DNA of 32,863 nucleotides, taken from a virus. Its lineage: Duplodnaviria; Heunggongvirae; Uroviricota; Caudoviricetes. This document shows, one piece after another, positions 1 to 32,863 of the stretch. The translations under genes were made by a program, and so were the position numbers. The stretch lies in the IMG/VR virus record IMGVR_UViG_2700989508_000029; one strand, given 5' to 3'. The notes under the pieces were generated by a model. It was not told the DNA's origin. It saw only the letters and a list, made by a program, of their open reading frames with translations, and ran no database searches. How positions within the stretch are numbered: position 1 is the first letter of the stretch; the number at the start of each line of letters is the position of its first letter.

Positions 1-411
1 ATGCCTGCCCCCGTCGTCCTGATCCTTGCGGCCGGGCGTGGAGAGCGCTTTCTCGCCTCCGGGGGAAATACCCATAAGTGTATCGGCTGGCGTCAGTCCC
101 CGGAGGTTGCGCCTTATCGCTGGCCATTTGAAGAAAACGGGAGAACTTTCGACCTTGCGATTGAACCGCAGATTACGACTAATGATCTGCGTCTGATGGT
201 GAGGCTGGCTCTTGCCGGCGGAGGAATAACAATTGCCACTCAGGAAACTTTCAGGCCATATATTGAAAGCGGTAAGCTTGTATCGCTGCTTGATGACTTT
301 CTTCCACAATTTCCGGGCTTCTATCTGTATTTCCCACAGCGTCGCAATATTGCACCAAAGCTCCGCGCCCTGATTGACTACGTCAAAGAATGGCGGCAGC
401 AATTGGTTTAA
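1..411 (+). CDS. yagP: LysR-family substrate-binding-domain remnant (YagP-like, 136 aa); chromosomal flank
   Basis: The C-terminal ~110 aa read like the effector-binding half of a LysR regulator, with no N-terminal HTH. The first ~26 aa (VVLILAAGRGERF) look like a nucleotidyltransferase motif, so the ORF appears chimeric. Its position beside a thrW-derived pseudo-tRNA fragment and an integrase matches the yagP-ptwF-intF order I recall from E. coli K-12. Confidence 0.7.
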   Translation: MPAPVVLILAAGRGERFLASGGNTHKCIGWRQSPEVAPYRWPFEENGRTFDLAIEPQITTNDLRLMVRLALAGGGITIATQETFRPYIESGKLVSLLDDFLPQFPGFYLYFPQRRNIAPKLRALIDYVKEWRQQLV

Positions 412-535
412 ATAGCTGCACCTGCACTGCCTGATGTCAGAACAGTATTTTGATGAATTGCCAAGGTTACAATGGCACAAATGCGGCACAGGAGGAAACG
501 TGGTGTATTTAAATATGGGGTAACTCTTTGATTTT

Positions 536-556
536 AATGGTGCCGATAATAGGAGT
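536..556. repeat. Distal att site: 21-bp exact copy of the thrW 3' end (ptwF-like pseudo-tRNA fragment)
   Basis: AATGGTGCCGATAATAGGAGT is identical to 31418-31438, which lies inside thrW. The two copies are in the same orientation. Confidence 0.9.
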
Positions 557-611
557 AAAACACTCGATTAATCTCGTGTTAATGCCATCACCTACGACCA
601 TTACTAATTGA

Positions 612-1976
612 TTGAATCTTATAGAAAAATCATCATTTTCTATGCGTCACAATCAATTTTCACATTACAAACGCTCCGACACTTTAGCCGGAGATTTTAT
701 GAGATACAAGCCTAACCAATACTTAATCTGTGATTCTTACGGTAACTACTATTTGAGGATCACGTTGCCTGTGTATATGCAGCCCTTTTTTGAAGGAAAA
801 AGGACGTTTGTCAGGAGTCTACATACAAGTAATCTTCGTGTTGCACGTAGAAAGCGTGATCAGATTGCAGATGAATACCATTGTCTACGGGAGAGTGTCG
901 CCCCTGTAAACAGCACAATAGAGAACACGCTGGAGCTGTTACGCAGTAAGGCTAAATACGCCAAAACAGCTACCAGAATGCAAGATACAGCGTCTTCGTG
1001 TCCGTCATTGCTTAAAATTCTTGAAATCTACCTGACAATTAACAGCACGAAGAAGAAGCCAGCCACTTTAGCTAAGGCAAGAAAAGCGGTAGAGATGTTT
1101 CTCTCCTACCGTAAAAAGCCTGATATTGCATTGCAAGATGTGAGCCGCACCACTGTTACAGGCTGGATTGAACACATGCAAAAAACCCTTTCACAACAAT
1201 CAATTGCAAATTATATCAGCCCAATGGCCCAGCTATGGGAGTTAGCTTCATCACGTTACCACGATGCGCCAGAAAGGGCGCTCTCCCCCTGGCGAGGGCA
1301 TAGGCTTGATGTGGCACAAAGTAGAGAGAGCTATGAGGCATTTTCTAACAAAGAGCTATTGCAGGTGTTGCAAGTATTTTCCGGTAATTCAGCAGAAAAC
1401 AAAGAAATGATGGCTTTGTGTCTTATCGGTGCTTATACAGGTATGCGGATCAATGAGATAGCAAGTCTCACAATAGACGATGTGAAAGAGATCGAAGGTG
1501 TGCTGTGTTTTGAAATCACACAGGGAAAAACGAAAGCTGCGGCGCGTGTTGTTCCTGTACATAGCCTTATCACTCCATTGGTGTTATCTCTTCGTGAAAA
1601 GCCTCACAATGGCTTTTTGTTCTATCACGCCAGCATTACAGAGCGTGCTGACGGTAAACGCTCTACGTGGCATACACAACGATTTACAAGAGCTAAACGA
1701 AAGGCTTTAGGGGAAAAGGGAACAGAAAGGAAGGTGTTTCATTCTCTGAGACACGGAGTAGCACAGCTTCTTGATCGAAATCAAATTCCAGAAGACAGGA
1801 TCGCCCTTCTCCTGGGCCATACACGCGGCAATACAGAGACATTCCGCACATATAGCAAGAATGCAGCTTCTCCAGTAGAGCTTAAAAAATATATTGAGCT
1901 TCTACGCTACCCTGAAATAGAGAAAGGCTTATCAATCAATAAAAAATCAAATTTAAGGCGTAAAACAACGCCATAG
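612..1976 (+). CDS. Tyrosine recombinase/integrase (IntF-like by position)
   Basis: Catalytic signature is present: GMRINEI (Arg), KTKAAARVVPVH (Lys), HSLRH (His-x-x-Arg), LLGH and RTYSK (Tyr). The gene starts just inside the att copy and reads into the element. The track start is TTG; the ATGs at 642 or 699 (MRYKPNQYL...) are more likely true starts. Confidence 0.85.
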   Translation: MNLIEKSSFSMRHNQFSHYKRSDTLAGDFMRYKPNQYLICDSYGNYYLRITLPVYMQPFFEGKRTFVRSLHTSNLRVARRKRDQIADEYHCLRESVAPVNSTIENTLELLRSKAKYAKTATRMQDTASSCPSLLKILEIYLTINSTKKKPATLAKARKAVEMFLSYRKKPDIALQDVSRTTVTGWIEHMQKTLSQQSIANYISPMAQLWELASSRYHDAPERALSPWRGHRLDVAQSRESYEAFSNKELLQVLQVFSGNSAENKEMMALCLIGAYTGMRINEIASLTIDDVKEIEGVLCFEITQGKTKAAARVVPVHSLITPLVLSLREKPHNGFLFYHASITERADGKRSTWHTQRFTRAKRKALGEKGTERKVFHSLRHGVAQLLDRNQIPEDRIALLLGHTRGNTETFRTYSKNAASPVELKKYIELLRYPEIEKGLSINKKSNLRRKTTP

Positions 1977-1983
1977 ACGCAAT

Positions 1984-2015
1984 AAAGAGGCTTCAACATA
2001 ATTGGTAGCCTCTTT
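1984..2015. terminator. Bidirectional rho-independent terminator between convergent int and tail genes
   Basis: AAAGAGGCT-N14-AGCCTCTTT hairpin with T-rich sequence on both strands. Confidence 0.6.
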
Positions 2016-2056
2016 TATAATTACATCGTTACAGAGCGTTTTAGAGGCATTTACGG

Positions 2057-2770
2057 CTATTCCTGTTTAAAGGCAGGAGTAATAGTGTCTTCACCTTCAC
2101 TACTTGATTTTTCAGTGTTAACACGTTTTTTCATATTAGCCCCAATGTTCTTAGATGGCTGTGTTTTGAGAGCTACAGTGTTTACAGTGCCATAAGAAAC
2201 TAATCTGATTTGTTCAAAGCTAAGATCAAATACCAGAGATTCGCTTGCCTCTTCTGTGTATTCGATGCCTGTTAAAACAACGTTCTCAAAAGTTTTATTT
2301 TCTGTAACAAGAAGAAAAGGCTGTCTACTGTCCATAATCTGATTCAGGTAATCAATAGCTAATGATCTTCTGTTCCCGTTCACCCCTGCACTCTTTAACA
2401 AGCCAGGATCGCTTTTAATCGGTGTTTCAGTGATCCTTCCTTTAAGAGAAAACTTATTGTTTTTAATTTGAACGTGATCAGACACAGTAGCACCATTTTC
2501 TACGGGGTAGCTTGTAACATCTGCCGAACGTCTCACGTTCACATCGTCAACACTATCAAAGGCCAGTGCCATATAATTTTCATAAACGTCATTGCCAGAA
2601 GATGCCAAGCCACTGGTAACAATAGCAAATCCATTTTCGCCTTTTGTTGTATTAGCTTTGCTATTTTCGTTTTTTGTAGAGTTTATATCTTGTTCTGCTT
2701 TGTAAACAGCCTGAACGTGTTGTTCTGGAGTATTTGCTGCACGTATGGTTAAAATCCCGGCGGTCGCCAT
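2057..2770 (-). CDS. Phage tail/baseplate protein with Dit-like N-terminal domain (237 aa)
   Basis: The segment VTSYPVENGATVSDHVQ...LKGRITE...AIDYLNQIM...LVTE..FENVVLTGIEY...LVFDLSFEQIRLV matches the pattern I associate with Dit-like/baseplate proteins encoded just after tape-measure genes. It lies directly downstream of the TMP-like ORF. Confidence 0.45.
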   Translation of the reverse strand: MATAGILTIRAANTPEQHVQAVYKAEQDINSTKNENSKANTTKGENGFAIVTSGLASSGNDVYENYMALAFDSVDDVNVRRSADVTSYPVENGATVSDHVQIKNNKFSLKGRITETPIKSDPGLLKSAGVNGNRRSLAIDYLNQIMDSRQPFLLVTENKTFENVVLTGIEYTEEASESLVFDLSFEQIRLVSYGTVNTVALKTQPSKNIGANMKKRVNTEKSSSEGEDTITPAFKQE

Positions 2771-2804
2771 AATAATAATTTTCCTTGTAATGTTATGGCG
2801 GGAA

Positions 2805-4634
2805 TTACCCGCCGTTAGATTGTCCTGATAAGCTGGTTAATGTTAATGATTTCAAGAAGCTATCCCGACTTGCTCTCGCTGTAAAATCCACATAATCGCT
2901 TAATCTTGATGTGTCAGAATTAATAGTAAGAGGAACCTCCGTTACCACTTCAAAGGTTGGATTTATATTAAACACAGGAGATAAATTATAAGCTGGAGTT
3001 GTCATTGCAAGATTATTTAAAGCACCCTGTTTGAGATTGGTTATCGGTGCTTCGCTGACTGACATTTTTACATCTGACACAGAAGAAGCATTATCATCGA
3101 AAAGCAATCCCTTAATCGTGTTAAAGAGAGAATGACTATTATCAGGTGCAGTTGTTGCAGTTCCAGCGCCTTTATATTGGTCAGGAACGAGATTAGAAAG
3201 ATGCTGTTTCATCCCTTCATTGCTTAATGGCGGTGCATCACCTAAATTTTTCTGAATAGCATCTGTCTTATCATCATTACGATTAAACCAGTTTACAATC
3301 TTCATAATAGCCTCAAAGAGACTTCCTACAGCTTCTCCCAGCTTCGTAAAATACGGAGTGAGATTAGAAAGGTTTTTCATAAACTCTTCCGTTACTTTTG
3401 GATCGAGAGATTTCATAAAGCCGTCTACGAATGCTACTTGTCTTGCATCAGAAAGCTGTGAAAGCTGTCTGTTTAGTTCTCTGAATTTAACGATAGATTC
3501 TTGCTGTGTTTCTGTTAGCCATTTTCCAGAGGCTTTTTGCTGATTAATACTTTCTTGTACATCTTTAACGGAACGTTGCCAATATTTTGACGTAAGCATC
3601 AAATCATCGCCCAGGTCTTCTAAACGTTGTCCAATTTGGGAGTCTGAAAACCCTTTTTTCATCATTCCATTAACAGCCTTAGAAATTAATCCGGCTGGAT
3701 TATCAGCAAATTTTTTAAGGTCGCTTTTGTTAATAACACCGATGTTTAGAAGTTCATTAATAGCATTATCACCGCCTTTCCATTCAGATTTTCCTTTCTT
3801 GTCTTTCAAGAATTCAGCTTCACTGTAGGATTTTGCGGCACGTTCCCTAACATCTTTCATCTGATCCAGGTATTTCCTAGCCCCTTGATCACCCATCATA
3901 GAGTCAACGCCGTTTCTATAGGCCCATTCTGTAATGTTGTACATCTGGTTAACGTCTACACCGCCCAGCTTGGCCCGTTGAATTAGCTCCCCTTGCGTCT
4001 CTGCGTTAGCGAAGCTGTTAGCCATAAATTCAGAGGTTTTACTAACAGCCATCACGCCAGCGGCAGCCGTAGCGCCTCCAAATAACAGAGCGCCCATCGT
4101 GGCGGAATTCCCTGATCCTCCCTTAACGGGGGCTAATTGAGTTTTTCTATTGCCATTAATCTTACGTTGTTGTTGTTGTAAGCGTTTCATTTGGCTATTC
4201 ATACGTGCAAGCGAGATAGCGCCTTGTTCGTATTGTTTCGCTATCTCTCTAGCCTGTGCAATAGCTTTGTATTGTTCCGCTACAGAGAGGCGGTGCATTG
4301 CACTTATAGAGCTTGACACATCAAGGAGTTTTAATTCTGCTTTCTCCTTACGTGCTGCTATTTGTTGCTGTTGCCTTGCCTGTGCTCTTGCTGCGGCAGC
4401 TTGTGCTCTTTGATTCTGTTTTTCGGTTTTAGCTTTCTGTTGAGCAATCTTGTCTACTTCGTTTTGTGCTTTCTTATAGCCTTTAGTGACATTATCAAAT
4501 CTTAATTTAGCTGGCTTGATGTTTTCTGCGAATTCCTTTAAGCCTGTAATAGAGTCTTTCGCTTTTTTCAAGCTGTCTTTATCTACACTAAATGTTACTG
4601 TGTTCTTAATTTTAGAAGTGTTAATTTCTAACAT
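2805..4634 (-). CDS. Tape-measure-like protein (609 aa)
   Basis: It has an N-terminal Q/A/K-rich coiled coil, a Gly/Ala hydrophobic stretch (ALLFGGATAAAGVMAV) and a long alpha-helical repeat-like body. An SD (aaggggatttt) precedes the ATG. It sits upstream of the Dit-like gene. Confidence 0.55.
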   Translation of the reverse strand: MLEINTSKIKNTVTFSVDKDSLKKAKDSITGLKEFAENIKPAKLRFDNVTKGYKKAQNEVDKIAQQKAKTEKQNQRAQAAAARAQARQQQQIAARKEKAELKLLDVSSSISAMHRLSVAEQYKAIAQAREIAKQYEQGAISLARMNSQMKRLQQQQRKINGNRKTQLAPVKGGSGNSATMGALLFGGATAAAGVMAVSKTSEFMANSFANAETQGELIQRAKLGGVDVNQMYNITEWAYRNGVDSMMGDQGARKYLDQMKDVRERAAKSYSEAEFLKDKKGKSEWKGGDNAINELLNIGVINKSDLKKFADNPAGLISKAVNGMMKKGFSDSQIGQRLEDLGDDLMLTSKYWQRSVKDVQESINQQKASGKWLTETQQESIVKFRELNRQLSQLSDARQVAFVDGFMKSLDPKVTEEFMKNLSNLTPYFTKLGEAVGSLFEAIMKIVNWFNRNDDKTDAIQKNLGDAPPLSNEGMKQHLSNLVPDQYKGAGTATTAPDNSHSLFNTIKGLLFDDNASSVSDVKMSVSEAPITNLKQGALNNLAMTTPAYNLSPVFNINPTFEVVTEVPLTINSDTSRLSDYVDFTARASRDSFLKSLTLTSLSGQSNGG

Positions 4635-4648
4635 TTAAAATCCCCTTA

Positions 4649-4852
4649 TTAATCATTTTTATCACCTTCTTTACTTAAGAAATGGTGTAGAGCCTGATCA
4701 ATACTCTCGTTTAATCTGAACATACGGGCTTTTACTCCTTCATATGGAACATCTAGGAGAGAACAGAGATATTTCAGATTTAACAAGCCTCTAGAATCAT
4801 TAGCATCTAAATGTACGTGTACACCATTTTTTGATTTCAAAATCACTTCCAT
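4649..4852 (-). CDS. Hypothetical small protein (67 aa) between capsid and tape-measure genes
   Basis: ORF with an SD (gagaggtgatt) upstream, in an operon with the TMP-like gene. No recognisable motif. Confidence 0.45.
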   Translation of the reverse strand: MEVILKSKNGVHVHLDANDSRGLLNLKYLCSLLDVPYEGVKARMFRLNESIDQALHHFLSKEGDKND

Positions 4853-4874
4853 ATTTTAATCACCTCTCAAAATT

Positions 4875-4918
4875 TAAAAAAATAAAAAAAAAGGCGAAGC
4901 GTGAATACACGCCACGCC
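4875..4918 (-). terminator. Strong rho-independent terminator/attenuator immediately after the major capsid gene
   Basis: On the minus strand, a GGCGTGGCGTG-TATT-CACGCTTCGCC hairpin is followed by a T9AT7 run. Confidence 0.65.
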
Positions 4919-4936
4919 TCTATTACACGTTAAATA

Positions 4937-5965
4937 TTATTTAACAGTGATTTGAACGGAGAAGCCTACACCGTGGTTTACAACCATCTGGCTATTCTCT
5001 GTAACAACGTTAACAGCATCACCACGAGAAGATTCATAGCTATAGCTATACACCTCAGCAGGAGCGGCATTGATCAGTTCAAAAGTGCTGGAAGCAGCCC
5101 CGTAGATGTTCTGATATACATTAGAGCCTTTAGCAAACTTCGGAATCGCAACCGCATCAGAAGTCATATGTGCAAGGTGTAGCGGATCTACCAGTTTAAC
5201 AACATCAATGTTAGTTCCTGGGATAGTGAACGCTGTCACCCCTGGCAGCAGGTCACGACGCTGATACACAACGTTCCCCTCTTCCAGTGGGCTTACATAC
5301 TGGAATGCGTTTGCCATACCAGCAGAGAATCGAATTGCGGAGAAGGCTTCAGGTTTACAGAAAACAACAATACGCTCTACAGCAGACGCCTGGCTTTGTG
5401 CTTTCTCGATAATGTCAGTAGCAATCTGATCAAATTCTTTAAAAATCTTCGTGGTGTCAGTGCTGGAAGCGTTCACAGTGGCTTTCATAGCTGATACGTT
5501 AAACAGCTTGCCCCATTCGATAAGAACATCATCAGTTTTCGGTGTATAAGTTTTGCCCGAGAACAAAGAAGCAGCCAATACGCTCTCTTTTGTACGCTGA
5601 TACGCTACGTGGTGTTTAGCGATATATTCCGCATAAATATCAGTGAGTGTTTCCTGGAAATCAGTGCCAGGTTTACGTTTGCCTTGAACATCAGAAGGAC
5701 GGATCACATCTTCACGCAGGAAGTAAGGGATCTCGATCAGCCATTCTTTACCTTGTTCTCGCTTAGTAACATTGTGTTCAGAACTAAAACGGCTTGTCTC
5801 TTTGTTAAAGAGAGATTCGTTGCTTTCGACAAGCTGGGAAACAGCTACTTTATGAGATGTAACCCCTACAGAATCCGTAAAATCAAGAGTAGAGAGCAGG
5901 AAGTTACGCGTGCTGTGTGTCTGGAACAGAGGGATCAAATCAACGTAATCATTGCCTAGAATCAT
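4937..5965 (-). CDS. Major capsid protein, lambda gpE-like (Phage_cap_E-type), 342 aa
   Basis: Its length is close to lambda gpE (341 aa). The family-like segment is IPYFLREDVIRPSDVQGKRKPGT...YQRTKESVLAASLFSGK...LIEWGKLF. It is directly preceded by a decoration-like gene, as in the lambda D-E order. Confidence 0.65.
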   Translation of the reverse strand: MILGNDYVDLIPLFQTHSTRNFLLSTLDFTDSVGVTSHKVAVSQLVESNESLFNKETSRFSSEHNVTKREQGKEWLIEIPYFLREDVIRPSDVQGKRKPGTDFQETLTDIYAEYIAKHHVAYQRTKESVLAASLFSGKTYTPKTDDVLIEWGKLFNVSAMKATVNASSTDTTKIFKEFDQIATDIIEKAQSQASAVERIVVFCKPEAFSAIRFSAGMANAFQYVSPLEEGNVVYQRRDLLPGVTAFTIPGTNIDVVKLVDPLHLAHMTSDAVAIPKFAKGSNVYQNIYGAASSTFELINAAPAEVYSYSYESSRGDAVNVVTENSQMVVNHGVGFSVQITVK

Positions 5966-5983
5966 TTATTATTATTCCTTTTA

Positions 5984-6346
5984 TTAAGAAGTGAAAACAG
6001 AATGGAACCCTTCAAGCTGGAAGCCTTTTTTAATTAATGCTGTTTTTGCTGCTTCACTTACAGCATTCAGCGCATCAGCTTTGATGCATACAAGCCCAGC
6101 ATTGCTACGTAAAACATCTACAGGTTTGTTTTCTCCAGCCGTTACAAATTCACTCATAACAACATAGATATCATCTCCTGATACATATTTAGCGCCAGTG
6201 CTGGTGATCAAGTCGCCGCATTCAACATCAGCAGGAAGAGAAGCAAAAACCTTGCTTTCTACAGAGGCAAACGGATCAGTACAATAACTTACAATATCTG
6301 TGAAAGTCTTTCGAACTGGAAACAGAGTGTCTAAATCAATAATCAT
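5984..6346 (-). CDS. Head decoration protein-like (lambda gpD-position), 120 aa
   Basis: The size and the position immediately upstream of the E-like capsid gene fit. Its ATG overlaps the stop of the upstream ORF (ATGA). Confidence 0.45.
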   Translation of the reverse strand: MIIDLDTLFPVRKTFTDIVSYCTDPFASVESKVFASLPADVECGDLITSTGAKYVSGDDIYVVMSEFVTAGENKPVDVLRSNAGLVCIKADALNAVSEAAKTALIKKGFQLEGFHSVFTS

Positions 6347-6555
6347 TTAGTAATCTCCTTAGCTTTTAATTTGATTAATTCATTAAGGGAAGGTGTAGAC
6401 GGAGAAGAAGGAGAAAAATATTTTTCAACACATCTTTCTACTTCTTCTACAGAACACCCAGCGTATTTAGCTACCATTTCGGTAATTTGTGGATTTATTT
6501 TCAGCATTTCATCTTTATACTTGATGATTTGCTCTTTATCATTTAAGAACAACAT
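6343..6555 (-). CDS. Hypothetical protein (70 aa), first gene of the structural operon
   Basis: Translationally coupled (ATGA) to the decoration-like gene. No motif recognised. Confidence 0.45.
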   Translation of the reverse strand: MLFLNDKEQIIKYKDEMLKINPQITEMVAKYAGCSVEEVERCVEKYFSPSSPSTPSLNELIKLKAKEITK

Positions 6556-6617
6556 TTATATAAACCTTGTTACCTTGTTTAAAGTAAGAAATACAACTTT
6601 TAAGTTGCATAACGGGC

Positions 6618-6649
6618 AAAATAAAAGGCAGCATTTAGAGCCGCCTTTT
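6618..6649 (-). terminator. Rho-independent terminator separating the early and structural operons
   Basis: On the minus strand, the GGCGGC-UCUAAAU-GCUGCC hairpin has a G-U pair that is valid only on that strand, followed by UUUUAUUUU. Confidence 0.55.
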
Positions 6650-6678
6650 ATTAACTTGTACCTATGTAATTACCCTAT

Positions 6679-6708
6679 GTTATGCATACTCCAAGATGTA
6701 TGCATAAC
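6679..6708. promoter_or_regulatory. Operator-like perfect inverted repeat GTTATGCATA-N10-TATGCATAAC upstream of the structural operon
   Basis: 10-bp perfect arms. A third half-site, TTGCATAAC, lies at 6605-6613, nearer the operon start. Confidence 0.45.
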
Positions 6709-6904
6709 AAAGGAAAAAAGAGGTAATAATGACACAGTATTTACTTAAGGAGGAGAAGCGGGGAGCGGAGATTTTACTCCCCTTTAACGACAAGAAGAAT
6801 TTTTAATATCGAACCAATAAAGGAAAAATAATCACCCCATATAATTATATTAACATATAATAGATGGAATGTCAAGATATTTTACAACTTTTTTGTTGCT
6901 TTTT

Positions 6905-7267
6905 TTATTCTTCTGTGATAGTGCCTAAGCGTTGAGCGAGTTCGACAAGTCCATCTCCCACATAGCGAACATCAGATTCGATATCTTCTATCCAGTTTGA
7001 TAGCTCCCATATCTGATCGGCTGTCAGGTATGCGTTTTCGCGCTTACAGAGCATCTCTACACGCTTAGAGAGGTGCTCAAAGGCATTCACAGCTAAATCC
7101 CAGTGTTTAAACGCCTCATTTAGTGACGCTGGTGTGTTTTCTTTGTATGCTTCAAGTTCAGCGCGGTTTAAAGGCAGAAGGTAATCATCCTCATAATAAT
7201 TAATTAGTGAGTAAATTGTGTCATACGTGTTTTTGTTCATATTAAAAGTCTCCATAGTGATCAGCAT
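6905..7267 (-). CDS. Hypothetical protein (up to 120 aa; likely start at 7240 or 7255)
   Basis: The ORF is adjacent to the upstream gene's stop at 7242-7244. A GGAGA SD precedes the ATG at 7240. Confidence 0.45.
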   Translation of the reverse strand: MLITMETFNMNKNTYDTIYSLINYYEDDYLLPLNRAELEAYKENTPASLNEAFKHWDLAVNAFEHLSKRVEMLCKRENAYLTADQIWELSNWIEDIESDVRYVGDGLVELAQRLGTITEE

Positions 7268-7652
7268 TATCTAGAATCTGGAAGTCTGGAACTAAGTTAT
7301 TTAGGCCATTTGTGGCGAGATAACCAACGTAGTGGTTATAGTCTTCAAATCCTAAAATCTGGTATTTGCGTAAATCAGAGCTATCAACGATATACTCTTT
7401 TCTTTTTCTAGGTTTCCAGAATACGCCAGGTGTTGAAGATAAGATTTCTTGTAAGGCGTTAAATTCATCTCCGCAAGGCACAGAGGGAGAATGTTCTATG
7501 ATCTCTGTTTTCCATTCGCCAGGGGCGCTATTTTGCTTGGTGAGCGTAACTAGCTCTTTAAAGTCTTTGCGTCTTAGAATAGATTTAGGTTTACTTAGAA
7601 GAGAAGCTGAATCCCCGATTTTCTTAACAACGTTGTTTTTTCTTTTTGCCAT
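7242..7652 (-). CDS. Hypothetical protein with basic N-terminus (136 aa)
   Basis: ATG at 7652 with an AAGGAAA SD. The N-terminus is MAKRKNNVVKK. No family recognised. Confidence 0.45.
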   Translation of the reverse strand: MAKRKNNVVKKIGDSASLLSKPKSILRRKDFKELVTLTKQNSAPGEWKTEIIEHSPSVPCGDEFNALQEILSSTPGVFWKPRKRKEYIVDSSDLRKYQILGFEDYNHYVGYLATNGLNNLVPDFQILDNADHYGDF

Positions 7653-7784
7653 TATTTACTTTTCCTTTTCTTTTAAAGGAAAACACCCCGAAGTATGTTT
7701 CTAACGTGAGAAAGAACAATAACCAATACATAGCTACTATCATAATAATGTTTTCCTTTTATATTTTAATTACATAGAGAGATT

Positions 7785-8063
7785 TTAGAGAGTGGAATAG
7801 ATGAATTCTATTTCTTTATCTAGTCTTTTGAGATTGAATGTAGAGAAAGATAATTCTTTAATTTCTATAACACCGAAGTTTGATAGCTGTTTCAGCCAGA
7901 ATTTTAAACCATCTTCAGAGCACCCTGCTCGATGTAACACATCGCTATATTTTAGCGGTGTTGGCTTTCCTTTATAGAGGTAAGCAAGTGTTTCGTAGAT
8001 GCGTTTTCCTGTGTCGTTACACTGAATTCTGTCTACTTGATTTTTTACTAAATATTGAATCAT
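7785..8063 (-). CDS. Small putative winged-helix DNA-binding protein (92 aa)
   Basis: A strong SD (AAGGAGGG) precedes the ATG at 8063. The sequence looks wHTH-like. Confidence 0.45.
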   Translation of the reverse strand: MIQYLVKNQVDRIQCNDTGKRIYETLAYLYKGKPTPLKYSDVLHRAGCSEDGLKFWLKQLSNFGVIEIKELSFSTFNLKRLDKEIEFIYSTL

Positions 8064-8074
8064 AACCCTCCTTA

Positions 8075-8767
8075 TTAAAATGGAATATCAAAGTCTTCGT
8101 ATACTTTGGGATGTTTCTTAGCAAAATATGCCTCAATACCATTTGGTAGCTTTAACCTGTGCTTATAGGCTAACGATGTTGCAAATTCTATAAATGATGC
8201 TCCTCCTGTTCTAGTATTCTTCTGCTTGATAATAAGAGAGGCAAAATTCTTTAACACATCCTCCTCATTATCATTAGCTACCTTTTCACTTGATGAAACA
8301 GGTGTTTCTTCCGTCTCCCACGGTAAAGGCGTATCCCAATCATCATCAAGAACATCAAAAGAAGGCTGTTTATGGCCTTTAGGTTGTTCCTGTGCTTCTT
8401 CTGCCTCAGAAAGATCAGAGAGTGATGATTCTCCTGGGGGAGTAATATGTGCATCTGTGAGAGGGAGAGCATTGTAAATCAAAGATGAAATATACGGATC
8501 AGGATGTGGGGATGTTTCTAATAATCCCATCTCTTTAAGATCGTTTATCTTACGTTTAATTGTTGACGCTGAAGACTTAAAAATCTTAGCTAATGTTTCG
8601 TGACTTTCATAACAATTAAGGTTGTTTTCCTGATAACTAAGGAATCGAAAATAAAGCACAATATGTAATAGATCTAAATCTTTTCCTTGAGGGAATTTAT
8701 CAGAATAAATCTTTGATACATTATCAAACGTGTCATAGTGTTTTGTAAAAGTTAGTTGGTTAATCAT
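8075..8767 (-). CDS. HTH replication-initiator-like protein ending in an SSB C-terminal-tip-like motif (230 aa from MINQL)
   Basis: AAGGAG SD 7 nt before the ATG at 8767. The N-terminal wHTH-like segment is ESHETLAKIFKSSASTIKRKINDLKEMGLLE. An acidic linker follows, and the C-terminus YEDFDIPF resembles the E. coli SSB tip DFDDDIPF. Confidence 0.5.
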   Translation of the reverse strand: MINQLTFTKHYDTFDNVSKIYSDKFPQGKDLDLLHIVLYFRFLSYQENNLNCYESHETLAKIFKSSASTIKRKINDLKEMGLLETSPHPDPYISSLIYNALPLTDAHITPPGESSLSDLSEAEEAQEQPKGHKQPSFDVLDDDWDTPLPWETEETPVSSSEKVANDNEEDVLKNFASLIIKQKNTRTGGASFIEFATSLAYKHRLKLPNGIEAYFAKKHPKVYEDFDIPF

Positions 8768-8820
8768 TAAAAATCTCCTTGATGTAATCACGCTCTATGG
8801 CGCTACTATGGTGATAAAAA

Positions 8821-8991
8821 TCACTTGCTTTTATTTGAGAGTGTTTCAGCCTCTCTTTTCAACATATCAAGAATGTAATCTGTGACAGTGATCCGTCTAC
8901 TTCTGGCTTCTTTAAATAACACCTGAAATACTTCATCAGGAATATGAAAGCAAGTGCGTGGTTGTCTTTTCTTTTCTGTAGTTTCGCTCAT
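8821..8991 (-). CDS. Ribbon-helix-helix (CopG/Arc-like) protein (56 aa from MSETT)
   Basis: AAGGAG SD before the ATG at 8991. RTCFHIPDEVFQVLFKEARSRRITVTDYILDML fits a beta-alpha-alpha RHH pattern. Confidence 0.5.
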   Translation of the reverse strand: MSETTEKKRQPRTCFHIPDEVFQVLFKEARSRRITVTDYILDMLKREAETLSNKSK

Positions 8992-9010
8992 AGTTTTCTC
9001 CTTCTCTTCT

Positions 9011-9199
9011 TTACTCTGTTTCAGATTCTTTTTCATTTTTTCTTAGTTCATCAATAATCTTGAGTGCTTCATTGAAGCAAGCTGCTCGCTCTGGATAACC
9101 TCGACTCCTTGCCATATTACGATTCATTACTACTTGGTGGCGTGTAAGCTCACCTTTTTTAAATGCCTGGACGACGTGCTCAGGTGTAAACCATTTCAT
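9011..9199 (-). CDS. Hypothetical small protein (62 aa), first gene of the early operon
   Basis: AAGGAG SD before the ATG at 9199. Confidence 0.45.
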   Translation of the reverse strand: MKWFTPEHVVQAFKKGELTRHQVVMNRNMARSRGYPERAACFNEALKIIDELRKNEKESETE

Positions 9200-9310
9200 A
9201 AAAAACTCCTTATTCAGTTAAAAGAAAAAACACCTTGCAAGCCTGACGGCTTCAAAGTGCATTGATTTTGATTATTTAGAGAAGAATGTTTTTCTGTCCC
9301 TCTAATACCT

Positions 9311-9339
9311 ATTATTACATATAAAGAAACATTTGTCAA
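9311..9339 (-). promoter_or_regulatory. Candidate sigma70 early promoter of the AT-rich element
   Basis: On the minus strand, TTGACA-N16/17-TAATAAT lies about 110 nt upstream of the first early ORF. Confidence 0.4.
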
Positions 9340-9855
9340 TACCTTTTCATAAAAAATCTGATCTTTTTCATGCACTTACATTTTTTCTTAGCAATTCGTG
9401 CTCTCCTATGTAGTGCTATTCTTCCTTATTGTCTAAAACGCTCTAAAACGCGTTCTAACGAGATTTTGATAAAAGCAATACATTCCCTTATCTAATGGCT
9501 GTTTAGCTCGCCAGAGGCTTATTTAAGTGGCTTATTTTGTATTTGTTAGATGATGATAGATATAAAACAGAGAGTCACTTTATAAAACGCTCTGTAAAGC
9601 CCTGTAGTGAGTTTATTATATGTAGGCAATGCGTTTCCATTCCCTACCCTGCTTAATGTTGTTAGAGAAGCATTTAGACCCCTTATTTTTAATTACCTAA
9701 AGTATCCTCTATACATCTCTGTTATGAAACACCTCTGAATCCTTCATAAAACACATTATGACGCAAAGAACACTTTTCTAAGGTGATTCCCTTCCTGAAT
9801 GCTGTTTCTTGCGTCAGAGAGCTACACAGAGCTTATAAAGATATTATTAATAATA

Positions 9856-9917
9856 AAGTAGATAAAGTAAGTAAGATAAGTAAGTAAGATAACTAAGATA
9901 GATAAGATTAATAAGAT
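9856..9917. repeat. Degenerate TAAGATA/TAAGTAAG tandem microrepeat
   Basis: gataaagtaagtaagataagtaagtaagataactaagatagataagattaataagat. Confidence 0.6.
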
Positions 9918-9961
9918 CAGAATTCTCTTTCGGTGTCGCCTCTGGCTTTTCCACCGAAAAC

Positions 9962-10228
9962 AATTACACGACTACAGAATGTAGGAAGTGAAATTGTATT
10001 GAGGCTTAGTGAAATTACACGAGGAAAGCAGAGTGTAATTGAGCTTTAGCCGCTCTCTTCGAGTAATTACACAACTACAGAGAATAACGAGAGTTATTAA
10101 ATGTAGGAAGTGGAATTAAGAGGTAGAGAGTTACACATAAGCAATCAGTATGATTGGTTAGGTGATTACTCTTCTGCGCACAGCGCAATAGTATTTCTTC
10201 GTGGGCGTTACCGCCACGATAGTTACAC
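9962..10228. repeat. Cluster of (A)ATTACAC sites (about 6 copies, one inverted)
   Basis: AATTACAC occurs at 9962, 10013 and 10065, and GTGTAATT (inverted) at 10033. TTACAC/GTTACAC occur at 10131 and 10222. The larger unit AATTACACnACTACAGA...TGTAGGAAGTGnAATT is repeated at 9962-9994 and 10065-10118. Confidence 0.6.
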
Positions 10229-10350
10229 GAAGAAAGTAACGCTTTGCTTTCGGTGTGAGCGGAACGGGCCAGCCACGAAGCCCGAAAGGTAGCGGAGTAA
10301 GGCTGCTTGCCAGAGAGTGAAGCTAACGCCGGAAGGCAAAAGATCATATA

Positions 10351-10501
10351 TATATAGTATAAAGAATATTATTATGATCTAATTAATAATCTAATATAGT
10401 TTTATTAATAGTCTTATTGTAGTTCACAGTGACCTACCCCCTAGCTCACTATGACCTACCCCCTAGGTCACAGTGACCTATATAGTATAAAGAATATTAT
10501 T
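10351..10501. repeat. 23-bp perfect direct repeats flanking TGACCTACCCCCTAG repeats and a 15-bp palindrome
   Basis: TATATAGTATAAAGAATATTATT occurs at 10351-10373 and 10479-10501. TGACCTACCCCCTAG occurs at 10430-10444 and 10452-10466. The palindrome AGGTCAC-A-GTGACCT lies at 10465-10479. Confidence 0.7.
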
Positions 10502-10526
10502 TATATTATTTAATTATAGTATTGGT

Positions 10527-10626
10527 GGAACTCATTTCCTAGGTAGGTAGGAACTCATTTCCTAAGTAGGTAGGAAACCACTTCCTAGGTTACTTCCTAA
10601 ATAGATCGGAAATCATTTCCTAGGTG
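10527..10626. repeat. Iteron array: 4-5 copies of GGAAnnCAyTTCCTArGT (internal GGAA-N5-TTCC dyad), ~23-bp period
   Basis: Copies start at 10527, 10550, 10573 and 10608, with a partial copy at about 10593. Confidence 0.7.
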
Positions 10627-10641
10627 TTATTTATTCTTATC

Positions 10642-10700
10642 GGGTATCAGTTTTGATAGGGGTATCAGACTTGATAGGGGTAACAGAATTCTGTGGGGGT
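10642..10700. repeat. Iteron array: 3 copies of GGGGTAwCAGnnTTGATA, 18-bp period
   Basis: Copies at 10642-10658, 10659-10676 and 10677-10694, then a GGGGGTAG partial copy. Confidence 0.65.
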
Positions 10701-10866
10701 AGTTCACTATGACCTACCCCTAGCTCACTGTGAGCTACCGTTACATTCAATCATCTTCCGATGTGTAATATCGTTACATTCAATAATTAGTCTATGTAAC
10801 ATATCGTTACTACCAACTTTCTTACAAAGAGCATTTCAGATAGCTGAATGTAACCTCTCGTTACAT
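10701..10866. repeat. Third TGACCTACCCCTAG copy, AGCTCAC-T-GTGAGCT palindrome, and CGTTACAT/ATGTAAC sites
   Basis: TGACCTACCCCTAG is at 10710-10723 and the palindrome at 10722-10736. CGTTACATTCAAT occurs at 10739 and 10772. ATGTAAC occurs at 10794 and 10848, and CGTTAC(AT) at 10805 and 10859. Confidence 0.6.
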
Positions 10867-11669
10867 CCATTTGTCACATAGCACTCTGTGTAATGCCTTT
10901 CTATGTGTGTGCCATAATCCCCCCTATATTCCCTGTGTAAATCATAGAATATCCCTAACTTATTCCTGTGTAATTCCATACTAAAAATTCAATGAAAAAA
11001 GTAGCTTAAAAGTTCAATTCTTACTTTCTTCACTTTTACATCACTTTCGCAAATCCTTGTGTAATGCGGCTTACAGAGCACCATCAGAAATTGTTGGCTA
11101 AAAATTGTTCTGCTTGTTTCTTAATGAGTTTTCTTGTTTGTGCAAATTTTAAAATTTATTTTGTTTTTACAGCCTTATTTCGTGTAATGCGTGGCATAGC
11201 AAGCCCTTTTCTTGTGTTGTCAAGACATTTGGCAACGTTCAAACATCTGTTTAGAAATGCCAAATTGTTGATCTAACAAATAAACCTGTATAAACAGAAC
11301 ACCATTTAATCTATTCCCCTGTGTAATCCACTACATCACACGATAAAAACAAAAAACTTTTAATTATATTTCATAGCACACAAAAGTCAACAGAAGCCCT
11401 CTCGTGCTCCTACGTAAAAAATCCATCACTTTTCCCCTGATACATCAACTCAAGGCGTTCTATGTGTTCCTTAGTGCATATTACGATTATTATGTTAAAT
11501 GGATTTTGGCCTATATTTTGACCTGCACCCGCATAAACACTGGTTTCATCGCTTACAGCCCTTGTGAGACGTGGTGCTGTTTCTAGCATCTGATCCGACA
11601 TAAAACCGATCATTCTCGTGTTTAGTGAAAGTTTAGTGAGAGACATTACAGAAAGGCTTTCTGTGTAAT
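10762..11669. repeat. Dispersed (C)TGTGTAAT sites (at least 8 copies), inverse orientation of the 9962-10228 ATTACAC cluster
   Basis: Copies at 10762, 10886, 10933, 10966, 11058, 11182, 11319 and 11661. One reversed copy (ACTACACAGG, next to GTTACAT) lies at about 12331-12347. Confidence 0.6.
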
Positions 11670-12137
11670 GATTTAATAGGTAAAAACGATGTTGATTACG
11701 CAAGAAAATTCCTTGCTGATATTTGGGGATTCTGGATTTTCCAGATCGGGGGGCGCTGAAAATCGCGTTAAGCACTTCTCGCAATCTAGCCATAAGGGAA
11801 GGGATATAGGTATTTAGATGTATTTATAGCTAATTTATAGCTATTTATTTTTTATTTACCTTTATTAAAAATAACCTTATAAATCAATAAGATACATAAT
11901 TATCTGTTTATATTCTAATCAATTAAATCAAGTTTAATACCCTTAAATAACCTGAAAATAGCCTTAAATACCCCAATAATTAATTTTAAGGTTTTCCGTG
12001 TTCTCTTCTGCATTATGAAAATGCAAAATAAGGCACAAAACAAGCTCACATACGCATTAAACACACATCACCTATACATCCCTATGCCAAGCAATGAAAA
12101 CAGCGTTAGAATGCGTCCTGTTGCGTTCTGGAGATTT

Positions 12138-12296
12138 TCAGAAATCCTCTCTAAGCCATTTCAACTCACTAAGGAGTTTTCTTTCTTCGTTCTCTCGTTG
12201 CTTTCGCTCTAGCCAGGCTTTTCCCTCTGGCGTAGACAGGAACTTACGAGCGTGAATCTTGCGGTTATTACGTTTGATAGCTGCAATGTTTTTCAT
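12138..12296 (-). CDS. Unlisted small basic ORF (52 aa, MKNIAAIKRNNRKIHARKFLSTPEGKAWLERKQRENEERKLLSELKWLREDF)
   Basis: I translated this by hand. It has an ATG with an AGAGG SD about 8 nt upstream, and GTTACAT / CTGTGTAGT-type sites lie just upstream. It is below the 60-aa threshold of the ORF track. Confidence 0.35.
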   Translation of the reverse strand: MKNIAAIKRNNRKIHARKFLSTPEGKAWLERKQRENEERKLLSELKWLREDF

Positions 12297-12479
12297 CGTG
12301 TGCCTCTGTATTCATATGAAAATTAACAAGTTACATACTACACAGGGAGACTACGCATAAAACACAATACAAGTAAAGATACATTTTCAAGACAATAGGA
12401 GCCATAAAGCGCCTTTGATGGTTATACCAAAAAATAAGCGCCGTAGGCGTATCCACTAAAAAGGGCTTTTTCACAAAAG

Positions 12480-12842
12480 CTATGAAGTCTTAGCAGTTCT
12501 TCTCTTATCAGGCACCCGTTGTACTCCGGTGGACGAAACCGTGCTAGAGCTTGATTCTTTCCCGATCAAGTTAGGTTTTGAAGAGGTGGGCTTTAATCCA
12601 CTATGCACTTAAAACTCTTCCCATCATTTAGCCTGTTTATCCTCTGCAACGTCTCACGACGTGTAGCATCATTGGACACCGCGCCAGGTGTGGAACATCT
12701 TGCTAAGAGTTTTGGTAGAAGGTTTAGAGACGGTGGCACGTCTTCCAGCTTCAAAGGAACTTGTTACGAGGTTGAGCCTGGGAACTACTCGCCCATACGT
12801 GTTACACTACCAAAGCCCATAACAACGTATAGGCGTTTGTAA
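12480..12842 (+). ncRNA. Candidate structured non-coding RNA (hairpin cluster) next to the inter-element att
   Basis: A locally GC-enriched block in AT-rich DNA holds seven consecutive hairpins: 12548-12572, 12581-12620, 12649-12662, 12676-12691, 12727-12744, 12745-12781 and 12790-12836. Three G-T appositions (12549/12571, 12727/12744, 12750/12776) are wobble-compatible only on the + strand. Confidence 0.35.
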
Positions 12843-12898
12843 GTGATAACAGAAGATACAATTTCTTAGAGAAGTTAAGCTAAGTTATTGATTTTCTT

Positions 12899-12916
12899 AA
12901 TGGTGCGATAATAGGA
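12899..12916. repeat. Degenerate internal att copy (junction between the two elements)
   Basis: AATGGTG-CGATAATAGGA differs from AATGGTGCCGATAATAGGA by a 1-nt deletion. Its flanks (TTGATTTT.. / ..AAAACA) also resemble those of the 536-556 copy. Confidence 0.6.
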
Positions 12917-12978
12917 ACAAAACAAACAATAAAAATACATTGATATATAAAGACATTTTCCCATTACATCTTTGTAGA

Positions 12979-12998
12979 TACCCCCAAAAGTACCCCCA
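12979..12998. promoter_or_regulatory. Putative integrase arm-type sites (TACCCCCAAAAGTACCCCCA), distal arm of the P4-like element
   Basis: 19/20 identical to 31287-31306 beside the integrase gene, in the same orientation, with the same 12-bp spacing of the TACCCCCA octamers. Confidence 0.5.
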
Positions 12999-13257
12999 AA
13001 CAATTTTCTCTCACCACCATTTGCACATAAAGCAGCCATGTACAACTGGTAGTTGAACAGGCGGGTAGACCGTTCGTTCAGTAAATACCTGATATTTCCG
13101 CCAACGAGAAATTGCGTTGGCTGGCAGAGTGCAAATTTGCACGATAACCTAACCCATTGATTCTTTCGAAAACCCGCAATGCAGGAAGCCGGATAACACC
13201 ATTTTATAGCTCCGATCCCTTCAAAGTGAGGGGTAATTTGCCAAAACAGAGAGAGCA

Positions 13258-13545
13258 TTACTGTCTCTGGCAATCTTTATCGCGATAACGCCTGAAGTAC
13301 CCTCTCGCTTCCTCATCCATACCAAGAGCCGAATGAGTCCGCTTAACTGCCTGTCTTAAATCTCCGAATCTGTCTGTAGTTGCTGGTGGGCGTGCCGCCT
13401 TACGGATACATTCAGAGCGTCTGTTTGCTGCATGTTCACGTTCTTTATCGCCATCTGCCAGCATCATGACTTCTGCCCATCGTGCGGCAGCTCTCCGGTA
13501 TAGCCCTTTTGACTCCAGCTCTTCAGCTTTCCTGTCCTTTATCAT
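13258..13545 (-). CDS. PerC/Pch-family transcriptional regulator-like protein (95 aa)
   Basis: AEELESKGLYRRAAARWAEVM...REHAANRRSEC matches the PerC-family N-terminal pattern I recall (..LE..G.YRRAA.RW..V..). Confidence 0.65.
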   Translation of the reverse strand: MIKDRKAEELESKGLYRRAAARWAEVMMLADGDKEREHAANRRSECIRKAARPPATTDRFGDLRQAVKRTHSALGMDEEARGYFRRYRDKDCQRQ

Positions 13546-13578
13546 TTCTGCCTCTCAGATTATATAGATAAGCAAAAA

Positions 13579-13705
13579 GGTGTTGGTTCAGTTGGTTCAG
13601 TTGGTTCAATTTGTAAAGAGCGTTGTTTTTATTGTGTTTTTTCTAAAATATTGAACCAACATCAACTCATTTTGAACCAACACAGCCCAGCTCTGAACCA
13701 ACAAC
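13579..13705. repeat. Iteron module A (ori/crr-like): 3 tandem GTTGGTTCA, an AT-rich spacer, then 3 TGAACCAAC
   Basis: GTTGGTTCA is at 13582, 13591 and 13600. TGAACCAAC is at 13652, 13673 and 13694. The module is an inverted homolog of 22036-22153. Confidence 0.7.
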
Positions 13706-13755
13706 ACAGCGATAGATTTGCGATTGGTCCGTTATTTTCTGGCTGATATTTGAGC

Positions 13756-13790
13756 GTATAACAGTGTTATACAGTGGTATACTGTATGGA
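13756..13790. promoter_or_regulatory. Operator-like overlapping dyads (GTATAAC-AGT-GTTATAC; ATACAGT-GGTAT-ACTGTAT) upstream of the RHH gene
   Basis: Perfect 7-bp arms at 13756-13772 and 13769-13787. Confidence 0.4.
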
Positions 13791-13804
13791 TATTACTCAC
13801 TGAT

Positions 13805-14245
13805 ATGGTCTTTGCAATGAGCAAATCTAATCTGATCGCGTTCCGCATCCCATCTGAATTGCAGGATGAGTTTAATCGGTCTGTTCTCGCTTCTGGAGGG
13901 GATAAAACCTCCTGGCTTGTTGATGCGATTCGCATGAAGCTGGGACAGCCGGAAAAGTCTATTGATTCACGAATGCTTGGGCTGGTGGAGCGCATGGAAA
14001 AAGCCGCAGCATCGCTTATTGCCGGAAAGCCGAACATCCCACCAAAGCCATATAACGAAACGGCAGTTATAAAGATCATTGCCGATACCATCCGACAGGG
14101 ATTTGATAATGGGCGTGTGATAGCTGAACGGCTCAATGAAGCAGGCTACCAAACAAAAGCTGGTAAAGCGTGGGATAAAGACATTTACAGCGCGTGGAAG
14201 CGTCAGGATAACAATATTAAAAGAATCAATACGCTGCTTCAGTAA
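13805..14245 (+). CDS. RHH-domain DNA-binding protein with a C-terminal recombinase-like helical domain (146 aa; possibly starts at 13817)
   Basis: NLIAFRIPSELQDEFNRSVLASGGDKTSWLVDAIRMKL fits an RHH pattern. The C-terminal AERLNEAGYQTKAGKAWDKDIY resembles the recombinase-domain LN..G..T..G..W motif. Confidence 0.5.
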   Translation: MVFAMSKSNLIAFRIPSELQDEFNRSVLASGGDKTSWLVDAIRMKLGQPEKSIDSRMLGLVERMEKAAASLIAGKPNIPPKPYNETAVIKIIADTIRQGFDNGRVIAERLNEAGYQTKAGKAWDKDIYSAWKRQDNNIKRINTLLQ

Positions 14246-14274
14246 TTGATCAGTGTATAAATGATATTTATCGC

Positions 14275-15252
14275 TCAATCGCTCCCTTTCCGCCCTTCAG
14301 CTACAGGGTCGTTGTCGGCGATAACAAAACCTAAGTCCTGAGAGAATCTCTCTCGTGGGAATCCTTTAGCAGGTAAACCCATTGAATCATATCCACATCC
14401 GGGAACATTTGGTTTAGAGTCAATAAGGTCTGCAATTTGCCGAAGCCATGTTGATCCCGGACCAAGTCGTTTAACTAAGTACCAGATAATACAGATCGCG
14501 CTAAAAATCCTCTCGCAACTCTCTGGATGGAGATTAAGTCCGTCAAAGTATTCATTATCCGGTACTGGAACTCGGGGATGCTTTCTATTCCATATTCTGG
14601 AATGGTGAGCGCAACGATTCCTTATGAGATTAAGGCACTTCAACCATTTTGCAAATGTCTGCTTATTATCAATGCCAAAACGACGTATAATTTTCCCCTG
14701 CATATGACCATTAAGCATCGCATAATATTTAGACATCTGACCAAAATCCCAGGTCTCCACCGCCACCCAAAATGGAATCTCCTTGCCTTGGCTTCGATGC
14801 CATTCAATACAGTCATCTCTGCTTTCGTCTAATTTTACTTTTTGCTTATACACCCAATGCTCGAAGGCAGATGAGAATTTTGGATTAATGTATTTTGATG
14901 ACATGTAGGCAAGTGGATCATTGCGACCAACCTCATGCGCGATGACTGAACGAACATGAATCTCTATTCTTTCGATAGCATCAATCATCAAAAGACGCAG
15001 TTTTTTGTCAAAAAGATATAGATCGTACGTCTTCTCGAAACTGGTACCAGTAAGAAATCGGTCTGTTCTGTACGAAAGACCTTTATCTGTTGTCGCAATA
15101 ATTCTTGATGGGTACCAAAAACCTGACAATCGATAATATCCAACCTGCGACAGCTTACGTATCGCACGATTTCGATCATTGATAATCATGCCACGTTCAA
15201 GTAGCAATCCTAGCAATTCGTGATAGTCCTTATGAGGCTTTGCGGCAATCAT
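14275..15252 (-). CDS. Abi_2 family (AbiD/AbiF-like) abortive-infection protein
   Basis: Family hallmarks are present: YYRLSGFWYP, ERIEIHVRSVIAHE and LNLIRNRCAHHSRIWNR. The likely start is MIAAKPHKDY at 15252; the track ORF extends to 15297. Confidence 0.85.
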   Translation of the reverse strand: MIAAKPHKDYHELLGLLLERGMIINDRNRAIRKLSQVGYYRLSGFWYPSRIIATTDKGLSYRTDRFLTGTSFEKTYDLYLFDKKLRLLMIDAIERIEIHVRSVIAHEVGRNDPLAYMSSKYINPKFSSAFEHWVYKQKVKLDESRDDCIEWHRSQGKEIPFWVAVETWDFGQMSKYYAMLNGHMQGKIIRRFGIDNKQTFAKWLKCLNLIRNRCAHHSRIWNRKHPRVPVPDNEYFDGLNLHPESCERIFSAICIIWYLVKRLGPGSTWLRQIADLIDSKPNVPGCGYDSMGLPAKGFPRERFSQDLGFVIADNDPVAEGRKGSD

Positions 15253-15422
15253 AGTGGCGAAACAAAAGATAATAAAAGGCCCGACCGTGAAACTCACATG
15301 CCTGAAATCGGCGGCGGAGAAACAGAGGATCGGGCTCGGTTGCCTGTAACTCTATCCGAAGTTATCCACATGTCAATGCACAGTTACTTAGGAAACTAAC
15401 ATAGGTACTATCATCACTCACG

Positions 15423-15445
15423 AAAAACCACTATATGTGGTTTTT
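15423..15445. terminator. Bidirectional hairpin terminator AAAAACCAC-TATAT-GTGGTTTTT
   Basis: 9-bp perfect stem with built-in A/T tracts on both sides. Confidence 0.5.
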
Positions 15446-15725
15446 ATTCATATCGTTATCCACTACAGGCTGTGTCAATAACTTTTACCTATTAATTGGG
15501 TAATTTCTACATTTTCCTATGCTGGCTAGTTTCTCTACTGAAAAGTTGGCACTCCTTAATCGCTTTTCGGTTAATACTATCGGTCTTCATATTGCCAGCA
15601 GCATACGCCATCCGATAATTTCGATGCTACGCGCGCGTACTTGTCGCAAAATATCAGGCAAAGGCCAGATTCAGAACGTCGTGATAACCACCAGCACAAC
15701 ATGAGATGTCATGTAACACGATTTA

Positions 15726-16104
15726 TCACATCAGATACATGTGATTGGTGTACCCGCATAAAACATCGTCATAGCGCGTCCTGTGCGCATATACGCCGAT
15801 AATCAACACATCACCACCACTCTGTCTCGTGTAGAGAACAGTTTCATGGTATCCCCCGCCATCGTGTGCGTACTGGTCGGACGTAGTTGCAAAATTTTTG
15901 CAACTGATACCCCTCGCGCGCGTACTGGTCACGAAATTGGTGTTTTGCTGTGGCAGTGATATCAGAAAAATCTTCCTGTTTCACATAAAGCGGATATGCG
16001 CGTACTGTAACGGCCCCATCAACGGGGATCGGATTTGAAATCCCGACCCAAGCTATGTACCAAATGCCATGTCTTGGATATATGATGATTGCCATTCTAA
16101 ACAA
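15726..16104 (-). pseudogene. Frameshifted small gene, possibly a RelE/ParE-like toxin remnant
   Basis: Two overlapping minus-strand ORFs in different frames (15844-16104 and 15726-15932). The C-terminal piece ...YHETVLYTRQSGGDVLIIGVYAHRTRY resembles the RelE/ParE C-terminal beta-strand/His-Arg pattern. The family assignment is weak. Confidence 0.3.
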
Positions 16105-16121
16105 CGCTAAAGGGGGTTGGT

Positions 16122-16736
16122 GTGAGCAGAAAAGATACTAAAGAATTGCTAACTATCTGCATGGTGTACTTTTCAATTTATTTTTGTGCATACATGATAG
16201 TCCCAGATGAGTTTGAACATGGCAGTATTATTTATTCCATAACATTCTATTTTTTAGAGCTAACACCAATTTTGGCTATCCTTTTGGCAATACATATTTA
16301 TTTTTCCTTAAAAAAAGAATCGACTAATTGGGAGAAGGTATGGAGAGACAGAGGATTTCTAACATCACCTAAAGATGATGCATATGAGAGTGATTTTTCT
16401 GACTTTATAACAAACTACTACTCCAGCGAACAATTCAAAAATAGACTGTCTGATGTTTGGGAAACAGCAATGTATTCCATAGGGATTATATTATTGATAC
16501 TTACTGGTATTGCTCAATATGTTTTTAACATTGACTTATCATTAAATCCTGAAAATTTAATATCGCCATTGATTTTTGGTGAGATATTGATCTTCTCATT
16601 CGGAATTTTCTTGAGTGTTGTTCTCTGCTCATTATGCAAACTACTGACTAACAGGTATCCAGGTGAAGCAAGGAGAGCAAGAAAGGCAAATCCATATTAT
16701 CTTTTATTTCCTAATGGAGACAGCAGAGATATCTAA
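16122..16736 (+). CDS. AT-rich 4-TM membrane protein (204 aa) at the position SieA occupies in P22
   Basis: GTG start with a strong SD (AAGGGGG). There are four hydrophobic helices. The gene converges on the end of the gp16-like gene. Confidence 0.6.
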   Translation: MSRKDTKELLTICMVYFSIYFCAYMIVPDEFEHGSIIYSITFYFLELTPILAILLAIHIYFSLKKESTNWEKVWRDRGFLTSPKDDAYESDFSDFITNYYSSEQFKNRLSDVWETAMYSIGIILLILTGIAQYVFNIDLSLNPENLISPLIFGEILIFSFGIFLSVVLCSLCKLLTNRYPGEARRARKANPYYLLFPNGDSRDI

Positions 16737-16754
16737 GCCATCCATGGCTACCAG

Positions 16755-18860
16755 TTATTGAGCTTCTTTTTGTGATGCCTGTGCGACTCTGGTGAGCGAT
16801 TGTGTGACCGTACTGATCGCTCTGTCATATGCTGTGCTACCTTTTGGCGTATTTGCCAAACGTAACAAGGCATTTCGTATAACAGGGCTTTCGTATGCCT
16901 TCGCGGCTCCGCCTACGGCACCAGCAGCAGGAACAACAAACGCAGCCGTTTTTAGCATCCCCGCTAATACTGCTGCGTTTATGATGCCACCACCAACTAA
17001 CAATCCATAAAGCTGCTGACCATTTAAGTTTTGAACGTTCGCTTTTGCCGCGTGTCTTGTATCGTTGAGGTATTTAATAACGCCGTCCAGTTCCTTTCCA
17101 TGTACGCCTTTAAAGAAAGTTGCTGATTGCTTCCTGTTCCGGTGTAACGCATTAATAAACTTCTCAACACTGATATTTCCAGACGGATCAGTCGCCTTAT
17201 CTACAGCATTCTGAACTATGGCTGCTCGTGCGTTTTGCCTACCATTGTCATCCAGAAGCCTGTAAAGCTGAGAACGTTCTGATGGGCTTTGGCTAAAAAC
17301 GAGTTTTGTTACATCCTCAGGCGTGGCCTTGCCGCTGGCTATTGCCTTTTGAACGCGCGTTCTTCCCATCATGTCATTGAATTTAGACCATGAGCGATCA
17401 ACCCTTGCCATATTAATGGCTTCGTCTGCTCCAAGATTTTTGGCTACGGCTTTTTTCATATCCGCCGTATATGCCTTGTAGATAATATCGCTGGCTTTCT
17501 GGAGCGTATCTTTATCAACAGTGTCAGATGACGCCATAAACCGCTTTCGAAGATCGGTTCTGTTTTCCCTCGCCAGACGCAGGTCATTTGGTCCGCTGGT
17601 GATATCGTCTTTAAATTGCTGCAAGACTTTTACCGCGGCTCTATCCTGAGATTTACCCGGGCGGCTTAACACAGCAATCTGATTGTCGATAGCTTTTACC
17701 GTGTTTGAGAGATCGACAGGGGTATCCCCCATAGCGTCAATTATGCGGTTATATCGCTTTCCTGCTGCCTCAATGAATTTTTGTTGCCCTTTAGTCGCAG
17801 ATTCATAAAGCTGTTTATCAGAAATGCCACCCAGACCATCGCTAAATGTTCTGACTAAATTTTCTCGTGCTTGTTGTTGATTCAGCCGATTCTTACCGGT
17901 TCCAAAAAAAGGAACTCTTTCGCCTAATGTCTGAGCCTGACTCTGCATAAAGGTTTTATCTTTCAGCATGTCACTGGTCATTAACGGCAGATTTCTTTCC
18001 GATGCAAAGTCGACAGCAGCCTTTGCTTCAGGCGACATATCACCACGAACAGCCCTCGAAACCGCACTCGCTGTATTTTCCAGCCCCTTACCAATACCAC
18101 CAATGCCAGCAGAAATTACCGTTTGTAACGGATCAATATCTTCTCCACCAGCAAGGCTAGTGGCTCCCTGTAGTGCTAAATCTGTAGCTGCTGATTTTCC
18201 TATGGCACCAAGCACCGTTCCAGCCCTGCCCGCTGGTGTAAACGCCAGCGCATTAGCCAGAAACGATGCCACGTCTTGCGGCGATAAACCCGGCTTGTTC
18301 AGAGCATAATCACCGGATGGCAGGGAAACGATAGTGTTACCCTTCTCATCCTGCCTTAATTTCGCTCCCATGCTCTGAAGAATCTTTTCCTGAGATGCGT
18401 CAGAGCCGAAAAGTTGAGACCATCGAGCTTTTAGAGCATCCATGCTGAGTGAGGTTAACTCTGGGGCAAGGTCGACATTTTGCAGTCTCTCCATCTCTGG
18501 AGTCATTCGGCTTTCGCCTGTTATAGCATCGCGCATCGCAGCCCCAAGACTGGCTCCCTGTTCTGCTGAACGCTCAAGCCCCTCTCTTTGCTGAGTAGCT
18601 AACTTTGCATACCCTGACGCAAGAGAATTATCAGATGATGTATGTTGAATATTTTGAGTTGCTGATTGGGATCGGTCTATTTCATTCGTTGATGGTAGTG
18701 GATAGGCAGCATAAAAAGCCTGCTTAGCCTGCTCTACACTTTCTCCGGCTTGCGGGGCCACGACTTCATTGAAGTATTGCTCCTGAGCCTGCGCTTTTTG
18801 TTCTGGTGCTAACGCCTGATACTGTGGAGAGGCGATAACATCTTTCCATGCTTTAGCCAT
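16755..18860 (-). CDS. P22 gp16-like DNA ejection/transfer protein (701 aa)
   Basis: It is the third gene of a 225/473/701-aa series, which parallels P22 gp7/gp20/gp16 (about 229/471/609 aa) in order. Its ATG overlaps the upstream stop (TAATG). The N-terminus MAKAWKDVIASPQYQALAPEQKAQAQEQYF is typical of podovirus internal/ejection proteins. Confidence 0.6.
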   Translation of the reverse strand: MAKAWKDVIASPQYQALAPEQKAQAQEQYFNEVVAPQAGESVEQAKQAFYAAYPLPSTNEIDRSQSATQNIQHTSSDNSLASGYAKLATQQREGLERSAEQGASLGAAMRDAITGESRMTPEMERLQNVDLAPELTSLSMDALKARWSQLFGSDASQEKILQSMGAKLRQDEKGNTIVSLPSGDYALNKPGLSPQDVASFLANALAFTPAGRAGTVLGAIGKSAATDLALQGATSLAGGEDIDPLQTVISAGIGGIGKGLENTASAVSRAVRGDMSPEAKAAVDFASERNLPLMTSDMLKDKTFMQSQAQTLGERVPFFGTGKNRLNQQQARENLVRTFSDGLGGISDKQLYESATKGQQKFIEAAGKRYNRIIDAMGDTPVDLSNTVKAIDNQIAVLSRPGKSQDRAAVKVLQQFKDDITSGPNDLRLARENRTDLRKRFMASSDTVDKDTLQKASDIIYKAYTADMKKAVAKNLGADEAINMARVDRSWSKFNDMMGRTRVQKAIASGKATPEDVTKLVFSQSPSERSQLYRLLDDNGRQNARAAIVQNAVDKATDPSGNISVEKFINALHRNRKQSATFFKGVHGKELDGVIKYLNDTRHAAKANVQNLNGQQLYGLLVGGGIINAAVLAGMLKTAAFVVPAAGAVGGAAKAYESPVIRNALLRLANTPKGSTAYDRAISTVTQSLTRVAQASQKEAQ

Positions 18861-20281
18861 TAATCACCCCATAGTGAAGAAAAGTTACTGCTGGCTGCTG
18901 GCTGTGATACCTGCTCAGATTGCGGCAATGTCTGCGACGAAGAAGAAGTTCCTCTGTCAACTGCTGAAATAACCCGCAAAGCATCATAAGCTCGACCAGA
19001 AGCAGCTTTCAGCGAATTGAACTGGTTTTCCATCTTCCGGCGCTTGGTATCAATGGTTTTTGTGGAGTCGCCAGGCTGAGGGAAATACATTTGATAATAT
19101 TTTGACATTTCAGCAGGTACGATGGCTGCCCCTGTTTCCTGACGGAGTATTGCCATTATTGCGTCATTAGCATTAACAACGTATTGCTGTTCTGTTGGGC
19201 TGAGCGTTAAGTTAGCCAGCGTCCCATTACCCAAAGCATTATTAATGATCGCCACTCGCTGTGGGCTAAGCTGGTCTTTCAGTGTATCTATTGAATCAAG
19301 AGCATCCCTAACCCTGTATGCAAATCCAGCAGCTTTTTTAGCCCCTTCTGGCGACTTTTCCATGATCTTTTGGGCTGTTGGCAAAGCTATTGGACGAAAC
19401 CCATCTCCAGATATTGGCTGGTTTAGTTTTCCCTGCTCTTCACTTCCGTCTGTGTAGTATTTTGTGACAGTGCCATCATCGTTTTCTCTAACACTCATTA
19501 ATTTTTTGGCGTTTGTATTAATTCCAGCCGCTGCCGCAAATGCCGCCGCCCCCTCTGGATCCGCCTTTAACATTTGAGCGTACTGATTGTAATTCTGCAT
19601 TGCTGCTGTTGGTGCATATGCTGACGTTAACGCATTTGCTCGGCTAATATCCTGCCCTCTCGCCTGAAGTGCTTCGCCAGCCTGATTGCTGCGGATTGTC
19701 TCTGCCAACTTGCCACGCTCAATATCCCGACCTTCCATTTGATCTTTGATATCGAAATACTTCTCATGACCGAGAGAAAACAGTGCCATACTACCAGCAA
19801 GCCGCTGGAACCCCTGTGGATCATTAACATGCATTTCGGCAACAGACTCAGGAGAAATTCCCAAGCGACGCATTTCATCTTCGTTATCTGCTATGAATTT
19901 TCCAAATGCCCCAGTTCCGAGCGAAGATGCGATTTGAGCACTAGTCGCAAGATGACCAATAGAATTTCTCTGGTCGTCATCAATAAAGCCCATCCCTTTC
20001 TGAACGCTTTCAAATTCTTCTGGATACTCAGAAATAAGACTGCGCATTTTGTTTCTGTCTCCAGACTCAAAAGCCCCGGCATATGCTTTCTGAAACTCTG
20101 CTTTACGCTGTTGTTGACGTGCCTGCTGATTAATCTCAGCAACGCCTCTTAGCCCCTGTAGCGCCATTAAACCTACGTTTGGCTGCTGCTGATACTGCAC
20201 AGGCTGAGGAACGGAAGAACGAGGAGCATTATCATTTTGCGGTGCCATGCTAGGCAGCCCGCCAAGTTGCCATGTCGCCAT
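18860..20281 (-). CDS. P22 gp20-like DNA ejection/transfer protein (473 aa)
   Basis: Size and position fit within the gp7-gp20-gp16 order. It is Q-rich, and both its start and its stop overlap the neighbouring genes. Confidence 0.6.
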   Translation of the reverse strand: MATWQLGGLPSMAPQNDNAPRSSVPQPVQYQQQPNVGLMALQGLRGVAEINQQARQQQRKAEFQKAYAGAFESGDRNKMRSLISEYPEEFESVQKGMGFIDDDQRNSIGHLATSAQIASSLGTGAFGKFIADNEDEMRRLGISPESVAEMHVNDPQGFQRLAGSMALFSLGHEKYFDIKDQMEGRDIERGKLAETIRSNQAGEALQARGQDISRANALTSAYAPTAAMQNYNQYAQMLKADPEGAAAFAAAAGINTNAKKLMSVRENDDGTVTKYYTDGSEEQGKLNQPISGDGFRPIALPTAQKIMEKSPEGAKKAAGFAYRVRDALDSIDTLKDQLSPQRVAIINNALGNGTLANLTLSPTEQQYVVNANDAIMAILRQETGAAIVPAEMSKYYQMYFPQPGDSTKTIDTKRRKMENQFNSLKAASGRAYDALRVISAVDRGTSSSSQTLPQSEQVSQPAASSNFSSLWGD

Positions 20282-20958
20282 TAGAATCCAAGCCCCCCAA
20301 CAAGACCAATAAGCCCACCACCAATAGCGCCGGCCGCAGTTCCTATTCCAGGAACAACGGAACCAAGTTGCGCACCCGCTAAAGCGCCTGATGCTGCCCC
20401 ACCAATACCACGCGCAAGACTGGATGGCTGCTGCGCCTGACCTGCACGAATAGCGCCAAGCCCCTGCAAGAGTTGTCCGGTATTATTGGCGTAGTTTTGC
20501 CCTGCCGTTGCCTGCCCTGATGCCGCATTCATCCCGACATTTAGCAGGTTTCCATAATTTTGCATTTGCCCACTAAGCCAATTGTTATAAAGCATGGGCG
20601 CAATGGAAGATAACTGGTTACTGGTAGCTGTTGAGCCAAGCCCCCCGGTAGCTTCTGCTGAGACAAGGTTCTGATAACGGGCCTGATCTGCCTGTGTTTT
20701 ATATAAACCAGAACCAAAGAAATCATTCGCTGCTTTATTCTGCCCTTCCAGAGTCATCAGTCCTTGTAGTTGTTGTAAAGCAGGCAATCCGACTTCTGCA
20801 TACGGCTTGAGATTATTCATCACCGTATTCCACTGCTCGCGCTGCAAATCAATTGCCTGCTGCTGGGCCTTCGCCTGAGCTTTAGAGGCACCACCATCAC
20901 CGCCTTTTTCGTATACGGCACGATTGAGATGTTTATGAGCTATATGGGTAATTAACAT
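20281..20958 (-). CDS. P22 gp7-like DNA ejection/transfer protein (225 aa)
   Basis: The N-terminus ...RAVYEKGGDGGASKAQAKAQQQA... resembles the P22 gp7 N-terminus I recall (..YPEKGGKGG..). The body is Q/G/N-rich with a Gly-rich hydrophobic C-terminus. Confidence 0.6.
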   Translation of the reverse strand: MLITHIAHKHLNRAVYEKGGDGGASKAQAKAQQQAIDLQREQWNTVMNNLKPYAEVGLPALQQLQGLMTLEGQNKAANDFFGSGLYKTQADQARYQNLVSAEATGGLGSTATSNQLSSIAPMLYNNWLSGQMQNYGNLLNVGMNAASGQATAGQNYANNTGQLLQGLGAIRAGQAQQPSSLARGIGGAASGALAGAQLGSVVPGIGTAAGAIGGGLIGLVGGLGF

Positions 20959-21413
20959 TCGCTGAATTCCTTATATTGTTGCCGAGTTAACTGATAAAGC
21001 GTTACGCCGACGGGTTTACCACATCTGATATAAGCATCATCAAGGTGACCAACACGGGTAGCGCCAAGCAAACGGATAATTGCCCGTCCGTATTTCGTGG
21101 TGTCAGGAACCATAGTGATGCTGTTAAGGAATGGTGAGTTTTCGAGAAGCCATTTGCAGAATAATCGATGTCCTTGCAGTGCATATTCACCACGGAATCC
21201 GGGGTCGTACACCGCATGGCATTCAACAACGCTATGCCAGAAGCTACGCACTTCATGAACGCCAGCCAGCACCAATCCTTCGTAGATGCCGAGATATACC
21301 GCATCAGGCTTGATGTAGTACGTGTGCCCCGGCTCAACAATATTTTCGGTATTGCCTGGCTCGTTAAGAAAGGCCTGTAATCGCACAGGGTTATCAATAA
21401 ATTTTAGTTCCAT
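20952..21413 (-). CDS. P22 gp14-like (DUF2824-type) protein (153 aa)
   Basis: It lies immediately upstream of the gp7-like gene with a 7-nt overlap, and its size matches gp14. The call is by position and size only. Confidence 0.45.
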   Translation of the reverse strand: MELKFIDNPVRLQAFLNEPGNTENIVEPGHTYYIKPDAVYLGIYEGLVLAGVHEVRSFWHSVVECHAVYDPGFRGEYALQGHRLFCKWLLENSPFLNSITMVPDTTKYGRAIIRLLGATRVGHLDDAYIRCGKPVGVTLYQLTRQQYKEFSEC

Positions 21414-21429
21414 GCGATGCCATCCATTT

Positions 21430-21591
21430 TCACATACAGCCTGCCAGCGCCTTATCTATTAACCCTCGTGCAATTTCATGCAGAGTTGGCGCTACTCCAA
21501 TTCCTGATTTTTTACGCTGCTCTTCCTGAATTTTCTTTATCGCTTCCATTTGCTTCTCACTTATCAATACCGGCTTTACTGAAATAGCCAT
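21430..21591 (-). CDS. Unlisted small RHH (Arc/Mnt/CopG-like) protein (53 aa, MAISVKPVLISEKQMEAIKKIQEEQRKKSGIGVAPTLHEIARGLIDKALAGCM)
   Basis: I translated this by hand. A strong SD (AAGGGGG) lies 5 nt before the ATG, and the sequence fits a beta-alpha-alpha pattern. It is the first gene behind the LexA-box promoter. Confidence 0.45.
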   Translation of the reverse strand: MAISVKPVLISEKQMEAIKKIQEEQRKKSGIGVAPTLHEIARGLIDKALAGCM

Positions 21592-21604
21592 AACGCCCCC
21601 TTAG

Positions 21605-21630
21605 AACTGTATAAAACAACAGTTATTATA
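21605..21630 (-). promoter_or_regulatory. TATAAT -10 element abutting a LexA-type SOS box (AACTGT-TGTTTTAT-ACAGTT)
   Basis: The minus strand reads TATAAT-AACTGTTGTTTTATACAGTT. The CTGT-N8-ACAG core is perfect, about 15 nt upstream of the SD of the RHH gene. Confidence 0.5.
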
Positions 21631-21685
21631 GTTTCACAAATCGCAATATTCATCATAGTAATTGCAAAATATGAAACAAATAGCA

Positions 21686-21719
21686 CAAAAAAATGCCACC
21701 GCTCAGTAGCTGGTGGCAT
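21686..21719 (-). terminator. Rho-independent terminator insulating the alpha operon/iteron region from the ejection-protein operon
   Basis: On the minus strand, an ATGCCACC-N11-GGTGGCAT hairpin is followed by T7. Confidence 0.6.
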
Positions 21720-22035
21720 CGTTCTGTGTGTCAGGTTTTGACAGGTTTTTTATGGACTCTAAAAACTATATTTATGGTGTCGCATTACTCTTCACGGCAG
21801 GCGCTTTTCAGTTCTGCCCTTGCTTCTGGCTCCATTGGTAATTTGATTCGCGATCAGCTATGCGGATGGTTTGCTGAACAGGCATAACAACTTCTCAGAG
21901 GCTGTTTTTTGAACTGCGAAAATTTCGTAGTGCTCACTTTCAAAAACGTCACGCCCTTGTACACAGGATTTTACGAAAGTCTCGTAAAACACTCTCTGAT
22001 GCCAGCCAGGTGTTGTGCGCATCAATTCAGTCACA

Positions 22036-22153
22036 TTGTGTTGGTTCAAAATACCGTGTTGTTGGTTCAGTGTTGGTTCAATAAAAAGAATAAAATCCTT
22101 ATAAAACAATACACTTTACAAATTGAACCAACTGAACCAACTGAACCAACACC
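22036..22153. repeat. Iteron module B (crr-like), inverted homolog of 13579-13705, just downstream of the primase-helicase gene
   Basis: GTTGGTTCA is at 22040, 22061 and 22072. TGAACCAAC occurs three times in tandem at 22124-22150. The terminal ~40 bp are the exact reverse complement of 13579-13620. Confidence 0.7.
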
Positions 22154-22175
22154 TTTTCTACGCACATGAAGAAGC

Positions 22176-24935
22176 TCATTCTTCAGATGAGTTATAATCT
22201 CCTGGCTGGTAATTGAGTACATAAACGTTTATTTGTCGTCCCTGAATACGTGGTGATTTTCTTTGGTATCCACGACCGCTGTTTGGTGGGGTTAGCATCC
22301 CGGCTTTTTTCAACACTTCAGCAAACTGTTTTGCGTTGAAACCACATGCGATCTCCTTTTCAAATGTGGCCGGGAATGTGTAGAAAATCATTGGGCTTTC
22401 GTCATGTTCTCCACGCTGACGGTATCCGGCTAAATCTTTGATGGGCAAATCTGCCGGGCTGTATGGAAATGGTGCAAAACGGCTAAGCCCATAGGCATTA
22501 AGAAATGCCTCCGTTTGTTCAATAATCTGCTGATGCTCTTTGTTACCTGTGCCGAACTCGCGCAACCATGCGTTATAGCTGTGCTGTATCGCATCACGGC
22601 ATGTCTGAGCATCCCAGCCTGTTACAACCTCGCCTAACAACAATGCGGCCTCCATAATGGCAAATCGCGCGGCTACACGGTGAACCTGCTCACCATAATC
22701 GGATGGGATCAGGCTTCTCCATCTGCTTTCGCAATCACGAACGGTTTTAATAGCCTGTTGCTGGTGGTGTGCCAGCCATTTAATCCACTCACGCCCGGAC
22801 GCGCCGTGGTGATGCTGGTAAGCGTCTTTCAGTGCGTCTGCGTGCTGTTTTCCGTTCTGGTAATCGTGAAAGCGTACTGCTTTACTCAACGGAATATTCA
22901 GCAGTCGCACCAGTTGCCCGGCTTTGGTTTTTCGCCCGGAAGTAGCGATAAATGTTTCTAAATCCATTTCTCCGGTGCTGATTGCCACTGTACGCCAGCG
23001 TTTTAGATCCCGGTTTCCACCATCTTTAGCGCCTTGCAGTTTCCCTACACCGTTAAATAACGCATAGGCAGACTGTGAAACGCTGACAGGATCAGCGCCC
23101 TGACCAACTTCATCAAGCGGCATTAGTCCGTCATTGTGGGCGGCGGCCTCATTTGCCAGCCCCAGCGCGGTTCCGTACCACGTCAGCCGCAGTAAATCAG
23201 GGTTGCCGTATAAGCTGCTCGCCACGTTTGCCGTGGTGGTCTTACCTGCGCTCGACTGCTCATAGAAATGAATGCCGAACCCGTCAGCGCCCACCAGCCC
23301 AATCAATGGCGCTGCCAGTGCTGCGCCGATCCCGGTCATCATTGAATAGTTACCAAAGGCCAGACGCGCCACGTTATCACGCCAGCTTTTCGCGCTCCCT
23401 GAGACGGTATATCCGGCTGCGGCTGAGCTTCTCCCGCTGAACAGCACAGGATTTTCAGGTGTTCCGATGATTTCCCCATCAGGCATGATGTACGCTCCGC
23501 ATTGCCAGCCAGTGGCATGAGCAACACGCCACAATTCACGAGAGCCACTGCGTTGTAGCCAGTCTGCCAGTATTGCTCTGAGGCTGCTTTTGGTCGTGAC
23601 ATTTACCCCACCAGCTTTAAGTGTGCGCCATCCTTCACGTTCACCAATATCAGCCAGTGGAATGGCAGCGGTTGTCGGCGTTTCAGAACCAAACGACAGC
23701 CAGCGAAGAATGAGATACTGGTCTTTATCGTCTCTGCCAGTACCGATAACGCTTAACGGAGAACATAACCAGCTTTCGTTATTGATGATTTCTCCACTCT
23801 GGCTGTCAGCTCTCGGAGATACCCAATAAATACCATCCTCGCGGCTTTCTATTCTTGGTTTCAGTGGGTCGGTATCCATAACCTTAAAATCGCTTCCCTC
23901 AATGGTCTGTGGCTCCTGTTTCACGCCATTACCCTGTGGTTGGTACATTGACTTATTGAACGCTTCTGTGGCGCATTTAATGCCGTGTTTTTGGTGGTAA
24001 TCATTCCAGTCTGCTTTGTGATCTGTCGGGGGTAATGCCACCCATCCAGAAACAGATAAAGCTGCTTTTTCTGCTGCTATTCTCCCCGTGTTTTGTCTTC
24101 CTTCGCTGTGGTCGTTATCCGCAGCAATGATGATTTGTGCTGAAGGAAATTTATCCCGCAGTACCTGGGCGACATATAACAGGTTCCCGGCATCAATCGC
24201 CGCCACTGTCAGCGCCTCTGGACGAATTAAATGGGCAGATAATGCCGTTGCCAGACCTTCTGCGATTAAGATGCTCTGTGTTGTTTCTGGTGCGTTTATG
24301 GCGTGATATGCCCCCCGCTTTGCTGAACCTGTCAGGAGTCTTTTTTCACCATGTGAGGTAATAGTCTGTGCTGCTGTTACTGCGCCGGATTTATCCACCA
24401 GCGCCAGCAACAGAGATCCATCGGGCAACACGGGGAATGTAAAATCACCTACCCCTTTCGCAACCAGATAATCAGATTTGCCGTTTACAGCCTTTCTGCG
24501 CATGTCATCAAACTGACGGGAAAACGTATCCCGTCTTTGTTGTTCGTCCTTCTCTGCCCTTTTCAGGCGCTCCTGTTCGCGTCGCTGGCGCTCGGTTTCC
24601 AGTTGTTCCCGTTTCTGGCTGGTGGCTTCTGGTGTTTCCGTTGTCCGGTAATCAATACCCAGAACATCAGCGGCAAGAAGCGCCGCCTCTGTTGTGTCGC
24701 AGTTATTTACGCGTTTAATTAAATCCAGCCCATCACCAGCGCCGCACTGATTACAGATGAAGCTACCGCGCCCGTTGTCATCGAACCGGAATCGATCTTT
24801 GCCCCCACATGCAGGGCAGGGAGCATGACGGCGCGGAGAGTCAGGGACATTTATGTTCAGGCAGCCCAGCACATGAGGCCAGTTGTTTTCAGACGCACTG
24901 ATAACCTGACGGATAAGATCAATGTTTCGCATCAC
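22176..24935 (-). CDS. P4 alpha-like primase-helicase (Zn-ribbon + Toprim + DUF927/P-loop), 919 aa
   Basis: Cys4 zinc ribbon: CPACGGKDRFRF...FICNQCG. Toprim motifs: IAEGLATALS and IIIAADNDHSEG. P-loop: EQSSAGKTT. Confidence 0.9.
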   Translation of the reverse strand: MMRNIDLIRQVISASENNWPHVLGCLNINVPDSPRRHAPCPACGGKDRFRFDDNGRGSFICNQCGAGDGLDLIKRVNNCDTTEAALLAADVLGIDYRTTETPEATSQKREQLETERQRREQERLKRAEKDEQQRRDTFSRQFDDMRRKAVNGKSDYLVAKGVGDFTFPVLPDGSLLLALVDKSGAVTAAQTITSHGEKRLLTGSAKRGAYHAINAPETTQSILIAEGLATALSAHLIRPEALTVAAIDAGNLLYVAQVLRDKFPSAQIIIAADNDHSEGRQNTGRIAAEKAALSVSGWVALPPTDHKADWNDYHQKHGIKCATEAFNKSMYQPQGNGVKQEPQTIEGSDFKVMDTDPLKPRIESREDGIYWVSPRADSQSGEIINNESWLCSPLSVIGTGRDDKDQYLILRWLSFGSETPTTAAIPLADIGEREGWRTLKAGGVNVTTKSSLRAILADWLQRSGSRELWRVAHATGWQCGAYIMPDGEIIGTPENPVLFSGRSSAAAGYTVSGSAKSWRDNVARLAFGNYSMMTGIGAALAAPLIGLVGADGFGIHFYEQSSAGKTTTANVASSLYGNPDLLRLTWYGTALGLANEAAAHNDGLMPLDEVGQGADPVSVSQSAYALFNGVGKLQGAKDGGNRDLKRWRTVAISTGEMDLETFIATSGRKTKAGQLVRLLNIPLSKAVRFHDYQNGKQHADALKDAYQHHHGASGREWIKWLAHHQQQAIKTVRDCESRWRSLIPSDYGEQVHRVAARFAIMEAALLLGEVVTGWDAQTCRDAIQHSYNAWLREFGTGNKEHQQIIEQTEAFLNAYGLSRFAPFPYSPADLPIKDLAGYRQRGEHDESPMIFYTFPATFEKEIACGFNAKQFAEVLKKAGMLTPPNSGRGYQRKSPRIQGRQINVYVLNYQPGDYNSSEE

Positions 24936-25290
24936 CGTACCCCACGTGGTCTATAGCGTTTGCGATATGGCTAACCAGCATCTGCCACTTGGTTATTCCG
25001 TAATCAGTCAGCATGCCATCATTGTTTAGCCACATATCAAATTCAGCGGTTGTCGCAAGTTTCCACTTATCGCCGTGGACAGTCCTCATTGCTGGGTACA
25101 TGAATGCGCAAATCAGATCACAAACATCTGACGGCTTCAGAGATGTAGTAATGGTGCGTCCCTCTGGCGTCTGAATTGCCATTTTCTCTTCACCAGTAGA
25201 ATGAAGGTTATGAATCCACACAGCACCAGCAATCTTTGCCACCTGCTCTCCGATTGCGGAGCTAAGCGCCATTTCTGCATTTTCACGCAT
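24919..25290 (-). CDS. Hypothetical protein (123 aa), early operon
   Basis: It overlaps both neighbours (coupled translation). It shares a weak YP...DG.LTD.G..W motif with the ORF upstream. Confidence 0.55.
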   Translation of the reverse strand: MRENAEMALSSAIGEQVAKIAGAVWIHNLHSTGEEKMAIQTPEGRTITTSLKPSDVCDLICAFMYPAMRTVHGDKWKLATTAEFDMWLNNDGMLTDYGITKWQMLVSHIANAIDHVGYGDAKH

Positions 25291-25624
25291 GAGAACCTCC
25301 CGCTACAGTTGCGCCCATGTCATTAACCATGCTTTGCCATATCTCACGCCCGACGTCAGTCAATCCGTCCTTAGTGACGCAACGCTCAAGAAGCTCGATC
25401 CCCACGGTTTCCCACTGCGGGTAGAACACTTTCATGGCTGCCAGTGTGTAGCTATCGATCAGGCTGCGAACGCCTTTTACTCCATTGACGATTTCCACAC
25501 GTACGGCCTCGCCGTCCGCATCAACCATGAAATAGTCCCCGCCGCTGGTGGAGGTAATGTGGTTATACAGTGCCGACGCATACTTATTTGCCAGCGCATT
25601 CAGTCGGAAATTTTTAGTAATCAT
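25283..25624 (-). CDS. Hypothetical protein (113 aa), early operon
   Basis: Coupled ORF. No family recognised. Confidence 0.55.
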   Translation of the reverse strand: MITKNFRLNALANKYASALYNHITSTSGGDYFMVDADGEAVRVEIVNGVKGVRSLIDSYTLAAMKVFYPQWETVGIELLERCVTKDGLTDVGREIWQSMVNDMGATVAGGSHA

Positions 25625-25634
25625 GGCTCCATCC

Positions 25635-26237
25635 TCAGTGCGTCACTGGTTCCGCTGGCATGCCGTTTTCATTCAGTTCAGCTATAAAGCTGTTGTGAAG
25701 TTCAGCAAGCGTTTCACGACCAAATGGAGTCAGTGCTCCTTGTTCCACATCCATCATGGCTCTGTAGAAAATGATGGCGCGTTCTGTGCCAGACTCGATG
25801 CCAAAACGTTCTATCATCGCGCCCTCAATGTTGTTTGCCATAGCGAGGCGCTCTGCTACTGGATACAGCGGCATGGCGACGATGCCGTTGGAATAAACAG
25901 CCACTTCGGAAGGATTGCCAGTATCATCAATGATGCTGACAGTGCCGTTTTCCTCTCTCATTTCCAGCATGAATACTGTTGCGATCAGCCATCTCCACAT
26001 AATGACGTTATGCTGTGATGTGTAATCGAAATATCCCTGGTTGCCGCCATCGGCTATAGCGAGATGTATTGACATGCCTTCATCTGGTTTATCGTCATAA
26101 TCCCCGGCATCCAGACGATTTACGGCATCAATATATGAGACGGTCTCAACGCGTTCTGTCATGCCATCGTTGCTGCGGTGCATGATGTTTACGCCGTCAG
26201 GCGTTGCTTCTGCATGGAAAGTTAAGAAATTATTCAT
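25635..26237 (-). CDS. Hypothetical protein (200 aa from MNNFLTF)
   Basis: The ATG at 26237 overlaps the upstream stop (ATGAATAA). The track ORF extends to 26342 in overlap with the upstream gene. Confidence 0.5.
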   Translation of the reverse strand: MNNFLTFHAEATPDGVNIMHRSNDGMTERVETVSYIDAVNRLDAGDYDDKPDEGMSIHLAIADGGNQGYFDYTSQHNVIMWRWLIATVFMLEMREENGTVSIIDDTGNPSEVAVYSNGIVAMPLYPVAERLAMANNIEGAMIERFGIESGTERAIIFYRAMMDVEQGALTPFGRETLAELHNSFIAELNENGMPAEPVTH

Positions 26238-26451
26238 GTTTCGCCTCGCCTGAATGATTCTGTAACTCATATTTGCCCAACAATTCGTCTGCTTCCTGAA
26301 TAGCTTCTGGTACGCCATTGAGCAGTGACATAACCGCGCCAATCATTAACTTGTCTCTGTTGCTGGGGCTGGCCCCTTCAAGCCAGAACCCTAAAACAGT
26401 CTGAACCTGTTCGATGCGACATTGCGCTTCAATGAGCTGGATGTTGGTCAT
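26230..26451 (-). CDS. Hypothetical protein (73 aa)
   Basis: 4-nt overlap with the upstream ORF. Confidence 0.5.
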   Translation of the reverse strand: MTNIQLIEAQCRIEQVQTVLGFWLEGASPSNRDKLMIGAVMSLLNGVPEAIQEADELLGKYELQNHSGEAKHE

Positions 26452-26711
26452 TTCGCACTCTCCGCATCGATTAAACTGATATCTATCAGAGAGGTAACTT
26501 TTTGTAGCCAGCTAGTGATTACTGTCGCCCGTTCCCCTCCCACCGATGGAAGAATCTCATTCATCACATGAACCAGACCTGTGCGCGCTCTGGTAAGCCG
26601 TTCAGTCGTGCGATCTGCAAGAGTGAATGTGTCTGGATATGGCTCTTCACGGCTCAGCAATGATTCAATTCCCAGCTCACACGGATGACGATAAATTAAG
26701 TTGATATTCAT
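26448..26711 (-). CDS. Hypothetical protein (87 aa)
   Basis: 4-nt overlap with the upstream ORF. Confidence 0.5.
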   Translation of the reverse strand: MNINLIYRHPCELGIESLLSREEPYPDTFTLADRTTERLTRARTGLVHVMNEILPSVGGERATVITSWLQKVTSLIDISLIDAESAK

Positions 26712-26902
26712 TTTTCACCCCCAAGAATTACCAGCTCTGCACGGGCATCGTTAACCAAAGATGAGCACGCTTTAATCGCATCCACGACATCAGTAGCGTC
26801 CATTTCTTCAGCCGAAAGACTGACAGCAACCAGGACAGCCGCTGCTTGCTCGATTAATTGAAGTGCGGACGTAAGGCGAGGGGTATTAATTGAGTTATTC
26901 AT
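26708..26902 (-). CDS. Hypothetical protein (64 aa)
   Basis: 8-nt overlap with the upstream ORF. Confidence 0.5.
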   Translation of the reverse strand: MNNSINTPRLTSALQLIEQAAAVLVAVSLSAEEMDATDVVDAIKACSSLVNDARAELVILGGEK

Positions 26903-27113
26903 TGGTTTCCCCCGTTTTTACTGGCATTTCGCCACCTTCCAGCAGGAAATGAACGTCACGAACGGCGAGATCCAATATCGCGAGTAACGCCTTCAGTCTT
27001 TCGTCTCGTGAGGGAGAGTTGCTCACCAGAATGTCGTTAATCACTTCTGTCAGTGTGATGATCTGGCTTGTGCGTTCGAGGGGATCCATATGCACATCGT
27101 AGGTTTTAATCAT
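26895..27113 (-). CDS. Hypothetical protein (72 aa from MIKTYDV); C-terminal part of the 355-aa track ORF
   Basis: The internal ATG at 27113 overlaps the stop of the Icd-like ORF by 8 nt, the same coupling pattern seen in the rest of the operon. Confidence 0.4.
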   Translation of the reverse strand: MIKTYDVHMDPLERTSQIITLTEVINDILVSNSPSRDERLKALLAILDLAVRDVHFLLEGGEMPVKTGETNE

Positions 27114-27300
27114 GTGCCACCTCCATGCGGATACGACCAGCAAAAAAGCAGACGTGATCGCGCACCAGAGAACGGCGAGCATCGCGTTCAGACTCGGCAG
27201 CAATATGATGAATTTTGGCGGTAATTGTCGGGCAATCGCGGCGAACTGCGGCGATAATCCAGATAAATTGCGGTTTTTGGGTAGGGGTAGTAGCCAGCAT
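27106..27300 (-). CDS. Host cell division inhibitor Icd-like protein (64 aa from MLATTP)
   Basis: MLATTPTQKPQFIWIIAAVRR...AESERDARRSLVRDHVCFFAGRI matches the Icd-like pattern I recall from P1/P4-type immunity regions. It is embedded in another frame of the 355-aa ORF. Confidence 0.5.
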   Translation of the reverse strand: MLATTPTQKPQFIWIIAAVRRDCPTITAKIHHIAAESERDARRSLVRDHVCFFAGRIRMEVAHD

Positions 27301-27319
27301 GTGGCAGCCTCCATTCGAT

Positions 27320-27440
27320 AGCATGTAACGCTACCACCGGAAACGCCAATTTCGCTGGTGGTAGCCCAGACAGGGTTGGCGTAACCGGCTCGAATGGATA
27401 CCGGCGCTTCCGAAGAAGCCCCTGCCTGAGCCACCATTGA
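27320..27440 (-). ncRNA. Candidate C4/CI-type antisense immunity RNA upstream of the Icd-like ORF
   Basis: Minus-strand hairpins: GGCTTC-TTCG-GAAG(C)GCC, CCGG-N12-CCGG, and a 9-bp stem GCTACCACC-N18-GGTGGTAGC. In P1 and P4 the c4/CI RNA lies just upstream of icd-like sequences. Confidence 0.3.
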
Positions 27441-27962
27441 TTGACAAAGGCGCTGGATTATACACCAACGCCCAAAAAATGGGTGAGTCAGACCTACGAC
27501 ATAAAAAAAGACGCTCGGCGCGTCATATGTCGCCATTCGATTTACCAGGACGCCAATCCCGGCACCCGTTTTATGAGGTGCCTTATAACCATAAACCGTG
27601 TTGCCGCATAACGGCAAGCTCTTTTTTATGGACTCCGAAAACTCGCTATTGGAAGCACCAGATGCACAGTACATCGCGCTCATTTCGTTAACGTCACGCA
27701 CGTGGACGAATGTTTTTGTGGAGTCACTACACGAGCGGAAGACATCATCTACGACCAGAAATTTTCTGGCGCAGCCGCTGACCTTCTCAATGCTAATATC
27801 ATCGCCCGAGATTTCTGACATAGTTAAGGCATCCGCTCCTACCACCAGCAAATGATAAACTTTGCTTGTATCTGCTGTATTAATGCCTGACTTTGCTGTC
27901 ATATTGCTGGATTTTGGCGACATACCAGCCAGTGAAAATGTCTTCTTCTGGGCGGTTAGCAT
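27326..27962 (-). CDS. N-terminal/central part of the 355-aa read-through ORF (ash-family-like sequence); coding status uncertain
   Basis: The ATG at 27962 is coupled to the upstream stop (ATGCTAA). The stretch KTGAGIGV...[30 protein letters not shown] resembles ORFs annotated as ash family. There is no in-frame stop until 26895, so the 3' end given here is nominal. Confidence 0.35.
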
Positions 27963-28138
27963 TTGTTAACCTCCGCGAACTCCTTCATGAAACGTGCCAG
28001 CGGTTGTACGCATGGCGATTGATACCCGTCGCGATAAAACGTCACTCGGTTGTGAGACACGCTTTCGACAGTAACGAGTGCTCCGTGGGCATCTTTGTAG
28101 CGTTTTTGAGGTTGTGGTGTTCCTGTCGGCTTAAACAT
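27956..28138 (-). CDS. DUF4222-like small protein (60 aa from MFKPTG)
   Basis: KDAHGALVTVESVSHNRVTFYRDGYQSPCVQPLARFMKEF fits the DUF4222 pattern I recall. The ATG at 28138 overlaps the antirepressor stop by 8 nt. Confidence 0.5.
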   Translation of the reverse strand: MFKPTGTPQPQKRYKDAHGALVTVESVSHNRVTFYRDGYQSPCVQPLARFMKEFAEVNKC

Positions 28139-28964
28139 GGACCGCCTCCAGACGCTTAGCGAGCCAGCGTTGCGACAGGCGGGTGAGTTCTCCTTTGCGC
28201 TGCTCATATTCCATGCCCATATCAATTAACGTGATATTGGTGCTTTCGAGATATGAGAGGTGCTCAAGCTGTTCTGCGTTCATATGGTCGCGAGGTTCGC
28301 CAGAATAGCCATTTATCCGCGCCCACTGCTTAGCAGTTAGCCCACCAAGAACGATACGAGAAATCATATTGCTCTCGTTTGTGTAGTGGTGTTGCTGCGT
28401 CGTTTTCCCCATCTCGGCACGGGCCATATTCAGCGCATCGCACATTGGCTTAAAGTTGTTTGCGGCACTGATACGGGCTTTTAGCTGGCGACGATAGCGG
28501 GCGGCGATTTCAGGCACGCTACGCTGTAATTCTTCCTCGCACTGGATGAAATAACGGCGGATAGCGCGCCCCTGATCATTGCGTTCGATCATTGCCAGTT
28601 CTTTCGCCATTCCGACACTTAACAGATAGTCTTTGCCGGGTCTTCCAGACTGCTTAATCTTGCTGTAAGCCGCGCCATTCGGGCTTTTCCCCAAATTTGG
28701 GGAAATTGTTTTATGGACTGAGTAATCGTGCCCAATGGTGAAGTCATATTCAGAGATGCGATCAGTGATCCATGTAGAGAAGTCTTTTCCCACGCCCAAC
28801 GCTTTGTGTAACGCTTTTGCGCTAACAATATTGGTTTCACGCCCACCGATATGACCAGGAATAACCGGGACAATTGCGGCAAATTCATTACCGTTAATTG
28901 TGCCCAGAGAGGCGTTCAGATGAGGGGCGGCCTCAGAAATTAATCTGCTTTTTTCGATGTTCAT
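28131..28964 (-). CDS. Phage antirepressor (AntA/AntB-type domain), 277 aa
   Basis: VSAKALHKALGVGKDFSTWITDRI...DYLLSVGMAKELAMIERNDQGRAIRRYFIQCEEEL is typical of AntA/AntB antirepressor domains. Confidence 0.7.
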   Translation of the reverse strand: MNIEKSRLISEAAPHLNASLGTINGNEFAAIVPVIPGHIGGRETNIVSAKALHKALGVGKDFSTWITDRISEYDFTIGHDYSVHKTISPNLGKSPNGAAYSKIKQSGRPGKDYLLSVGMAKELAMIERNDQGRAIRRYFIQCEEELQRSVPEIAARYRRQLKARISAANNFKPMCDALNMARAEMGKTTQQHHYTNESNMISRIVLGGLTAKQWARINGYSGEPRDHMNAEQLEHLSYLESTNITLIDMGMEYEQRKGELTRLSQRWLAKRLEAVHV

Positions 28965-28976
28965 TTTCAGTCTCCG

Positions 28977-29408
28977 TTAGGCGGCGTTAAACGCGTCCGG
29001 GTAGAGTTTCAGAATGTCGGCAATTTCCTGCTGAGAAAGTCCGTTGTGATCATTTATGTTCGCAAGATGGTTAATATGAGTGATCACTTTCAGAACATCA
29101 CCACGGCAGGAGAAACGGTAGCGAAGGTGTGTTCCGATACCATCAGGATTCTTTTCGTCGATACGCTCCAGAGTGATTCCAAGCTGGCGTTCTAACTCTG
29201 TTGCATAGTTACGACCAGAAGACAGACGGCAGTAGCGAAGAATGTCATTTTCTGTCCATCCCTCTATACCAGTACGCAGCATATAGACTCTGGCACGATG
29301 CTTTTTCGGTGTGCGCTTTGGTGCTTGAAGGGATTTTGTAAGGGGCGTAACATCAGATACACGAATATCTGAATTAGCCGCCTGTAATGGGCGGTTTTTC
29401 TTTTCCAT
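28977..29408 (-). CDS. Hypothetical protein (143 aa)
   Basis: The ATG shares one nucleotide with the alpA stop (TGATG). No family recognised. Confidence 0.5.
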   Translation of the reverse strand: MEKKNRPLQAANSDIRVSDVTPLTKSLQAPKRTPKKHRARVYMLRTGIEGWTENDILRYCRLSSGRNYATELERQLGITLERIDEKNPDGIGTHLRYRFSCRGDVLKVITHINHLANINDHNGLSQQEIADILKLYPDAFNAA

Positions 29409-29611
29409 CAAGCCACCTCGTCTCTAGATTCTAATATACACTTCTCAATCCATTCATCTATTTCAGACTCAACAAAAGCAATTGCCCGACTTCCAATTTT
29501 TACCTGTTTAGGGAACCTCCCCTGACTAATAAGACGATAAATCCATGCTTTGCTATAACCAGTTCGCCTTTGAACTTCAGAGAGACGAATTAATGAATTG
29601 TAATTAGCCAT
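29408..29611 (-). CDS. alpA: AlpA/Vis-family excisionase-type transcriptional regulator (67 aa)
   Basis: LIRLSEVQRRTGYSKAWIYRLISQGRFPKQVKIGSRAIAFVESEIDEWI is a canonical AlpA-family HTH. It lies next to a P4-type integrase. Confidence 0.85.
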   Translation of the reverse strand: MANYNSLIRLSEVQRRTGYSKAWIYRLISQGRFPKQVKIGSRAIAFVESEIDEWIEKCILESRDEVA

Positions 29612-29833
29612 TTATTAATATCCTGTACTAATGACGCAATAACTCCCTCCTGCAACGAATGGCGAGAGTTTTATTTGCGTCAAATGTCGAATACGCCAAA
29701 GACCACAATATGAAAAACATATTGCGGTCTTTTATAAAAGATAGTCAGATTGTTTTGGTTTGTTTGCTCCACAAGGGTAGAGCTACCCTGCATTTCGGCA
29801 GGATCACGCTATTAGGCGTGACATCCAGTAGTT

Positions 29834-29896
29834 TTAAAGAACAATTGCGCTTTGTCAGCGCCAAAGCCTGTTAAAGAACATTCCGCTTTGTCAGCG
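29834..29896. repeat. Two direct repeats TTAAAGAACAwTkCGCTTTGTCAGCG between alpA and int
   Basis: Copies at 29834-29860 and 29871-29896 (37-bp period) in the int-alpA intergenic region. Confidence 0.5.
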
Positions 29897-30039
29897 ACGT
29901 AGAAGGCTCAATACACCTTCGTTTATAAAAGAGCGATTGCCCTTCTCCAGGGCTAACTGTTAAATAGCAATCCTCTGTGAGTTTTTATCAATCTACTCCC
30001 CTATACTTTAGTAAACCTCTGTATACTTGTCCAGTTGTT

Positions 30040-31254
30040 TCATGCGTGTTTTTCAAACACCATATGCACCACATTTCCGCCATGCTCGAGAGAATCCATA
30101 TAGTCGGCATACCATTGAAGCATCTCCCGCCTTCCATCCAGATATTGCGCATGGTTGTATGTGCCACGAATTGAGTTCTTATCAACGTGAGCGAGCTGCG
30201 TTTCTATCCACGCGGTGTTATAGCCCTGCTCATGCAAAATCGTACTCATAGTGTGCCGGAACCCATGACCAGTTACACGTCCAGCGTAGCCAATGCGCTT
30301 AAACACTTGGTTTATGCTGGCCTCGCTCATTGTTTTCCTTGGATCATTGCGCCCGGGAAACATAAGAGGGTAATTGCCTGTTATTTCTCTAATCTTCCCA
30401 ATAAGCGAAAGAGCCTGCTCAGACAATGGCACAATATGAGTCCGCCGCATTTTCATACGTGAAGCGGGTATCTCCCAGATAGCCTTGTTGAAATCAATTT
30501 CATCCCATAATGCGCCACGTAGTTCGCCAGTCCGCAAGCCGGTGATAATCAGTAGACGAGCCGCCATAACAACCAATGCGCTTCCTGAGTAACTGGACAA
30601 TGCCTTGAAAAAATCAGGTAATTCTTTGGCTGTAAGGAAAGGGTAATGATTAGATTCATGGCCTTGCATCGCGCTAGTAAGGTCTGGTGCAGGGTTATAC
30701 TCTGCGCGACCAGTGACTATTGCATAGCGGAAAACTTCCCCGCACCGTTGCCTCACTTTTTTGGCTTTTTCTGTAGCACCGCGCCCCTCGATGCGACGCA
30801 GCACATTCAGAAGTTCAAGTGGTTTGATTTCGGCGATGGGTTTTTTGCCAATGTAAGGGAACACATCTTTGTTGAAGGCTTCGAGGATGTCTGAAGCATA
30901 ACCAGCAGACCATTTTTTTAATTTGCTGCTGTGCCACTCAAGGGCAATATCTTTGAAGGTGTTGTTTAACTGCGTTTCCCGGGCAATCTTTTCCTCTCGT
31001 TTCGCTTCCATCGGATCGATACCACCAGCGATACCTCTTTTCGCATCTTCACGTTTTGCCCGAGCATCGGCTAGAGTAACCTCAGGATAAACACCTAGTG
31101 CCAATAGCTTCTCTTTACCAGCTACACGATATTTAAGTCGCCAGTATTTACCTCCATTAGGTTTTACCAAGAGATACAAACCGCCACCATCGGCCAGCTT
31201 GTAAGCCTTCTCTTTTGGCTTGGCTGTGTCTATTTGACGGGCATTGAGTTTCAC
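30040..31254 (-). CDS. P4-family tyrosine integrase (404 aa, GTG start)
   Basis: The N-terminus KLNARQIDTAKPKEKAYKLADGGGLYLLVKPNGGKYWRLKYR is the DUF4102/P4-int signature. C-terminal motifs are GLRTGELRG, HGFRH and IRGTYNH. It lies immediately downstream of thrW in the same direction. Confidence 0.92.
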   Translation of the reverse strand: MKLNARQIDTAKPKEKAYKLADGGGLYLLVKPNGGKYWRLKYRVAGKEKLLALGVYPEVTLADARAKREDAKRGIAGGIDPMEAKREEKIARETQLNNTFKDIALEWHSSKLKKWSAGYASDILEAFNKDVFPYIGKKPIAEIKPLELLNVLRRIEGRGATEKAKKVRQRCGEVFRYAIVTGRAEYNPAPDLTSAMQGHESNHYPFLTAKELPDFFKALSSYSGSALVVMAARLLIITGLRTGELRGALWDEIDFNKAIWEIPASRMKMRRTHIVPLSEQALSLIGKIREITGNYPLMFPGRNDPRKTMSEASINQVFKRIGYAGRVTGHGFRHTMSTILHEQGYNTAWIETQLAHVDKNSIRGTYNHAQYLDGRREMLQWYADYMDSLEHGGNVVHMVFEKHA

Positions 31255-31286
31255 TTGGGGGTACCTCCACTAAACCGAACAGCAAA

Positions 31287-31402
31287 TACCCCCATAAGTA
31301 CCCCCATCTGACCGTAGATTTTGAGGGACTTTAGTAGACGTCAAAAGACGAACGGGGCTTTAATACGCGGATTATAAGGGGTTTTGAAAGACTTTAGTAG
31401 AC
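31287..31402. promoter_or_regulatory. attL arm region: TACCCCCATAAGTACCCCCA plus two TTTTGArrGACTTTAGTAGAC direct repeats
   Basis: The TACCCCCA pair is at 31287-31306. GACTTTAGTAGAC occurs at 31327-31339 and 31390-31402. All lie between the int start and the tRNA. Confidence 0.45.
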
Positions 31403-31419
31403 TTGGGGAGATGTTTGAA

Positions 31420-31495
31420 TGGTGCCGATAATAGGAGTCGAACCTACGACCTTCGCATTACGAATGCGCTGCTCTACCAACTGAGCTATATCGGC
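31420..31495 (-). tRNA. thrW: tRNA-Thr (anticodon CGU)
   Basis: The reverse complement reads GCCGATATAGCTCAGTTGGTAGAGCAGCGCATTCGTAATGCGAAGGTCGTAGGTTCGACTCCTATTATCGGCACCA. It has a cloverleaf, a TTCGTAA anticodon loop, GGTTCGA in the T-loop and an encoded CCA. It is adjacent to proA, as in E. coli. Confidence 0.95.
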
Positions 31496-31609
31496 CCTGA
31501 AAGGACATGTTCACGAACGTGAATCACGGTGGACAAGGTTAAAACTAACCGGGCGATGCGTCAATGGCCTTGTGAATCAAATGGCTACTTTTGCATCACC
31601 CGGTTTTAT

Positions 31610-32863
31610 TTACGCACGAATGGTGTAATCACCAATGCCGATCCACTTGTAAGTGGTCAGTGCTTCCAGCCCCATTGGGCCACGCGCGTGGAGTTTTTGT
31701 GTGCTTACCGCCACTTCCGCACCCAGACCAAACTGGCCGCCGTCGGTAAAACGCGTAGAGGCGTTAACGTAAACAGCGGACGAATCCACTTCGTTAACAA
31801 AACGCTGGGCGTTGCGCATATCGCGGGTCAGGATCGCATCGGAGTGTTGTGTGCCGTGTTCACGAATATGGGCGATGGCATCGTCAAGATCGCTGACGAT
31901 TTTGACGTTCAAATCTAATGACAGAAACTCATCGTCATACTCTTCGGCTTTAACAGCAACCACCTTCGCAGGGCCTGCCTGCAACTGCGCCAGTGCAGCT
32001 GCATCTGCGTGTAATGTCACGCCGCTTTCCGCCATTTGTTTGCTTAATGCGGGCAGGAAGCTATCGGCGATGTTTTTATTCACCAGCAACGTTTCAACCG
32101 TATTACATGTGCTCGGACGCTGAGTTTTCGCGTTGACGATCACTTTTAATGCTTCAGCGATCTCTACACTTTCATCAACGTAAATATGGCATACGCCTAT
32201 ACCACCTGTGATCACCGGGATTGTCGACTGTTCACGGCACAGTTTATGCAAACCAGCGCCACCACGCGGGATCAGCATGTCGATGTATTTATCCATACGC
32301 AGCATTTCACTGACCAGCGCACGGTCAGGATTATCAATCGCCTGCACGGCACCCGCCGGTAAGCCGCAGGATTTCAGGGCGTCCTGAATCACCGCCACCG
32401 TTGCAGCGTTAGTGCGACACGTTTCTTTGCCACCGCGCAGGATCACCGCATTACCGGTTTTCAGGCACAGCGAAGCGACATCAACCGTCACGTTCGGGCG
32501 CGCTTCATAAATCACGCCAATAACCCCCAGCGGTACGCGACGACGCTCAAGACGCAGGCCGCTGTCCAGTACGCTGCCATCGATTACCTGCCCCACCGGA
32601 TCGGCGAGGTTACACACCTGGCGCACATCATCGGCAATGCCTTTCAGCCGTGCGGGCGTCAGTGCCAGACGGTCAAGCATCGCTTCGCCAAGGCCATTGG
32701 CACGCGCGTCAGCAACATCCTGGGCGTTAGCGTTGAGGATGATTTCGCTTTGTGCTTCCAGTTCATCGGCGATTTTTTCCAGCACGCGATTTTTTTCGCG
32801 GCTGGAGAGTTGCGCTAATTTATACGAGGCTTGCTTCGCGGCAATGCCCATTTGTTCCAGCAT
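31610..32863 (-). CDS. proA: Gamma-glutamyl phosphate reductase
   Basis: The full-length 417-aa product ([25 protein letters not shown]...GDYTIRA) is recognisably E. coli ProA. The start codon is the last 3 nt of the window. Confidence 0.97.

Follow-up and report, generated by a model that had tools for sequence, protein, structure and literature searches.

Genetic context of thrW

The sequence analysed here (the window; 32863 bp) corresponds to the paoD-yagP′/thrW-proA locus of E. coli. The 3′ part of yagP, a LysR-family pseudogene downstream of paoD, was found at the left end (positions 1–411, plus strand; an ORF, annotated in identical regions in RefSeq), and an intact thrW gene for tRNA-Thr(CGT) (31420–31495, minus strand; ARAGORN, and Rfam tRNA at 71.8 bits) and proA (31610–32863, minus strand; an ORF, annotated in an identical region in RefSeq) at the right. 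Between these chromosomal flanks lie two elements in tandem, E1 (557–12898, 12.3 kb) followed by E2 (12919–31417, 18.5 kb). The GC content is 38.4% in E1, 46.8% in E2 and 50–54% in the flanks. A sharp change in composition at 12.9 kb had been described in an earlier note on this DNA; the shift is real but only moderately sharp, from ~37% to ~43% across adjacent 2 kb.

Three copies of a core sequence delimit the elements. Exactly two copies of the 21-mer AATGGTGCCGATAATAGGAGT are present, at 536–556 and 31418–31438, and it had no match in dinucleotide-shuffled sequences. Copy 1 (536–556) forms the tRNA-distal junction between yagP and the integrase-side arm of E1, and copy 3 (31418–31438) lies between the integrase-side arm of E2 and thrW, overlapping the 3′ end of the tRNA gene. 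The middle copy, noted earlier at 12899–12916, extends to a 20-mer, AATGGTGCGATAATAGGAAC (12899–12918; here core*), which joins the right arm of E1 to the distal arm of E2, is unique in the window and was absent from shuffled sequences. It differs from the 21-mer in having one C fewer and in ending with AC instead of GT.

Gene content of E1

E1 is an integrative element, satellite-like or defective, that is also found alone at thrW with exact boundaries. It encodes an integrase of 425 aa (699–1976, plus strand) with DUF6538, Phage_int_SAM_5 and Phage_integrase catalytic domains (Pfam; also PHROG integrase families), which is 24% identical to IntF of K-12. On the minus strand are genes for a Dit-like/tail-tube-initiator homologue (2057–2770; Pfam Dit_like, E 3e-29) with 62% aa identity to its counterpart in Justusliebigvirus/Phapecoctavirus, a tape-measure-like protein of 609 aa (2805–4634; PHROG 16051, E 1e-54) that is 32–53% identical in parts to the tape measure protein of phage PHB05, and a highly divergent major capsid protein of the Phage_cap_E fold family (4937–5965; Pfam, E 1e-14), whose closest phage relatives are ~25% identical and which shares 21% identity with the PHB05 major capsid protein. 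The capsid, tape-measure and tail genes of E1 have relatives in lytic phi92-like phages.

A replication-initiator-like HTH protein (8075–8791, minus strand) was recognised from PHROG replication-initiation families and a Pfam HTH_36 match of 24.2 bits, just under the 25-bit gathering cut-off. The 5′ untranslated region and start of its gene (8760–8808) match an intergenic/5′ region in phage Mt1B1_P17 at 96% identity. Few ORFs are present between 9.0 and 12.6 kb of the window, and Tandem Repeats Finder identified iteron-like tandem repeats in this ORF-poor, AT-rich part of E1 (10420–10739; 22-bp x2.8, 23-bp x2.8, 18-bp x2.6 and 21-bp x1.9), a candidate origin. No recognisable excisionase, portal or terminase gene was found in E1, and it may be immobile.

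Gene content of E2

All of the E2 genes described here are on the minus strand. At the integrase end, E2 encodes a P4-type integrase of 404 aa (30040–31254) with Arm-DNA-bind_3, Phage_int_M and catalytic domains (Pfam) and, downstream of int, a 67-aa AlpA protein (29408–29611; Pfam Phage_AlpA, E 7e-20). As proposed in the earlier note, each half has its own integrase, of a different kind: both genes are intact, and the products share 24% identity over 176 residues and differ in N-terminal domain architecture. A C4/CI-type antisense RNA (27354–27441; Rfam, 79.5 bits) and an isrK-type RNA (27504–27581; Rfam, 67.1 bits), both above the gathering score, fall within an annotated 'ash' ORF (27354–27581 for the two), a P4/P1-style RNA immunity region. 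These are followed by a primase/replicase with Zn-ribbon, Toprim and DUF927 domains (22176–24935; Pfam) and by a cassette homologous to the DNA-ejection genes of P22 (16755–21413; Pfam and DNA matches), which comprises, in order, a DUF2824 protein (20952–21413; Pfam), a gp7-like protein (20281–20958; Pfam), an Inj_translocase/gp20-like protein (18860–20281; Pfam) and a 701-aa protein in the gp16 position (16755–18860). The cassette has 87–95% DNA matches to P22-like phages, among them the helper phage Kapi1. The distal end carries an Abi_2 abortive-infection-like protein as accessory cargo (14275–15297; Pfam Abi_2, E 2e-52) and a PerC-family regulator (13258–13545; Pfam PerC, E 3e-33).

EcCIMP1 is a phage-inducible chromosomal island (PICI) of E. 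coli MP1 that is mobilised by the P22-like phage Kapi1, and its excision, circularisation and Kapi1-mediated transfer need intS_1 and alpA (PMC11773190). The E2 integrase is identical to IntS_1 of EcCIMP1 at 403 of 404 residues, the gene order of E2 is that of EcCIMP1, and positions 20121–32863 of the window are 97.8% identical to MP1 over 12.7 kb, shared thrW-proA flank included. The term P4-like, used previously for this half, fits its integrase, AlpA and C4/CI-family RNA, but judged on gene content and sequence E2 as a whole is a phage satellite of the EcCIMP1 PICI family. Homologues of sid, psu and delta were not detected among the E2 proteins scanned.

Occupancy of thrW in E. coli genomes

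The junctions were searched for in 5,426 complete E. coli genomes using 200-bp queries at ≥80% coverage, and the counts thus include diverged arm variants. The thrW site was empty in 1,649 genomes. For E1, the right arm directly abutted thrW in 384 genomes and the left arm abutted yagP in 304; for E2, yagP was joined directly to core* and the left end in 342, and the integrase-side arm abutted thrW in 701. The middle E1|E2 junction of the window was found in nine genomes, at three levels of identity (≥99.5%, 96.5% and 89%).

When each half was searched for separately, both were found alone at thrW. O103 strain RM8385 carries only E1, matching positions 1–12916 of the window at 100% and then running straight into an intact thrW, whereas in MB49, which carries only E2, the match starts at 12897 and is fused directly to the yagP flank, placing the distal end of the satellite at 12.9 kb as had been suggested. 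In MS 85-1 the two elements are in the opposite order (yagP|E2|E1), with a hybrid junction made up of the integrase-side arm of E2, a perfect core and the integrase-side arm of E1. With each half occurring alone, an empty site and the reverse order all on record, the earlier proposal of two unrelated elements stacked at thrW was essentially right.

Assembly of the tandem array

The two elements can occur apart and have exact boundaries, and both core* and the arm repeats are conserved. The best reading (probability about 0.9) is that two independent integrative elements, each site-specific, stand in tandem at the 3′ end of thrW. Each would have entered by tyrosine-recombinase exchange between its own attP and either the thrW end or the copy left there by the other element. 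E1 is a separate element: its integrase is unrelated to that of E2, and it carries a replication-initiator-like gene with iteron-like repeats as well as genes for capsid, tape-measure and tail proteins. The order seen, E1 distal and E2 proximal to the tRNA gene, is the one expected if E1 was already in the chromosome when E2 inserted at the thrW site regenerated there; we infer this order of arrival from the arrangement, and insertion of E1 into the distal core* of E2 would give the same structure. If E2 behaves as EcCIMP1 does, its AlpA would be induced by a P22-like helper phage, and AlpA and Int would then excise E2 through recombination between core* (at 12899) and the core at thrW (at 31418). 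In this strain, represented by one assembled window, E1 and E2 are candidates for mobility.

It is possible, though rather doubtful, that the array was built or spread mainly by homologous recombination via the pao and proAB flanks, with no recent integration here. These flanks are kept in almost all E. coli, and the E1-alone, E2-alone and tandem states are all found with copies of E1 or E2 that are 99.9–100% identical to those in the window, two of these states in strains labelled O26 (RM8426, E1 alone; RM10386, tandem). However, homologous recombination leaves the first formation of the hybrid junctions unexplained, and the structure of these junctions is exactly as predicted for site-specific exchange at ATGGTGC. 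It is compatible with site-specific integration of two elements as a later route of spread, in which strains may have acquired the array by replacement of the whole locus.

It is very improbable that all 31 kb move together as one composite island in which the middle repeat is a leftover without a current function: five O26-type genomes carry the complete array at 99.9–100% identity, so that it is passed on as a block within that lineage, but each half occurs alone in hundreds of genomes with exact boundaries, MS 85-1 has the opposite order, and the outermost sites are mismatched, copy 1 bearing the integrase-side arm of E1 and copy 3 that of E2, so that, to excise a composite, neither integrase would have both of its arms available.

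Core* and the probable site of strand exchange

The identical 20-mer AATGGTGCGATAATAGGAAC was found at the tRNA-distal end of E2 in MB49, where E2 is alone, and in MS 85-1, of EcCIMP1 in MP1 and of Sp2 in O157:H7 strain Sakai. All E2-type elements examined have core* at their distal end, whether the left neighbour is yagP, the vat island or E1, and EcCIMP1 and Sp2 retain it although their distal arms differ. The presence of a third copy was confirmed, but its description as decayed was not. From these comparisons, core* belongs to the attP used by this clade of P4-type integrases and is conserved rather than decayed.

The thrW-side junction keeps CC in all cases examined, and position 1 of the core is A or G. 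As core* stays with the distal arm while the thrW side keeps CC, strand exchange by E2-type integrases would occur left of the point where C and CC differ, and, with position 1 varying, ATGGTGC remains. Exchange thus probably takes place within these 7 bp, which lie at the extreme 3′ end of thrW. In copy 3 the heptamer (31419–31425) is made up of a single base beyond the tRNA, then the CCA and the discriminator base, and finally two bases of the acceptor stem. Exchange within it would re-supply no more than the final six bases of the tRNA gene, leaving thrW intact. In copy 1 the candidate 7-bp overlap is at 537–543; both E1 junctions bear the perfect 21-mer, hence this placement of the crossover covers only the E2-type integrase.

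It is most unlikely that the middle copy is the native chromosomal end of the tRNA gene, which a crossover in the T-loop displaced and which then decayed in place: its one deletion and two substitutions relative to the tRNA are as decay could look, but the same 20-mer recurs in the E2-type elements named above, and if the crossover lay right of the point where C and CC differ, thrW would carry the single C, which was not seen. Decay was rejected as the origin of core*, independent decay to one 20-mer being implausible across three left neighbours and three distal arms.

Probable arm-type sites of E2

A repeated module reported earlier as 19/20 identical was recovered, TACCCCCAAAAGTACCCCCA at 12979–12998 recurring at 31287–31306 with one mismatch. 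The octamer TACCCCCA within it occurs six times in the window (0.49 expected), with five of the six copies within about 165 bp of the two ends of E2, and eight times in the MP1 locus (0.73 expected); in both, the copies are clustered at the element ends with conserved spacing. The distal (P′) arm of E2 has two direct TACCCCCA repeats (12979–12998, plus strand) 60 nt from core*, and EcCIMP1 shares both the module and its 60-nt distance from core* despite a different sequence between. In the integrase-side (P) arm (31256–31306), which is conserved in EcCIMP1, one inverted copy (31256–31263) separates the start codon of int from its Shine-Dalgarno sequence and is followed by two direct copies (31287–31294 and 31299–31306). 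The E2 integrase includes an Arm-DNA-binding domain, and the TACCCCCA modules are probably arm-type integrase sites flanking the E2 attP. This attP would combine a tRNA-like, imperfect distal half-site (C-GATAATAGGAAC) with five TACCCCCA arm-type sites. Sp2, with an integrase 65% identical to that of E2, has a different repeat at analogous positions.

Between the arm sites and the core, GACTTTAGTAGAC occurs twice (31327–31339 and 31390–31402, plus strand), and the pair are candidate sites for an accessory factor of the AlpA/Xis or IHF type. Similar GACT-N6-GAC pairs, judged by eye, are present at equivalent positions in Sakai Sp2.

Comparison with known systems

Sp1 and Sp2 of O157:H7 strain Sakai, which we take to be CP-933H and CP-933I of EDL933, are likewise two unrelated integrative elements in tandem between thrW and yagP with a copy of the tRNA end between them. 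Like E2, Sp2 has a P4-type integrase and a distal core*, but it is the distal element of its pair, has different arm repeats, and is annotated with P4-type capsid size determination, polarity suppression, transcription activator and primase genes. Sp1, unlike the elements in the window, is a lambda-like remnant that uses the 46-bp anticodon-loop site. Both Sp1 and Sp2 have been placed at thrW (PMC8190617), and tandem prophages at thrW have been noted (PMC9997748). Tandem occupancy of thrW is therefore already documented, and the window is an ordinary case of the known pile-up of islands at tRNA genes.

EcCIMP1 shares with E2 the thrW site, the int-alpA-antA-ash-primase-ejection-gene-perC organisation, core* and the TACCCCCA arm modules, and it is also in tandem in MP1, where its partner is the vat island rather than E1. 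The distal third of E2 differs from EcCIMP1 in carrying Abi_2, another protein in the gp16 position and another distal-arm sequence. The EcCIMP1 satellite family, to which E2 belongs, has been characterised experimentally; E1 is uncharacterised. P4 and P4-like elements resemble E2 in their arm-binding P4-type integrase, insertion at a tRNA 3′ end, AlpA/Vis-family protein next to int and C4/CI-family antisense RNA; unlike P4, E2 has a Toprim and DUF927 replicase and a P22-type ejection-protein cassette as its morphogenetic cargo. CP4-6 of K-12 and phages of the P22/SfV type also use thrW and have the same yagP-side boundary, but the segment that they duplicate, ~46–49 bp, extends into the anticodon loop, whereas that in the window is 20–21 bp and corresponds to the acceptor end.

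Integrative elements at the thrW locus

The window corresponds to the E. coli interval from paoD-yagP' to thrW-proA, as shown by RefSeq genomes in which these regions are identical. There are exactly two copies of the 21-mer AATGGTGCCGATAATAGGAGT, at 536-556 and 31418-31438, and it was matched in none of the dinucleotide shuffles. The second occurrence overlaps the 3' end of the tRNA-Thr(CGT) gene (31420-31495, minus strand). A third copy, the 20-mer AATGGTGCGATAATAGGAAC at 12899-12918 (here called the variant core), has one C fewer than the 21-mer and AC in place of GT at its end. Both the left element, E1 (557-12898; 12.3 kb), and the right element, E2 (12919-31417; 18.5 kb), are bordered by direct repeats of the 3' end of the tRNA gene, and the GC content is 38.4% in E1, 46.8% in E2 and 50-54% in the flanks. 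The features from which the earlier note had proposed two unrelated elements stacked at thrW (the paired 21-mer, the third copy, the TACCCCCAAAAGTACCCCCA module and the difference in base composition) were all found at the positions it reported.

Junctions were counted in 5,426 complete genomes using 200-bp queries, with at least 80% of the query covered. The empty junction, with yagP joined directly to thrW, was present in 1,649 genomes, confirming that an unoccupied locus exists, and thrW is occupied in ~70% of complete E. coli genomes. The junction of yagP with the left arm of E1 was found in 304 genomes and that of the E1 right arm with thrW in 384, while yagP followed by the variant core and E2 was found in 342 and the int arm of E2 joined to thrW in 701. 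The junction seen in the window, E1 followed by the variant core and E2, was present in 9 genomes (5 at ≥99.5% identity, 1 at 96.5% and 3 at 89%).

When the halves were searched separately, each was found alone at thrW. The O103 strain RM8385 matches window positions 1-12916 at 100% and then continues straight into an intact thrW (...gttattgattttcttAATGGTGCCGATAATAGGAGTcgaacc), and in strain MB49 the match starts at 12897-12899 with the yagP flank directly joined (ctctttgattttAATGGTGCGATAATAGGAACaaaac). The order is reversed in MS 85-1, where yagP is followed by the variant core, E2, a perfect core and E1, and then by a third element. E2 also occurs with other partners, being found in PEC131 together with a prophage that has a 46-bp P22-type site, and EcCIMP1, the phage-inducible chromosomal island (PICI) of E. 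coli MP1, is paired with a vat island. The outcome that the earlier note had named as contrary to its proposal, that relatives always carry the 31 kb as one unit, is contradicted, as E1 and E2 are separable. Together, these comparisons support reading the window as site-specific integrative elements arrayed in tandem at a tRNA gene.

Tandem occupancy of thrW has already been documented, as prophages Sp1 and Sp2 of O157 Sakai are both located there (PMC8190617) and a second island lies beside EcCIMP1 in MP1 (PMC11773190), and the E1-E2 pair is a further instance. Few integration sites in E. coli are as busy as the tRNA gene thrW, which has been listed among the tRNA sites used most often (PMC7545054), and the window provides a clean example of build-up unit by unit. 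The interpretation in the earlier note is supported with two corrections, namely that the middle copy represents a variant conserved in attP and that E2 belongs to the EcCIMP1 family of PICIs.

An att site of ~46 bp, of the P22/SfV/CP4-6 type, was not seen in the window, where identity ends after 21 bp at the first copy and 20 bp at the second. This second class of thrW site, which is 46-49 bp long and extends to the anticodon loop (L004, 30520-30570; L006, 17590-17650; L007, 9210-9270), is used by the PEC131 prophage, Sakai Sp1 and the K-12 element CP4-6. Its presence at the same locus indicates that thrW provides two nested integration sites, and that arrays can mix the two classes.

Integrases

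Each element encodes an intact tyrosine recombinase with a full catalytic domain. The E1 integrase (699-1976; 425 aa) has Pfam domains DUF6538 and SAM_5 ahead of the catalytic domain, and the E2 integrase (30040-31254; 404 aa) has Arm-DNA-bind_3 and Phage_int_M. They share 24% identity and can be aligned over 176 catalytic-domain residues only, in agreement with the previous suggestion that different integrase subfamilies use the same core. K-12 IntF, the CP4-6 integrase, is likewise encoded beside yagP, but orthology with the E1 integrase was rejected: identity is 24% over 136 residues, and the site of CP4-6 is 49 bp long and extends to the anticodon loop. A scan of one-genome-per-species contigs for the E1 integrase returned one locus, in Escherichia, and has no bearing on site choice in other species.

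The variant core and the position of the crossover

The 20-mer was found at the tRNA-distal end of all E2-type elements examined, those of MB49, MS 85-1, MP1 (EcCIMP1) and Sakai (Sp2). In MP1, it adjoins the int arm of the vat island. In a five-way alignment the invariant block was exactly the 20-mer, the left neighbours and the distal arms each being of three kinds; the Sp2 integrase is only 65% identical to that of E2 and its distal arm is unrelated. As the 20-mer is invariant across these differing neighbours and arms, it is a conserved part of attP in this integrase clade, and the middle copy is not, as had been thought, decayed.

The single-C version always accompanies an E2-type distal arm and CC is always present at the thrW-side junction, placing the exchange to the left of the C/CC difference. 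Position 1 is A or G among the int-side arms, and the sequence farther left is entirely different. We infer that, for integrases of the EcCIMP1/Sp2 clade, the crossover lies in the 7 bp ATGGTGC (537-543, 12900-12906 and 31419-31425). On the tRNA strand, these 7 bp take in two bases of the acceptor stem, the discriminator base, CCA and one base beyond the gene. Had exchange taken place in the second identical block, GATAATAGGA, thrW would have acquired the one-base deletion, and this was not observed in any case. On its distal side, attP has further tRNA-like bases that do not rebuild the tRNA and are most likely a core-type integrase half-site mimicking the tRNA half-site of attB. The E1 crossover cannot be mapped in this way because the perfect 21-mer is present at both E1 junctions.

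The module TACCCCCAAAAGTACCCCCA is located at 12979-12998 and again, with one mismatch, at 31287-31306. The octamer TACCCCCA occurs six times in the window (0.49 expected), and five of the copies are at the ends of E2. They form a direct pair at 12979 and 12991, 60 nt past the variant core, a second direct pair at 31287 and 31299, 112-131 nt ahead of the thrW core, and an inverted copy at 31256-31263, located after the Shine-Dalgarno sequence of the E2 int gene and before its GTG start codon. The earlier note was right to take the module as marking the distal end of E2. EcCIMP1 has five copies of the octamer with identical spacing, whereas the 60 nt separating the core from the module differ in sequence. 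In Sp2, which has a diverged integrase, a different repeat, CTATACACAT, is found at analogous positions. The E2 integrase includes an arm-type DNA-binding domain (Arm-DNA-bind_3), and the octamers are read as putative arm-type integrase sites of the reconstituted attP.

The inverted copy ahead of the int start codon suggests autorepression by the integrase. In EcCIMP1, int is preceded by the same inverted arm repeat, and Sakai Sp2 has an analogous arrangement with its different repeat. A second repeat, GACTTTAGTAGAC, at 31327 and 31390 might be guessed to be a candidate binding site for an accessory factor; for this second P-arm motif, the comparison with Sp2 was made by inspection only.

Natural hybrid junctions have thus narrowed the crossover of the EcCIMP1/Sp2 clade to a probable 7 bp, in an attP predicted to consist of the variant core and five arm-type repeats. 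This definition would help in delimiting islands during annotation, where they are often fused as one "incomplete prophage".

E2 and its relationship to EcCIMP1

Reading from thrW on the minus strand, E2 includes int, alpA, genes for an antA-type antirepressor and a DUF4222 protein, ash and small ORFs, followed by a Zn-ribbon/Toprim/DUF927 primase gene, an ejection cassette, and genes for an Abi_2 protein and PerC. The int gene beside the att site, alpA directly downstream and then the primase/replicase (Pfam) are in the order found in MP1, and the gene order of E2 is identical to that of EcCIMP1. The integrases are identical at 403 of 404 positions, and DNA identity is 97.8% over a 12.7-kb alignment, part of which is the thrW-proA flank common to both. 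EcCIMP1, which is located between proA and yagU in MP1, excises and circularises when its P22-like helper phage, Kapi1, is induced, requires intS_1 and alpA, and is transferred in Kapi1 particles (PMC11773190). On sequence grounds, E2 can be placed in this PICI family as a new copy or variant.

Among 21 E2 ORFs scanned with Pfam (a few small ORFs fell outside the scan), there were no hits to capsid or terminase genes or to sid, psu or delta, unlike Sakai Sp2, for which genes of the sid/psu/delta kind are listed in the annotation. The earlier note had described a P4-like element with its distal end at 12.9 kb. That end was confirmed, but as sid/psu/delta homologues were not detected among the ORFs scanned, E2 is not strictly P4-like and belongs instead to the EcCIMP1 family. 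Shiga-toxin-type O26 strains are thereby shown to carry a phage satellite of an experimentally validated kind, with Abi and PerC-type cargo.

The ejection cassette (16755-21413), made up of DUF2824, gp7-like and gp20-like genes and one in the gp16 position, is homologous to the P22 ejection genes and is also present in EcCIMP1, where the genes are named only 'DNA transfer' (PMC11773190). Its DNA is 87-95% identical to parts of P22-like phages, the helper Kapi1 included. A satellite with its own ejection proteins is unusual. Rfam matches to a C4/CI-type antisense RNA (27354-27441) and an isrK-type RNA (27504-27581), both on the minus strand, fall within the 'ash family protein' ORF, part of which may constitute a P4/P1-type immunity region acting through RNA. 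The 9-mer GTTGGTTCA occurs three times upstream of perC (13582-13608), and its reverse complement three times, with about two more copies, right after the 3' end of the primase gene (22060-22080 and 22124-22150), so that two mutually inverted clusters lie 8.5 kb apart inside E2.

Gene content and nature of E1

E1 codes for an integrase, Dit-like and tape-measure-like proteins, a major capsid protein of divergent sequence, a number of small proteins and a replication-initiator-like HTH protein. An AT-rich, ORF-poor stretch of 3.5 kb (9036-12600) has a single 52-aa ORF in the RefSeq annotation. Iteron-like tandem repeats at 10420-10480, 10527-10625, 10642-10687 and 10700-10739 make this stretch a candidate for the replication origin that goes with the initiator-like gene alongside. 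The two arms of E1 share just one 10-mer, GCGTTTGTAA (12833; inverted at 665), which is too weak to interpret.

E1 does not correspond to a known phage or prophage, as DNA matches to any one phage record extend over at most 1% of its length. Capsid-forming PICIs carry int-alpA and a full capsid module of protease, portal, connectors and small terminase. E1 does not fit this class, as only the major capsid protein was found and there were no hits to alpA, portal, protease or terminase.

Three proteins encoded at 2057-5965 are homologous to, and colinear with, structural genes of the Justusliebigvirus phage PHB05, related phages being members of Justusliebigvirus and Phapecoctavirus. Identity to PHB05 is 62% for the tail-tube initiator (Dit-like), 32-53% in parts of the tape measure protein and 21% for the capsid protein (aa), which has no relative above ~27% identity. 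The 120-aa and 67-aa ORFs of E1 showed no similarity to phage head-decoration or small pre-tape-measure proteins. Non-structural regions of phi92-like phages match two short DNA blocks of E1 (46-49 nt; 8760-8808 and 11745-11790) at 93-96% identity, and one of these blocks matches nt 318-363 of the PHB05 record, ~320 nt from its start.

PHB05 is a lytic 148-kb phi92-like phage with no integrase annotated in its record. It is unlikely that E1 descends from a decayed prophage of this kind. The integrase of its own, the initiator with iterons, the unequal divergence of the colinear structural genes and the short phage DNA blocks would fit E1 being a satellite of, or an assembly-interference island against, phi92-like phages. 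The fuller proposal, that E1 represents an undescribed family of integrative satellites or assembly-interfering islands targeting phi92-like myophages (Stephanstirmvirinae), is tentative, and we would give it about one chance in four; a literature search found no described satellite of Stephanstirmvirinae. This possible tie to lytic phages is the most novel thread of the analysis. E1 is uncharacterised and present in several hundred genomes, and merits testing against lytic phages considered as antibacterial agents.

Build-up and excision of the array

If a newcomer enters the intact thrW end regenerated by each integration, the element nearest to the tRNA gene would be the newest, and the arrangement fits E1 arriving first in this lineage and E2 second. 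Copies of E1 100% identical to that in the window stand alone in O26 and O103 genomes, and the E1-E2 tandem is found in a few O26-type genomes only. Alternatively, E1 may have integrated into the variant core at the distal end of E2, which would yield an identical structure.

As the arm pair of each integrase flanks its own element only, E1 and E2 would be expected to excise independently and not as a 31-kb composite. With E2 in place, the right-hand partner site of E1 would be the variant core, one base shorter, in place of the tRNA half-site, and it is a matter of speculation that this might lower E1 excision or lock E1 in place. Strain 05_3471 (NZ_CP074946.1) matches only from window position 5483 onwards and retains the E1-E2 junction; the int-side 5 kb of E1 appears to have been deleted, leaving a remnant that appears unable to excise.

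Follow-up and report, generated by a model that had tools for sequence, protein, structure and literature searches.

A compact integrative element of 12.3 kb, lying at positions 559-12900 of the window (the whole stretch of 32,863 nucleotides that was analysed), probably belongs to a phage-satellite family of the Enterobacterales that is as yet undescribed, its helper being most likely a virulent phage of the Stephanstirmvirinae. No description of such a phage satellite was found in the searchable literature. In E. coli the integration site is the thrW tRNA gene, the 3' end of which (TGGTGCCGATAATAGGAGT) is found at 31420-31438 of the window. A perfect copy of this sequence forms the outer att core (540-558), and a degenerate inner core (TGGTGC-GATAATAGGAAC, 12901-12918) marks the junction with a neighbouring P4-like island (12919-31419), which here separates the element from thrW. 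Strain RM8426 of E. coli O26 carries this element of 12.3 kb on its own, immediately adjacent to thrW. The limits given above follow from these thrW-end repeats and from the RM8426 copy; the first-pass annotation had correctly recognised an att-bounded element of about 12 kb and only its ends, placed at 557 and 12898, had to be shifted. The GC content of the element is 38.4%, against 50-54% in the chromosomal flanks and 37.4% in the proposed helper. Among the complete E. coli genomes, 5426 in number, 247 carry it at a coverage of at least 80%.

The integrase gene (699-1976, plus strand) encodes a tyrosine integrase with DUF6538, SAM-like and catalytic domains (PF00589, 3e-17), in agreement with the initial assignment; the open reading frame runs from 612 (612-1976) and the RefSeq start is at 699. 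Neither an excisionase nor a terminase small subunit was recognisable in the element. Moreover, when every non-nested ORF of at least 50 aa was compared with Pfam and PHROG, no match to a terminase, portal, protease, scaffold, sheath, tube, fibre or lysis protein was obtained, which bears out the incomplete virion gene set first described.

A core of four genes, encoding the capsid protein, a 120-aa protein, a tape-measure-like protein and a 136-aa protein (7242-7652, minus strand; very common in Klebsiella and without a match in a fold search), recurs in islands of about 10-12 kb in E. coli, Klebsiella, Enterobacter, Serratia and Sodalis, with capsid identities of 38-77%. No terminase or portal gene was found in any family member in the five genera. 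A decaying prophage that kept a few structural genes by chance might also be expected in a tRNA integration hotspot next to another island, and about 3.5 kb of the element have no convincing gene. Nevertheless this origin is very improbable, in line with the first view that the element is not an obvious random remnant. The core ORFs are all intact, the same minimal set is kept in the same order across genera, and iterons and repeat arrays occupy part of the stretch that seems empty. In addition, no complete phage in the database has a close capsid protein, the identity being at most about 27% among the matches listed and below 60% in all 256 records.

The structural operon, on the minus strand, has a sigma-70-type promoter with an extended -10 element (6847-6875), downstream of which lies a leader of about 300 nt with hairpins. 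Upstream, on the same strand, is the gene of a conserved protein (6905-7267; an ORF of 120 aa, 111 aa in RefSeq). The operon encodes, in order, a 70-aa protein, a 120-aa protein and the major capsid protein and, beyond a terminator, a 67-aa protein, a tape-measure protein (TMP) and a Dit-like protein. The capsid protein (4937-5965) belongs to the lambda-E family as proposed (Phage_cap_E, 1.1e-14). Its family HMM finds the capsid protein of the helper (E 9e-20) and the two proteins share 22% identity over the full length; so low an identity counts against the proposed fit with the helper scaffold and portal. The strong intrinsic terminator (4896-4920, minus strand) had also been correctly placed, immediately 3' of the capsid gene, and the helper phage has a terminator just after its capsid gene as well.

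The 120-aa family-core protein (5984-6346, minus strand) is encoded at the position of a decoration gene and had been labelled lambda D-like. The label is weakly supported by fold matches, the best Foldseek matches of its AF2 model (pLDDT 54.6) being chains of about 123 aa from the capsid reconstructions of the myoviruses Sf14 and Bas63 (E 0.016-0.13), which are presumably decoration proteins; neither sequence nor profile comparison linked it to lambda D or to the decoration protein of the helper. The stop codon of the 70-aa gene (6343-6555, minus strand), the first of the operon, overlaps the start of the 120-aa gene, and translational coupling is therefore possible. Since the C-terminal tail of the 70-aa protein bears a faint likeness to that of the helper scaffold, a role as a mini-scaffold can be suggested, although this is speculative.

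The genes encoding the tail-core proteins point most directly to the helper. The TMP homologue of 609 aa (2805-4634, minus strand; phrog_16051, 1.4e-54) had been recognised as tape-measure-like, and phage homologues of it were found in only 134 of the 50,697 phage records searched. All of the matches listed are phages of about 130-152 kb and most are labelled Stephanstirmvirinae, which are virulent, contractile-tailed myoviruses of about 146-151 kb. The organism summary of the matches likewise indicates this subfamily. A search with the TMP of a Klebsiella member also gave 134 records, at 40-42% identity and with almost the same counts per organism. The Dit-like tail-tube initiator or baseplate protein (2057-2770, minus strand), also rightly named (PF21821, 3.4e-29), has its closest matches in the Stephanstirmvirinae too, and shows 61% identity to bas62_0019 of phage JohannJBalmer, a gene located directly after the TMP gene of that phage. 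The siphovirus helper first envisaged is thus contradicted by both proteins. A virulent Stephanstirmvirinae myovirus similar to phi92 and phAPEC8 (Justusliebigvirus, Phapecoctavirus) appears from these comparisons to be the most likely helper. Moreover, the gene order of the element (decoration-position gene, capsid gene and terminator, then small ORF, TMP and initiator) mirrors two blocks of the helper late module.

The N-terminal 66 aa of the TMP are 55% identical to the helper TMP of 659 aa and residues 173-609 are 29% identical, with a Q/A-rich coil in the middle that is shorter than that of the helper. In the initiator the 24 N-terminal residues are identical without interruption, and in both proteins the first 23-24 residues or so are nearly the same as in the phage despite synonymous changes in the DNA. 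The preservation of these motifs with synonymous differences is a sign of purifying selection and not of very recent transfer. The Dit-like gene is accessory and no part of the family core: the Klebsiella and Enterobacter members lack it, as does one E. coli lineage. The 67-aa protein (4649-4852, minus strand) is conserved in the family and has weak HTH similarity, of the sigma-70 region 4 type; a role in regulation or in packaging specificity is conceivable. A resemblance to a tail assembly chaperone is not apparent.

A non-coding patch is also shared with these phages. A match of 46 bp (11745-11790) with a core of 40 nt, ATCGGGGGGCGCTGAAAATCGCGTTAAGCACYTCTCGCAA, is 93-97% identical to phage DNA, and together with the 61% identity of the initiator and stretches of 86-91% DNA identity it points to ongoing contact with Stephanstirmvirinae in E. 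coli. The genomes of these phages are reported to end in direct terminal repeats (DTRs), and the counterpart of the 40-nt core lies inside the 342-bp DTR annotated in Justusliebigvirus BME3. As its identity to a stretch inside a terminal repeat suggests, the patch may be a candidate mimic of a packaging signal. This placement, however, rests on one record, in which the DTR was determined with PhageTerm and has an odd layout that weakens the claim, the two copies being 861 bp apart at the same record end. The 40-nt patch is absent from family members outside E. coli.

It could be argued instead that the helper is another phage, still unsequenced and possibly temperate, and that the likeness to Stephanstirmvirinae reflects a shared ancestry of tail modules and not current parasitism. 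The best phage matches of the capsid protein are indeed Pseudomonas phages of the Pakpunavirus/Otagovirus type (about 25% identity) and not the proposed helper, and the members outside E. coli, among them those of Klebsiella and Enterobacter, have no DNA patch in common with any phage in the database. Such a helper is nevertheless quite unlikely, given that the TMP matches listed are of the Stephanstirmvirinae type and that the shared DNA indicates continuing contact in E. coli.

The preferred reading, a satellite of Stephanstirmvirinae, also draws on the early operon, which is located on the minus strand. Its first gene encodes a family-conserved protein of 62 aa (9011-9199) and is preceded by a promoter-like site at 9311-9339. 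It is followed by the gene of a small Arc/RHH-like protein (8821-9036), for which the Arc-like match is weak (E 0.004) and which has 50% identity to inny_185, and by that of a wHTH replication-initiator-like protein (8075-8791; phrog_270, 2.9e-9), the N-terminal half of which is 31% identical to inny_184 of some Stephanstirmvirinae. As inny_184 and inny_185 adjoin each other, the two genes of the element are homologues of an adjacent pair of phage genes. Homologues of this pair are absent from the JohannJBalmer genome, which is a point against this reading. Of the early operon first outlined, the initiator-like protein was confirmed and the RHH protein remains a weak assignment, but the wHTH label given to the 92-aa product of 7785-8063 (minus strand) has no family match in Pfam or PHROG to back it.

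Three sets of iteron-like direct repeats (10416-10739), with units of 23, 23 and 18 nt, are presumed to be the origin of replication. They are flanked by an array of GTGTAAT boxes (9963-11669; eight forward and three reverse). This motif occurs eight times forward and four times reverse in the whole element, against about 1.2 expected in each orientation, and the array is confined to the close E. coli lineage. Beside the initiator-like gene and the iterons no helicase, primase or polymerase gene was found in the element.

Divergent capsid, TMP and initiator proteins could also co-assemble with those of an infecting phage and poison its assembly, in which case the element would be a defence island that is not transduced and spreads vertically or by other means. 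N-termini identical to those of the helper, as in the TMP and the initiator, would be required of a dominant-negative competitor, and there are known defences directed at tail assembly (PMC11364771; Rta, PMC11838301). Furthermore, no circular, terminally redundant or packaged form turned up when 34 metagenome contigs with lengths of 9-17 kb were checked, and where thrW att cores could be recognised the copy was integrated; the IMG/VR matches lie in contigs of 19-76 kb and look like provirus calls. We regard a purely defensive island as unlikely, although less so than a different helper. For pure defence the integrase, att sites, initiator, iterons and terminal-repeat patch would be superfluous; features of this kind usually go with excision, replication and packaging. 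The conservation of a full-length capsid protein between genera (38-77% identity) also suggests a working shell protein, and PADLOC gave no match in the element. The satellite and defence roles are compatible and do not exclude each other.

Consistent with a satellite in the generic sense, the element is small and mobile, has integration and replication functions and encodes an incomplete virion set. It cannot be assigned to P4, PICI, cf-PICI or PLE, as initially stated. With P4-like satellites it shares a size of about 11-12 kb, integration in a tRNA gene of Enterobacteria and, most likely, a myovirus helper. P4, however, has no capsid or tail structural proteins and depends on a temperate P2-like helper, and P4-like elements are recognised by the capsid-size operon Psu-Delta-Sid, alpha primase-helicase, Epsilon and a P2-type cos; here no ORF matched such proteins in Pfam or PHROG, and the C4/isrK RNA is absent inside the element. 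PICIs are characterised by int, regulators of the alpA/stl type, pri-rep and either terS or capsid-redirection genes, with structural genes lacking. The element is not a PICI, as there is no match to a primase-helicase, AlpA or TerS, and capsid and tail genes are present.

The closest precedents are cf-PICI, for its own capsid, and PLE, for chimeric tails. Like cf-PICIs the element is a small integrative island with its own major capsid protein that would borrow other virion parts. However, the head module of cf-PICIs is complete (terS, terL, portal, protease, capsid, adaptor and connector) and they take their tails entire from another phage, whereas here the capsid gene is the sole gene of that module, accompanied in the head set only by the 120-aa gene, and tail-core genes are added. 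In SatelliteFinder tail genes are forbidden in the PICI and cf-PICI models (PMC10085698), so that the TMP and the Dit-like protein are forbidden components.

PLE, which also encodes a tail assembly chaperone (TAC), replaces the TMP and baseplate hub of a virulent myovirus helper with its own, giving chimeric tails that are 10 nm shorter (PMC11838301). The element resembles it in having, most likely, a virulent contractile-tailed helper, in combining an initiator with an iteron origin without replisome genes, in the population-level defence expected of it, and in encoding a TMP and a hub-type protein homologous to those of the putative helper. The resemblance is one of presumed function, and no sequence relationship to PLE was detected. 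PLE differs in its large serine recombinase, its Vibrio host and its helper ICP1, whereas the element has a tyrosine recombinase (PF00589) and resides at a tRNA gene of the E. coli chromosome. PLE remodels the ICP1 coat protein with the TcaP scaffold, whereas the element carries its own capsid gene, has no recognisable TerS, and has before its TMP gene a small gene that is HTH-like and not TAC-like. The Extracellular Prophage-Inducing Particles (EPIPs) of Mycolicibacterium, compared by description only, are likewise small satellites, reported to encode both of these proteins, capsid and TMP, and to have heads and tails of altered size (bioRxiv 2025, PMC12822802). They add terS, head-tail adaptor and stopper, scaffold and a serine integrase (PMC12822802), have a temperate siphovirus-type prophage as helper and live in a host of an unrelated phylum. 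The suggestion of a new type of satellite therefore holds in that no described family fits, but chimeric tails with TMP and hub (PLE) and satellite capsids (cf-PICI) were known before.

Upon infection by the helper the element would excise, and its initiator would fire the iteron origin with replisome proteins of the helper or the host. A separate and probably smaller shell, of a geometry that the capsid gene may set as first suggested, would be built on the helper portal, scaffold and protease from the capsid protein and the 120-aa protein, perhaps together with the 70-aa one. Packaging of the satellite DNA would fall to the helper terminase, acting through the mimic of the terminal repeat. 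Within the tail core, the TMP and the tube initiator of the element would take the place of those of the helper, giving a chimeric tail as in PLE. The re-dimensioning of the tail first imagined would be at best a small effect: at 609 against 659 aa the TMP is about 8% shorter, and the loss of 50 residues, at 1.5-1.6 A each, would shorten the tail by about 7-8 nm. By diverting or poisoning helper assembly the element would protect the bacterial population.

More tentatively, with the odds somewhat against the full combination, these would be the first satellites of Stephanstirmvirinae, a group of large virulent coliphages and Klebsiella phages, with a doubly chimeric virion and with DNA packaging that relies on the helper terminase and a 40-nt mimic. 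If this is true, the satellite would place a shell of its own capsid protein on the portal, scaffold and protease of the helper, and its own TMP (in some lineages also its own initiator) inside the helper baseplate, tube and sheath, and packaging through the terminal-repeat mimic would need no terminase subunit from the satellite.

The window covers the E. coli chromosome surrounding the tRNA gene thrW (tRNA-Thr CGU, 31420-31495, minus strand). The 19-nt 3' end of this gene, TGGTGCCGATAATAGGAGT, occurs three times in the window: once inside the tRNA (31420-31438), once unaltered at 540-558 and once in degenerate form at 12901-12918. The window thus contains two islands inserted in tandem, the element (559-12900) and a second island (12919-31419). 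The element is found alone in E. coli O26 RM8426, abutting thrW directly and adjoining a yagP-like pseudogene, which fixes its boundaries independently. Its GC content is 38.4%, against 50-54% in the flanks. At a coverage of at least 80% it is present in 247 of the 5426 complete E. coli genomes (about 4.6%), and the top carriers listed include O26 and O103 strains of human and cattle origin. The cryptic prophage CP4-6 of K-12 occupies the same locus and, when compared with the element, showed no homology. The first ORF of the window (1-411), abutting the outer att copy, looks by sequence like a fusion or pseudogene: its C-terminus, a yagP-like remnant marked incomplete in RefSeq, is of the LysR substrate-binding type and is preceded by an unrelated N-terminal stretch.

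Most gene assignments of the first-pass annotation were borne out by profile searches. The element encodes a tyrosine integrase (ORF 612-1976, annotated start 699), a Dit_like protein (2057-2770; PF21821, 3.4e-29), a tape-measure protein (TMP; 2805-4634; phrog_16051, 1.4e-54), an E-family major capsid protein (4937-5965; PF03864, 1.1e-14) with a strong terminator (4896-4920) directly after its gene, and a wHTH replication-initiator-like protein (8075-8791; phrog_270, 2.9e-9; HTH_36/DUF6945) with a sigma-70-type promoter (9311-9339) ahead of it. When every non-nested element ORF of at least 50 aa was scanned there was no match to terminase, portal, protease, scaffold, sheath, tube, fibre, holin or endolysin, in agreement with the earlier reading, which could find no portal, terminase, protease/scaffold, tube, fibre or lysis genes. 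An NCBIfam search of the element for further links returned nothing.

The identity of the phage relatives is the decisive result for the assignment of a helper. At the DNA level the element and phage genomes have only patches of 40-80 bp in common, and the phages among the matches listed are of about 145-151 kb and mostly labelled Escherichia phages. Homologues of the TMP occur in 134 phage records, all of those listed being phages of this type of about 130-152 kb, and the "tail tube initiator" of these phages shares 59-62% identity with the Dit-like protein. A siphovirus had been proposed as helper; the relatives listed for the TMP and the initiator are instead of the contractile-tailed Stephanstirmvirinae type. 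The reference genome used here, JohannJBalmer, is a virulent, contractile-tailed Justusliebigvirus of this subfamily with a GC content of 37.4%, near that of the element. The head part of its late module runs terL, portal, protease, scaffold, decoration, capsid protein and terminator, and the tail part sheath, tube, tube, a 75-aa ORF, TMP (659 aa), tube initiator and hub. The operon of the element corresponds to two blocks of this module, namely the 120-aa gene, capsid gene and terminator, and the small ORF, TMP and tube initiator.

In pairwise comparison with JohannJBalmer the initiator is 61% identical, and the TMP 55% over its first 66 aa and 29% over residues 173-609. The capsid proteins share 22% identity over their full length, and the HMM of the family capsid proteins matches that of the helper with an E value of 9e-20. 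The first 23 or so residues of the TMP match the helper at 22 of 23 positions, and residues 11-34 of the initiator form a 24-residue stretch fully identical to it. Both N-terminal stretches carry synonymous differences at the DNA level, so selection is keeping the protein sequences constant; presumably they are contact surfaces for helper partners. Moreover, the early gene at 8821-9036 (RHH-like) and the initiator-like gene at 8075-8791 have counterparts, 50% and 31% identical, in a pair of neighbouring genes present in some Stephanstirmvirinae, such as phages inny (L008, 1790-3113) and Mt1B1_P17 (L006, 1522-2508), and missing from JohannJBalmer. The phage protein of this pair aligns twice to the wHTH region of the element. 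Such similarity suggests an exchange of modules between satellites and helpers.

The small proteins were less readily assigned. The gene of the 120-aa protein (5984-6346) is in the position of the decoration gene of the helper and of lambda. Its AF2 model is poor (pLDDT 54.6), and the top Foldseek matches of this model are chains of about 123 aa, presumably decoration proteins, from the capsid reconstructions of Sf14 and Bas63 (E 0.016-0.13). Homology to lambda D or to the helper decoration protein was not seen with BLASTP or hhalign, when the helper ORFeome was searched with an HMM, or in a profile search of the PDB. Of the earlier label "lambda D-like", the position and the weak fold matches of a low-confidence model speak in its favour, while similarity to lambda D in sequence or profile was not found; "decoration-like" is a plausible description. 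The 70-aa protein (6343-6555) ends in SLNELIKLKAKEITK, which resembles the C-terminus of the helper scaffold, SASELIRQKAAELKKAQK (Smith-Waterman z of 4.8-5.9 against shuffles). As a CpmB-like mimic of the scaffold it was not sustained by hhalign (E 0.18) or by its HMM, which did not place the scaffold among its top five matches, and a CpmB-like mini-scaffold is a weak lead. The 67-aa protein ahead of the TMP (4649-4852) was considered as a tail assembly chaperone (TAC) and resembles instead a small HTH protein, by weak matches. For the 136-aa core protein (7242-7652; AF2 pLDDT 57) the fold search gave no match.

Homologues of the capsid protein (38-96% identity) are found in E. coli, Citrobacter, Klebsiella, Enterobacter, Cronobacter, Leclercia, Serratia and Sodalis. 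In Klebsiella pneumoniae relatives are frequent, and a single-sequence scan of genome contigs returned just one close relative. Gene order was compared in loci from one metagenome, Klebsiella, Serratia, Sodalis, Enterobacter and a second E. coli lineage. The common arrangement is an island of about 10-12 kb with an integrase (in Sodalis a serine recombinase) followed by a variable slot, a TMP-like gene (609-650 aa), a gene of about 64 aa, the capsid gene, genes of about 120 and 70 aa, two conserved genes of unknown function, an exchangeable wHTH initiator module and 2-3 kb of non-coding DNA. None of the members compared has a terminase or portal gene. The alternative that the element is what is left of a prophage is thus most improbable, and the earlier view that it is not a random remnant is upheld by this order conserved across genera. 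The Dit-like gene is present in the element, one metagenomic member and Sodalis; its slot holds a 42-aa gene plus one of 92 or 155 aa in Klebsiella and Enterobacter and is empty in one E. coli lineage. It is therefore an accessory gene of the family. Most non-E. coli members carry, at the end opposite the integrase, a second, short tyrosine recombinase of 183-205 aa (L010 264-845, L012 2968-3585, L015 3138-3689, L017 3576-4133, and also family loci L018, L019, L038-L049 and L055), which may act as a multimer resolvase or as a directionality factor and is missing from the element and its close E. coli relatives. The Klebsiella TMP-like protein likewise has homologues in 134 phage records, with near-identical organism counts, and the matches listed are phages of the Stephanstirmvirinae type of about 143-153 kb (40-42% identity). 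That the element depends on some other, unknown helper is, beside these relatives, quite improbable.

The region 9200-12900 (about 3.5 kb) is without a convincing gene, and an Rfam scan of 9000-13000 gave zero matches. It contains three sets of iteron-like repeats (10416-10739). GTGTAAT boxes occur in the whole element in eight forward and four reverse copies, against about 1.2 expected of each. The longer YYCTGTGTAAT forms an array (9963-11669) of eight forward copies, spaced by about 50-340 bp and mostly by 80-140 bp, with three reverse copies across the iterons from them, and is confined to the close E. coli lineage. A role of the boxes as a promoter motif of the helper was rejected, since they are without clear enrichment in the helper genome and missing from other family members. 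The helper genome has one exception, a small cluster of boxes just downstream of the patch described next.

A 46-bp non-coding match lies at 11745-11790, with the 40-nt core ATCGGGGGGCGCTGAAAATCGCGTTAAGCACYTCTCGCAA. The counterpart of this patch, 93-97% identical, lies in a gene-poor part of these phage genomes (JohannJBalmer 91262-91307), and the patch is kept in the E. coli satellites, even in a lineage with 72% capsid-protein identity, with flanks that differ from those of the phage. Genomes of the Stephanstirmvirinae are reported to end in direct terminal repeats (DTRs; PMC12695924), and those of phage BME3, found with PhageTerm, measure 342 bp (PMC12210895). The annotated DTR-L of BME3 spans the patch, which is 58 bp from one DTR boundary, and the records of W22 and PD06 start or stop 73 bp outside this DTR. 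This placement is qualified by the BME3 record itself (PP239276; L052, 1-1290), where two copies of a repeat of at least 300 bp lie 861 bp apart at the same record end, one copy only being annotated as DTR-L and no DTR being annotated in the first 1.5 kb: this is not a clean DTR layout. For an element that lacks a terminase gene, a mimic of the terminal repeat is a natural packaging-site candidate, and the patch is possibly such a site; it could instead serve in regulation. Searches of the non-E. coli family members did not recover it, and no DNA patch was seen to be shared by Klebsiella or Enterobacter satellites and the phages of the database.

The best-supported reading, which we hold to be reasonably probable, is that the element is a satellite dependent on virulent Stephanstirmvirinae as helpers. 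It would replicate from its own initiator and iterons, its capsid protein would be assembled into a shell on the head-assembly proteins of the helper, and its DNA would be packaged via the terminal-repeat mimic. The satellite TMP, together here with its own tube initiator, would be placed in the tail core. With a TMP 50 residues shorter and 1.6 A per residue, the value as in PLE, the tails are predicted to be about 8 nm shorter; a large-scale re-dimensioning of the tail is thus not indicated. Alternatively the element may be a defence island that poisons phage assembly and is not transduced, which is compatible with the satellite model and which we judge unlikely. No known defence system was detected in the element by PADLOC. 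Circularity was not seen in any of 34 metagenome contigs of 9-17 kb, nor terminal overlaps in the metagenome and IMG/VR contigs examined; where att cores could be recognised, the contigs are integrated copies, and the Logan contigs of about 11 kb are chromosomal fragments.

The second island, between the element and thrW, is a P4-like satellite, with an integrase (30040-31254), a P4 alpha-like primase-helicase (22176-24935; Zn_Ribbon_Prim, Toprim_3 and DUF927), Ash (26895-27962), C4 antisense RNA (27354-27441), isrK (27504-27581), PerC (13258-13545) and an Abi_2 protein (14275-15297). Within it, genes for P22-type DNA-ejection proteins are clustered at 16755-21413: DUF2824 (20952-21413), P22_gp7 (20281-20958), an Inj_translocase gp20-like protein (18860-20281) and, in the gp16 position, a 701-aa ORF without Pfam match (16755-18860). 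Podovirus ejection proteins are an odd cargo for a P4-like satellite. Virion-internal proteins are carried by both tandem satellites.

The element itself fails the defining features of the P4-like, PICI, cf-PICI and PLE families, and these membership tests confirm the mismatch noticed in the first-pass annotation. SatelliteFinder would reject it because tail genes count among its forbidden components (PMC10085698). In PLEs the TAC, TMP and baseplate hub of ICP1 are replaced by the satellite's own versions, which gives tails 10 nm shorter, and the chimeric tail lets PLE11 evade its own TMP-targeting defence protein Rta (PMC11838301). This replacement was shown by experiment and is a direct precedent for the tail step proposed here. 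Cf-PICIs make their own capsid, as the capsid gene of the element would, and PLEs and the Mycolicibacterium satellite particles termed EPIPs (PMC12822802) carry their own TMP, as does the element. Each single trick thus has a precedent, and this would be a new family and not a categorically new kind of satellite. A full-text search of incomplete coverage returned no literature linking satellites to Stephanstirmvirinae or citing the RefSeq proteins of the element. To our knowledge no satellite of a virulent coliphage has been described.

If this is confirmed, the best-studied bacteria would gain a new satellite family, with a helper that is virulent rather than temperate, and there would be a new split of labour in which the satellite provides the capsid shell and tail core and the helper everything else. 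It would also extend the finding from PLEs that satellites rewire tail assembly, and would mean that tools in which tail genes are forbidden miss whole families. The phi92- and phAPEC8-like phages have been studied for therapy and biocontrol; the element could be a widespread and specific resistance determinant against them, and could also be a route of gene transfer driven by these phages.

Follow-up and report, generated by a model that had tools for sequence, protein, structure and literature searches.

The initiator-candidate gene lies in an integrative element

The window, meaning the whole 32,863-nucleotide stretch of viral DNA that was analysed (IMG/VR record IMGVR_UViG_2700989508_000029), contains a 12.4-kb integrative element in which a protein of 230 amino acids is encoded (Table 1). 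The open reading frame for this protein, which the earlier note had described as ending in YEDFDIPF, proves to be genuine: it begins with an ATG at position 8767, is preceded by a Shine-Dalgarno sequence (AAGGAG) 8 nt upstream of this codon, and has a C-terminus that reads ...HPKVYEDFDIPF. The gene takes third place in a long operon, where it is accompanied by a 56-aa ORF, whose product we take to be ribbon-helix-helix-like when judged by sequence alone, and a second small HTH-like ORF. A PDB sequence search with the 230-aa protein returned no match, even at an E-value of 10. RefSeq labels the protein as a hypothetical protein or a transcriptional regulator in many strains, E. coli O26:H11 11368 among them; the family name at NCBI is 'transcriptional regulator', and the genes of the element are annotated merely as hypothetical proteins.

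Table 1. Positions of the element, its genes, the parts of the 230-aa protein and the repeats of the putative origin, numbered from the first letter of the window
Feature	Position	Strand	Basis or remark
Integrative element carrying the initiator-candidate gene, 12.4 kb	536..12916		at thrW
Element ends, 21-nt repeat of the tRNA-Thr 3' end	536-556; degenerate copy ~12900-12916		
Integrase	699-1976	+	
Tube-initiator/Dit-like	2057-2770	-	
Tape-measure-like	2805-4634	-	
Major-capsid-like	4937-5965	-	
230-aa protein CDS	8078..8767	-	stop codon 8075-8077; winged helix, acidic linker, helical C-terminal domain, DFDIPF tip
C-terminal tip D-F-D-I-P-F-COOH, SSB-Ct-like peptide	8078..8095	-	terminal F near-universal, penultimate P nearly so
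Small four-helix C-terminal domain, residues 167-224 (~58 residues)	8096..8269	-	AF2, pLDDT ~90
Acidic Ser/Pro-rich disordered linker, residues 113-166	8270..8431	-	composition, pLDDT
Winged-helix DNA-binding domain, residues ~10-112, 'MINQ' specificity class	8432..8740	-	Pfam, PHROG, AF2
LPLTDAHITPP junction motif, residues 101-111	8435..8467	-	three of five invariant family-alignment columns (D105, H107, P111)
Two small upstream ORFs of the same operon	8821..9199	-	62-aa (9011-9199) and 56-aa (8821-8991); order kept in related elements
Rest of the putative origin (AT-rich blocks, exact 23-nt repeat, D2, D5)	10340..10690		repeat analysis
Exact 23-nt repeat in AT-rich blocks	10351-10373 and 10479-10501		
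Three tandem 22-bp iterons, family D1, CCCCTAGCTCACTATGACCTACC	10416..10482		inferred binding sites of the 230-aa protein
D2 repeats, TTCCTAAGTAGGTAGGAA	10536-10625		
D5 repeats, GGGTATCAGnnTTGATAG	10642-10677		
Two more D1 iterons, far side of the central repeat block	10696..10739		repeat analysis, class co-variation

Scans of the element's ORFs with Pfam, PHROG and NCBIfam yielded matches only for the integrase, the Dit-like, tape-measure-like and capsid-E-like proteins, and the HTH protein. No helicase, primase or polymerase was recognisable to these profile collections, no second replication-protein match was found among the other ORFs, and the NCBIfam scan of the small ORFs gave nothing. 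An element without a recognisable helicase or primase must recruit replication proteins. Its capsid, tape-measure and tail-tube-initiator genes are diverged copies from phi92-like phages (Stephanstirmvirinae); the Dit-like protein is 61% identical to the tail tube initiator of phage PaulScherrer, and the tape-measure and capsid proteins are related as well.

The element has the generic traits of a phage satellite, namely an integrase, att repeats and structural genes derived from a helper; neither a terminase nor a portal is recognisable in it. Profile scans of its ORFs detected none of the marker genes of known satellites (P4 alpha, sid, psu and delta; PICI alpA and pri-rep), and neither the cfPICI marker (a full capsid module with a small terminase) nor the PLE gene set was matched. 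Literature searches for satellites of Stephanstirmvirinae returned nothing relevant. All or part of the element is found in 622 of 5,426 complete E. coli genomes, and it appears to be a new type of satellite to which phages have a counter-measure.

The N-terminal domain weakly resembles those of replication initiators

That the protein begins with a winged helix is borne out by three lines of evidence. The N-domain matches Pfam HTH_36 at 24.3 bits, just under the cut-off of 25; all PHROG matches of the protein are to replication-initiator families, with E-values from 2.7e-9 (phrog_270) to 1e-4; and the AF2 model has pLDDT values above 90 across residues ~20-110, which form the winged helix. 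The best fold matches in the PDB are RepA_N plasmid initiators (4PQL, 4PT7 and 5KBJ) and the DnaD N-domain, and these are weak (E ~1e-2). Neither Phage_rep_O nor RepA_N was matched in a Pfam scan of the protein. The homology by which the protein is tentatively assigned as an initiator is therefore weak. A relationship to SSB itself was considered and rejected, as there is no OB fold: no SSB or OB family was matched in Pfam, and the AF2 model consists of a winged helix and a helical bundle.

Iterons co-vary with the class of the N-terminal domain

The 22-bp repeat that is paired with the MINQ class of N-domain, termed D1 (TAGCTCACTATGACCTACC), occurs in five or six copies in total, at 22-bp spacing and with flanking AT-rich blocks, ~1.6 kb upstream of the initiator-candidate gene. 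Among 30 loci, the iteron sequence is specific to each N-domain class. D1 was found in every MINQ-class locus that covers the upstream region (3-9 copies) and does not occur in the MPKKKK, MSKIKL and MAKTL classes, while D2 goes with the MIKNIK initiator class in other loci. The array itself also varies in length, with 66 nt (three units) extra in O26 11368 at the site of the three tandem copies.

The earlier note had proposed that the protein is a site-specific binder, perhaps for one of the iteron families. The co-variation of the N-domain class with D1 supports the pairing that this proposal requires, and from it we infer that the D1 iterons are candidate binding sites of the 230-aa protein. 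No DnaA box with at most one mismatch was found between positions 9200 and 12200, and thus DnaA-dependent firing near the iterons is not supported.

A disordered acidic linker and an exchangeable helical domain

The long acidic, proline-containing linker that had been noted is indeed present: residues 113-166 (54 residues) include 16 D/E, 3 K/R and 5 P, and the segment is predicted to be disordered, with pLDDT below 50 at residues 117-166. Its sequence and length differ among homologues. However, the claim that this linker is just as in SSB does not hold, because in E. coli SSB the linker is rich in Gly, Gln and Pro and has hardly any charge, with acidity confined to the last residues. The arrangement in which the tip follows the acidic linker also needs amendment. 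Both parts exist, but the AF2 model places a folded four-helix domain of ~58 residues (167-224) between them.

This small domain is modelled with pLDDT ~90 both in the full-length protein and alone. A fold search with the domain alone against the PDB gave nothing meaningful (best E 2.8), and a profile search with the domain plus tip for fusions to other N-domains recovered same-family fragments only. In other family members the helical domain is replaced by unrelated modules, and in some natural variants it is deleted in frame. In these deletion variants the tip lies ~18 residues past the linker, which is roughly the geometry of a linker leading directly to the tip.

The C-terminal tip is conserved across unrelated modules

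E. coli SSB ends in ...MDFDDDIPF, and its C-terminal peptide (SSB-Ct) docks PriA, chi, DnaG, RecQ, ExoI and others. The likeness of the 230-aa protein to this tip, as first noted, holds for the DFD and IPF residues, although the 230-aa protein has two Asp fewer. With SSB-Ct, whose hexapeptide is DDDIPF (PMC5872125), it shares the location at the extreme C-terminus, the terminal Phe, the penultimate Pro, Ile or Leu at position -3, upstream acidic residues and a nearby aromatic F.

A lack of conservation among homologues, which the earlier note had named as grounds for abandoning the idea, was not seen. Relatives from eight enterobacterial species with 21-62% identity almost all terminate in [IL]-P-F, and the tip can be written as [D/E]-x-[I/L]-P-F-COOH. 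An alignment of 16 sequences spanning this identity range to the query has five invariant columns, among them the terminal F (16/16). Species-representative loci from Enterobacter, Serratia, Buttiauxella, Citrobacter, Erwinia and E. coli have the terminal F in eight of eight cases and PF in seven. Among the 27 distinct family ORFs in the loci examined, 26 end in F, 25 in PF and 24 in [ILV]PF. The same DNA has 641 other ORFs with a length of 100 aa or more, of which 30 end in F and one in PF. The sole PF-ending ORF among these 641 is a remote relative with the same architecture. A remote Erwinia relative that is without the TDAH motif keeps the layout unchanged and has the tip ...WGIPF.

Variation within the tip follows several patterns. 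In a few members the Pro is replaced by S, G, K or A (EISF, DIGF, DIKF and YIAF); the Pro-to-Ser change is a natural ssb-113-like variant. Acidic residues lie by the tip in the 230-aa protein (E224, D225 and D227) and in most variants. They are missing from a large Enterobacter/Cronobacter clade with the tip ...YGRFGTPF (RFGTPF/RFGIPF) and from two divergent subfamilies, whose tips QSTIPF and QSAVPF contain Gln. The codons for Pro, Phe and Ile/Leu vary synonymously, which suggests that selection acts on the peptide and not on the DNA.

The tip is borne by at least three C-terminal segments that are mutually without BLAST similarity, as defined by clustering the modules on the 55 residues that precede the tip. 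It is also retained in several independent variants (L024, L030 and P0138) in which ~45 aa of the helical domain are deleted in frame. By these comparisons the tip is an independent module, and we rejected the notion that the terminal Phe is a mere part of one domain's core.

The same observations bear on the possibility that the terminal residues serve the C-terminal domain as a hydrophobic cap, or mark the protein for degradation, and are not a docking peptide. In the AF2 model the tip comes straight after helix 220-227 of the folded domain, with coil limited to the last three residues, IPF, and terminal hydrophobic residues can act as protease tags. However, the tip persists on unrelated C-terminal modules and once the helical domain is gone, and the last eight residues, predicted as coil, have a mean pLDDT of 75 versus ~90 for most of the remaining domain. 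We consider this explanation highly improbable.

The tip could instead be read as a hexapeptide that binds the beta sliding clamp (QLxLxL/F), in which case the clamp or the clamp loader would be brought to the origin. Known clamp motifs include QLSLPL of Hda and QLVLGL of Pol IV; such motifs end in L or F and are often internal. D-F-D-I-P-F fits the underlying x-Phi-x-Phi-x-Phi pattern, with I228 and F230 as hydrophobic residues, the QSTIPF and QSAVPF subfamilies have the clamp-typical Gln, and non-acidic tips such as RFGTPF would suit the clamp pocket better than the SSB-Ct pocket. In contrast, most tips of the family are acidic and without Gln, and both the near-invariant Pro-Phe pair and the strict C-terminal placement are hallmarks of SSB-Ct recognition. 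A precedent for such a role is TrfA of plasmid RK2, for which experiments have documented both initiation at iterons and a motif that binds the beta clamp (PMC4980987). Like TrfA, the 230-aa protein would bind iterons through a winged helix, initiate replication there and use a short motif to draw a replisome hub protein to the origin of a replicon that has no replisome of its own. The TrfA motif, however, is internal and of the clamp type, whereas the tip studied here is C-terminal and SSB-like, and TrfA also requires DnaA and DnaC, whereas there is no DnaA box near the D1 iterons. On balance, clamp binding seems to us distinctly unlikely.

A phage chimera carries the same DNA-binding domain

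The N-domain recurs in lytic phages. Protein gp184 of the Justusliebigvirus phage inny consists of two copies of the winged-helix (HTH_36) domain and a MUG113/T5orf172 (GIY-YIG-type) domain. MUG113 scores 22.3 bits, exactly at the cut-off, T5orf172 is weak, and phrog_681 ('endonuclease') is matched at 3.9e-18. A 97-kb inny-like viral contig (L026) encodes a variant of this chimera in which residues 1-128 are 100% identical to the 230-aa protein. The 56-aa ORF of the operon is also found ahead of the chimera gene in phage inny.

PLE relies on the replication machinery of its helper phage, and we know of no SSB-like tip reported for its RepA initiator. The helper phage ICP1 carries Odn, which copies the DNA-binding domain of RepA and cuts the PLE origin (PMC8263062). 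The present case resembles this one in that a candidate helper phage has fused the DNA-binding domain of a putative satellite initiator to a T5orf172/GIY-YIG-type nuclease domain, in that the N-terminal domain would be iteron-specific, and in that initiator class and iterons are exchanged between satellites as replicon modules. The two differ in their hosts and phages (Vibrio and ICP1 versus Enterobacteriaceae and phi92-like phages) and in the DNA-binding domain, which is RepA_N in PLE RepA and HTH_36-like in the 230-aa protein. The phage chimera lends independent support to the initiator reading.

This parallel with the origin-directed Odn is one reason to doubt that the protein is a transcription regulator or an interference factor, with a decoy tip that would titrate ExoI, RecQ, RecJ and PriA off SSB and so protect the element or harm the helper. 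Its NCBI family name is in keeping with regulation, as is the company of the ribbon-helix-helix-like and HTH-like ORFs in the operon, and the repeat-rich region could serve as an operator array. Yet the PHROG matches are all to replication initiators, the tandem 22-bp iterons with their AT-rich flanks resemble an origin, and the element is without any other candidate initiator. We judge a regulator or decoy to be very unlikely.

Candidate partners of the tip

The element has the look of a lytic-phage satellite, and so the recruited machinery may be that of the phage rather than that of the host. The candidate helpers, phi92-like phages, have genes for a DNA polymerase and a primase/helicase. 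A tblastn search of the candidate helper PaulScherrer with E. coli SSB found no match, and the only PaulScherrer proteins with PF or acidic-plus-F tails are bas60_0074 (...DIQRLPF) and bas60_0223 (...RDDDSEF), both with uninformative PHROG matches. The search gave no sign in PaulScherrer of a phage SSB from which the tip might have been copied, and the tails of this kind are on proteins without an assigned role.

A helper that brings a polymerase and a primase-helicase, and in which no SSB is recognisable, also raises the possibility that the partner is not a classical client of host SSB. The tip might then bind a protein outside the host SSB interactome, such as the helper's primase-helicase or polymerase or a protein of the satellite, and its likeness to SSB-Ct would be convergent or coincidental. 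The descent of the element's structural genes from phi92-like phages is consistent with this, as is the T7 replisome, in which the gp4 helicase-primase and the gp2.5 SSB have acidic tails that end in Phe and contact the polymerase. T7 thus offers a non-SSB replication protein with an SSB-type tail, although the tails there are longer and purely acidic, with no Pro-Phe pair, and belong to enzymes instead of origin-binding proteins. Two observations point the other way: the tip stays constant though all other modules of the protein are swapped, and the initiator family also occurs in smaller elements without capsid and tail genes, in Serratia and Erwinia loci. Together these argue for a universal, conserved partner, for example a host hub protein. 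We regard a partner outside the host SSB interactome as unlikely.

A model for the 230-aa protein

The explanation that we prefer is that the 230-aa protein is an origin-binding initiator of a satellite with a docking tip of the SSB-Ct type, a reading that we hold tentatively and rate at slightly below an even chance. Its role would be analogous to that of PLE RepA or lambda O. The N-terminal winged helix would bind the 22-bp D1 iterons, the acidic disordered linker would act as a flexible tether, the small helical C-terminal domain would be an exchangeable part that nature can dispense with, and the C-terminal peptide would serve by itself as a docking motif like SSB-Ct. Initiators arrayed on the iterons would then present a cluster of tips resembling a patch of SSB-coated single-stranded DNA, and this cluster would bring replisome proteins that bind SSB-Ct to the element's origin. 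Candidate partners are the host proteins PriA, DnaG primase and the clamp-loader subunit chi, or else the SSB-interacting replisome of the helper phage.

With SSB the protein would share, besides the tip, a long disordered segment and the display of tips in multiple copies on DNA. It differs in being a predicted sequence-specific winged-helix binder of double-stranded DNA and not an OB fold, in having an acidic linker where that of SSB is Gly/Gln-rich, and in the non-acidic tips of some family members. Its layout recalls that of lambda O and of RepA_N initiators such as pSK41 RepA, in which a winged helix at the N-terminus binds iterons and is joined by a flexible linker to a small C-terminal domain that contacts host replication proteins. 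In contrast, the C-terminal domain of the 230-aa protein is without a detectable structural relative, and no loader gene comparable to lambda P adjoins the initiator-candidate gene.

Implications

Bacterial genome maintenance centres on SSB-Ct as a hub peptide. Our literature searches for an SSB-Ct-like motif on a replication initiator found no paper describing one in the library covered, and such a peptide on a sequence-specific binder of double-stranded DNA would be a new way of starting replication. An initiator of this kind would mimic, at a selected site, a template covered with SSB, and so bypass DnaA or a dedicated helicase loader. The system is a convenient one, as it comprises E. coli, phages of the BASEL collection, a protein of 230 amino acids and a six-residue motif with natural variants.

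A wider proposal, which we put forward as possible but doubtful, is that these elements are undescribed enterobacterial satellites (~12 kb, with their own capsid, tape-measure and tube-initiator variants) of lytic myophages like phi92 and phAPEC8. They would use a modular RepA-like initiator whose SSB-mimic tip nucleates a foreign replisome on double-stranded iterons, and their helpers would answer with the GIY-YIG-type fusion. If true, this would be a second, independent arms race of the Odn-versus-RepA kind, in E. coli.

Domain organization of the window protein

The 230-residue window protein ends in ...HPKVYEDFDIPF, which is followed directly by the stop codon, and the C-terminal tip resembling that of bacterial SSB that was described in the earlier note is therefore real. 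The N-terminal winged helix proposed at the same time is likewise borne out by a high-confidence AlphaFold2 prediction, by a sub-threshold match of residues 38-83 to Pfam HTH_36 (24.3 bits, cut-off 25), and by matches to replication-initiator families in PHROG (phrog_270 at 2.7e-9, plus O-like and DnaD-like families). A PDB sequence search with the protein returned no relative. The best PDB fold matches of the full model were the staphylococcal RepA_N initiators 4PQL, 4PT7 and 5KBJ and the DnaD N-domain, with weak E-values. Homology to known initiators is weak, and the protein cannot be assigned to the Rep_O or RepA_N families of Pfam. Its identification as an SSB was also considered and rejected.

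The AlphaFold2 model, built on a 16-sequence alignment, corrects the expected geometry in one respect. The tip had been placed straight on the acidic linker, but a folded helical domain is predicted to intervene; with this change, the tip observation holds. The last 68 residues modelled alone agree with the full model (mean pLDDT 85; 75 for the last eight residues), and a fold search of the PDB with the C-terminal domain model found no structural relative. The linker (residues 113-166) is indeed acidic and contains proline (16 D/E, 3 K/R, 5 Pro). However, its description as being just as in SSB is inexact, because the E. coli SSB linker is Gly/Gln/Pro-rich and nearly uncharged (composition computed from its sequence). 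The end of the winged helix carries the motif LPLTDAHITPP, which includes D105, H107 and P111 and supplies three of the five invariant family positions; the motif recurs in the first domain of the phage chimera described below.

Coordinates of features in the window and residues of the window protein
Feature	Position	Strand	Details
12.4-kb element	536-12916		tyrosine integrase, Dit-like protein, 609-aa tape-measure-like protein, capsid-E-like protein, run of small ORFs, winged-helix window protein
ORF of window protein	8078-8767; stop 8075-8077	minus	AAGGAG ribosome-binding site 8 nt before ATG at 8767
Winged helix	residues about 10-112		pLDDT >90 (AlphaFold2)
LPLTDAHITPP motif	8435-8467; residues 101-111	minus	end of winged helix
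Disordered segment	residues 117-166		pLDDT <50 (AlphaFold2)
Four-helix C-terminal domain	residues 167-227		pLDDT about 90 (AlphaFold2)
Terminal IPF	residues 228-230		coil (AlphaFold2)
AT-rich blocks	within 10340-10740		exact 23-nt repeat
D1 repeats	10416-10482 and 10696-10739		five 22-bp units, CCCCTAGCTCACTATGACCTACC
D2 repeats	10536-10625		three units
D5 repeats	10642-10677		two units
Unannotated 127-aa ORF	11410-11793	minus	start at 11793
Second island	12917-31438		tandem to element, reaching tRNA-Thr
Abi_2 protein, second island	14275-15297
P22 gp7, gp20 (ejection proteins) and DUF2824 homologues, second island	18860-21413
Primase-helicase, second island	22176-24935		Zn-ribbon, Toprim, DUF927
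C4 antisense and isrK RNAs, second island	27354-27581
Integrase, second island	30040-31254
tRNA-Thr	31420-31495

Conservation and modularity of the C-terminal tip

The earlier interpretation had been made to depend on conservation of the tip among homologues. Across all loci compared, a terminal F is found in 26 of 27 distinct family ORFs and a terminal PF in 25 of 27, compared with 30/641 and 1/641 for other ORFs of at least 100 amino acids in the same DNA. The tip is thus conserved, and the interpretation as a whole is partly supported. The sole family ORF without a terminal F is the phage chimera, and the sole PF-ending ORF outside the family is a remote relative in Erwinia with an equal layout and the terminus ...WGIPF.

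Relatives at >94% identity, mostly from E. coli and Shigella, terminate in DFDIPF or DFDLPF. An exhaustive search among 50%-identity cluster representatives yielded 40 relatives, whose full-length members with a matching C-terminal region carry the tips DFEIPF, DFDIPF, FDPIPF, EFELPF, FEDLPF and YDSIPF, as well as SAVPF, TPDPF, FGTPF, DDIGF, EDIKF and YIAF; in the weakest matches, the winged helix alone aligned and the C-termini were unrelated. Only five columns of the family alignment are invariant (M1, D105, H107, P111 and the terminal F230). Scanning a single genome from each species gave eight loci (Enterobacter chuandaensis, Serratia, Buttiauxella, Enterobacter sp., E. coli, Citrobacter, Erwinia typographi and Enterobacter nematophilus), all F-terminal and seven PF-terminal, and twenty IMG/VR loci contributed additional tip variants. 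Synonymous variation is evident in the tip codons (CCA/CCC, TTT/TTC, ATT/ATA/CTA/CTT).

The docking tip of SSB (SSB-Ct) is defined by its extreme C-terminal position, a Phe, a Pro, Ile/Leu at -3 and acidity upstream. These features are matched by the family tip, in which the Phe is invariant and the Pro nearly so and most variants are acidic upstream (for the SSB-Ct hexapeptide DDDIPF, see PMC5872125). Weak points of this reading are the non-acidic tips of the RFGTPF clade and the occasional members that replace Pro by S, G, K or A. The hydrophobic pattern also fits a clamp-binding hexapeptide, and the typical Gln is present in QSTIPF/QSAVPF variants; we consider it unlikely that the tip is such a peptide.

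The Buttiauxella homologue (L009 9875-10780) ends in ...RFEISF, with a penultimate Pro-to-Ser change identical to that of ssb-113, the classical allele of E. coli SSB, and can serve as a natural test of what the Pro contributes. Erwinia typographi encodes a second, remote protein (L013:19187-19855) comprising a winged helix, a Pro/Glu-rich linker and a helical end with the terminus ...HPHVYDSWGIPF. Because this protein, located 9 kb from that genome's family member, has the same layout and lacks the TDAH motif, the design extends beyond the family.

BLAST clustering of the last 55 residues before the tip separates the C-terminal segments into at least three mutually unrelated classes, one being the helical domain of the window protein, and the [I/L]PF terminus is common to all three. 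Natural variants (L024, 1-555; L030, 10001-10564; protein P0138) have lost ~45 residues, most of the helical domain, in frame and retain ...AYFSKHYPNVYDDFDIPF directly after the acidic linker, keeping the last ~18 residues and the DFDIPF/DFDLPF tip. They represent ready-made 'linker plus tip' forms. N-domain and C-terminal classes are paired in differing combinations, making the protein a mosaic whose sole constant parts are the TDAHxxPP junction and the tip. Such modularity favours a self-contained docking peptide over a purely structural role of Phe230, and weakens the case for a structural or degron function of the tip, which we rate as very improbable.

A putative origin with class-specific iterons

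Upstream of the operon lie ~3 kb without annotated genes (9200-12200), in which no DnaA box was found allowing up to one mismatch. The putative origin within this region (10340-10740) combines at least three iteron families (D1, D2 and D5) in a mosaic. E. coli O26:H11 11368 differs from the window by 66 nt at the repeats, corresponding to three more D1 units in 11368. Related loci carry iterons of different sequence at 22-23-bp spacing, about 1.3-1.6 kb upstream of the homologue.

Motif counts in 30 loci reveal that D1 (3-9 copies) is present in every locus of the window's N-domain class (MINQ) that includes upstream DNA, and is absent from three other N-domain classes. GGGTCAGGCACTTTACCGGA is restricted to the MPKKKK class and D2 follows the MIKNIK class. 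For iteron reading by the winged helix, with D1 as the candidate site of the window protein, this co-variation is the strongest evidence available, and by inference it favours the earlier proposal of a site-specific binder for an iteron family. Because D1, D2 and D5 pair with different initiator classes in other loci, the putative origin may respond to several specificities.

The same stretch of ~3 kb also includes an unannotated 127-aa ORF, whose first ~15 codons (11746-11791) have 93-97% DNA identity to a segment in ~30 or more Stephanstirmvirinae phages (94967-95008 in phage PaulScherrer). A CTGTGTAAT-type motif recurs between 10886 and 11678. Possibilities for these sequences include a shared promoter or leader, or a packaging signal.

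A candidate satellite of phi92/phAPEC8-like phages

The window is E. coli chromosome at thrW, and the element is bounded by two copies of the tRNA 3' end, one of 21 nt at 536-556 and a degenerate one near 12900-12916. It is annotated as hypothetical proteins only, and no helicase, primase, polymerase, terminase or portal is recognisable among its encoded proteins. Related sequence occurs in 622 of 5,426 complete E. coli genomes. The gene order is kept in Enterobacter hormaechei at another chromosomal site, and in shorter elements of Serratia and Erwinia the homologue is found with just an integrase, a resolvase and a DUF6998 protein.

Each of the three structural proteins is a divergent copy of one from phi92/phAPEC8-like (Stephanstirmvirinae) phages. 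The Dit-like protein shares 61% identity with the PaulScherrer 'tail tube initiator' (bas60_0019), the tape-measure protein is 31-53% identical to its phage counterparts, and for the capsid protein full-length identity is 21%. In addition, 40-50-nt stretches of the element are 93-100% identical to these phages. The element looks like an undescribed satellite of this phage group, and literature searches found no description of such a satellite. The tandem second island, which also encodes the proteins Ash and AntA, resembles a further satellite-like element, one that has a replication enzyme of its own.

Gp184 of the phi92-like phage inny (L006:3914-5017; 367 aa) contains two tandem winged-helix/LPLTDAH domains of the window-protein type. 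Behind them lies a nuclease-like domain of the GIY-YIG type, which matches MUG113 (at the Pfam cut-off), T5orf172 (weakly) and a PHROG 'endonuclease' (3.9e-18). A homologue of the element's 56-aa ORF, whose sequence we read as ribbon-helix-helix-like, comes before the chimera gene. A 97-kb viral contig (L026), 94-99% identical to inny and PaulScherrer, carries a chimera variant (L026:10001-10511) whose residues 1-128 are 100% identical to the window protein. The phage chimera protein lacks the PF tip. The same architecture is found in Odn of the Vibrio phage ICP1. This T5orf172 nuclease carries an N-domain copied from the RepA_N DNA-binding domain of the initiator of the PLE satellite, and it cuts the PLE origin at iterons (PMC8263062). 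By analogy, the window protein would be the satellite's origin-binding initiator, its sites targeted by the phage, and the chimera suggests an anti-satellite, origin-directed putative nuclease in coliphages.

The tip might instead have a partner from the helper phage or satellite, since the phage encodes a polymerase and a primase-helicase of its own and no E. coli-type SSB was detected; we regard this as unlikely. PaulScherrer bas60_0223 (L017:27515-27925, minus; 136 aa) has an acidic tail with a terminal Phe (...HDPSRDDDSEF) and no function in PHROG. Given the lack of a recognisable E. coli-type SSB in PaulScherrer, it might belong to the phage's own SSB-like interaction system.

A proposed model for replisome recruitment

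The NCBI annotation and the operon context would suit a regulator or decoy, which we judge improbable. We tentatively favour, as the most likely reading, an initiator bound to D1 iterons from whose array the linker and tip would project. The [D/E]x[I/L]PF-COOH tips would dock in SSB-Ct-binding pockets of replisome proteins, and a replisome would thereby be built on an element without its own. A documented precedent is the iteron initiator RK2 TrfA, which uses a short motif to recruit the beta clamp as a hub (PMC4980987). The window protein behaves like an iteron initiator with an SSB-Ct-like motif, and would belong to a known kind, the initiators that recruit replisome hubs via short motifs. 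Its setting appears to be a satellite of a new type, countered on the phage side by an Odn-like protein.

Follow-up and report, generated by a model that had tools for sequence, protein, structure and literature searches.

Stacked iteron arrays matching five initiator types in the putative replication origin of an Escherichia coli phage satellite

Results

The DNA analysed, referred to here as the window, is a 32,863-nt stretch (IMG/VR record IMGVR_UViG_2700989508_000029) that holds a 12.4-kb satellite at tRNA-Thr (534-12916) and, beyond it, a second prophage. The att site between the two elements had originally been placed near 11670; its actual position is 12897-12916, so that the gene-poor stretch of the satellite extends from 9376 to 12916 (Table 1). 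The region was matched in 707 of 5,426 complete E. coli genomes, with up to four matching places per genome, and a capsid-protein scan of genome contigs gave one close relative only. Four lines of evidence, all from sequence comparison, tie the element to phi92/phAPEC8-like virulent myoviruses (Stephanstirmvirinae) as their E. coli satellite. The best phage matches of its Dit-like protein are Justusliebigvirus tail-tube initiators (59-62% identity), and its tape-measure-like protein matches almost only 145-151-kb Escherichia/Klebsiella phages of the Stephanstirmvirinae kind, among them named Justusliebigvirus and Phapecoctavirus records. The third and fourth links are a copy of the helper terminal-repeat boundary carried by the satellite and the presence, in Stephanstirmvirinae phages, of proteins with the domains of the satellite initiator. 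A literature search found no work on satellites of phages like phi92 or phAPEC8.

Table 1. Positions of the features of the satellite, numbered from the first nucleotide of the window
Feature	Position	Strand	Remarks
attL of the satellite, copy of the tRNA-Thr 3′ end	534-553		
Putative initiator gene, 230 aa, N-domain wHTH type A and C-domain type C1	8075-8767	-	Outside the repeat region
AT-rich TAAGATA/AAGT microrepeat, 82% A+T	9832-9919		Tandem Repeats Finder; 13-nt unit indels in alignment of relatives
Hairpin block, inverted-repeat-rich and G+C-richer, nested hairpins	9920-10339		Fold z-scores
Left cluster, five GTGTAAY sites (ATTACAC/GTTACAC on +)	9962-10228	-	One + strand partner at 10033
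AT-rich leader 1, 86% A+T, candidate DNA-unwinding element	10340-10419		Includes first 23-bp copy, 10351-10373
Three type-A iterons, TAGyTCACwrTGACCTACCCCC, 22-bp period	10420-10482	+	Proposed active array, matched to the element's own initiator type
AT-rich leader 2, 90% A+T, starting with second 23-bp copy	10479-10526		Putative duplicated leader of an older E-type core
Four to five type-E iterons, GGAAnnCAyTTCCTAGGTAGGTA, 23-bp period	10527-10630	+	
Two type-C iterons, GGGTATCAGnnTTGATAG, 18-bp period	10642-10677	+	
One type-B iteron, GGTAACAGAATTCTGTGGGGGTA	10678-10700	+	
Two further type-A iterons, 21-bp spacing	10700-10739	+	
Type-D sites, TGTAAC-N5-GTTACA dyads and CGTTACAT half-sites	10739-10870		
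Right field, eight GTGTAA(T/A) and one GTGCAAA (11140), consensus yyyTGTGYAAT	10762-11669	+	
Near-invariant block, unstructured (fold z about 0), not convincingly coding	11345-11715		Both lineages; alignment, codon analysis
Strong sigma-70-like promoter, TTGACT-16-TATAAT, 11/12	11363-11390	-	Both lineages
Copy of right boundary of helper direct terminal repeat (DTR)	11716-11793	+	phi92 identity
Middle att, satellite/second-prophage boundary	12897-12916		

The original prediction described seven repeat families in this stretch, and all of them were found where it had placed them, far above chance, non-random and non-coding. Its view that no convincing ORF is present was borne out as well: most relatives carry no RefSeq annotation here, indels of 1-2 nt separate the relatives, and substitutions show no third-position bias. 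A hidden protein-coding gene is accordingly a most improbable reading. ORFs of 60-127 aa do exist, and PGAP annotates a CDS of roughly 95 aa within 11400-11700 in two relatives, but frameshifting indels occur throughout, none of these ORFs is matched by a Pfam or PHROG profile, most genomes are unannotated in this place, and in the ORF at 11410-11793 nine of 13 substitutions are non-synonymous and only four of 13 fall at third positions.

The flanks of the repeat core differ in character. The TAAGATA-type microrepeat predicted at 9856-9917 was recovered by Tandem Repeats Finder and varies in copy number across relatives. GTGTAA occurs 27 times in the window (14.6 expected), and 14 of these sites fall in 9964-11668: left of the core there are five on the minus strand and one on the plus strand, and right of it eight, all on the plus strand; TGTGTAAT has eight occurrences against 1.04 expected, a count reached by no shuffle. 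The predicted opposed clusters of one motif around the core are real, and their polarity is conserved, that of the right field in 11 of 11 relatives, where the motif is also retained (with a T to C variant) at aligned sites whose flanks have diverged. A part for TGTGTAAT in sigma-70 promoters was unsupported by a promoter scan. The strong promoter (11390-11363) is directed leftwards, towards the origin and into the GTGYAAT field. In other variants a small serine-recombinase gene replaces the near-invariant block. The orientation of the core is identical in all relatives, and the window holds no recombinase remnant; on these two grounds DNA inversion by that recombinase was rejected.

To the left, the ATTACAC sites of the original prediction are present, but as the 5′ halves of hairpin stems, three hairpins having the common stem AATTACAC/GTGnAATT. 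The hairpin block is strongly over-structured (fold z-score -8.0 on the plus and -5.95 on the minus strand), as is its counterpart of different sequence in the second lineage (z -4.2/-5.2), and it is taken to be non-coding because relatives carry 1-nt indels in it. Its role might be that of a single-strand priming signal or of a structured RNA. An extended form of the latter reading would make the block, and perhaps the GTGYAAT field, a structured or regulatory RNA acting by AUUACAC/GUGUAAU pairing, as in P4 CI-RNA or P1 C4-type immunity. Besides the very stable fold, the complementary motif sets on either side of the core and a lineage-specific change made on both sides (ATTGCAC with GTGCAAT) speak for such pairing, yet the two-sided change is equally expected of a protein site, the excess of structure is present on either strand in both lineages and favours neither strand consistently, and the promoter scan gave no promoter for a rightward transcript. 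No Rfam covariance model matched within 9300-12950, even at E values up to 5, which sets aside known RNA families, and the two sequence versions of the block among 29 elements are too few for covariation. We regard an RNA of this kind as unlikely.

Judged by its layout, the core (10340-10870) is a probable iteron-type origin, with an AT-rich leader followed by arrays. All cores that were read through have such a leader ahead of their first array. Iteron origins are recognised by at least three direct repeats about one to two helical turns apart beside an A+T-rich region; the repeats here have periods of 22 bp (A), 23 bp (E) and 18 bp (C), carry dyad cores, and adjoin tracts of 86% and 90% A+T against 62% for the whole element. 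No DnaA box (TTATNCACA, at most one mismatch) was found within 9200-12000; such boxes are common in iteron origins, although not universal. Both copies of the predicted 23-bp perfect repeat (10351, 10479) were recovered, the type-A units start at 10424, 10446 and 10468, and TYACWRTGASCTA, the motif of this family, has seven matches against 0.03 expected. For the 23-bp-spaced family, GGAANNCANTTCC occurs four times (0.04 expected). Three copies had been predicted at the 18-bp period, of which two hold as 18-bp units, while the third, GGGGTAACAGAATTCTGTGGGGG at 10678-10700, is a single unit of another family. The family that makes up the type-D sites was confirmed.

The protein proposed as the trans-acting partner of this origin is a putative lambda-O-like initiator. 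It matches PHROG replication-initiation, O-like and DnaD-like families (270/428/391/186; best E 2.9e-9) and, just under the 25-bit cutoff, Pfam HTH_36 (24.2 bits); a protein-database search gave at least 120 matches, those listed all being near-identical type-A proteins, and a PDB sequence search returned nothing for it or for the phage protein inny_184 described below. Among relatives its N-terminal wHTH domain comes in five types (A-E), type A being that of the window element, and its N and C domains reassort independently. In all 29 related elements (A 11, B 10, C 2, D 4, E 2), which amount to about 20 distinct configurations and may include loci that are copies of one element, the leader-proximal array agrees with the N-domain type: type A goes with the TYACWRTGASCTA family, E with the 23-bp-spaced GGAA iterons, C with the 18-bp units, B with AACAGAATTCTGT and D with the TGTAAC dyads and half-sites. 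Type-E iterons are leader-proximal only in the elements with a type-E N-domain (L017 and L027), where the leader-2 sequence stands directly before the array; type-C iterons are so in L005 and L012, the type-B iteron stands there as five tandem copies in 10 of 10 type-B elements, and type-D sites are the sole array of L006, L014, L038 and L044. Linkage adds to this co-occurrence, because only 1.6-2.3 kb separate the gene from its array; the pairing is kept when the intervening 0.9-kb block is reassorted, both versions of that block occurring with each of the types A, B and D.

We infer from this co-variation that each initiator binds the iterons of its own type specifically, and that the five repeat families are probably alternative-specificity arrays for allelic versions of its N-terminal wHTH domain, of which the leader-proximal array alone would correspond to the allele of the window element. 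The original idea that several proteins recognise the repeats would survive in this form, whereas binding by an assortment of helper, host, partition and packaging proteins, as it envisaged, is not supported. RefSeq/PGAP calls the initiator a 'transcriptional regulator' or 'helix-turn-helix domain-containing protein', and the dyad cores of the iterons are operator-like; with the strong promoter facing the arrays, these could instead be operators of a transcription factor controlling leftward or rightward transcription, in a region that is not an origin. Such an arrangement seems to us quite improbable. In profile searches the protein matches replication initiators and helicase loaders, the sites are direct repeats at two-turn spacing with an adjoining tract of 86-90% A+T, and the swapping of two domains as modules, together with the phage nuclease chimeras, mirrors the RepA/Odn pair of the satellite PLE and its helper. 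In addition, Pfam and PHROG scans of the satellite ORFs revealed no second initiator-like gene, so that nothing points to a further replication gene or to an origin elsewhere.

Immediately beyond the near-invariant block, 43 of 46 positions are identical to phi92 318-363, which spans the annotated DTR end at 343. The allele in L013 agrees at 66 of 81 positions with Phapecoctavirus BI-EHEC 277-357, spanning the DTR end at 328, and a variant in L005 matches phi92 285-332; the variant carried agrees with helper genus. The segment is a candidate terminase recognition/cleavage (pac-like) site. For the left boundary of the helper DTR, the best match scores at the mean of shuffled controls. We are aware of no description of a satellite that is packaged by a DTR-type phage, nor of any definition of the packaging signals of the phi92/phAPEC8-like group. 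Of the combined origin, partition and packaging region first suggested, the origin part is upheld (cis-acting and non-coding) and a packaging-type signal exists but adjoins the repeats; no evidence was found for a partition function.

Three helper phages, inny, muut and Mt1B1_P17, each encode two initiator-type domains fused to a T5orf172-type nuclease. In inny_184 these are a D domain (88% over 140 aa) and an E domain (82%), followed by the nuclease domain; muut_154 combines C (88%) with E, and the Mt1B1_P17 protein B (82%) with E. The nuclease domain matches PHROG 681 (E 3.9e-18) and, at the cutoff, Pfam MUG113 (22.3 bits), its score against T5orf172 itself (15.5 bits) being under the cutoff. 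Helper phages thus appear to have copied four of the five initiator domain types (B, C, D and E) onto nucleases, while the type-A domain was found in no phage among 50,697 records. The helper-protein role of the original prediction is supported, but as nucleases built from the DNA-binding domains of the initiator. A reading of the motifs as helper promoters or helper binding sites was rejected: the genome of Justusliebigvirus alia, a phage that lacks such a nuclease, contains no iteron motif, and GTGTAAT is not enriched there.

Discussion

Taken together, these findings make it probable that the region is the replication origin of the satellite, with stacked iteron arrays for five initiator versions and a copy of the helper boundary alongside. 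The type-A N-terminal wHTH domain would bind the three 22-bp type-A iterons, and the bound initiator would then open the adjacent 86% A+T leader, its C-terminal domain presumably recruiting a helicase of the host or the helper. The boundary copy probably directs packaging.

The arrays of types E, C, B and D in the window would be remains of earlier origin cores. Minimal cores with one array only exist (AAAA in L019, DDD in L006), most elements have their cognate array and single leftover units only, and the distal arrays follow a recurrent order, E>C>B>A>D, along which copy number falls. The window core is that of the E-type element L027 with a leader and AAA cassette added, and has the 23-bp perfect repeat at both leader starts, which suggests that a new cassette recombined into an E-type core (leader-EEEE-CC-B-AA-DD) and duplicated 23 bp of leader in doing so. 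Repeated swaps of matched initiator-domain and iteron modules are probably driven by helper nucleases that would cut the origin.

Intact E (four units) and D arrays in a type-A element look costly if nucleases target E, C, B and D, and the extra arrays may therefore have a present function. All of them might work today, as a multi-key origin fired in trans by initiators of co-resident sibling satellites or as a decoy; alternatively, they might handcuff or titrate sibling initiators (incompatibility) or divert helper nucleases from the active array. The E array is intact, with four to five units at regular 23-bp spacing, the same composite order occurs with differing initiators (window, L003, L011, L013, L039), and a genome can have up to four matching places. 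Moreover, the E domain is kept in all three phage nucleases, suggesting that E arrays are a common and persistent target. Against this stand the majority of elements, which have a cognate array and single leftover units only, and the graded loss of copies in distal arrays, which resembles the decay of relics. Even taken jointly, these possibilities seem to us rather unlikely, and we are similarly doubtful of a multi-key origin that functions in a three-way conflict, in which non-cognate arrays would serve as sacrificial or competitive sites for the dual-domain nucleases. If true, it would be a new origin architecture, including the GTGYAAT field and the hairpin block, shaped by conflict of satellites with one another and with their helpers.

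The preferred reading, an origin with relic arrays, has counterparts in well-known systems. The N-domain of lambda O binds four 19-bp iterons beside an A+T-rich tract and its C-domain binds P, and O specificities differ among lambda, phi80, 82 and P22. The satellite resembles ori-lambda in its two-domain initiator with a type-specific N-domain, its dyad-containing iterons adjoining an A+T-rich tract, its O-like PHROG matches and its independent N/C domain reassortment; it differs in that 1.6 kb separate its origin from the initiator gene, whereas ori-lambda is part of the gene, in that a search of the element revealed no P-like loader gene, and in the stacking of several arrays. SaPI/PICI rep-ori regions and the iteron plasmids pSC101, R6K and RK2 likewise have direct repeats about two helical turns apart, an element-specific initiator and an A+T-rich flank. 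These have one iteron family per origin, however, whereas several families and no DnaA box are present here, and a primase-helicase fusion like that of SaPIs is absent from the element. Satellite copies of helper packaging signals include the P4 cos site and the SaPI pac/cos sites; like the segment described here, they are short copies of a site that forms the helper's DNA ends, in variants fitted to the helper lineage. The site copied here differs from them in being the right-hand boundary of a DTR, with no left-boundary copy detectable.

PLE, the Vibrio cholerae satellite of the virulent phage ICP1, faces the ICP1 nuclease Odn, in which an initiator DNA-binding domain is joined to a T5orf172-type nuclease that cuts PLE iterons/origins (Barth et al. 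2021, PMC8263062). Both elements are satellites of a virulent myovirus, both have semi-palindromic iterons forming an origin inside a large non-coding region, in both the N-terminal DNA-binding domain of the initiator is swapped together with the origin as a module, and both helpers encode a chimera of a DNA-binding domain and a T5orf172-type nuclease. By this analogy the satellite origin is a putative target of an Odn-like origin-directed nuclease, which would cleave it; a literature search gave nothing on Odn-like nucleases outside Vibrio. The differences are that the initiator here has HTH_36/O-like profiles in contrast to the RepA_N of PLE (PMC8263062), that five specificities occur against fewer replicon types in PLE (PLE1/4/5 have one in common), that arrays of several specificities are stacked within one element, and that each helper nuclease has two DNA-binding domains. 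Host and helper are also unrelated to those of PLE.

If this reading is true, the PLE/ICP1 type of conflict, in which the satellite exchanges origin and initiator as one module and the helper equips a nuclease with a stolen DNA-binding domain, is not confined to Vibrio, and the same pattern exists in E. coli. The stacked arrays would keep a visible history of successive specificity changes in one locus, and the five pairs of protein domain and DNA repeat would form a readable specificity code. The boundary copy would pinpoint the probable terminase recognition/cleavage site of phi92/phAPEC8-like phages and, if it acts as proposed, would give satellites of terminal-repeat phages their first known packaging signal. 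The phages that these satellites appear to target are used in therapy cocktails, and satellite carriage together with helper nuclease content may predict the success of therapy phages.

Satellite and integration site

The window corresponds to the E. coli chromosome at a tRNA-Thr (CGT) gene. Since the tRNA 3′ end occurs in it three times, and since genome comparison found 1-12916 and 31418-32863 to be contiguous in E. coli O26 RM8426, where the satellite occupies the site without the second prophage, a tandem pair of elements is indicated. The inter-element att, originally predicted at the end of the repeat-rich stretch (9856-11670), was located 1.2 kb further right, and the gene-poor stretch extends over 9376-12916 with a single ORF of 52 codons (12138-12296) inside it. 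On the - strand of the second prophage, C4 antisense RNA (79.5 bits) and isrK RNA (67.1 bits), at 27354-27441 and 27504-27581, form an RNA-based immunity/anti-repressor module.

At 534-12916 lies a phage satellite of 12.4 kb, which encodes a tyrosine integrase, a Phage_cap_E capsid protein and two tail proteins, one tape-measure-like and one Dit-like, its other ORFs being small; no portal, terminase, tube or sheath protein was recognised among the satellite ORFs scanned. The top phage matches of the Dit-like protein were Justusliebigvirus 'tail tube initiator' proteins (59-62% identity). The tape-measure-like protein, 35% identical to Stephanstirmvirinae proteins, found its matches nearly all in 145-151-kb Escherichia and Klebsiella phages, named Justusliebigvirus and Phapecoctavirus included, and the capsid protein had remote relatives only (~25% identity). 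These findings suggest that the satellite re-sizes both head and tail of a virulent 148-kb myovirus. With 9400-12100 as query, matches were obtained in 707 of 5,426 complete E. coli genomes, at up to four places per genome; no paper on satellites of phi92/phAPEC8-like phages was found in the literature searched.

Iteron arrays matched to the initiator

The repeat region is non-coding, as originally predicted: RefSeq annotation is empty there in most relatives, 1-2-nt indels occur throughout, and non-synonymous changes make up 9 of the 13 substitutions that separate relatives in the longest ORF (11410-11793, - strand). All of the predicted repeat families (i-vii) were found in place and far above chance. 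The third copy assigned to family v belongs to a different family, however, and the left ATTACAC sites are 5′ halves of hairpin stems.

The candidate initiator, a wHTH protein of 230 aa encoded at 8075-8767, matches the PHROG replication-initiator, lambda-O-like and DnaD-like families. Its N-terminal ~100 residues occur among relatives in five types (A-E, ~20% identity between types) and its C-terminal part in three, the two halves reassorting independently. The region was read in 29 loci (14 in complete genomes, 15 in IMG/VR), representing ~20 distinct configurations, and in all 29 the array immediately following the first A+T-rich leader paired one-to-one with the N-domain type. The 0.9-kb block between the initiator gene and the origin has two unrelated versions among relatives; since types A, B and D are each found with both versions and keep their own arrays, linkage alone is unlikely to explain the pairing. 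By sequence, the core (10340-10870) is a putative iteron origin whose arrays track the initiator allele. Lambdoid O proteins follow the same logic of an initiator type matched to an iteron array. This kind of system is already familiar from lambdoid phages and from PLE and ICP1, a Vibrio cholerae satellite and its helper. PLE RepA is likewise matched to its array (PMC8263062).

Minimal cores contain one array only (e.g. AAAA in the related locus L019 and DDD in L006). In composite cores, extra arrays lie distal to the cognate one, in an order that recurs (E>C>B>A>D) and along which copy number usually drops. Cores of C type read CCC-B-A, those of B type BBBBB-A(-D) and the E-type core of L027 EEEE-CC-B-A-D. 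The window core, AAA then EEEE-CC-B-AA-DD, resembles that of L027 with a 'leader + AAA' cassette in front, and each of the two leaders has a copy of the 23-bp perfect repeat (10351, 10479) at its start.

Features of the satellite, related loci (L-numbers) and phages; positions are those of the window unless a locus is named
Feature	Location	Strand	Remarks
tRNA 3′-end copies (att)	534-553, 12897-12916, 31418-31437		three
Satellite	534-12916		12.4 kb
Second prophage	12917-31437		18.5 kb
Capsid (Phage_cap_E), 609-aa tape-measure-like protein, Dit-like tail-tube initiator	2057-5965	-	
Type A iteron			TAGCTCACAGTGACCTACCCCC; predicted family iii
Type B iteron			TAACAGAATTCTGTGGGGGTGTC; no predicted family (third family v copy is one unit)
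Type C iteron			GGGTATCAGnnTTGATAG; predicted family v
Type D iteron			TGTAAC-N5-GTTACA; predicted family vi
Type E iteron			GGAAnnCAyTTCCTAGGTAGGTA; predicted family iv
Strong promoter	11390-11363	leftward	
Serine recombinase	L004 3316-3855; L005 4277-4816; L013 3427-3966; L016 3880-4431; L017 4566-5117; L020 3464-4003		
183-aa hypothetical gene	L006 3513-4064; L012 3893-4444; L015 3378-3929; L019 4493-5044		
inny_184 (phage inny)	L045 1414-2517		367 aa; D + E + endonuclease domain
muut_154 (phage muut)	L047 328-1326		C + E + nuclease
Mt1B1_P17 protein (Phapecoctavirus)	L046 514-1500		B + E + nuclease

Helper nucleases carrying initiator domains

A tblastn search of 50,697 phage records with the window initiator gave one match, in Justusliebigvirus inny; the A-type domain was absent from phages in these records. 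In inny_184, a D-type domain (88% identical to the L006 initiator over 140 residues) is followed by an E-type domain (82% identical to the L017 initiator) and then by an endonuclease domain, which matched PHROG 681 (E 3.9e-18), Pfam MUG113 at its cutoff and, weakly, T5orf172, and whose relatives by tblastn carry the annotation GIY-YIG or homing endonuclease. A BI-EHEC protein is ~72% identical to inny_184, and close homologues were confined to four distinct phages in the collection. ICP1 Odn has the same architecture, an initiator DNA-binding domain joined to a nuclease; it is a mimic of PLE RepA, cuts PLE iterons and has been argued to select for replicon exchange (PMC8263062). The chimeras lend independent support to three propositions: that the initiator domains recognise satellite DNA, that the helpers are Stephanstirmvirinae, and that an arms race may drive the diversity. 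A difficulty is that the type-A window element keeps intact E and D arrays, which such nucleases should recognise.

Sequences flanking the core

In 11/11 relatives, the motif GTGYAAT (consensus yyyTGTGYAAT) occupies the - strand to the left of the core and the + strand to its right, so that its sites always fall on the would-be template for lagging-strand synthesis as forks leave the core. A second lineage has GTGCAAT at aligned sites despite diverged flanks, and no enrichment was found in the helper genome. Identities as a DnaA box and as a sigma-70 promoter were considered and rejected.

Block 9920-10339 forms nested hairpins (fold z-scores -8.0 and -5.95 on the two strands). Its counterpart in the second lineage, different in sequence, is over-structured too, and a GCGCACAGCGC hairpin and a GTGAGCGG island are common to both. 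With both strands structured and an unwinding region alongside, a signal for single-strand priming would explain the block as well as an RNA would. Two loci (L013, L007) lack 9978-10065 through an 87-bp deletion between two AATTACAC-ACTACAGA hairpin units, indicating that these units recombine with each other.

Block 11345-11715 is near-invariant and unstructured. Other variants carry, exactly in its place, a small serine recombinase (~180 aa, resolvase/invertase type), which ends directly before the terminal-repeat boundary copy. At a second variable slot (12032-12143, ~110 bp), some relatives have a 183-aa hypothetical gene instead. The motif CTAAAACGCTCTAAAACGC(A/G)TTCTAA, at 9433-9460 within the early regulatory region of the satellite, was also observed in unrelated IMG/VR contigs (L021, L023/L035, L029, L036, L040, L042), in L023 directly after a LexA-box-like CTGTATATTTATACAT; 9434-9497 also has a weak match in Justusliebigvirus alia, at 104624-104687 (73%, E ~1e-3).

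A copy of the helper terminal-repeat boundary

Window 11745-11790 is identical to phi92 318-363 at 43 of 46 positions, with weaker similarity leftward to 11716, and the annotated phi92 terminal repeat ends within the match, at 343 (CGCGTTA|AGCAC). Relatives have allelic versions at the same place: that of L005 matches phi92 285-332, and that of L013/L016 matches Phapecoctavirus phages. In BI-EHEC, whose record has a 328-bp repeat at its ends, the L013-type match (277-357) again straddles the boundary. The satellites thus copy the helper boundary in versions that fit the helper, and we infer a candidate terminase recognition and cleavage site. No copy of the helper's left terminal-repeat boundary was detectable. 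The phi92 terminal repeat also contains, at 70-95 and 270-290, GATAATCATTATC-type sequences, which we take to resemble Fur boxes.

The suggestion of a combined origin, partition and packaging region thus holds in part, for a probable origin with an adjoining candidate packaging signal rather than for a mix of unrelated functions, the iteron multiplicity reflecting interchangeable initiator specificities. Three features of this E. coli satellite family and its helpers are new here and absent from the literature searched: a single locus that stacks five specificities, helper nucleases with two DNA-binding domains, and the copied boundary of a terminal repeat. The stacked arrays are read as layers left by one specificity switch after another, of which the older may still be working.

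What the first reader, a model, noticed from the sequence alone, without database searches (positions are those of the whole stretch)
12480..12842. GC-enriched cluster of seven hairpins: candidate novel structured RNA abutting the att junction
In otherwise AT-rich DNA, about 360 nt become GC-richer and resolve into consecutive well-formed helices. Examples are AGCTTGAT-N9-ATCAAGTT (12548-12572), GAAGAG/GTGG...CCAC/CTCTTC (12581-12620), ACGTC-TCAC-GACGT (12649-12662) and ACACC-GCGCCA-GGTGT (12676-12691). Others are GAGACG-GTGGCA-CGTCTT (12727-12744), CCAG-C-TTCAA...TTGAG-C-CTGG (12745-12781) and CGCCCATACGT-N25-ACGTATAGGCG (12790-12836), the last followed by TTTGT. Three G-T appositions are tolerable as G-U only on the + strand, which suggests + strand transcription. 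After excision and circularisation this RNA would sit immediately upstream of attP and the + strand integrase gene. It could therefore be a circular-form-specific leader or regulator of int, or a stand-alone satellite RNA. The overlapping 79-aa ORF (12603-12842) has no SD and an implausible composition.
Basis: seen in the sequence. Interest (0 to 1): 0.65.

Follow-up and report, generated by a model that had tools for sequence, protein, structure and literature searches.

The report
New structured RNA at satellite end
The hairpin cluster is real and is part of a roughly 460-base, pseudoknotted, non-coding RNA-like element that ends a widespread family of capsid-carrying integrative elements in E. 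coli and relatives, matches no known RNA family, and has no known function or settled strand.

Summary
All seven hairpins are in the sequence, within 1 nt of the stated coordinates. On the single sequence they fold no better than shuffles (z +0.12 on the + strand, -0.94 on the - strand). Homologues settle it. I found about 160 loci in more than 12 genera of Enterobacterales and in gut metagenomes, and the window-type sequence is in about 10% of complete E. coli genomes. These loci show compensatory base changes in five of the seven hairpins and one both-sided change in a sixth. The element is larger than reported, about 12385-12845. It is non-coding and matches nothing in Rfam 15. It always lies 60-110 bp from the tRNA-derived att core, at the end away from the integrase gene. 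The carrier is an uncharacterised satellite-like element with capsid, tail and Rep genes. The left two-thirds is conserved in all members. The right third changes with the att/integrase type. G.U-type and A.C-type mismatches are balanced. GNRA tetraloops at five or more hairpin positions, the sharp left boundary and the lack of any conserved upstream promoter favour the - strand, which runs in the same direction as the tRNA. Folding energies are split between strands. The int-leader idea is therefore doubtful. Function is unknown.

The parts
12385..12845 (.). Whole conserved structured element. The strand is unresolved, with the - strand slightly favoured.
   Evidence: Conservation starts sharply about 11-16 nt left of 12395 and fades after helix vii. 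Covariance model R1, built from distant homologues, hits 12385-12614 at 34.2 bits, E = 8e-11.
12385..12413 (.). Left-boundary block, (GACA)ATAGGAGCCATAAAGCGCC. On the - strand it reads as a weak terminator-like hairpin followed by UAUUGUCU.
   Evidence: Used as a probe, it found about 30 true loci in IMG/VR and about 29 species of Enterobacterales. It is flagged as - strand terminator-like in L022. The tail has 4-6 T in 8 bases in most representatives.
12416..12421 (.). P1 5' arm, TGATGG. It pairs with 12621-12626, is long-range and crosses P2, so it forms a pseudoknot.
   Evidence: In the main type, UAGUGGUA/UACCACUA alternates with UGGUGAUA/UAUCACCA: two fully covarying pairs, 97% paired. 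In the window type there is one A-U to U-A swap and 100% pairing.
12621..12626 (.). P1 3' arm, CCATCA.
12438..12450 (.). Pa hairpin, GCGCC-GTA-GGCGT.
   Evidence: Present in all types. In the main type the two middle pairs are replaced by a tandem G.A/A.G.
12465..12480 (.). Pb hairpin, GCTTTT-TCAC-AAAAGC. The loop is GUGA (GNRA) on the - strand.
   Evidence: Five of six pairs change on both sides. The loop is TCAC or TCGC in all window-type sequences.
12488..12503 (.). P2 5' arms, TCTTAGCA (12488-95) and TCTTCT (12498-503). They pair with 12701-08 and 12692-97.
   Evidence: P2a has three both-sided changes. P2b has three compensatory changes in L190. The main-type equivalent GATCACAC/GTGTGATC changes to CTAGCTAA/TTAGTTAG.
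12692..12708 (.). P2 3' arms, GGAACA and TGCTAAGA.
12509..12541 (.). H-type pseudoknot. H5 is ACCC 12514-17 with GGAC 12531-34. H6 is CGGT 12527-30 with ACCG 12538-41. It is preceded by the conserved TTATCAGG, whose CAGG (12509-12) pairs with CCTG 12632-35.
   Evidence: H5 has three covarying pairs in the main type (GCUC/GAGC, AACC/GGCU, GCCC/GGGC) and GAUC/GAUC in the XYEH type. H6 and CAGG/CCTG are invariant or nearly so.
12549..12571 (.).
   Evidence: Three pairs change on both sides, 98.8% paired.
12580..12620 (.).
   Evidence: Cleanly absent in 10 of 12 window-type homologues. Present in L006. There is no covariation evidence for it.
12649..12662 (.). Hairpin iii, ACGTC-TCAC-GACGT. The loop is GUGA on the - strand.
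   Evidence: Two pairs change on both sides (ACGUC/GACGU to ACCUU/AAGGU), 100% paired.
12676..12691 (.). Hairpin iv, ACACC-GCGCCA-GGTGT.
   Evidence: Two pairs change on both sides.
12727..12744 (.). Hairpin v, GAGACG-GTGGCA-CGTCTT.
   Evidence: Two pairs change on both sides. The loop NUGGCA is conserved across att types.
12745..12781 (.). Helix vi, CCAG-C-TTCAA ... TTGAG-C-CTGG.
   Evidence: 98% paired with one both-sided change. XYEH-type homologues insert a covarying hairpin here whose loop is an invariant TTTC (GAAA on the - strand).
12790..12835 (.). Helix vii, CGCCCATACGT ... ACGTATAGGCG.
   Evidence: Three pairs change on both sides. The sequence tracks the att type.
12901..12918 (.). 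att core, a copy of the tRNA-Thr 3' end. It joins element 1 to the P4-like element 2.
   Evidence: The same core is at 539-556 and 31421-31438. In strain E2865, element 1 abuts tRNA-Thr directly.

Best explanation
The finding is the right three-quarters of a roughly 460-nt conserved, non-coding, multi-helix and pseudoknotted element. It is best read as the gene for a previously undescribed structured RNA.

**Where it sits.** It is a fixed terminal module of a family of about 12-kb integrative, satellite-like elements. These carry an integrase, a lambda-gpE-type capsid gene, tape-measure-like and Dit-like tail genes, a Rep-like gene and iterons. They insert into the 3' ends of tRNA-Thr, tRNA-Leu and tRNA-Gly genes in Enterobacterales. 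The module always sits at the end next to the intact tRNA gene and away from int.

**Two parts.**
- The left two-thirds is a universal core containing P1, Pa, P2, the H5/H6 pseudoknot, P4 and the CCUGUUUA region.
- The att-proximal third (helices v-vii) is inherited together with the att/int module.

**Working model (inferred, not shown).** The RNA is read on the - strand, in the same direction as the tRNA gene. Transcription starts in the att-proximal spacer or comes from tRNA read-through. It runs inward and ends at the sharply conserved left-boundary block. The product acts as a free structured RNA in the element's life cycle rather than as a leader of int.

**What is shown.** Conservation, covariation, lack of coding capacity, position and modularity.

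**What is inferred.** Transcription, strand and function.

**How sure.** About 0.85 that this is a conserved structured RNA of a new family on one strand or the other. About 0.6 that the strand is -. The stated confidence of 0.55 is for the whole statement.
For: **Homologues and spread.**
- About 160 loci were recovered.
- The window-type sequence occurs in 564 of 5,426 complete E. coli genomes.
- Genera include Enterobacter, Kluyvera, Cedecea, Raoultella, Citrobacter, Serratia, Rahnella, Pantoea, Erwinia, Buttiauxella, Dryocola and Pseudenterobacter.

**Covariation.**
- Main type, 20 sequences: 89.3% paired against 83.6% in shuffles. 22 pairs change on both sides against 7.6 in shuffles (0/500). 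Slid controls reach at most 42% pairing and at most 9 such pairs.
- Window type, 12 sequences: 91.4% against 85.5%, and 23 against 11.6 (0/500). Slid controls reach at most 41% and at most 3.
- RNAalifold independently recovers Pb, P2, H6, P4, iii, iv, v, vi and vii.

**Homology of the window to the distant set.** A covariance model built without the window sequence finds it at E = 8e-11.

**Not coding.** The longest open frames differ in strand, frame and position between homologues.

**Not a known RNA.** There is no Rfam match even at E <= 10.

**Position.** The element is always 60-110 bp from the tRNA-derived core.

**Link to the satellite family.** An MCP homologue lies upstream in 18 of the 28 loci that hold enough upstream DNA.

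**For the - strand.**
- GNRA tetraloops on stems of at least 4 bp number 31 on the - strand and 7 on the + strand.
- They occur at five or more hairpin positions, and loop variants stay within GNRA: GUGA/GCGA, GAAA/GCAA/GUAA and GAAA/GUAA.
- Internal A.C cells on the + strand in H5, P2, P5 and vii become G.U on the - strand.
- Sequence upstream of the left boundary is unrelated between elements.
- The left block is terminator-like on the - strand.
- The Thr main type carries a - strand TTAAGA-N18-TAYAAT motif.
- RNAalifold gives -100.0 kcal/mol on the - strand and -92.9 on the + strand for the window type.
Against: **No transcript data.** Transcription on either strand is not shown.

**The single sequence is not unusually stable**. 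Mean z over 32 homologues is only -1.3 on the + strand and -0.9 on the - strand.

**Evidence for the + strand.**
- MFE is lower on the + strand in 25 of 32 homologues.
- RNAalifold gives -91.3 on the + strand and -81.1 on the - strand for the main-type core.
- A tandem sheared-type G.A/A.G in Pa reads that way only on the + strand.
- U.G wobbles in helix vi and P5 would be C.A mismatches on the - strand.

**Balanced mismatches.** Roughly equal G.U-type and A.C-type cells are unusual for a one-strand RNA.

**Promoters.** No sigma-70-like promoter is conserved across att types on either strand.

**Independence.** The window-type alignment holds only about 4-5 independent lineages, and its structure was partly derived from the window sequence.
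Confidence: 0.55

Rival explanations
1. A + strand RNA is transcribed toward the att end. After excision and circularisation it becomes a structured leader or regulator of the + strand integrase gene, or an attenuator ending at helix vii plus TTTGT.
For: - The + strand points toward attP and int.
- The att-proximal third changes together with the att/int type.
- MFE is lower on the + strand in 25 of 32 homologues.
- RNAalifold favours the + strand for the main-type core.
- The tandem G.A in Pa and several U.G wobbles fit the + strand.
- Helix vii is followed by a T-run of 3-4 in the window, XYEH and most Leu types.
- An outward promoter that drives int only in the circular form has a precedent in ICEclc (from my own knowledge, not checked here).
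Against: - No promoter is conserved upstream. The flanking DNA is unrelated cargo in different elements.
- Five or more hairpins carry loops that are GNRA only on the other strand.
- The Thr main type has no T-run after helix vii.
- About 290 nt, including the att core, separate helix vii from the int ATG at 700.
- The same core serves elements with different integrases and tRNA targets.
Confidence: 0.2
2. The element works as DNA rather than RNA. It could be part of the attP arm (Int, Xis or IHF sites), a packaging (cos/pac) signal, or a single-stranded-DNA structure used in replication or recombination.
For: - It is adjacent to the att core.
- The right third tracks the integrase type.
- G.T-type and A.C-type mismatches are about equally frequent, as expected if neither RNA strand is privileged.
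- The element encodes no terminase, so it needs a packaging site somewhere.
Against: - Long-range compensatory helices spanning 140-210 nt and two pseudoknots cannot form in duplex DNA.
- Loop sequences are conserved while stems covary.
- The core is shared by elements with different integrases.
- There is no similarity to any phage genome, so no shared cos region was found.
- These elements carry dsDNA-phage capsid and tail genes.
Confidence: 0.1
3. The region is protein-coding (the 79-aa ORF at 12603-12842 or the 53-aa ORF at 12593-12754 on the - strand), or it is simply a chance cluster of hairpins.
For: - Both ORFs exist.
- The single-sequence folding energy equals that of shuffles.
Against: - No frame stays open across homologues. 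A 42-nt deletion and other indels that are not multiples of three occur.
- Covariation is far above the shuffled and slid controls.
Confidence: 0.02

Closest known systems
ROOL and GOLLD RNAs, large ornate structured RNAs of prophages that are often next to tRNA genes (from my own knowledge)
   Same: - A large (>400 nt), multi-helix, pseudoknotted non-coding RNA.
- Carried by phage-related mobile DNA.
- Found next to a tRNA gene.
- No known function.
   Different: - No match to any Rfam model.
- Different hosts: Enterobacterales rather than Firmicutes and others.
- Here the tRNA is the host att target, not a phage tRNA array.
- Here the RNA is a fixed terminal module of an integrative satellite-like element.
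P4 CI RNA / C4 antisense RNA and isrK, small immunity RNAs of satellites and P1/P7-type phages
   Same: A non-coding RNA encoded by a phage satellite. Element 2 of this window carries real copies at 27354-27441 and 27504-27581.
   Different: - Those RNAs are 70-90 nt, with known targets in the same transcript.
- They match Rfam RF01695 and RF01394.
- The element studied here is about 460 nt, unrelated in sequence, and sits at the att-proximal end of a different element.
Junction-dependent expression of recombinase genes in circular intermediates, such as the Pcirc promoter of ICEclc and IS junction promoters (from my own knowledge)
   Same: An element end that faces the recombinase gene only after circularisation.
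   Different: - Those are short promoters, not 460-nt structured modules.
- No promoter is conserved here.
- The strand evidence leans the other way.
IS110/IS1111 bridge (seek) RNAs (from my own knowledge)
   Same: A structured non-coding RNA encoded in a non-coding end of a mobile element, next to the recombination site.
   Different: - The recombinase here is a tyrosine integrase (Pfam Phage_integrase), not a DEDD enzyme.
- There is no complementarity to the att core above chance.
tRNA 3' external transcribed spacer RNAs, such as 3'ETS-leuZ (from my own knowledge)
   Same: If the - strand model is right, this would be a functional RNA lying just downstream of a tRNA gene, in the same direction and possibly released from a tRNA co-transcript.
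   Different: - Those are short, unstructured sponge RNAs of host origin.
- This one is long, highly structured and brought in by a mobile element.
- Co-transcription is not shown.

Membership tests
Any Rfam 15 family (4,227 models, including ROOL, GOLLD, OLE, HEARO, riboswitches, ribozymes, RNase P, tmRNA and 6S) | A match to the family covariance model at or near its gathering score. | tested here: not met
   At gathering thresholds over the whole window, the only hits are C4, isrK and tRNA elsewhere. In E-value mode up to 10 over 9300-13300, only three chance-level snoRNA hits of 18 bits or less appear, none credible.
C4 antisense RNA / isrK (satellite and P1-type immunity RNAs) | A match to RF01695 or RF01394, and a position upstream of the regulated operon. 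| tested here: not met
   Matches occur only at 27354-27581 in element 2 and none in 12385-12845.
Intrinsically structured RNA (generic test) | Compensatory base changes in the proposed helices, above controls. | tested here: met
   0 of 500 shuffles reach the observed pairing, both-sided changes or covariation score. Slid controls give 30-42% pairing.
Intrinsically structured RNA (generic test) | Folding energy below that of shuffled sequence. | tested here: inconclusive
   Window z is +0.12 on the + strand and -0.94 on the - strand. Over 32 homologues, mean z is -1.3 and -0.9.
Intrinsically structured RNA (generic test) | A detectable transcript with defined ends and strand. | not testable with these tools
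   No expression data are available. Promoter and terminator scans are inconsistent.
Bridge / seek RNA of IS110-family elements | An adjacent DEDD (RuvC-like) recombinase, and loops complementary to the target and donor sites. | tested here: not met
   The integrase is a Pfam Phage_integrase with a SAM-like domain. The longest match to the att core is 5-9 nt, against a shuffle mean of about 7.
attP arm of a tyrosine integrase (DNA-level site) | Lies within about 150-250 bp of the core, is specific to the integrase type, and contains repeated arm-type sites. | tested here: inconclusive
   The right third (helices v-vii, 65-175 bp from the core) is specific to the att type. The core two-thirds is shared between Thr, Leu and Gly types and so is not integrase-specific. 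Arm-site repeats were not identified.
Protein-coding gene | An open frame conserved in homologues. | tested here: not met
   and the indels seen.

The most novel reading that the evidence does not exclude
The element is a new class of large, pseudoknotted RNA that is an obligatory module of a so far undescribed family of capsid- and tail-gene-carrying phage satellites. Its expression or fold would report whether the element is integrated behind a tRNA promoter or excised. Both strands may be transcribed in different states, which would explain the strand-symmetric wobble pattern. Through a ribonucleoprotein it would control excision, replication or hijacking of the helper phage.
Probability: 0.2. 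Interest if true: 0.85.

Novelty: categorically new. Interest (0 to 1): 0.72.

Why it matters
Large, conserved structured RNAs with long-range helices and pseudoknots are rare. Almost none have been found in E. coli since the classical ones. This one is present in about a tenth of complete E. coli genomes, including EHEC O26 and APEC strains, and in many other Enterobacterales, yet every RefSeq record inspected leaves it unannotated. It marks a family of capsid-encoding integrative elements that also appears uncharacterised. Because it occurs in a genetically tractable host, its function could be tested directly, which has not been possible for comparable orphan RNAs such as ROOL and GOLLD. 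In practical terms, its left-boundary block and core motifs are good sequence tags for finding these elements.

Tried and rejected
- **Rfam.** Searches at gathering thresholds and at E <= 10 found nothing.
- **Shared DNA with phages or plasmids.** blastn against 50,697 phage records gave no match, so no shared cos or pac region was found. Against plasmids there were only two E. coli records carrying the same island.
- **Single-sequence folding z-scores.** They were uninformative.
- **Coding hypothesis.** Rejected.
- **RNA-guide hypothesis.** Complementarity to the att core or tRNA is at chance level.
- **Automatic strand-neutral structure prediction.** My own Nussinov-style script was too noisy, so I replaced it with curated helices.
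- **Strand from wobble counts.**
  - G.U-type against A.C-type counts are balanced once the invariant G.U pairs at helix ends, or next to an internal loop, are set aside.
  - SNPs among near-identical copies are too few to help.
  - The composition of unpaired positions gives opposite signs in the two alignments.
- **Strand from RNAalifold energies.** The two sub-families disagree.
- **Promoter and terminator scans.** A decent - strand promoter appears only in the Thr main type. No promoter is conserved across types.
- **Literature.** Three full-text searches found no description of this RNA or of the element family.
- **Serine-recombinase remnant.** I looked for one in the window and found none.

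Full report
**Context**

The window is E. coli chromosome (100% identical to O26 strain RM10386) around thrW, proA and proB. Copies of the tRNA-Thr 3' end, TGGTGC(C)GATAATAGGA, lie at 539-556, 12901-12918 and 31421-31438. The intact tRNA-Thr(CGU) gene is at 31420-31495 on the - strand. Two integrative elements therefore sit in tandem.

- Element 2 (about 12919-31420) is P4-like. It has a TOPRIM/DUF927 primase, C4 antisense RNA at 27354-27441, isrK at 27504-27581, and an integrase next to the tRNA.
- Element 1 (557-12900) carries the finding at its right end. Its genes are:
  - a tyrosine integrase at its left end (ATG at 700, + strand);
  - a Dit-like protein, a tape-measure-like protein and a lambda-gpE-type major capsid protein;
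  - a Rep-like protein;
  - iterons at 10416-10740.
- In strain E2865 the same element abuts tRNA-Thr directly. The finding therefore lies at the tRNA-proximal, integrase-distal end.

**The observation**

All seven hairpins are in the sequence, within 1 nt of the stated coordinates. GC is 0.457, against 0.26-0.40 to the left and 0.38 to the right. As a single sequence the region folds no better than dinucleotide shuffles: z is +0.12 on the + strand and -0.94 on the - strand. Rfam gives nothing at gathering thresholds or at E <= 10. On this evidence alone the cluster could be chance.

**Homologues**

- blastn finds the region in 564 of 5,426 complete E. coli genomes. It is never annotated.
- Diverged copies lie next to tRNA-Thr, tRNA-Leu and tRNA-Gly.
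- A first three-way alignment already showed compensatory changes and a clean deletion of the second hairpin.
- The conserved left-boundary block ATAGRAGCCATAAAGCNCC, used as a probe, found about 30 true loci in IMG/VR and about 29 species of Enterobacterales.
- A second probe, TACTCCGGTGNNCGAAACCGTG, found 36 viral and 83 metagenome loci, mostly from the human gut. These gave 60 unique window-type sequences with 64-100% identity.

Conservation begins abruptly 11-16 nt left of 12395. Further left the DNA is unrelated cargo in different elements. To the right, every copy is followed within 60-110 bp by a tRNA 3' fragment. The left two-thirds is shared by all members. The right third, homologous to helices v-vii, falls into types that go with the att site. 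No reading frame is conserved. An MCP homologue of 23-98% identity lies upstream in 18 of the 28 loci that hold enough upstream DNA. The module therefore belongs to one family of capsid-carrying elements.

**Structure**

Curated helices were tested with the count of structure pairs on MAFFT alignments.

| Alignment | Sequences | Cells paired (shuffles) | Pairs changed on both sides (shuffles) | Slid controls |
|---|---|---|---|---|
| Main-type core (A3) | 20 | 89.3% (83.6%) | 22 (7.6; 0/500) | at most 42% paired, at most 9 pairs |
| Window type (A4) | 12 | 91.4% (85.5%) | 23 (11.6; 0/500) | at most 41% paired, at most 3 pairs |

- P4, iii, iv, v and vii each have 2-3 pairs that change on both sides.
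- vi has one such pair.
- The 12580-12620 hairpin is a lineage-specific insertion with no covariation data.

- Long-range helix P1 (12416-21 / 12621-26), with two perfectly covarying pairs in the main type.
- Long-range helix P2 (12488-95 / 12701-08 and 12498-503 / 12692-97), which crosses P1.
- An H-type pseudoknot, H5 12514-17 / 12531-34 with H6 12527-30 / 12538-41.
- Pairing of the conserved motifs CAGG (12509-12) and CCTG (12632-35).

RNAalifold independently recovers most of the nested helices on either strand. A covariance model built only from distant main-type sequences detects the window copy at 34.2 bits, E = 8e-11. Caveats: the window-type alignment holds few independent lineages, and its structure was partly derived from the window sequence.

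**Strand**

Those pairs are invariant and lie at helix ends or next to the internal loop of helix vi. The evidence is split.

| Evidence | Favours |
|---|---|
| G.U-type and A.C-type cells about equally frequent in covarying helices; internal A.C on the + strand in H5, P2, P5 and vii; internal U.G on the + strand in P3, P5 and vi | neither |
| Lower MFE in 25 of 32 homologues | + |
| RNAalifold -91.3 (+) against -81.1 (-) for the main-type core | + |
| Tandem G.A/A.G in Pa | + |
| GNRA tetraloops on stems of at least 4 bp: 31 against 7 | - |
| GNRA loops at five or more hairpin positions, with variants that stay within GNRA: Pb GUGA/GCGA, iii GUGA, pseudoknot mini-hairpin GAAA/GCAA/GUAA, vi insert GAAA, Thr type GUAA/GAAA | - |
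| RNAalifold -100.0 (-) against -92.9 (+) for the window type | - |
| Sharp left boundary that reads as a weak terminator on the - strand | - |
| No conserved sequence where a + strand promoter should be | - |
| TTAAGA-N18-TAYAAT promoter-like site on the - strand in the Thr main type | - |

No promoter is conserved across att types on either strand. My estimates are about 0.6 for the - strand, about 0.25-0.3 for the + strand, and the remainder for both strands or a DNA-level role.

**Mechanism**

- Shown: this is a conserved, non-coding, elaborately folded module at a fixed position in a mobile-element family. Its core is independent of the integrase and att type, and its att-proximal third is linked to them.
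- Inferred: it is transcribed, probably in the same direction as the tRNA gene immediately upstream. Transcription would start at a promoter in the spacer or come from tRNA read-through, since no convincing terminator follows the tRNA. It would end at the left block and act as a free structured RNA.
About 290 nt, including attP, lie between helix vii and the int ATG. I give it about 0.2.
- A guide-RNA role is not supported, because complementarity to the att core is at chance.
- A purely DNA-level role (attP arm, packaging site) cannot explain helices that covary over 140-210 nt or the pseudoknots. It could still apply to the right third.

**Comparison with known systems**

The closest in kind are the orphan large RNAs ROOL and GOLLD, which are phage-associated, lie near tRNAs and have no known function. 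There is no model match. Satellite immunity RNAs (C4, isrK) are present elsewhere in the window but are unrelated. Three full-text literature searches found no description of this RNA or of the element family.

**Verdict**

- The interpretation as a novel structured RNA is supported.
- The strand and the int-leader role are not supported.
- I rate it as a new RNA family of unknown function in a well-studied, tractable host: high interest, with the mechanism open.

Noticed in passing
window 557-12900: Element 1 is an uncharacterised integrative, satellite-like element of about 12.3 kb at thrW. It carries an integrase, a Dit-like protein, a tape-measure-like protein, a gpE-type capsid protein and a Rep-like protein. 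No terminase or portal was recognised. Its MCP is at most 27% identical to MCPs of roughly 95-kb virulent myoviruses, which may point to the helper clade.
   Followed up: partly
window 9400-12100: A stretch of about 2.7 kb has almost no annotated genes. It holds iteron arrays: 22 bp x5 at 10416-10482 and 10696-10739, 23 bp x3 at 10536-10625, and 18 bp x2 at 10642-10677. It also has repeated TGTGTAAT and GTTACA motifs. This is probably the replication origin. The RM10386 copy differs here by a 22-24-nt indel.
   Followed up: partly
window 21574-21632 (+): A weak covariance-model hit (10.1 bits, E about 0.009) matches only the left-boundary block, AAATAGCCATAACGCCCCCTTAG. It lies in an intergenic region of the P4-like element 2. 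It could be chance or a shared short motif.
   Followed up: no
window 27354-27441 and 27504-27581 (-): Bona fide C4 antisense RNA (79.5 bits) and isrK (67.1 bits) lie in the P4-like element 2.
   Followed up: no
L003 6634-7194, L005 3304-3864, L004 3852-4403, L006 4528-5067: Related elements carry a small tyrosine recombinase (186 aa) or a serine recombinase or invertase (about 180 aa) 1-2.4 kb left of the structured element. This hints at an invertible or shufflable cargo segment. The window copy has no such gene or remnant.
   Followed up: partly
window 12138-12296 (-): A 52-aa ORF (WP_000788777) is the only annotated gene between the iterons and the att end. It lies just downstream, on the - strand, of the structured element. 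A - strand transcript could run into it.
   Followed up: no
L022 3720-3770, also L023, L053 and L109: Some main-type homologues carry an extra 49-nt insertion, GGCCAACCTGGTTGGTTTCGCTTTGCGAAAGTCACCAGTGACC, between Pa and P2. It consists of two or three small hairpins. This is another sign of modular expansion segments.
   Followed up: no
L006, L048 and L060, just left of the tRNA-Gly core: Gly-type elements have a strong hairpin next to the att core, GAGAAGAC-TTTTTTA-GTCTTCTC in L006, with a diverged and only partly complementary version in L048 and L060. Its role is unclear. It could be a terminator or an Int/Xis site.
   Followed up: no

Follow-up and report, generated by a model that had tools for sequence, protein, structure and literature searches.

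A probable split and duplicated PICI/SaPI-type origin bracketing variable cargo in an EcCIMP1-type phage satellite

The replication origins of SaPIs lie right after the rep gene and are characterized by opposed iterons on both sides of an AT-rich centre, which are read by a winged helix at the C-terminus of the Rep protein (PMC9371898). The same origin design has been reported for Gram-negative PICIs, and the pri-ori segment of EcCICFT073 drives plasmid replication in E. coli (PMC6092414). For an origin of this kind we looked for at least two iterons on each side of an AT-rich region, in opposed orientation (PMC9371898, PMC6092414). We found no account of a split or duplicated PICI origin in the searchable literature.

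The helicase of the P4 alpha protein is of the SF3 (D5-like) type, and its origin-binding domain is a winged helix. In the P4 genome (NC_001609) crr is found right behind the alpha stop codon and ori 4.7 kb off, with an octamer common to both, which is the layout that an earlier note on the DNA studied here had ascribed to P4. The crr region consists of two direct 120-bp repeats, each with two tandem copies (9-bp period), a spacer, and inverted copies. Alpha itself is a single polypeptide in which a DnaG-type primase and a helicase are joined to a C-terminal DNA-binding domain (PMC2777425).

The window, that is the whole stretch of 32,863 nucleotides analysed here, contains an island with att-like repeats at its two ends (12894-12923 and 31414-31443), the second of these in tRNA-Thr (31420-31495).

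12894..31443, no strand assigned: whole island, EcCIMP1-type PICI of about 18.5 kb; att-like repeats, int, alpA, AntA/B antirepressor, ash

The element is a Gram-negative PICI (phage satellite) of the EcCIMP1 type at tRNA-Thr/proA. Its genes include int (30040-31254), alpA (29408-29611), the AntA/B antirepressor, ash and the primase. As in other Gram-negative PICIs, int, alpA and pri point the same way, the size falls in the range of 10-20 kb and the att site is specific; helper dependence is taken from EcCIMP1, which is excised when the helper phage Kapi1 is present and is transferred by Kapi1 (PMC11773190). Over positions 20121-31610 (int to gp20) the window matches the EcCIMP1 locus of E. 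coli MP1 at 98% identity. The two elements share the backbone and the integration site next to proA. In both, P22-type genes follow the primase, the end is occupied by a PerC gene, and the pair of inverted iteron modules described below is present, although the published description of EcCIMP1 makes no mention of iterons or an origin (PMC11773190). They differ in the distal cargo, which in the window comprises a SieA-like protein, Abi_2 and a 146-aa protein, and in EcCIMP1 a transglycosylase-type gp16 variant, a 699-nt ORF and a small HTH gene. C4/isrK-type immunity RNAs, a point of likeness to P4, were also found in the island.

Two modules of iterons, with the following features, lie in the island.

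13582..13702, no strand assigned: module A, second and inverted copy; three tandem iterons, 43-bp spacer, three dispersed iterons
22040..22150, no strand assigned: module B, origin module beside the primase gene; three dispersed iterons, 43-bp spacer, three tandem iterons
22000..22010, minus strand: conserved centre motif CCTGGCTGGCA (consensus CTGGCTGGCAGT) on the inner side of module B, beyond which the cargo starts

In module A, three copies of GTTGGTTCA with a 9-bp period (13582-13608) are followed by a 43-bp spacer (13609-13651, 79% AT) and by TGAACCAAC starting at 13652, 13673 and 13694 (21-bp period, to 13702). Module B begins with GTTGGTTCA on the plus strand at 22040, 22061 and 22072, continues with a 43-bp spacer (22081-22123, 84% AT) and ends with three copies of TGAACCAAC (22124-22150). 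The anatomy of three tandem iterons, AT-rich spacer and three dispersed iterons agrees with what the earlier note had described, and all 12 of the exact TGAACCAAC copies in the 32.9-kb window (both strands) lie inside these two modules of about 115 bp, where a uniform composition would give approximately 0.25 by chance (2 x 32863 / 4^9). With up to one mismatch allowed, 20 matches were found compared to 7.45 +/- 3.1 in shuffled sequences, none of 100 shuffles reaching 20. The modules are mirror images, and within each the dispersed iterons are inverted relative to the tandem ones. Their description as mutual reverse complements is right as regards the inversion and the outer 44 nt, which are identical within an inverted repeat of 55 nt with 95% complementarity (13575-13629 / 22103-22157); it does not extend to the dispersed iterons, the spacing of which is 21/21 bp in module A and 21/11 bp in module B. 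A gap of 25 bp separates the end of the first module-B iteron from the primase stop codon (22176-22178, minus strand), so that the module lies just past the gene, as stated before.

22176..24935, minus strand: primase-helicase (Pri-Rep), 919 aa; Pfam Zn_Ribbon_Prim, Toprim_3 and DUF927 plus a C-terminal domain
22221..22475, minus strand: putative iteron-reading C-terminal domain, codons 821-905, proposed from co-variation

This protein had been called alpha-type, and its primase domain (residues 8-362) is indeed homologous to that of P4 alpha, with 33% identity (E 2e-41). The helicase, however, is a DUF927 domain, of which residues 403-814 match SaPIbov1 Rep (8TCH, E 3.2e-11) and, more weakly, Cch (5DGK); beyond the primase domain no similarity to alpha was found by alignment. 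A P4-type alpha architecture was therefore rejected, as was the P4 type 1 octamer system, the iteron being TGAACCAAC and not TGTTCACC.

Among relatives of the primase we recognized eight iteron sequence classes, each paired with a class-specific sequence at the C-terminus of the primase. When the proteins of the TGAGACAAC class (5) are set against those of the TGAACCAAC class (29), 7 of the 919 alignment columns discriminate, and five of these are residues 892-895 and 897, within the segment R892-K-S-P-R-I897 encoded at 22245-22262. For the TAACCCGT class, all 20 discriminating columns fall inside residues 821-904. The classes are partly clades and the signal is thus inflated by phylogenetic non-independence; the tight confinement of the discriminating columns to residues 892-897 nevertheless argues against pure drift. 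Residues 821-904, and above all 892-897, probably set the iteron specificity, for which co-variation provides strong support. The domain is predicted to consist of strand, helix, helix, strand, hairpin and strand, which would be compatible with a winged helix, at low model confidence (pLDDT 40 and 51 in the AlphaFold models). Its sequence gave no match in Pfam or the PDB, and a Foldseek search with these low-pLDDT models returned as best hits the pCW3 relaxosome accessory protein 5vfy (E 0.17) and 8tch (E 0.39), neither significant.

The position of the module is conserved as well. In nearly all of about 55 relatives from many Enterobacterales genera, this being the number of primase relatives with usable downstream sequence, an iteron module is found 25-60 bp past the primase stop codon; the presence that the earlier note had asked for in relatives with a related primase is thus borne out. 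Within module B the iteron columns are conserved at 97% and the other columns at 69%, and within module A at 94% and 74%. This conserved position, together with the co-variation of the iterons with the C-terminal domain of the primase, makes it very likely that the 9-mers are binding sites of the island's own primase-helicase and mark the replication origin, and the proposal that the modules are primase-binding replication sites gains from the same evidence.

The nearest known system is the PICI/SaPI Pri-Rep origin and not P4, since the helicase is a DUF927 domain related to SaPIbov1 Rep. As in SaPI1, SaPIbov1, SaPI5 and EcCICFT073, a module lies directly 3′ of the primase/helicase gene. Known origins of this type have six to twelve short iterons, divided evenly between the two sides of an AT-rich centre and opposed, and the modules are alike in this, each possessing 3 + 3 opposed iterons around a 43-bp spacer of 79-84% AT. 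In such origins the initiator is a helicase that loads itself, with iteron specificity determined by its C-terminal domain (PMC9371898, PMC6092414), and the helicase core of SaPIbov1 Rep is homologous to that of the island protein. Unlike these systems, the island has two full inverted copies of the module 8.4 kb apart with late and accessory genes between them, its iteron is a 9-mer compared to the 5-6 nt of SaPIs, and its primase domain is of the Toprim (DnaG-like) type.

The relatives show two arrangements. In the compact form, seen in about 27 or roughly half of them, both arrays belong to one origin of about 300 bp with the centre motif between them; the EcCICFT073 origin, with outer tandem arrays inverted and 190 bp apart, resembles these. 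In the split form, which comprises at least 14 relatives of other genera and all sampled E. coli copies, the arrays are 0.4-9 kb apart. Module A itself occurs in EcCIMP1, in every E. coli relative sampled and at 14 split loci from other genera. A circular 12,152-bp record deposited as a plasmid (NZ_CP148430) is a relative with both modules, 1.8 kb apart, which, like the EcCICFT073 result, would speak indirectly for autonomous replication from pri-ori. A further 11 relatives exhibit a single module in the 10 kb available, the island ends not being located in these, so that module A may be dispensable. The two forms can be compared directly in Lonsdalea britannica, where a split locus (L013, 5.9 kb) and a compact one (L046) have flanks that are 93-97% identical, the differences being confined to the stretch that runs from the dispersed iterons of module 1 to the outer tandem array. 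The idea that replication requires separated modules is not supported: about half of the relatives have both arrays together in a compact origin, and separation is therefore not a design requirement.

The DNA between the modules, and the outer flank of module A, hold the following genes.

16755..21413, minus strand: block of P22-type genes between the modules; Pfam DUF2824, P22_gp7 and Inj_translocase, PHROGs 651, 598, 917 and 770
20952-21413, minus strand: gp14-like DUF2824, P22-type
20281-20958, minus strand: gp7, DNA-ejection protein, P22-type
18860-20281, minus strand: gp20, DNA-ejection protein, P22-type
16755-18860, minus strand: gp16, DNA-ejection protein, P22-type
13805..16736, no strand assigned: variable accessory end of the bracket (SieA-like, Abi_2, 146-aa protein)
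16122-16736, plus strand: SieA-like membrane protein
14275-15297, minus strand: Abi_2 abortive-infection protein
13805-14245, plus strand: 146-aa protein, which recurs beside module 2 in other genera
13258..13545, minus strand: PerC-family regulator just outside module A; Pfam PerC, E 3e-33

EcCIMP1, the helper of which is Kapi1, carries the same P22-type genes. It and other E. coli copies have different genes in place of the accessory end. In the split relatives the cargo between the modules is different each time, as the earlier note had anticipated for related islands. The centre motif is the final common sequence ahead of the cargo in the window and in loci L060, L020, L035 and L061; at the other boundary, the tandem array is followed by the flank ACCTTTTTGCTTATATATA, which most split and some compact loci have in common. 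The locus thus resembles the defence and cargo hotspots of P2 and P4, where variable genes, including abortive-infection and superinfection-exclusion-like ones, lie between conserved flanks. It differs from them in that the flanks are iteron arrays of the island's own replication origin and in that the cargo combines genes of helper origin (ejection, tape-measure and tail-tip) with defence genes.

The reading we prefer, to which we would assign a probability of about 0.7, is that of a split PICI/SaPI-type origin whose arrays are sites read by the primase-helicase and whose halves enclose exchangeable cargo. Module B would be a standard origin of this type directly after the primase gene, given its two opposed sets of three iterons with 43 bp of AT-rich DNA between them. 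The 919-aa primase-helicase would use its C-terminal domain to recognize the 9-bp iteron TGAACCAAC and, by analogy with SaPI Rep, iteron binding would lead to melting of the AT-rich DNA, self-loading as a helicase and priming. Module A would be the other iteron array of the origin, displaced by 8.4 kb in this lineage; being a complete copy in inverted orientation, AT-rich spacer included, it would offer further binding sites and possibly another place of initiation. Most compact origins have a GC-rich second spacer, and the second array therefore need not be a site of melting. The DNA between the arrays would constitute a variable zone of helper-derived ejection or tail genes and defence genes, probably exchanged between islands by recombination anchored on one side in the conserved primase-plus-array segment and on the other in the tandem array plus its flank.

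A strict P4-type bipartite origin, in which initiation would need both modules, module A being required in cis, bound and brought into a loop with module B, deserves comparison with this reading. P4 likewise has an iteron cluster right after the primase gene and a second one kilobases away, the primase domains are homologous and part of a single polypeptide, the crr repeat is much like an island module (tandem copies repeating every 9 bp, with inverted copies beyond a spacer), and the iterons of modules A and B are equally conserved. The island, though, lacks sid, delta and psu genes; its iteron TGAACCAAC is not the type 1 octamer TGTTCACC of ori and crr; its modules are inverted while the crr repeats are direct; and its helicase, of the DUF927/SaPI-Rep-like type, and its DNA-binding domain have no detectable relation to those of alpha. 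Moreover, the arrays are adjacent in about half of the relatives, the 11 mentioned above show one module within 10 kb, and module B alone has the full PICI/SaPI origin set. We regard such an origin as unlikely, and the comparison with P4 ori/crr holds as an analogy and fails as a statement of membership, because helicase and iteron differ. Alternatively, module A might mainly be a control element, where primase-helicase bound at the tandem array regulates the adjacent perC/downstream promoter, or which is handcuffed to module B and so limits copy number, in the way known from plasmid iterons. A conserved TATA-rich box precedes the PerC-family gene, a box and downstream gene follow the second tandem array in most split and some compact loci, and the GC-rich second spacer of most compact origins offers no obvious melting site. 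Yet no sigma-70-type promoter was predicted at this place, and module A, like other split loci, has its own AT-rich spacer (79% AT here) in an origin-like geometry; a role mainly in control is quite doubtful.

Two further explanations regard the modules simply as repeats. As the termini of a mobile cassette or transposon carrying the ejection and defence genes, they would account for a 55-nt inverted repeat around 8.4 kb of cargo that varies between relatives. No transposase or recombinase occurs, however, among the annotated ORFs between them, the repeats are built of the primase's own iterons and one lies at the primase stop in nearly all relatives, the arrays abut without cargo in the compact forms, and the modules are confined to the island context (987 of 989 places are chromosomal and the other 2 are the circular island record). 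A transposon with terminal inverted repeats was rejected for lack of such an enzyme and of independent occurrence, and the cassette boundary once suggested is exceedingly improbable. Inversion of the cargo by recombination between the modules, acting as a switch or generating concatemers like those of the yeast 2-micron plasmid, could be supported by the 44 identical outer bases. Among 576 E. coli genomes carrying these sequences, none had a place covering at least 80% of an inverted-junction query, the best places in every listed record covering only the module-B half (61%), and no invertase gene was found among the annotated ORFs. The invertible segment was rejected on these grounds for the genomes searched, and we give this proposal very little credence.

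A split and duplicated origin that doubles as a cargo hotspot would be a new form of the PICI/SaPI origin. More speculatively, and with little probability at present, an origin of this family may consist of two protein-bound halves that tolerate any length of intervening DNA, and hence be the site at which the island acquires cargo. In the split form each half would be a complete origin, and firing of both, possibly before excision, would preferentially amplify the enclosed ejection and defence genes, giving them a replication-coupled boost in dosage when the helper is induced.

The window ends on the right with proA and a tRNA-Thr gene (31420-31495). Copies of the tRNA 3′-end are found at 532-561, 12894-12923 and 31414-31443, which indicates that two islands are inserted in tandem. 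The gene order of the island at 12.9-31.4 kb is listed below, together with the two iteron modules.

Features of the 12.9-31.4 kb island, in minus-strand order
Start: integrase, AlpA, a 144-aa protein, AntA/B antirepressor, an Ash-family protein and small ORFs
Middle: the primase-helicase, a 919-aa protein with Zn-ribbon, Toprim and DUF927 domains
22040-22150: module B, the mirror of module A; spacer 84% AT; dispersed copies at intervals of 21 and 11 bp
Cargo: homologues of P22 gp14 (DUF2824), gp7, gp20 and gp16; a SieA-like membrane protein; Abi_2; a 146-aa protein
13582-13702: module A, three tandem copies of GTTGGTTCA (9-bp period), a 43-bp spacer (79% AT) and three copies of TGAACCAAC every 21 bp
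End: PerC-family regulator

In E. coli MP1 the EcCIMP1 locus has 98% identity to 20121-31610 of the window, shares its insertion site and likewise carries both inverted modules, approximately 8.4 kb apart; judged by this identity, the island is EcCIMP1 or a close variant of it. EcCIMP1 excises only upon induction of its helper phage Kapi1, by which it is transferred, and its description mentions neither an origin nor iterons; the scoring scheme of de Sousa et al. would place it in a class without confident annotation (PMC11773190). Rfam models for C4 antisense RNA (27354-27441, minus strand, 79.5 bits) and isrK RNA (27504-27581, minus strand, 67.1 bits) match within the region called as the Ash-family ORF, and the island therefore possesses a P4/P1-type RNA immunity module. 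The second island (532-12894), in tandem at the tRNA-Thr att site, has its own integrase (612-1976, plus strand) and encodes a Dit-like tail protein (2057-2770), a capsid E protein (4937-5965), an HTH_36 protein (8075-8791) and a 609-aa protein that has no Pfam match and, from its sequence, the coiled-coil look of a tape measure. It also contains repeats unrelated to the iterons at 10419-10741, comprising five 22-bp units (GTAGTTCACAGTGACCTACCCC) and four units of approximately 32 bp (10513-10625), which look like another origin.

All 12 exact copies of TGAACCAAC in the window lie inside modules A and B; uniform-composition arithmetic predicts approximately 0.25 for a window of this size. Allowing up to one mismatch raises the number of matches to 20, whereas shuffled sequences give 7.45 ± 3.1 and none of 100 shuffles reached 20. 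The modules form an inverted repeat of 55 nt with 95% complementarity, the outer 44 nt being identical. These counts, shuffles and the inverted-repeat match bear out the earlier note, which had described two inverted modules of three tandem iterons, a spacer and three dispersed iterons. When 50,697 phage records were searched with the module, none with these iterons was found at the sensitivity of the search, the one weak match being to a 106-kb Klebsiella phage. The stretch of about 600 bp from module B to the gp14-like gene (21414-22039) has only one small annotated ORF and is kept in EcCIMP1 and in L001, a circular relative; it holds a perfect 8-bp inverted repeat, TTTTACGA-GACT-TTCGTAAAA, near 21970-21990, and a terminator-like hairpin on the minus strand (21695-21710), the sole feature from a sigma-70 promoter scan.

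The helicase core of the 919-aa protein (residues 403-814) matches the structure of the SaPIbov1 Rep (E 3.2e-11). SaPI Reps are initiator-helicases whose C-terminal winged helix recognizes the iterons; the origins directly follow rep and consist of 6-12 iterons, the halves oppositely oriented around an AT-rich centre, at which two hexamers are thought to load (PMC9371898). Gram-negative PICIs are reported to follow the same origin design, and a plasmid can replicate by means of the pri-ori segment of EcCICFT073 (PMC6092414). Module B has every sequence-level feature by which a SaPI/PICI origin is defined. The earlier note had compared the modules with ori and crr of phage P4, and its statements on P4 are correct: crr directly follows the alpha stop codon, ori is 4.7 kb away and a single octamer builds both. 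Its description of the initiator as alpha-type holds for the N-terminal primase domain, a homologue of the one in alpha (33% identity, E 2e-41), but not for the helicase and C-terminus, which have no detectable relation to it. With only the primase domain related, P4 is a good analogy but not the family.

We examined 77 loci encoding relatives of the primase-helicase, taking one genome per species. Almost all of the loci with usable sequence have an iteron module that begins 25-60 bp past the primase stop codon. Approximately 27 relatives have a compact form, in which both arrays are found within a single unit of about 300 bp in the order tandem array, AT-rich spacer, dispersed iterons, the conserved motif CTGGCTGGCAGT, further dispersed iterons, second spacer and opposite tandem array. 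The experimentally validated EcCICFT073 origin is built to this plan from an iteron of its own (TGTCTACC), with 190 bp between the inverted tandem arrays. In the split form the arrays are separated by 0.4-9 kb; this was seen in 14 relatives from other genera, the window, EcCIMP1 and four other E. coli copies, the array distances in the E. coli copies being 1.8, 6.4, 8.4 and 9.05 kb. Eleven further relatives show only the proximal (primase-side) module within the 10 kb available; a search for att repeats to place their island ends failed for all of them, and for control loci too. Across eleven split elements the iteron columns are 94% conserved in the distal module, against 74% for the remaining columns, and 97% against 69% in the proximal one. 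The conservation of the distal iterons indicates that this module is maintained and is not a decaying duplicate. We consider it most likely that modules A and B constitute one origin in two pieces.

The centre motif CTGGCTGGCAGT (22000-22010 in the window) resembles E. coli Chi; it is an exact Chi site (GCTGGTGG) in L035 and L061, and L004 has an exact Chi in its second spacer. Chi could protect concatemers from RecBCD. L001 (NZ_CP148430.1; 12,152 bp, circular) was deposited as a plasmid of a chicken E. coli strain. Its integrase differs from that of the island, its two modules are 1.8 kb apart and one ejection gene is truncated; the record represents either an episome that replicates after excision or an assembly of the excised form.

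Eight iteron classes were found, TGAACCAAC, TGAGACAAC, TGAACCGAC/GAACCGAC, TAACCCGT, TAACCCAC, TACCCGAC, AAACCGACC and TGGGAYAA, all sharing one architecture, and each is accompanied by a distinct sequence in the C-terminal 100 or so residues of the primase-helicase. The cleanest contrast is between the TGAACCAAC (29 proteins) and TGAGACAAC (5 proteins) classes, whose loci encode proteins approximately 80% identical to that of the window: 7 of 919 alignment columns discriminate them, five of which are residues 892, 893, 894, 895 and 897. Residues 892-897 read RKSPRI in the first class and GRV-RE in the second, such that two altered bases in the iteron go with five altered residues in one short stretch of the protein. 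The 20 columns that set the TAACCCGT class apart are all inside residues 821-904. Such co-variation is what would be expected if the 892-897 segment contacts the iteron; the iteron classes are partly clades, and the comparison is not an independent-contrast test. AlphaFold models of the C-terminal domain (pLDDT 40 for the domain alone, 51 with 45 homologues) are too poor for a fold to be called; a Foldseek search of the PDB returned nothing below E 0.1, and neither a profile search of PDB sequences nor Pfam gave a match. The predicted secondary structure, from a low-confidence model, is compatible with a winged helix having residues 892-897 in the hairpin.

The 146-aa protein (13805-14245, plus strand) was also considered as the iteron reader. 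This is unlikely, for it is missing from many iteron-bearing loci, and different direct repeats separate its start from the module. The protein adjoins the distal module in several genera (L013, L020, L021, L026, L060 and L061). The repeats, always situated between its start and the module, are two or three copies of GTAAGACA elsewhere and TGTTATAC/TGGTATAC in the window (13757-13790). Its N-terminus has no Pfam match and, from inspection, a ribbon-helix-helix look; possibly the protein, encoded at the border of the cargo zone, is a repressor that controls its own expression.

In Yersinia pekkanenii (L034) three copies of the iteron region occur within 6 kb, approximately 5.7 and 1.1 kb upstream of the end of the primase match and just downstream of that end, and the match itself exceeds the usual length by about 1.1 kb. 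An "HNH endonuclease domain-containing protein" of this species (P0068) matched the primase C-terminal domain. The locus may have arisen by insertion of a homing endonuclease, or the 3′-end of the gene may have been duplicated in tandem together with the origin.

The cargo between the modules varies among relatives, as the earlier note had anticipated. Almost all cargo proteins of split loci are singletons, and only the PerC gene and the 146-aa protein recur widely beside the distal module. In other genera the Pfam matches include tape-measure proteins, SLT-domain proteins, a Fic protein, a P4-type "Beta protein", a DUF2971 protein, a Dit-like tail protein, a spike with a gpV Apex motif and a weak baseplate-hub-like match (a short stretch, E 2e-6). 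The E. coli copies retain the P22-type ejection genes and change at the module-A end, where Abi_2 plus a SieA-like protein, ImmA/IrrE or small HTH genes are found; the circular 12-kb record has lost almost all of the cargo. In the clearest case, two loci of Lonsdalea britannica (L013 and L046) have flanks that are 93-97% identical and differ only from the dispersed iterons of the primase-side module to the outer tandem array, a segment of 120 bp in L046 and 5.9 kb in L013. On this alignment the iteron arrays are the edges of the exchanged segment. Ejected or tail-tip proteins repeatedly follow the origin across genera (16755-21413 in the window; L021, L055, L035, L020 and L060): P22 gp7/gp20/gp16, tape-measure, Dit, spike and SLT-domain proteins and the weak hub-like match. 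This suggests that ejection or tail-tip proteins suited to the type of helper are provided by the satellites themselves.

Two further proposals of the earlier note, inversion of the segment by recombination and a mobile-cassette boundary, did not stand. A predicted inversion junction was built and compared with all complete E. coli genomes; of the 576 containing these sequences, none covers at least 80% of it, and a fixed inversion of the cargo is rejected. Transient inversion during replication could still take place. No transposase or recombinase is among the ORFs annotated between the modules, all relatives have one repeat fixed at the primase stop codon and the modules are confined to the island context, so the transposon reading is rejected as well. 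Possibly module A is a regulatory or copy-number element: a conserved TATA-rich box and a gene follow its tandem array in most split and some compact loci, but a sigma-70 promoter scan around modules A and B predicted none at either. Were module A dispensable, the finding would shrink to an origin duplication serving as a recombination anchor.

For an origin in two pieces we envisage the following. The helper phage would induce the island, which excises, and the C-terminal domain of the primase-helicase would bind TGAACCAAC. At module B the AT-rich spacer would melt, helicase hexamers load and the Toprim domain prime; module A would be bound too, and would be either another initiation site or the other half of the origin. 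Between the modules the DNA would be free to vary, being swapped among related islands through recombination in the conserved flanks. The anatomy of the modules and its conservation, the co-variation of iteron and protein, the variability of the cargo and the lack of fixed inversions are shown, whereas binding, melting, initiation and the route of recombination are inferred.

Among PICIs, iteron origins immediately behind pri are already known, as are the EcCIMP1 element and, downstream of the primase, a dynamic "late zone" (PMC10111431). In the searchable literature we found no origin split into two inverted full copies bracketing the late zone, no compact-to-split series of origins across genera and no residue-level signature of iteron specificity; searching with the 9-mer iteron returned unrelated papers only. 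A self-loading helicase origin may work with its arrays kilobases apart, as do ori and crr of P4. The signature at residues 892-897 could serve in studying or re-engineering origin specificity and the incompatibility of co-resident satellites. In the EcCIMP1-type elements, which form a PICI family widespread in the Enterobacterales and are at present difficult to annotate, the iteron arrays bracket the variable late and defence zone and provide a simple sequence landmark for its cargo, defence genes included.

Follow-up and report, generated by a model that had tools for sequence, protein, structure and literature searches.

A P22-like ejection-protein cassette in an EcCIMP1-family phage satellite, and what it may be for

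A 32,863-nt stretch of viral DNA (IMG/VR record IMGVR_UViG_2700989508_000029; the whole stretch is called the window here) carries, inside an E. coli island, genes for ejection proteins (E-proteins) of the kind found in phage P22, namely gp7, gp20 and gp16, together with a gene for gp14. Why should a satellite keep such genes? Because a functional helper already supplies E-proteins, the benefit of the cassette has to be inferred. The cassette lies at window positions 16755-21413, on the minus strand, and consists of intact P22-like homologues:

20952..21413, minus strand: gp14 homologue (DUF2824) of the Kapi1 type, 153 aa; PF11039 4e-61, phrog_651 2.5e-66
20281..20958, minus strand: gp7 homologue (ejection protein), 225 aa; PF25688 (P22_gp7) 6.6e-73, phrog_598
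18860..20281, minus strand: gp20 homologue, ejection protein, 473 aa, mosaic; PF16928 (Inj_translocase) 4.5e-58
16755..18860, minus strand: gp16 homologue, inner-membrane-associated ejection protein, 701 aa; phrog_770 ("DNA transfer protein") 3.1e-161

All four matches lie far beyond chance. The homologue of gp20, the ejection protein that forms a periplasmic tube, also matches phrog_917 over its full length (4.8e-112, PHROGs), and a PF26808 (Phage_P22_gp16) match is precomputed for a protein identical to the 701-aa gp16. Successive reading frames overlap by 7, 1 and 1 nt at their start and stop codons. The initial annotation had described an intact P22-type set free of decay, a gp7-like N-terminus resembling that of P22 and the loss of the surrounding late genes, and it was right on each point. 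The gp7 alignment sets AVYEKGGDGG of the window against SYPEKGGKGG of P22; no portal, coat, gp4/10/26 or tailspike gene is found in the window; and DNA similarity to phages stops exactly at 21413, the gp14 start codon.

The four proteins differ in their affinities. The window gp14 is 97% identical to the copy in the satellite EcCIMP1, 83% to Kapi1_055 of the P22-like phage Kapi1 and 23% to P22 gp14, while the values for gp7 are 99% (EcCIMP1), 57% (Kapi1) and 55% (P22). The gp16 homologue is only 30% identical to P22 gp16, and 76% identical to the gp16 of a P22-like prophage in Citrobacter freundii.

The element carrying the cassette had been taken for a P4-like satellite. It is a phage satellite at thrW, but since psu, delta and sid are absent from the island, it is not a canonical P4-like one; it is an AlpA-type PICI of the EcCIMP1 family. 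Its limits lie at approximately 12917-31417, the att core GATAATAGGA, read on the opposite strand, gives the TCCTATTATC described for EcCIMP1, and tRNA-Thr(CGT) occupies 31420-31495. Its main features are:

12898..12916: attL, with the core GATAATAGGA at 12907-12916 (empty-site comparison, exact repeats)
13258..13545, minus strand: PerC-family regulator near the distal end of the island (PF06069 3.1e-33)
13575..13707: second iteron module, inverted, at the distal end of the cassette and accessory segment
14275..15297, minus strand: AbiD/Abi_2 abortive-infection gene (PF07751 2.3e-52; PADLOC AbiD 6.9e-58)
22037..22157: replication origin, with three GTTGGTTCA iterons, an AT-rich spacer and three inverted copies
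22176..24935, minus strand: primase/helicase, 919 aa (Zn-ribbon, Toprim_3, DUF927)
27354-27441, minus strand: C4-type antisense RNA (RF01695, 79.5 bits in Rfam, above the gathering score)
27504-27581, minus strand: isrK (RF01394, 67.1 bits in Rfam, above the gathering score)
29408..29611, minus strand: AlpA-family regulator (PF05930 7.4e-20)
30040..31254, minus strand: tyrosine integrase (Arm-DNA-bind_3, Phage_int_M, Phage_integrase)
31418..31438: attR, inside the 3' end of thrW (empty-site comparison, exact repeats)

In EcCIMP1, an AlpA-family protein is the master regulator (PMC11773190). The C4-type RNA and isrK resemble the immunity RNAs of P4 and P1. The origin lies directly 3' of the primase gene, and its iteron is shared by islands from every genus examined. 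A 55-nt arm of the second iteron module is 95% complementary to 22103-22157, and this module is also present in other family members; the cassette thus does lie between two iteron modules, as first described. The AbiD/Abi_2 gene sits in the variable accessory region of the island.

The slot occupied by the cassette is headed by a small gene and a candidate control region:

21430..21591, minus strand: 53-aa protein heading the slot, identical to the EcCIMP1 copy (WP_001018524.1)
21592..21720, minus strand: putative cassette promoter region and upstream terminator (sequence features)

A terminator-like hairpin (21710-21695) lies upstream of the cassette and is followed in the putative promoter region, which is of the TATAAT type, by a GCAAT-N13-ATTGC dyad (21665-21643), TGAAACTATAAT (21636-21625) and an ACTGT-N8-ACAGT dyad (21623-21606). 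Conservation of this region extends beyond E. coli to Serratia, Klebsiella, Rahnella and further genera; together with the terminator, it would insulate the cassette transcriptionally. Homologues of the 53-aa protein are confined to Enterobacterales and always lie directly upstream of virion-protein genes, with 24 invariant columns over 12 homologues and a dN/dS of 0.13. Of the RHH gene, promoter and terminator first proposed for the cassette, the reading frame, hairpin and promoter region are present, but the RHH fold is unsupported: there is no Pfam match even at E<=5, Foldseek returns nothing significant and the AF2 model consists of two helices. An RHH-type regulator is possible but unproven.

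Is the cassette, then, incidental cargo that acquired a promoter, as initially suggested? Comparison with other islands indicates a fixed slot behind a conserved putative promoter and 53-aa gene in 13 genera. Primase homologues (53-99% identical) lie upstream of the 53-aa gene in all 18 of the species surveyed. In these species, which belong to 13 genera, the slot is variously filled by P22 E-proteins, internal virion proteins, a tape measure protein, a baseplate hub or a tail fibre. The P22-type module itself is known from two chromosomal sites, one of them yicC-dinD, and is accompanied by any of three types of primase; gp14 and gp7 may be present or missing. It recurs in Serratia, Citrobacter-type and Leclercia islands. 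Because the same module is found at yicC-dinD, recombination at thrW between co-resident elements, which had been proposed as its origin, is not needed.

A truncated P22-like prophage was considered as a source of the locus and rejected, as homology ends at the gp14 ATG and the module recurs across sites, primase types and genera. A genuine remnant, at argW in O157:H7, differs from the island cassette: it has a shorter gp20 (378 aa) and a needle pseudogene, and lacks gp16 and the small gene.

Between island copies, dN/dS is 0.14 for gp16 (against island L003), 0.10 for gp7 and 0.23 for gp14 (the last against EcCIMP1), ratios that indicate purifying selection on the cassette. The N-terminal ~160 codons of gp20 differ between the window and L003, while the C-terminal half is nearly identical; this half, gp16 and the downstream envelope gene form one recombination unit. 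At least three different gp20/gp16 allele pairs occur among the islands, all intact. The two genes are found together in every P22-type island examined except L027, where gp16 has an IS66 insertion, and L022, where no gp16 was called; gp14 and gp7 are optional.

The envelope gene downstream of gp16 bears on a further possibility, that the E-genes were dragged in from a P22-like prophage together with a selected sieA and are heading for decay:

16122..16736, plus strand: SieA homologue, polytopic membrane protein, 204 aa, convergent with gp16

This protein shares 34% identity with HS1 type B SieA, whose function has been validated by experiment (E 2e-9 and 3e-11 in two comparisons), and 29% with P22 SieA (E 5e-7). 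It has 4-5 hydrophobic segments and carries a motif, LTNRYPGEARRARK, that agrees with the published FnRYPnEAnnFNK. In a true P22-like prophage, a homologue with 50% identity is flanked by gene 16 on one side and Arc/Ant/tailspike on the other. By homology and position, the membrane protein adjoining gp16 is thus a SieA homologue, and it occupies the place where sieA canonically lies. The window gp16 and sieA appear to derive together from one phage lineage, gp16 is disrupted in occasional copies, and the thrW attachment site is common to P22 and the island, all of which speaks for a passive origin. However, E-genes are kept in islands that have no SieA homologue (EcCIMP1, Serratia, Citrobacter-type, L002/L003), a dedicated putative promoter and small gene are conserved in 13 genera, none of the allele pairs is broken, the dN/dS values are low (0.10-0.23) and the O157:H7 remnant looks different. 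Non-functional hitch-hiking is therefore highly improbable; it is largely refuted, and the comparative data essentially exclude decay of the cassette.

The initial annotation had also offered a superinfection-exclusion module combining the membrane protein with the E-proteins. The first part fits the SieA homology. The second is superfluous: P22 SieA is sufficient by itself for exclusion, so the E-proteins need not take part. Given the apparent common lineage of gp16 and sieA, the island's own conduit is probably sensitive to its own SieA. Published work places SieA escape in the C-terminal parts of gp16 and gp20; at the published escape positions, no recognisable change is seen in the window gp16, where the alignment is unreliable at such divergence.

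What, then, is the cassette for? In 2025, EcCIMP1 was shown to be mobilised by Kapi1; both AlpA-dependent excision and transduction occurred with this P22-like phage only, and transduction was very inefficient (~5e3 particles per ml) (PMC11773190). Its authors saw "DNA transfer/DUF2824-like" genes and gave no interpretation (PMC11773190). The window island shares with EcCIMP1 a common backbone, an identical 53-aa protein, 97-99% identical gp14 and gp7, and the same att core, and is best explained as a satellite of P22-like podoviruses.

A second line of evidence is a putative packaging signal:

27708..27814, plus strand: non-coding copy of P22-type terS (gene 3) nt 268-374

This ~107-nt gene 3 fragment has no start codon and begins exactly where the pac site does, annotated at nt 4-25 in the P22 record. 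It is 86% identical to P22 (genome nt 9-110) and 92% to the terS of E. coli phage Bas106, and its phage matches all fall inside terS at 268-374 (117/117). Some 270 E. coli genomes contain the fragment only, always with identical ends. A terS fragment is present at 12 of 16 informative P22-type loci, whereas all 18 loci whose slot has other content lack one (0 of 18). In one island the fragment is of the Kapi1 type, and in Serratia islands, which have gp20-gp16, neither of the two types tested was detected. With the transduction of EcCIMP1 by Kapi1, the pac-region copy makes a P22-like satellite supplying its own ejection proteins the best supported of the three options first raised.

The reading we prefer, at about even probability, is that particles built by the helper receive a matched injection conduit from the satellite. 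Once lytic growth of a P22-like helper begins, the island would excise and replicate from its iteron origin, the helper terminase would recognise it through the pac copy and package it by the headful mechanism, and island E-proteins would reach helper procapsids along the usual scaffold-dependent route. Incorporation of E-proteins takes place during procapsid assembly and depends on the scaffolding protein, not on the portal, and published work shows that foreign E-proteins assemble into P22 virions. In the same body of work, gp16 and gp20 work only as a cognate pair, with gp7 interchangeable; island-delivering particles would carry a satellite-specified conduit with mutually matched gp20 and gp16. 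The need for a matched pair fits the joint presence of gp20 and gp16 in the islands, their movement as one recombination unit, and the distance of the EcCIMP1 pair from that of its helper, which is far greater than for gp14 and gp7. The likely benefit is island entry independent of the helper's E-protein alleles, and hence the use of different helpers. Particles might also enter cells whose resident P22-like prophages block injection by gp16/gp20-directed exclusion; such lysogens would be the recipients where the satellite meets its next helper. While the island is integrated, its SieA homologue would, along with AbiD, shield the host against superinfection by P22-like phages. Several observations weigh against this reading: the inefficient transduction of EcCIMP1, the probable sensitivity of the island's conduit to its own SieA, the window gp16 without recognisable change at the escape positions, the lack of a detected terS fragment in Serratia islands, and the gp16 disrupted in L027 and uncalled in L022.

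Particles assemble without E-proteins but cannot infect without them, so these proteins are complementable in trans. The cassette might therefore let the satellite use defective or cryptic P22-like prophages without functional ejection genes. Disrupted E-genes do exist in prophages (an IS21 insertion in a C. freundii gp20; the decayed O157:H7 argW remnant), most island carriers lack an intact cognate helper, the second AlpA/Xis-like gene of EcCIMP1 can likewise stand in for the helper excisionase, and the EcCIMP1 authors proposed the same logic for alpA_1 (PMC11773190). But nothing singles out E-genes as the defect that should limit cryptic prophages, the strong divergence of the pair from helper alleles is left unexplained, and so are the tape measure and hub genes in the slot elsewhere, unless the logic is generalised. 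Such insurance is doubtful.

The main rival to a satellite-specified conduit, tentative though less doubtful than insurance, is the poison-subunit defence raised at the outset: the island's heterotypic gp20 and gp16 would co-assemble into procapsids of an infecting or induced P22-like phage and leave it without a working conduit, yielding non-infectious progeny and protecting the population. Related islands would use their tape measure, hub, fibre or internal virion proteins as decoys in the same manner, and the effect is likened to that of PICI Tai systems, which block tail assembly. A capsid with mixed E-protein sets might be harmed rather than helped, since gp16 and gp20 do not function when mismatched. 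A P22 hybrid with only gene 16 of Sf6 gave no plaque-forming phage, its non-functional virions containing Sf6 gp16, and neither did one with only Sf6 gene 20; the EcCIMP1 proteins are just 26% (gp20) and 23% (gp16) identical to those of Kapi1, its own helper, against 83% for gp14 and 57% for gp7. The slot lies downstream of pri, where PICIs have a recognised hot-spot for immune genes that houses Tai genes, defence genes (SieA and AbiD) flank the slot, diverse structural proteins fill it, and EcCIMP1 shows an unexplained anti-Kapi1 phenotype (PMC11773190).

Against this, the infectious Kapi1 titre on induction is not lowered by EcCIMP1 (PMC11773190), and the island's own DNA would fare equally badly in poisoned particles. 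One mismatched protein would be enough, yet a matched gp20-gp16 pair, often with all four genes, is kept under purifying selection. The packaging-signal type correlates with slot content, as expected for helper exploitation, although shared host ecology could also explain this; and Tai proteins are not homologues of virion proteins.

The preferred reading gains in generality from other genera, where the slot, behind the same putative promoter and small gene, holds other envelope-penetration or DNA-delivery proteins; two of these variants, the tail fibre and the baseplate hub, do not strictly count as ejected conduit proteins. What is new here for this family of satellites is the SieA homologue, the non-coding copy of the pac region, the purifying selection on a cassette that follows a conserved putative promoter and an invariant 53-aa protein, and the range of slot contents across 18 species of 13 genera.

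Each of the four open reading frames in the minus-strand cassette at 16755-21413 encodes a homologue of a member of the P22-type ejection-protein (E-protein) cassette. In the initial annotation, ORFs of 153, 225, 473 and 701 aa were read as a set in the order of P22 gp14-gp7-gp20-gp16, and both the coordinates and the profile matches agree with that reading. The homology to podovirus ejection proteins, which had been set as a check, is borne out by Pfam or PHROG matches for all four ORFs.

Features of the cassette and its surroundings (positions in the window)
20952-21413, minus strand: gp14 homologue, 153 aa; DUF2824 (P22 gp14 family), PF11039, 4e-61, 148 of 151 profile positions
20281-20958, minus strand: gp7 homologue, 225 aa; PF25688 P22_gp7, 6.6e-73
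18860-20281, minus strand: gp20 homologue, 473 aa; PF16928 Inj_translocase, 4.5e-58 (N-terminal domain)
16755-18860, minus strand: gp16 homologue, 701 aa; phrog_770 'DNA transfer protein', 3.1e-161
16122-16736, convergent with gp16 and directly after it: membrane protein, 204 aa; SieA homologue by sequence
22037-22157: iteron module 1, adjoining the 3' end of the primase gene; GTTGGTTCA three times in one orientation and three times in the other, with AT-rich DNA in between
13575-13707: iteron module 2, inverted duplicate of the module at 22037-22157

In the PHROG search, the match of the gp20 homologue to phrog_917 spans its full length. The gp7 homologue is 55% identical to P22 gp7, and alignment of the two proteins shows that the N-terminal motif given in the initial annotation was correct. 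The gp16 homologue shares 30% identity with P22 gp16 over 482 aa (E 3e-50); it gave no match in our own Pfam profile scan of the cassette proteins, and a PF26808 (Phage_P22_gp16) match is precomputed on an identical protein. The starts and stops of adjacent ORFs overlap by 7, 1 and 1 nt in the order 14-7-20-16, and this order with coupled starts and stops is the arrangement in P22 and in Kapi1, the P22-like helper phage of the island EcCIMP1. The similarity of the DNA to phage genomes stops precisely at the start codon of gp14 (21413). The island has no genes for head, tail or tailspike, so the surrounding P22 late genes are missing, as had been stated, and the cassette proteins have no match in PADLOC.

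The island that carries the cassette is ~18.5 kb long and ends in copies of the thrW 3' end, with the att core GATAATAGGA at 12907 and 31427; its limits were set by comparison to an empty thrW site and to strain 97-3250. The window is E. coli DNA, with 100% identity to genomes of O26-type STEC. Starting at the tRNA end, the island encodes an integrase, AlpA, a 144-aa protein, an AntA-type antirepressor, DUF4222 and an 'ash' region, then several small genes, a Zn-ribbon/Toprim/DUF927 primase and an iteron origin, and finally the cassette, the membrane protein, AbiD, a 146-aa protein and PerC. The 146-aa ORF (13805-14245), which has no family, is kept beside PerC in E. coli islands with differing accessory genes. 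The 'ash family' ORF (26895-27962) overlaps a C4 antisense RNA (27354-27441) and isrK (27504-27581). Because its Phage_ASH match covers the RNA genes, this ORF may be no real gene but a translation artefact of an immunity region that works through RNA; its opposite strand carries a pac-like fragment. In strain 97-3250 an IS600 (31418-32888 of that locus) splits alpA in an island copy that is otherwise 99.9% identical, and that copy is therefore probably not inducible. Beyond the island, another insertion is delimited by a third att copy, at 545. This tandem second element at thrW (563-12896, ~12.3 kb, low GC, att copies at 545 and 12907) encodes an integrase (612-1976), a Dit-like tail protein (2057-2770), a capsid-E-like protein (4937-5965), a 609-aa unknown protein and an HTH protein, and is missing from strain 97-3250.

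The initial description of the element as a P4-like satellite stands in part. The integrase carries Arm-DNA-bind_3, Phage_int_M and Phage_integrase domains, a combination that we take to be P4-type, AlpA is recognised by Phage_AlpA (7e-20), and the C4 antisense RNA is a CI/C4-type immunity RNA (Rfam RF01695, 79.5 bits). As in P4-like satellites of P2-like phages, a large primase is followed by the origin, and there are accessory defence genes. The primase has the Zn-ribbon and Toprim_3 domains of an alpha-type primase-helicase, but its C-terminal domain is DUF927, and DUF5906 in sister islands. The label itself fails because its defining genes, psu, delta and sid, are missing: a Pfam scan gave no family match to them among all annotated island CDS. 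A canonical P4-like satellite is thus ruled out. There is also no P2-type cos, and the helper, a podovirus, packages by the headful mechanism; whereas the hijack genes of P4-like satellites are regulators of capsid size and late genes, the module of the island consists of ejection proteins. The layout of a Gram-negative PICI is present, with co-oriented int and alpA at one end, pri followed by an iteron origin, flanking att sites and a length in the 10-20 kb range. Pfam and PHROG scans found no packaging-hijack module (TerS, Ppi, Rpp, Cpm) in the island.

The closest described element is EcCIMP1, a 19,963-bp PICI of E. coli MP1 (Pick, Stadel and Raivio, ISME J 2025, PMC11773190). EcCIMP1 is located at the tRNA-Thr gene beside proA with the att core TCCTATTATC, is excised only with the P22-like phage Kapi1, for which its own alpA and int are required, and is transduced by Kapi1 at low frequency (PMC11773190). 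Terminase and capsid genes were not found in it by its authors, who scored it as a 'Type C' PICI (PMC11773190). It adds to superinfection immunity in an unexplained way, no known defence system having been detected by the authors (PMC11773190).

The island in the window has the same attachment site and att core as EcCIMP1, and the same gene order: int, alpA, antA, DUF4222, the ash region, small genes, the TOPRIM/DUF927 primase, the 53-aa gene, DUF2824, gp7, gp20, gp16 and then PerC. The pac-like fragment and the iterons are also the same, and several protein accessions are identical between the two (WP_001018524.1, WP_000181940.1 and WP_000476150.1). Because the MP1 locus has this backbone, an identical 53-aa protein and gp14 and gp7 that are 97-99% identical, the island is an EcCIMP1-family PICI, and the helper type is thus known experimentally for its family. 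The differences lie elsewhere. The N-terminal domain of EcCIMP1 gp20 has 48% identity to that of the window, its gp16 is a 906-aa SLT-containing protein unrelated to the 701-aa gp16 of the window, and a lipoprotein stands where the window's island has the SieA homologue; the latter island has AbiD and lacks the second alpA/xis gene.

A recently truncated P22-like prophage with the same junctions was an alternative raised with the initial annotation. Comparative genomics is against it in sites, primases and genera and in the appearance of a real remnant, and it is ruled out by the recurrence of the module in varied contexts together with the end of homology at the gp14 start. In E. coli the module occupies two sites, thrW and yicC-dinD, and it is found with DUF927, truncated DUF927 or DUF5906 primases. 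It takes two forms, the small gene followed by 14-7-20-16 or by 20-16 only. The 53-aa gene is followed by gp20-gp16 in Serratia and by the full four-gene set in Citrobacter-type islands, and a search of 5426 complete E. coli genomes for the marker region that precedes the cassette found it in 573. Comparison of island copies with one another gives dN/dS values of 0.14 (gp16), 0.10 (gp7), 0.23 (gp14) and 0.13 (small gene); gp16 is damaged in a few copies (loci L027 and L022). A real decayed P22-like remnant lies at argW (tRNA-Arg) in E. coli O157:H7 strain 7636 (12176-16324 of locus L029). What is left there is intS, gp7, gp14, a gp20 of reduced length (378 aa) and a pseudogene of the tail needle; gp16 and the small gene are missing. 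Its DNA is 90-95% identical to gp14-gp7 of the island.

The late segment 14-7-20-16-sieA of Lederbergvirus phages (P22, Kapi1, HS1, Bas106) resembles the cassette in its genes, order and translational coupling, as well as in its convergent gene in the sieA slot and its mosaic gp20/gp16 alleles. The island copy differs in being cut exactly at the gp14 start, without needle, tail, head or tailspike genes, and in standing behind an island-specific promoter and small gene, whereas the phage segment belongs to a Q-antiterminated late transcript. A sensitive comparison of the island with P22 and Kapi1 revealed no similarity to late promoter or qut regions; apart from two weak and short matches to Kapi1, DNA similarity is confined to the att core, the gene-3 fragment and the E-genes.

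Upstream of the cassette lie the 53-aa ORF (21430-21591), a T-run hairpin that resembles a terminator (21710-21695) and a region of TATAAT type. This agrees with the upstream terminator and own promoter noted earlier, both as predictions. The 'RHH gene' proved to be only partly right: the ORF exists and its sequence pattern fits RHH, but the fold has no profile or structural match. No Pfam match appeared even at E<=5, and Foldseek against PDB gave nothing significant (best match E=5.4). The AF2 monomer has a disordered N-terminus and two helices (pLDDT 76). The protein is confined to Enterobacterales. Comparison of the cassette leader with Rfam returned a chance miRNA match only. A predicted promoter of the same layout precedes the small gene at every surveyed locus and is missing from candidate helpers; its conserved dyads were sought in Kapi1, P22 and Bas106 and are absent, and there is thus no evidence of a helper-encoded factor acting there.

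The two iteron modules reported to flank the cassette are real (22037-22157 and 13575-13707). These inverted GTTGGTTCA sets bracket the cassette and the accessory segment, and the paired layout is kept in the DUF927-primase islands checked, from E. coli to Klebsiella, Serratia and Citrobacter-type islands, while DUF5906-primase islands retain the distal set only. A further motif, GAGTCCAWAAAA, occurs in exactly two copies per E. coli island, at 21748-21759 and 27624-27635 (minus) in the window. The first precedes the terminator, ~150 nt ahead of the small gene, and the second stands ~40 nt ahead of isrK. There are two copies in the Serratia island, three in L015, one in its Citrobacter-type relative L016, and none in the Klebsiella michiganensis island. 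This motif may be a shared promoter element.

The position behind the conserved promoter and small gene, referred to here as the slot, was surveyed across Enterobacterales with the 53-aa marker in one genome per species. Eighteen loci in 13 genera were found, all with the same primase family upstream, and P22 coat, portal and terminase genes were absent from all 18.

Content of the slot in different genera
Escherichia, Leclercia adecarboxylata: P22 E-genes
Two Klebsiella species, Leclercia sp., Pectobacterium: three large internal-virion or lytic-domain proteins
Chimaeribacter (direct test), Pantoea and Erwinia (by clustering): 108-aa protein and full-length tape measure protein
Cedecea: lytic tail or internal virion protein
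Raoultella, K. michiganensis: 605-aa injection-transglycosylase-like protein
Rahnella: baseplate hub
Acerihabitans: tail fibre

The first two proteins of the Pectobacterium slot belong to another PHROG family than those of the Klebsiella set. The majority of the slot proteins penetrate the envelope or form a DNA conduit. After the 605-aa gene of the K. michiganensis island, an ORF (12143-12649 of that locus) has an N-terminus like the HTH of small terminases and excisionases (phrog_57, 4.5e-9), and its product may be a satellite TerS in that lineage.

Judged by sequence, the 204-aa membrane protein after gp16 is a homologue of SieA. It shares 34% identity (E 2e-9) with the experimentally tested type B SieA of HS1 and 29% (E 5e-7) with P22 SieA, and matches phrog_7745 weakly (4e-4). 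The cytoplasmic motif FnRYPnEAnnFNK reads LTNRYPGEARRARK in the window, FNRYPGEARKFNK in HS1 and FGRYPGEANGFNK in P22, and the hydropathy profile, with 4-5 predicted hydrophobic segments, has a pattern like that of P22 and HS1 SieA. A tblastn search of the phage collection gave no match to a SieA-like protein, the identity having come via HS1 and the context of a Citrobacter freundii prophage. The C. freundii protein, the sole relative found outside E. coli (50% identical), belongs to a complete P22-like prophage, where its gene is flanked by gene 16 on one side and Arc/Ant/tailspike on the other; the gp16 of that prophage has 76% identity to the one in the window. In the C. freundii prophage of locus L019, otherwise complete, an IS21-family element (13512-15313) interrupts gp20, leaving a helper-type prophage with a broken ejection gene. 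In every case examined in detail by Leavitt et al., sieA was in a P22-like prophage (PMC10461980). For a protein identical to the SieA homologue of the window, six contexts were examined here, and each of them was a PICI. After gp16, every other island variant likewise has a gene for an envelope protein, as does Kapi1, be it a small polytopic membrane protein, a lipoprotein, a single-TM protein or a secreted protein.

A 'key and lock' relationship, in which the E-proteins of the island resist its own SieA, was dropped, as a single phage lineage appears to have passed on gp16 and sieA jointly. The SieA-escape positions in the gp16 of the window, in a highly divergent alignment, gave no support for resistance. 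Neutral hitch-hiking of the cassette with sieA is contradicted by the comparative data and is very improbable.

The gene content of the islands mirrors a published requirement for matched pairs. SieA blocks injection, and mutations that escape it fall in the C-terminal regions of gp16 and gp20, two proteins that work only as a cognate pair (PMC10461980). P22 hybrids with Sf6 gene 16 alone or Sf6 gene 20 alone gave no plaque-forming phage, and virions of the gene 16 hybrid contained Sf6 gp16; gp7 is interchangeable, and complete foreign E-protein sets are functional in P22 (PMC10461980). Correspondingly, gp20 and gp16 are together in every P22-type island examined except the damaged L027 and L022, while gp14 and gp7 are optional. 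Breakpoints in gp20 follow its conserved N-terminal domain, and thus its C-terminal half, gp16 and the envelope gene travel together. Between EcCIMP1 and its helper Kapi1, identity is 26% for gp20 and 23% for gp16, against 83% for gp14 and 57% for gp7.

The island also has a 107-nt piece of P22-type terS at 27708-27814 (plus strand), a putative packaging signal here called the pac copy or gene-3 fragment. In the sensitive island-P22 comparison, 27713-27814 matches nt 9-110 of the P22 genome at 86%; the match to the E. coli phage Bas106 extends from 27708, and the EcCIMP1 fragment matches P22 from nt 4. The P22 record places pac at nt 4-25, inside gene 3 (small terminase), in agreement with the literature, where pac is a 22-bp asymmetric site within the TerS gene. 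The homology starts at the first base of the pac core, the preceding 12 nt being at chance level, and stops at gene-3 nt 374, and the start codon is missing. Within the 22-bp core, the island matches P22 or Bas106 at 15-17 positions, the two phages themselves agreeing at 15; the core is nearly invariant among islands, and the next 85 nt match at 75-82 positions. All 117 phage matches to the fragment lie inside terS at 268-374. Among E. coli genomes, a complete terS of P22 type is present in 258, and ~270 contain the fragment only, its ends being the same each time.

Of the informative islands whose slot holds P22-type E-genes, 12 out of 16 have the fragment, whereas all 18 islands with another content lack it; these loci are not phylogenetically independent. 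The packaging specificity of the island appears to come from a cis-acting pac copy, as opposed to the satellite TerS of SaPI/PICI modules. The TerS of Kapi1 is unrelated to P22 gp3, which may explain the very low transduction of EcCIMP1 by Kapi1. One island, L016, has a 37-nt fragment (15999-16033) that is 92% identical to Kapi1-type terS, in the place where the relatives of this Citrobacter-type island (L015, L017 and L018) carry the P22-type gene-3 fragment; this is possibly a swapped packaging signal.

The reading that we favour, and regard as evenly poised, is that the particles which the helper builds, and which package the island via the pac copy, receive from the island a matched set of conduit proteins. 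E-proteins load at procapsid assembly, for which the scaffolding protein is required and the portal is not. Particles built by the helper would take up island DNA through the pac copy, and the matched conduit proteins of the island would join them at procapsid assembly. The satellite would gain independence from the E-protein alleles of its helper and possibly also entry into cells that exclude P22-type injection. A variant of such exploitation, in which the cassette complements defective helpers, seems rather improbable.

The main rival, interference with the helper by heterotypic subunits, is unlikely. EcCIMP1 does not lower the titre of Kapi1 (PMC11773190), complete matched sets are kept even though one mismatched protein would suffice, and the island itself would ride in the poisoned particles; these points weigh against it despite the deadness of mismatched gp16/gp20 pairs and the location of the slot 'downstream of pri', an immune hot-spot established through work on Tai systems (tail assembly inhibition; He et al., Nat Commun 2024, PMC11364771). 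The island and the Tai systems share this PICI hot-spot, a concern with phage virion components and a possible protection at the population level (PMC11364771). Tai systems are single accessory genes that are not homologous to virion proteins (PMC11364771), whereas the island has a multi-gene set of virion proteins behind a conserved promoter, and the sole relevant experiment for its family, the Kapi1 titre with EcCIMP1, shows no interference.

Returning to the supply of matched conduit proteins, a wider form of it can be put forward tentatively, with some doubt: a family of Enterobacterales satellites would have a promoter-defined slot, refilled with delivery proteins of the helper type, and a cis copy of the packaging signal, and would thereby re-equip helper particles. 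The slot would hold ejection proteins where the helper is a podovirus, a tape measure protein where it is a siphovirus, and hub or internal virion proteins elsewhere. A possible gain would be passage through injection-blocking superinfection exclusion in helper lysogens, the recipients that the satellite most needs.

Satellites are known to resize capsids, redirect terminases, make their own capsids and steal tails. In capsid-forming PICIs and in the SaPI/PICI modules (TerS, Ppi, Rpp, Cpm), morphogenetic functions of the satellite follow the replication module and redirect helper particles; modules of the TerS/Ppi/Rpp/Cpm type act on capsid size or terminase specificity. We know of no capsid-forming PICI or SaPI/PICI packaging module that encodes DNA-ejection proteins and, to our knowledge, no satellite brings its own DNA-injection proteins. 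The family of the element is already described and the cassette genes have been glimpsed before. As far as the searchable literature shows, recognition of these genes as a full P22 E-protein set, SieA on a PICI and the pac copy are undescribed, as is a conserved promoter/small-gene slot with helper-type-specific delivery proteins across Enterobacterales. The mode of satellite piracy is potentially new.

If the proposal is true, it would be a new category of molecular piracy, exerted at the entry step and not on capsid size or terminase specificity. Should the E-proteins of the island enter virions, satellite and helper would also come into conflict at the entry step, a new arena for them, and the extreme allelic diversity of gp16 and gp20 would have a functional rationale. 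The findings bear on three open points about EcCIMP1: its packaging route (a pac copy mismatched with the unrelated TerS of Kapi1), the nature of its "DNA transfer-like" genes, and a possible basis of satellite-linked immunity, the envelope gene in the sieA slot. They also extend the known range of sieA from prophages to PICIs. Finally, the upstream region of the module is carried by ~10% of complete E. coli genomes, O26-type STEC strains among them, and an element this common probably has consequences, in strains of clinical relevance, for gene flow and for susceptibility to phages.
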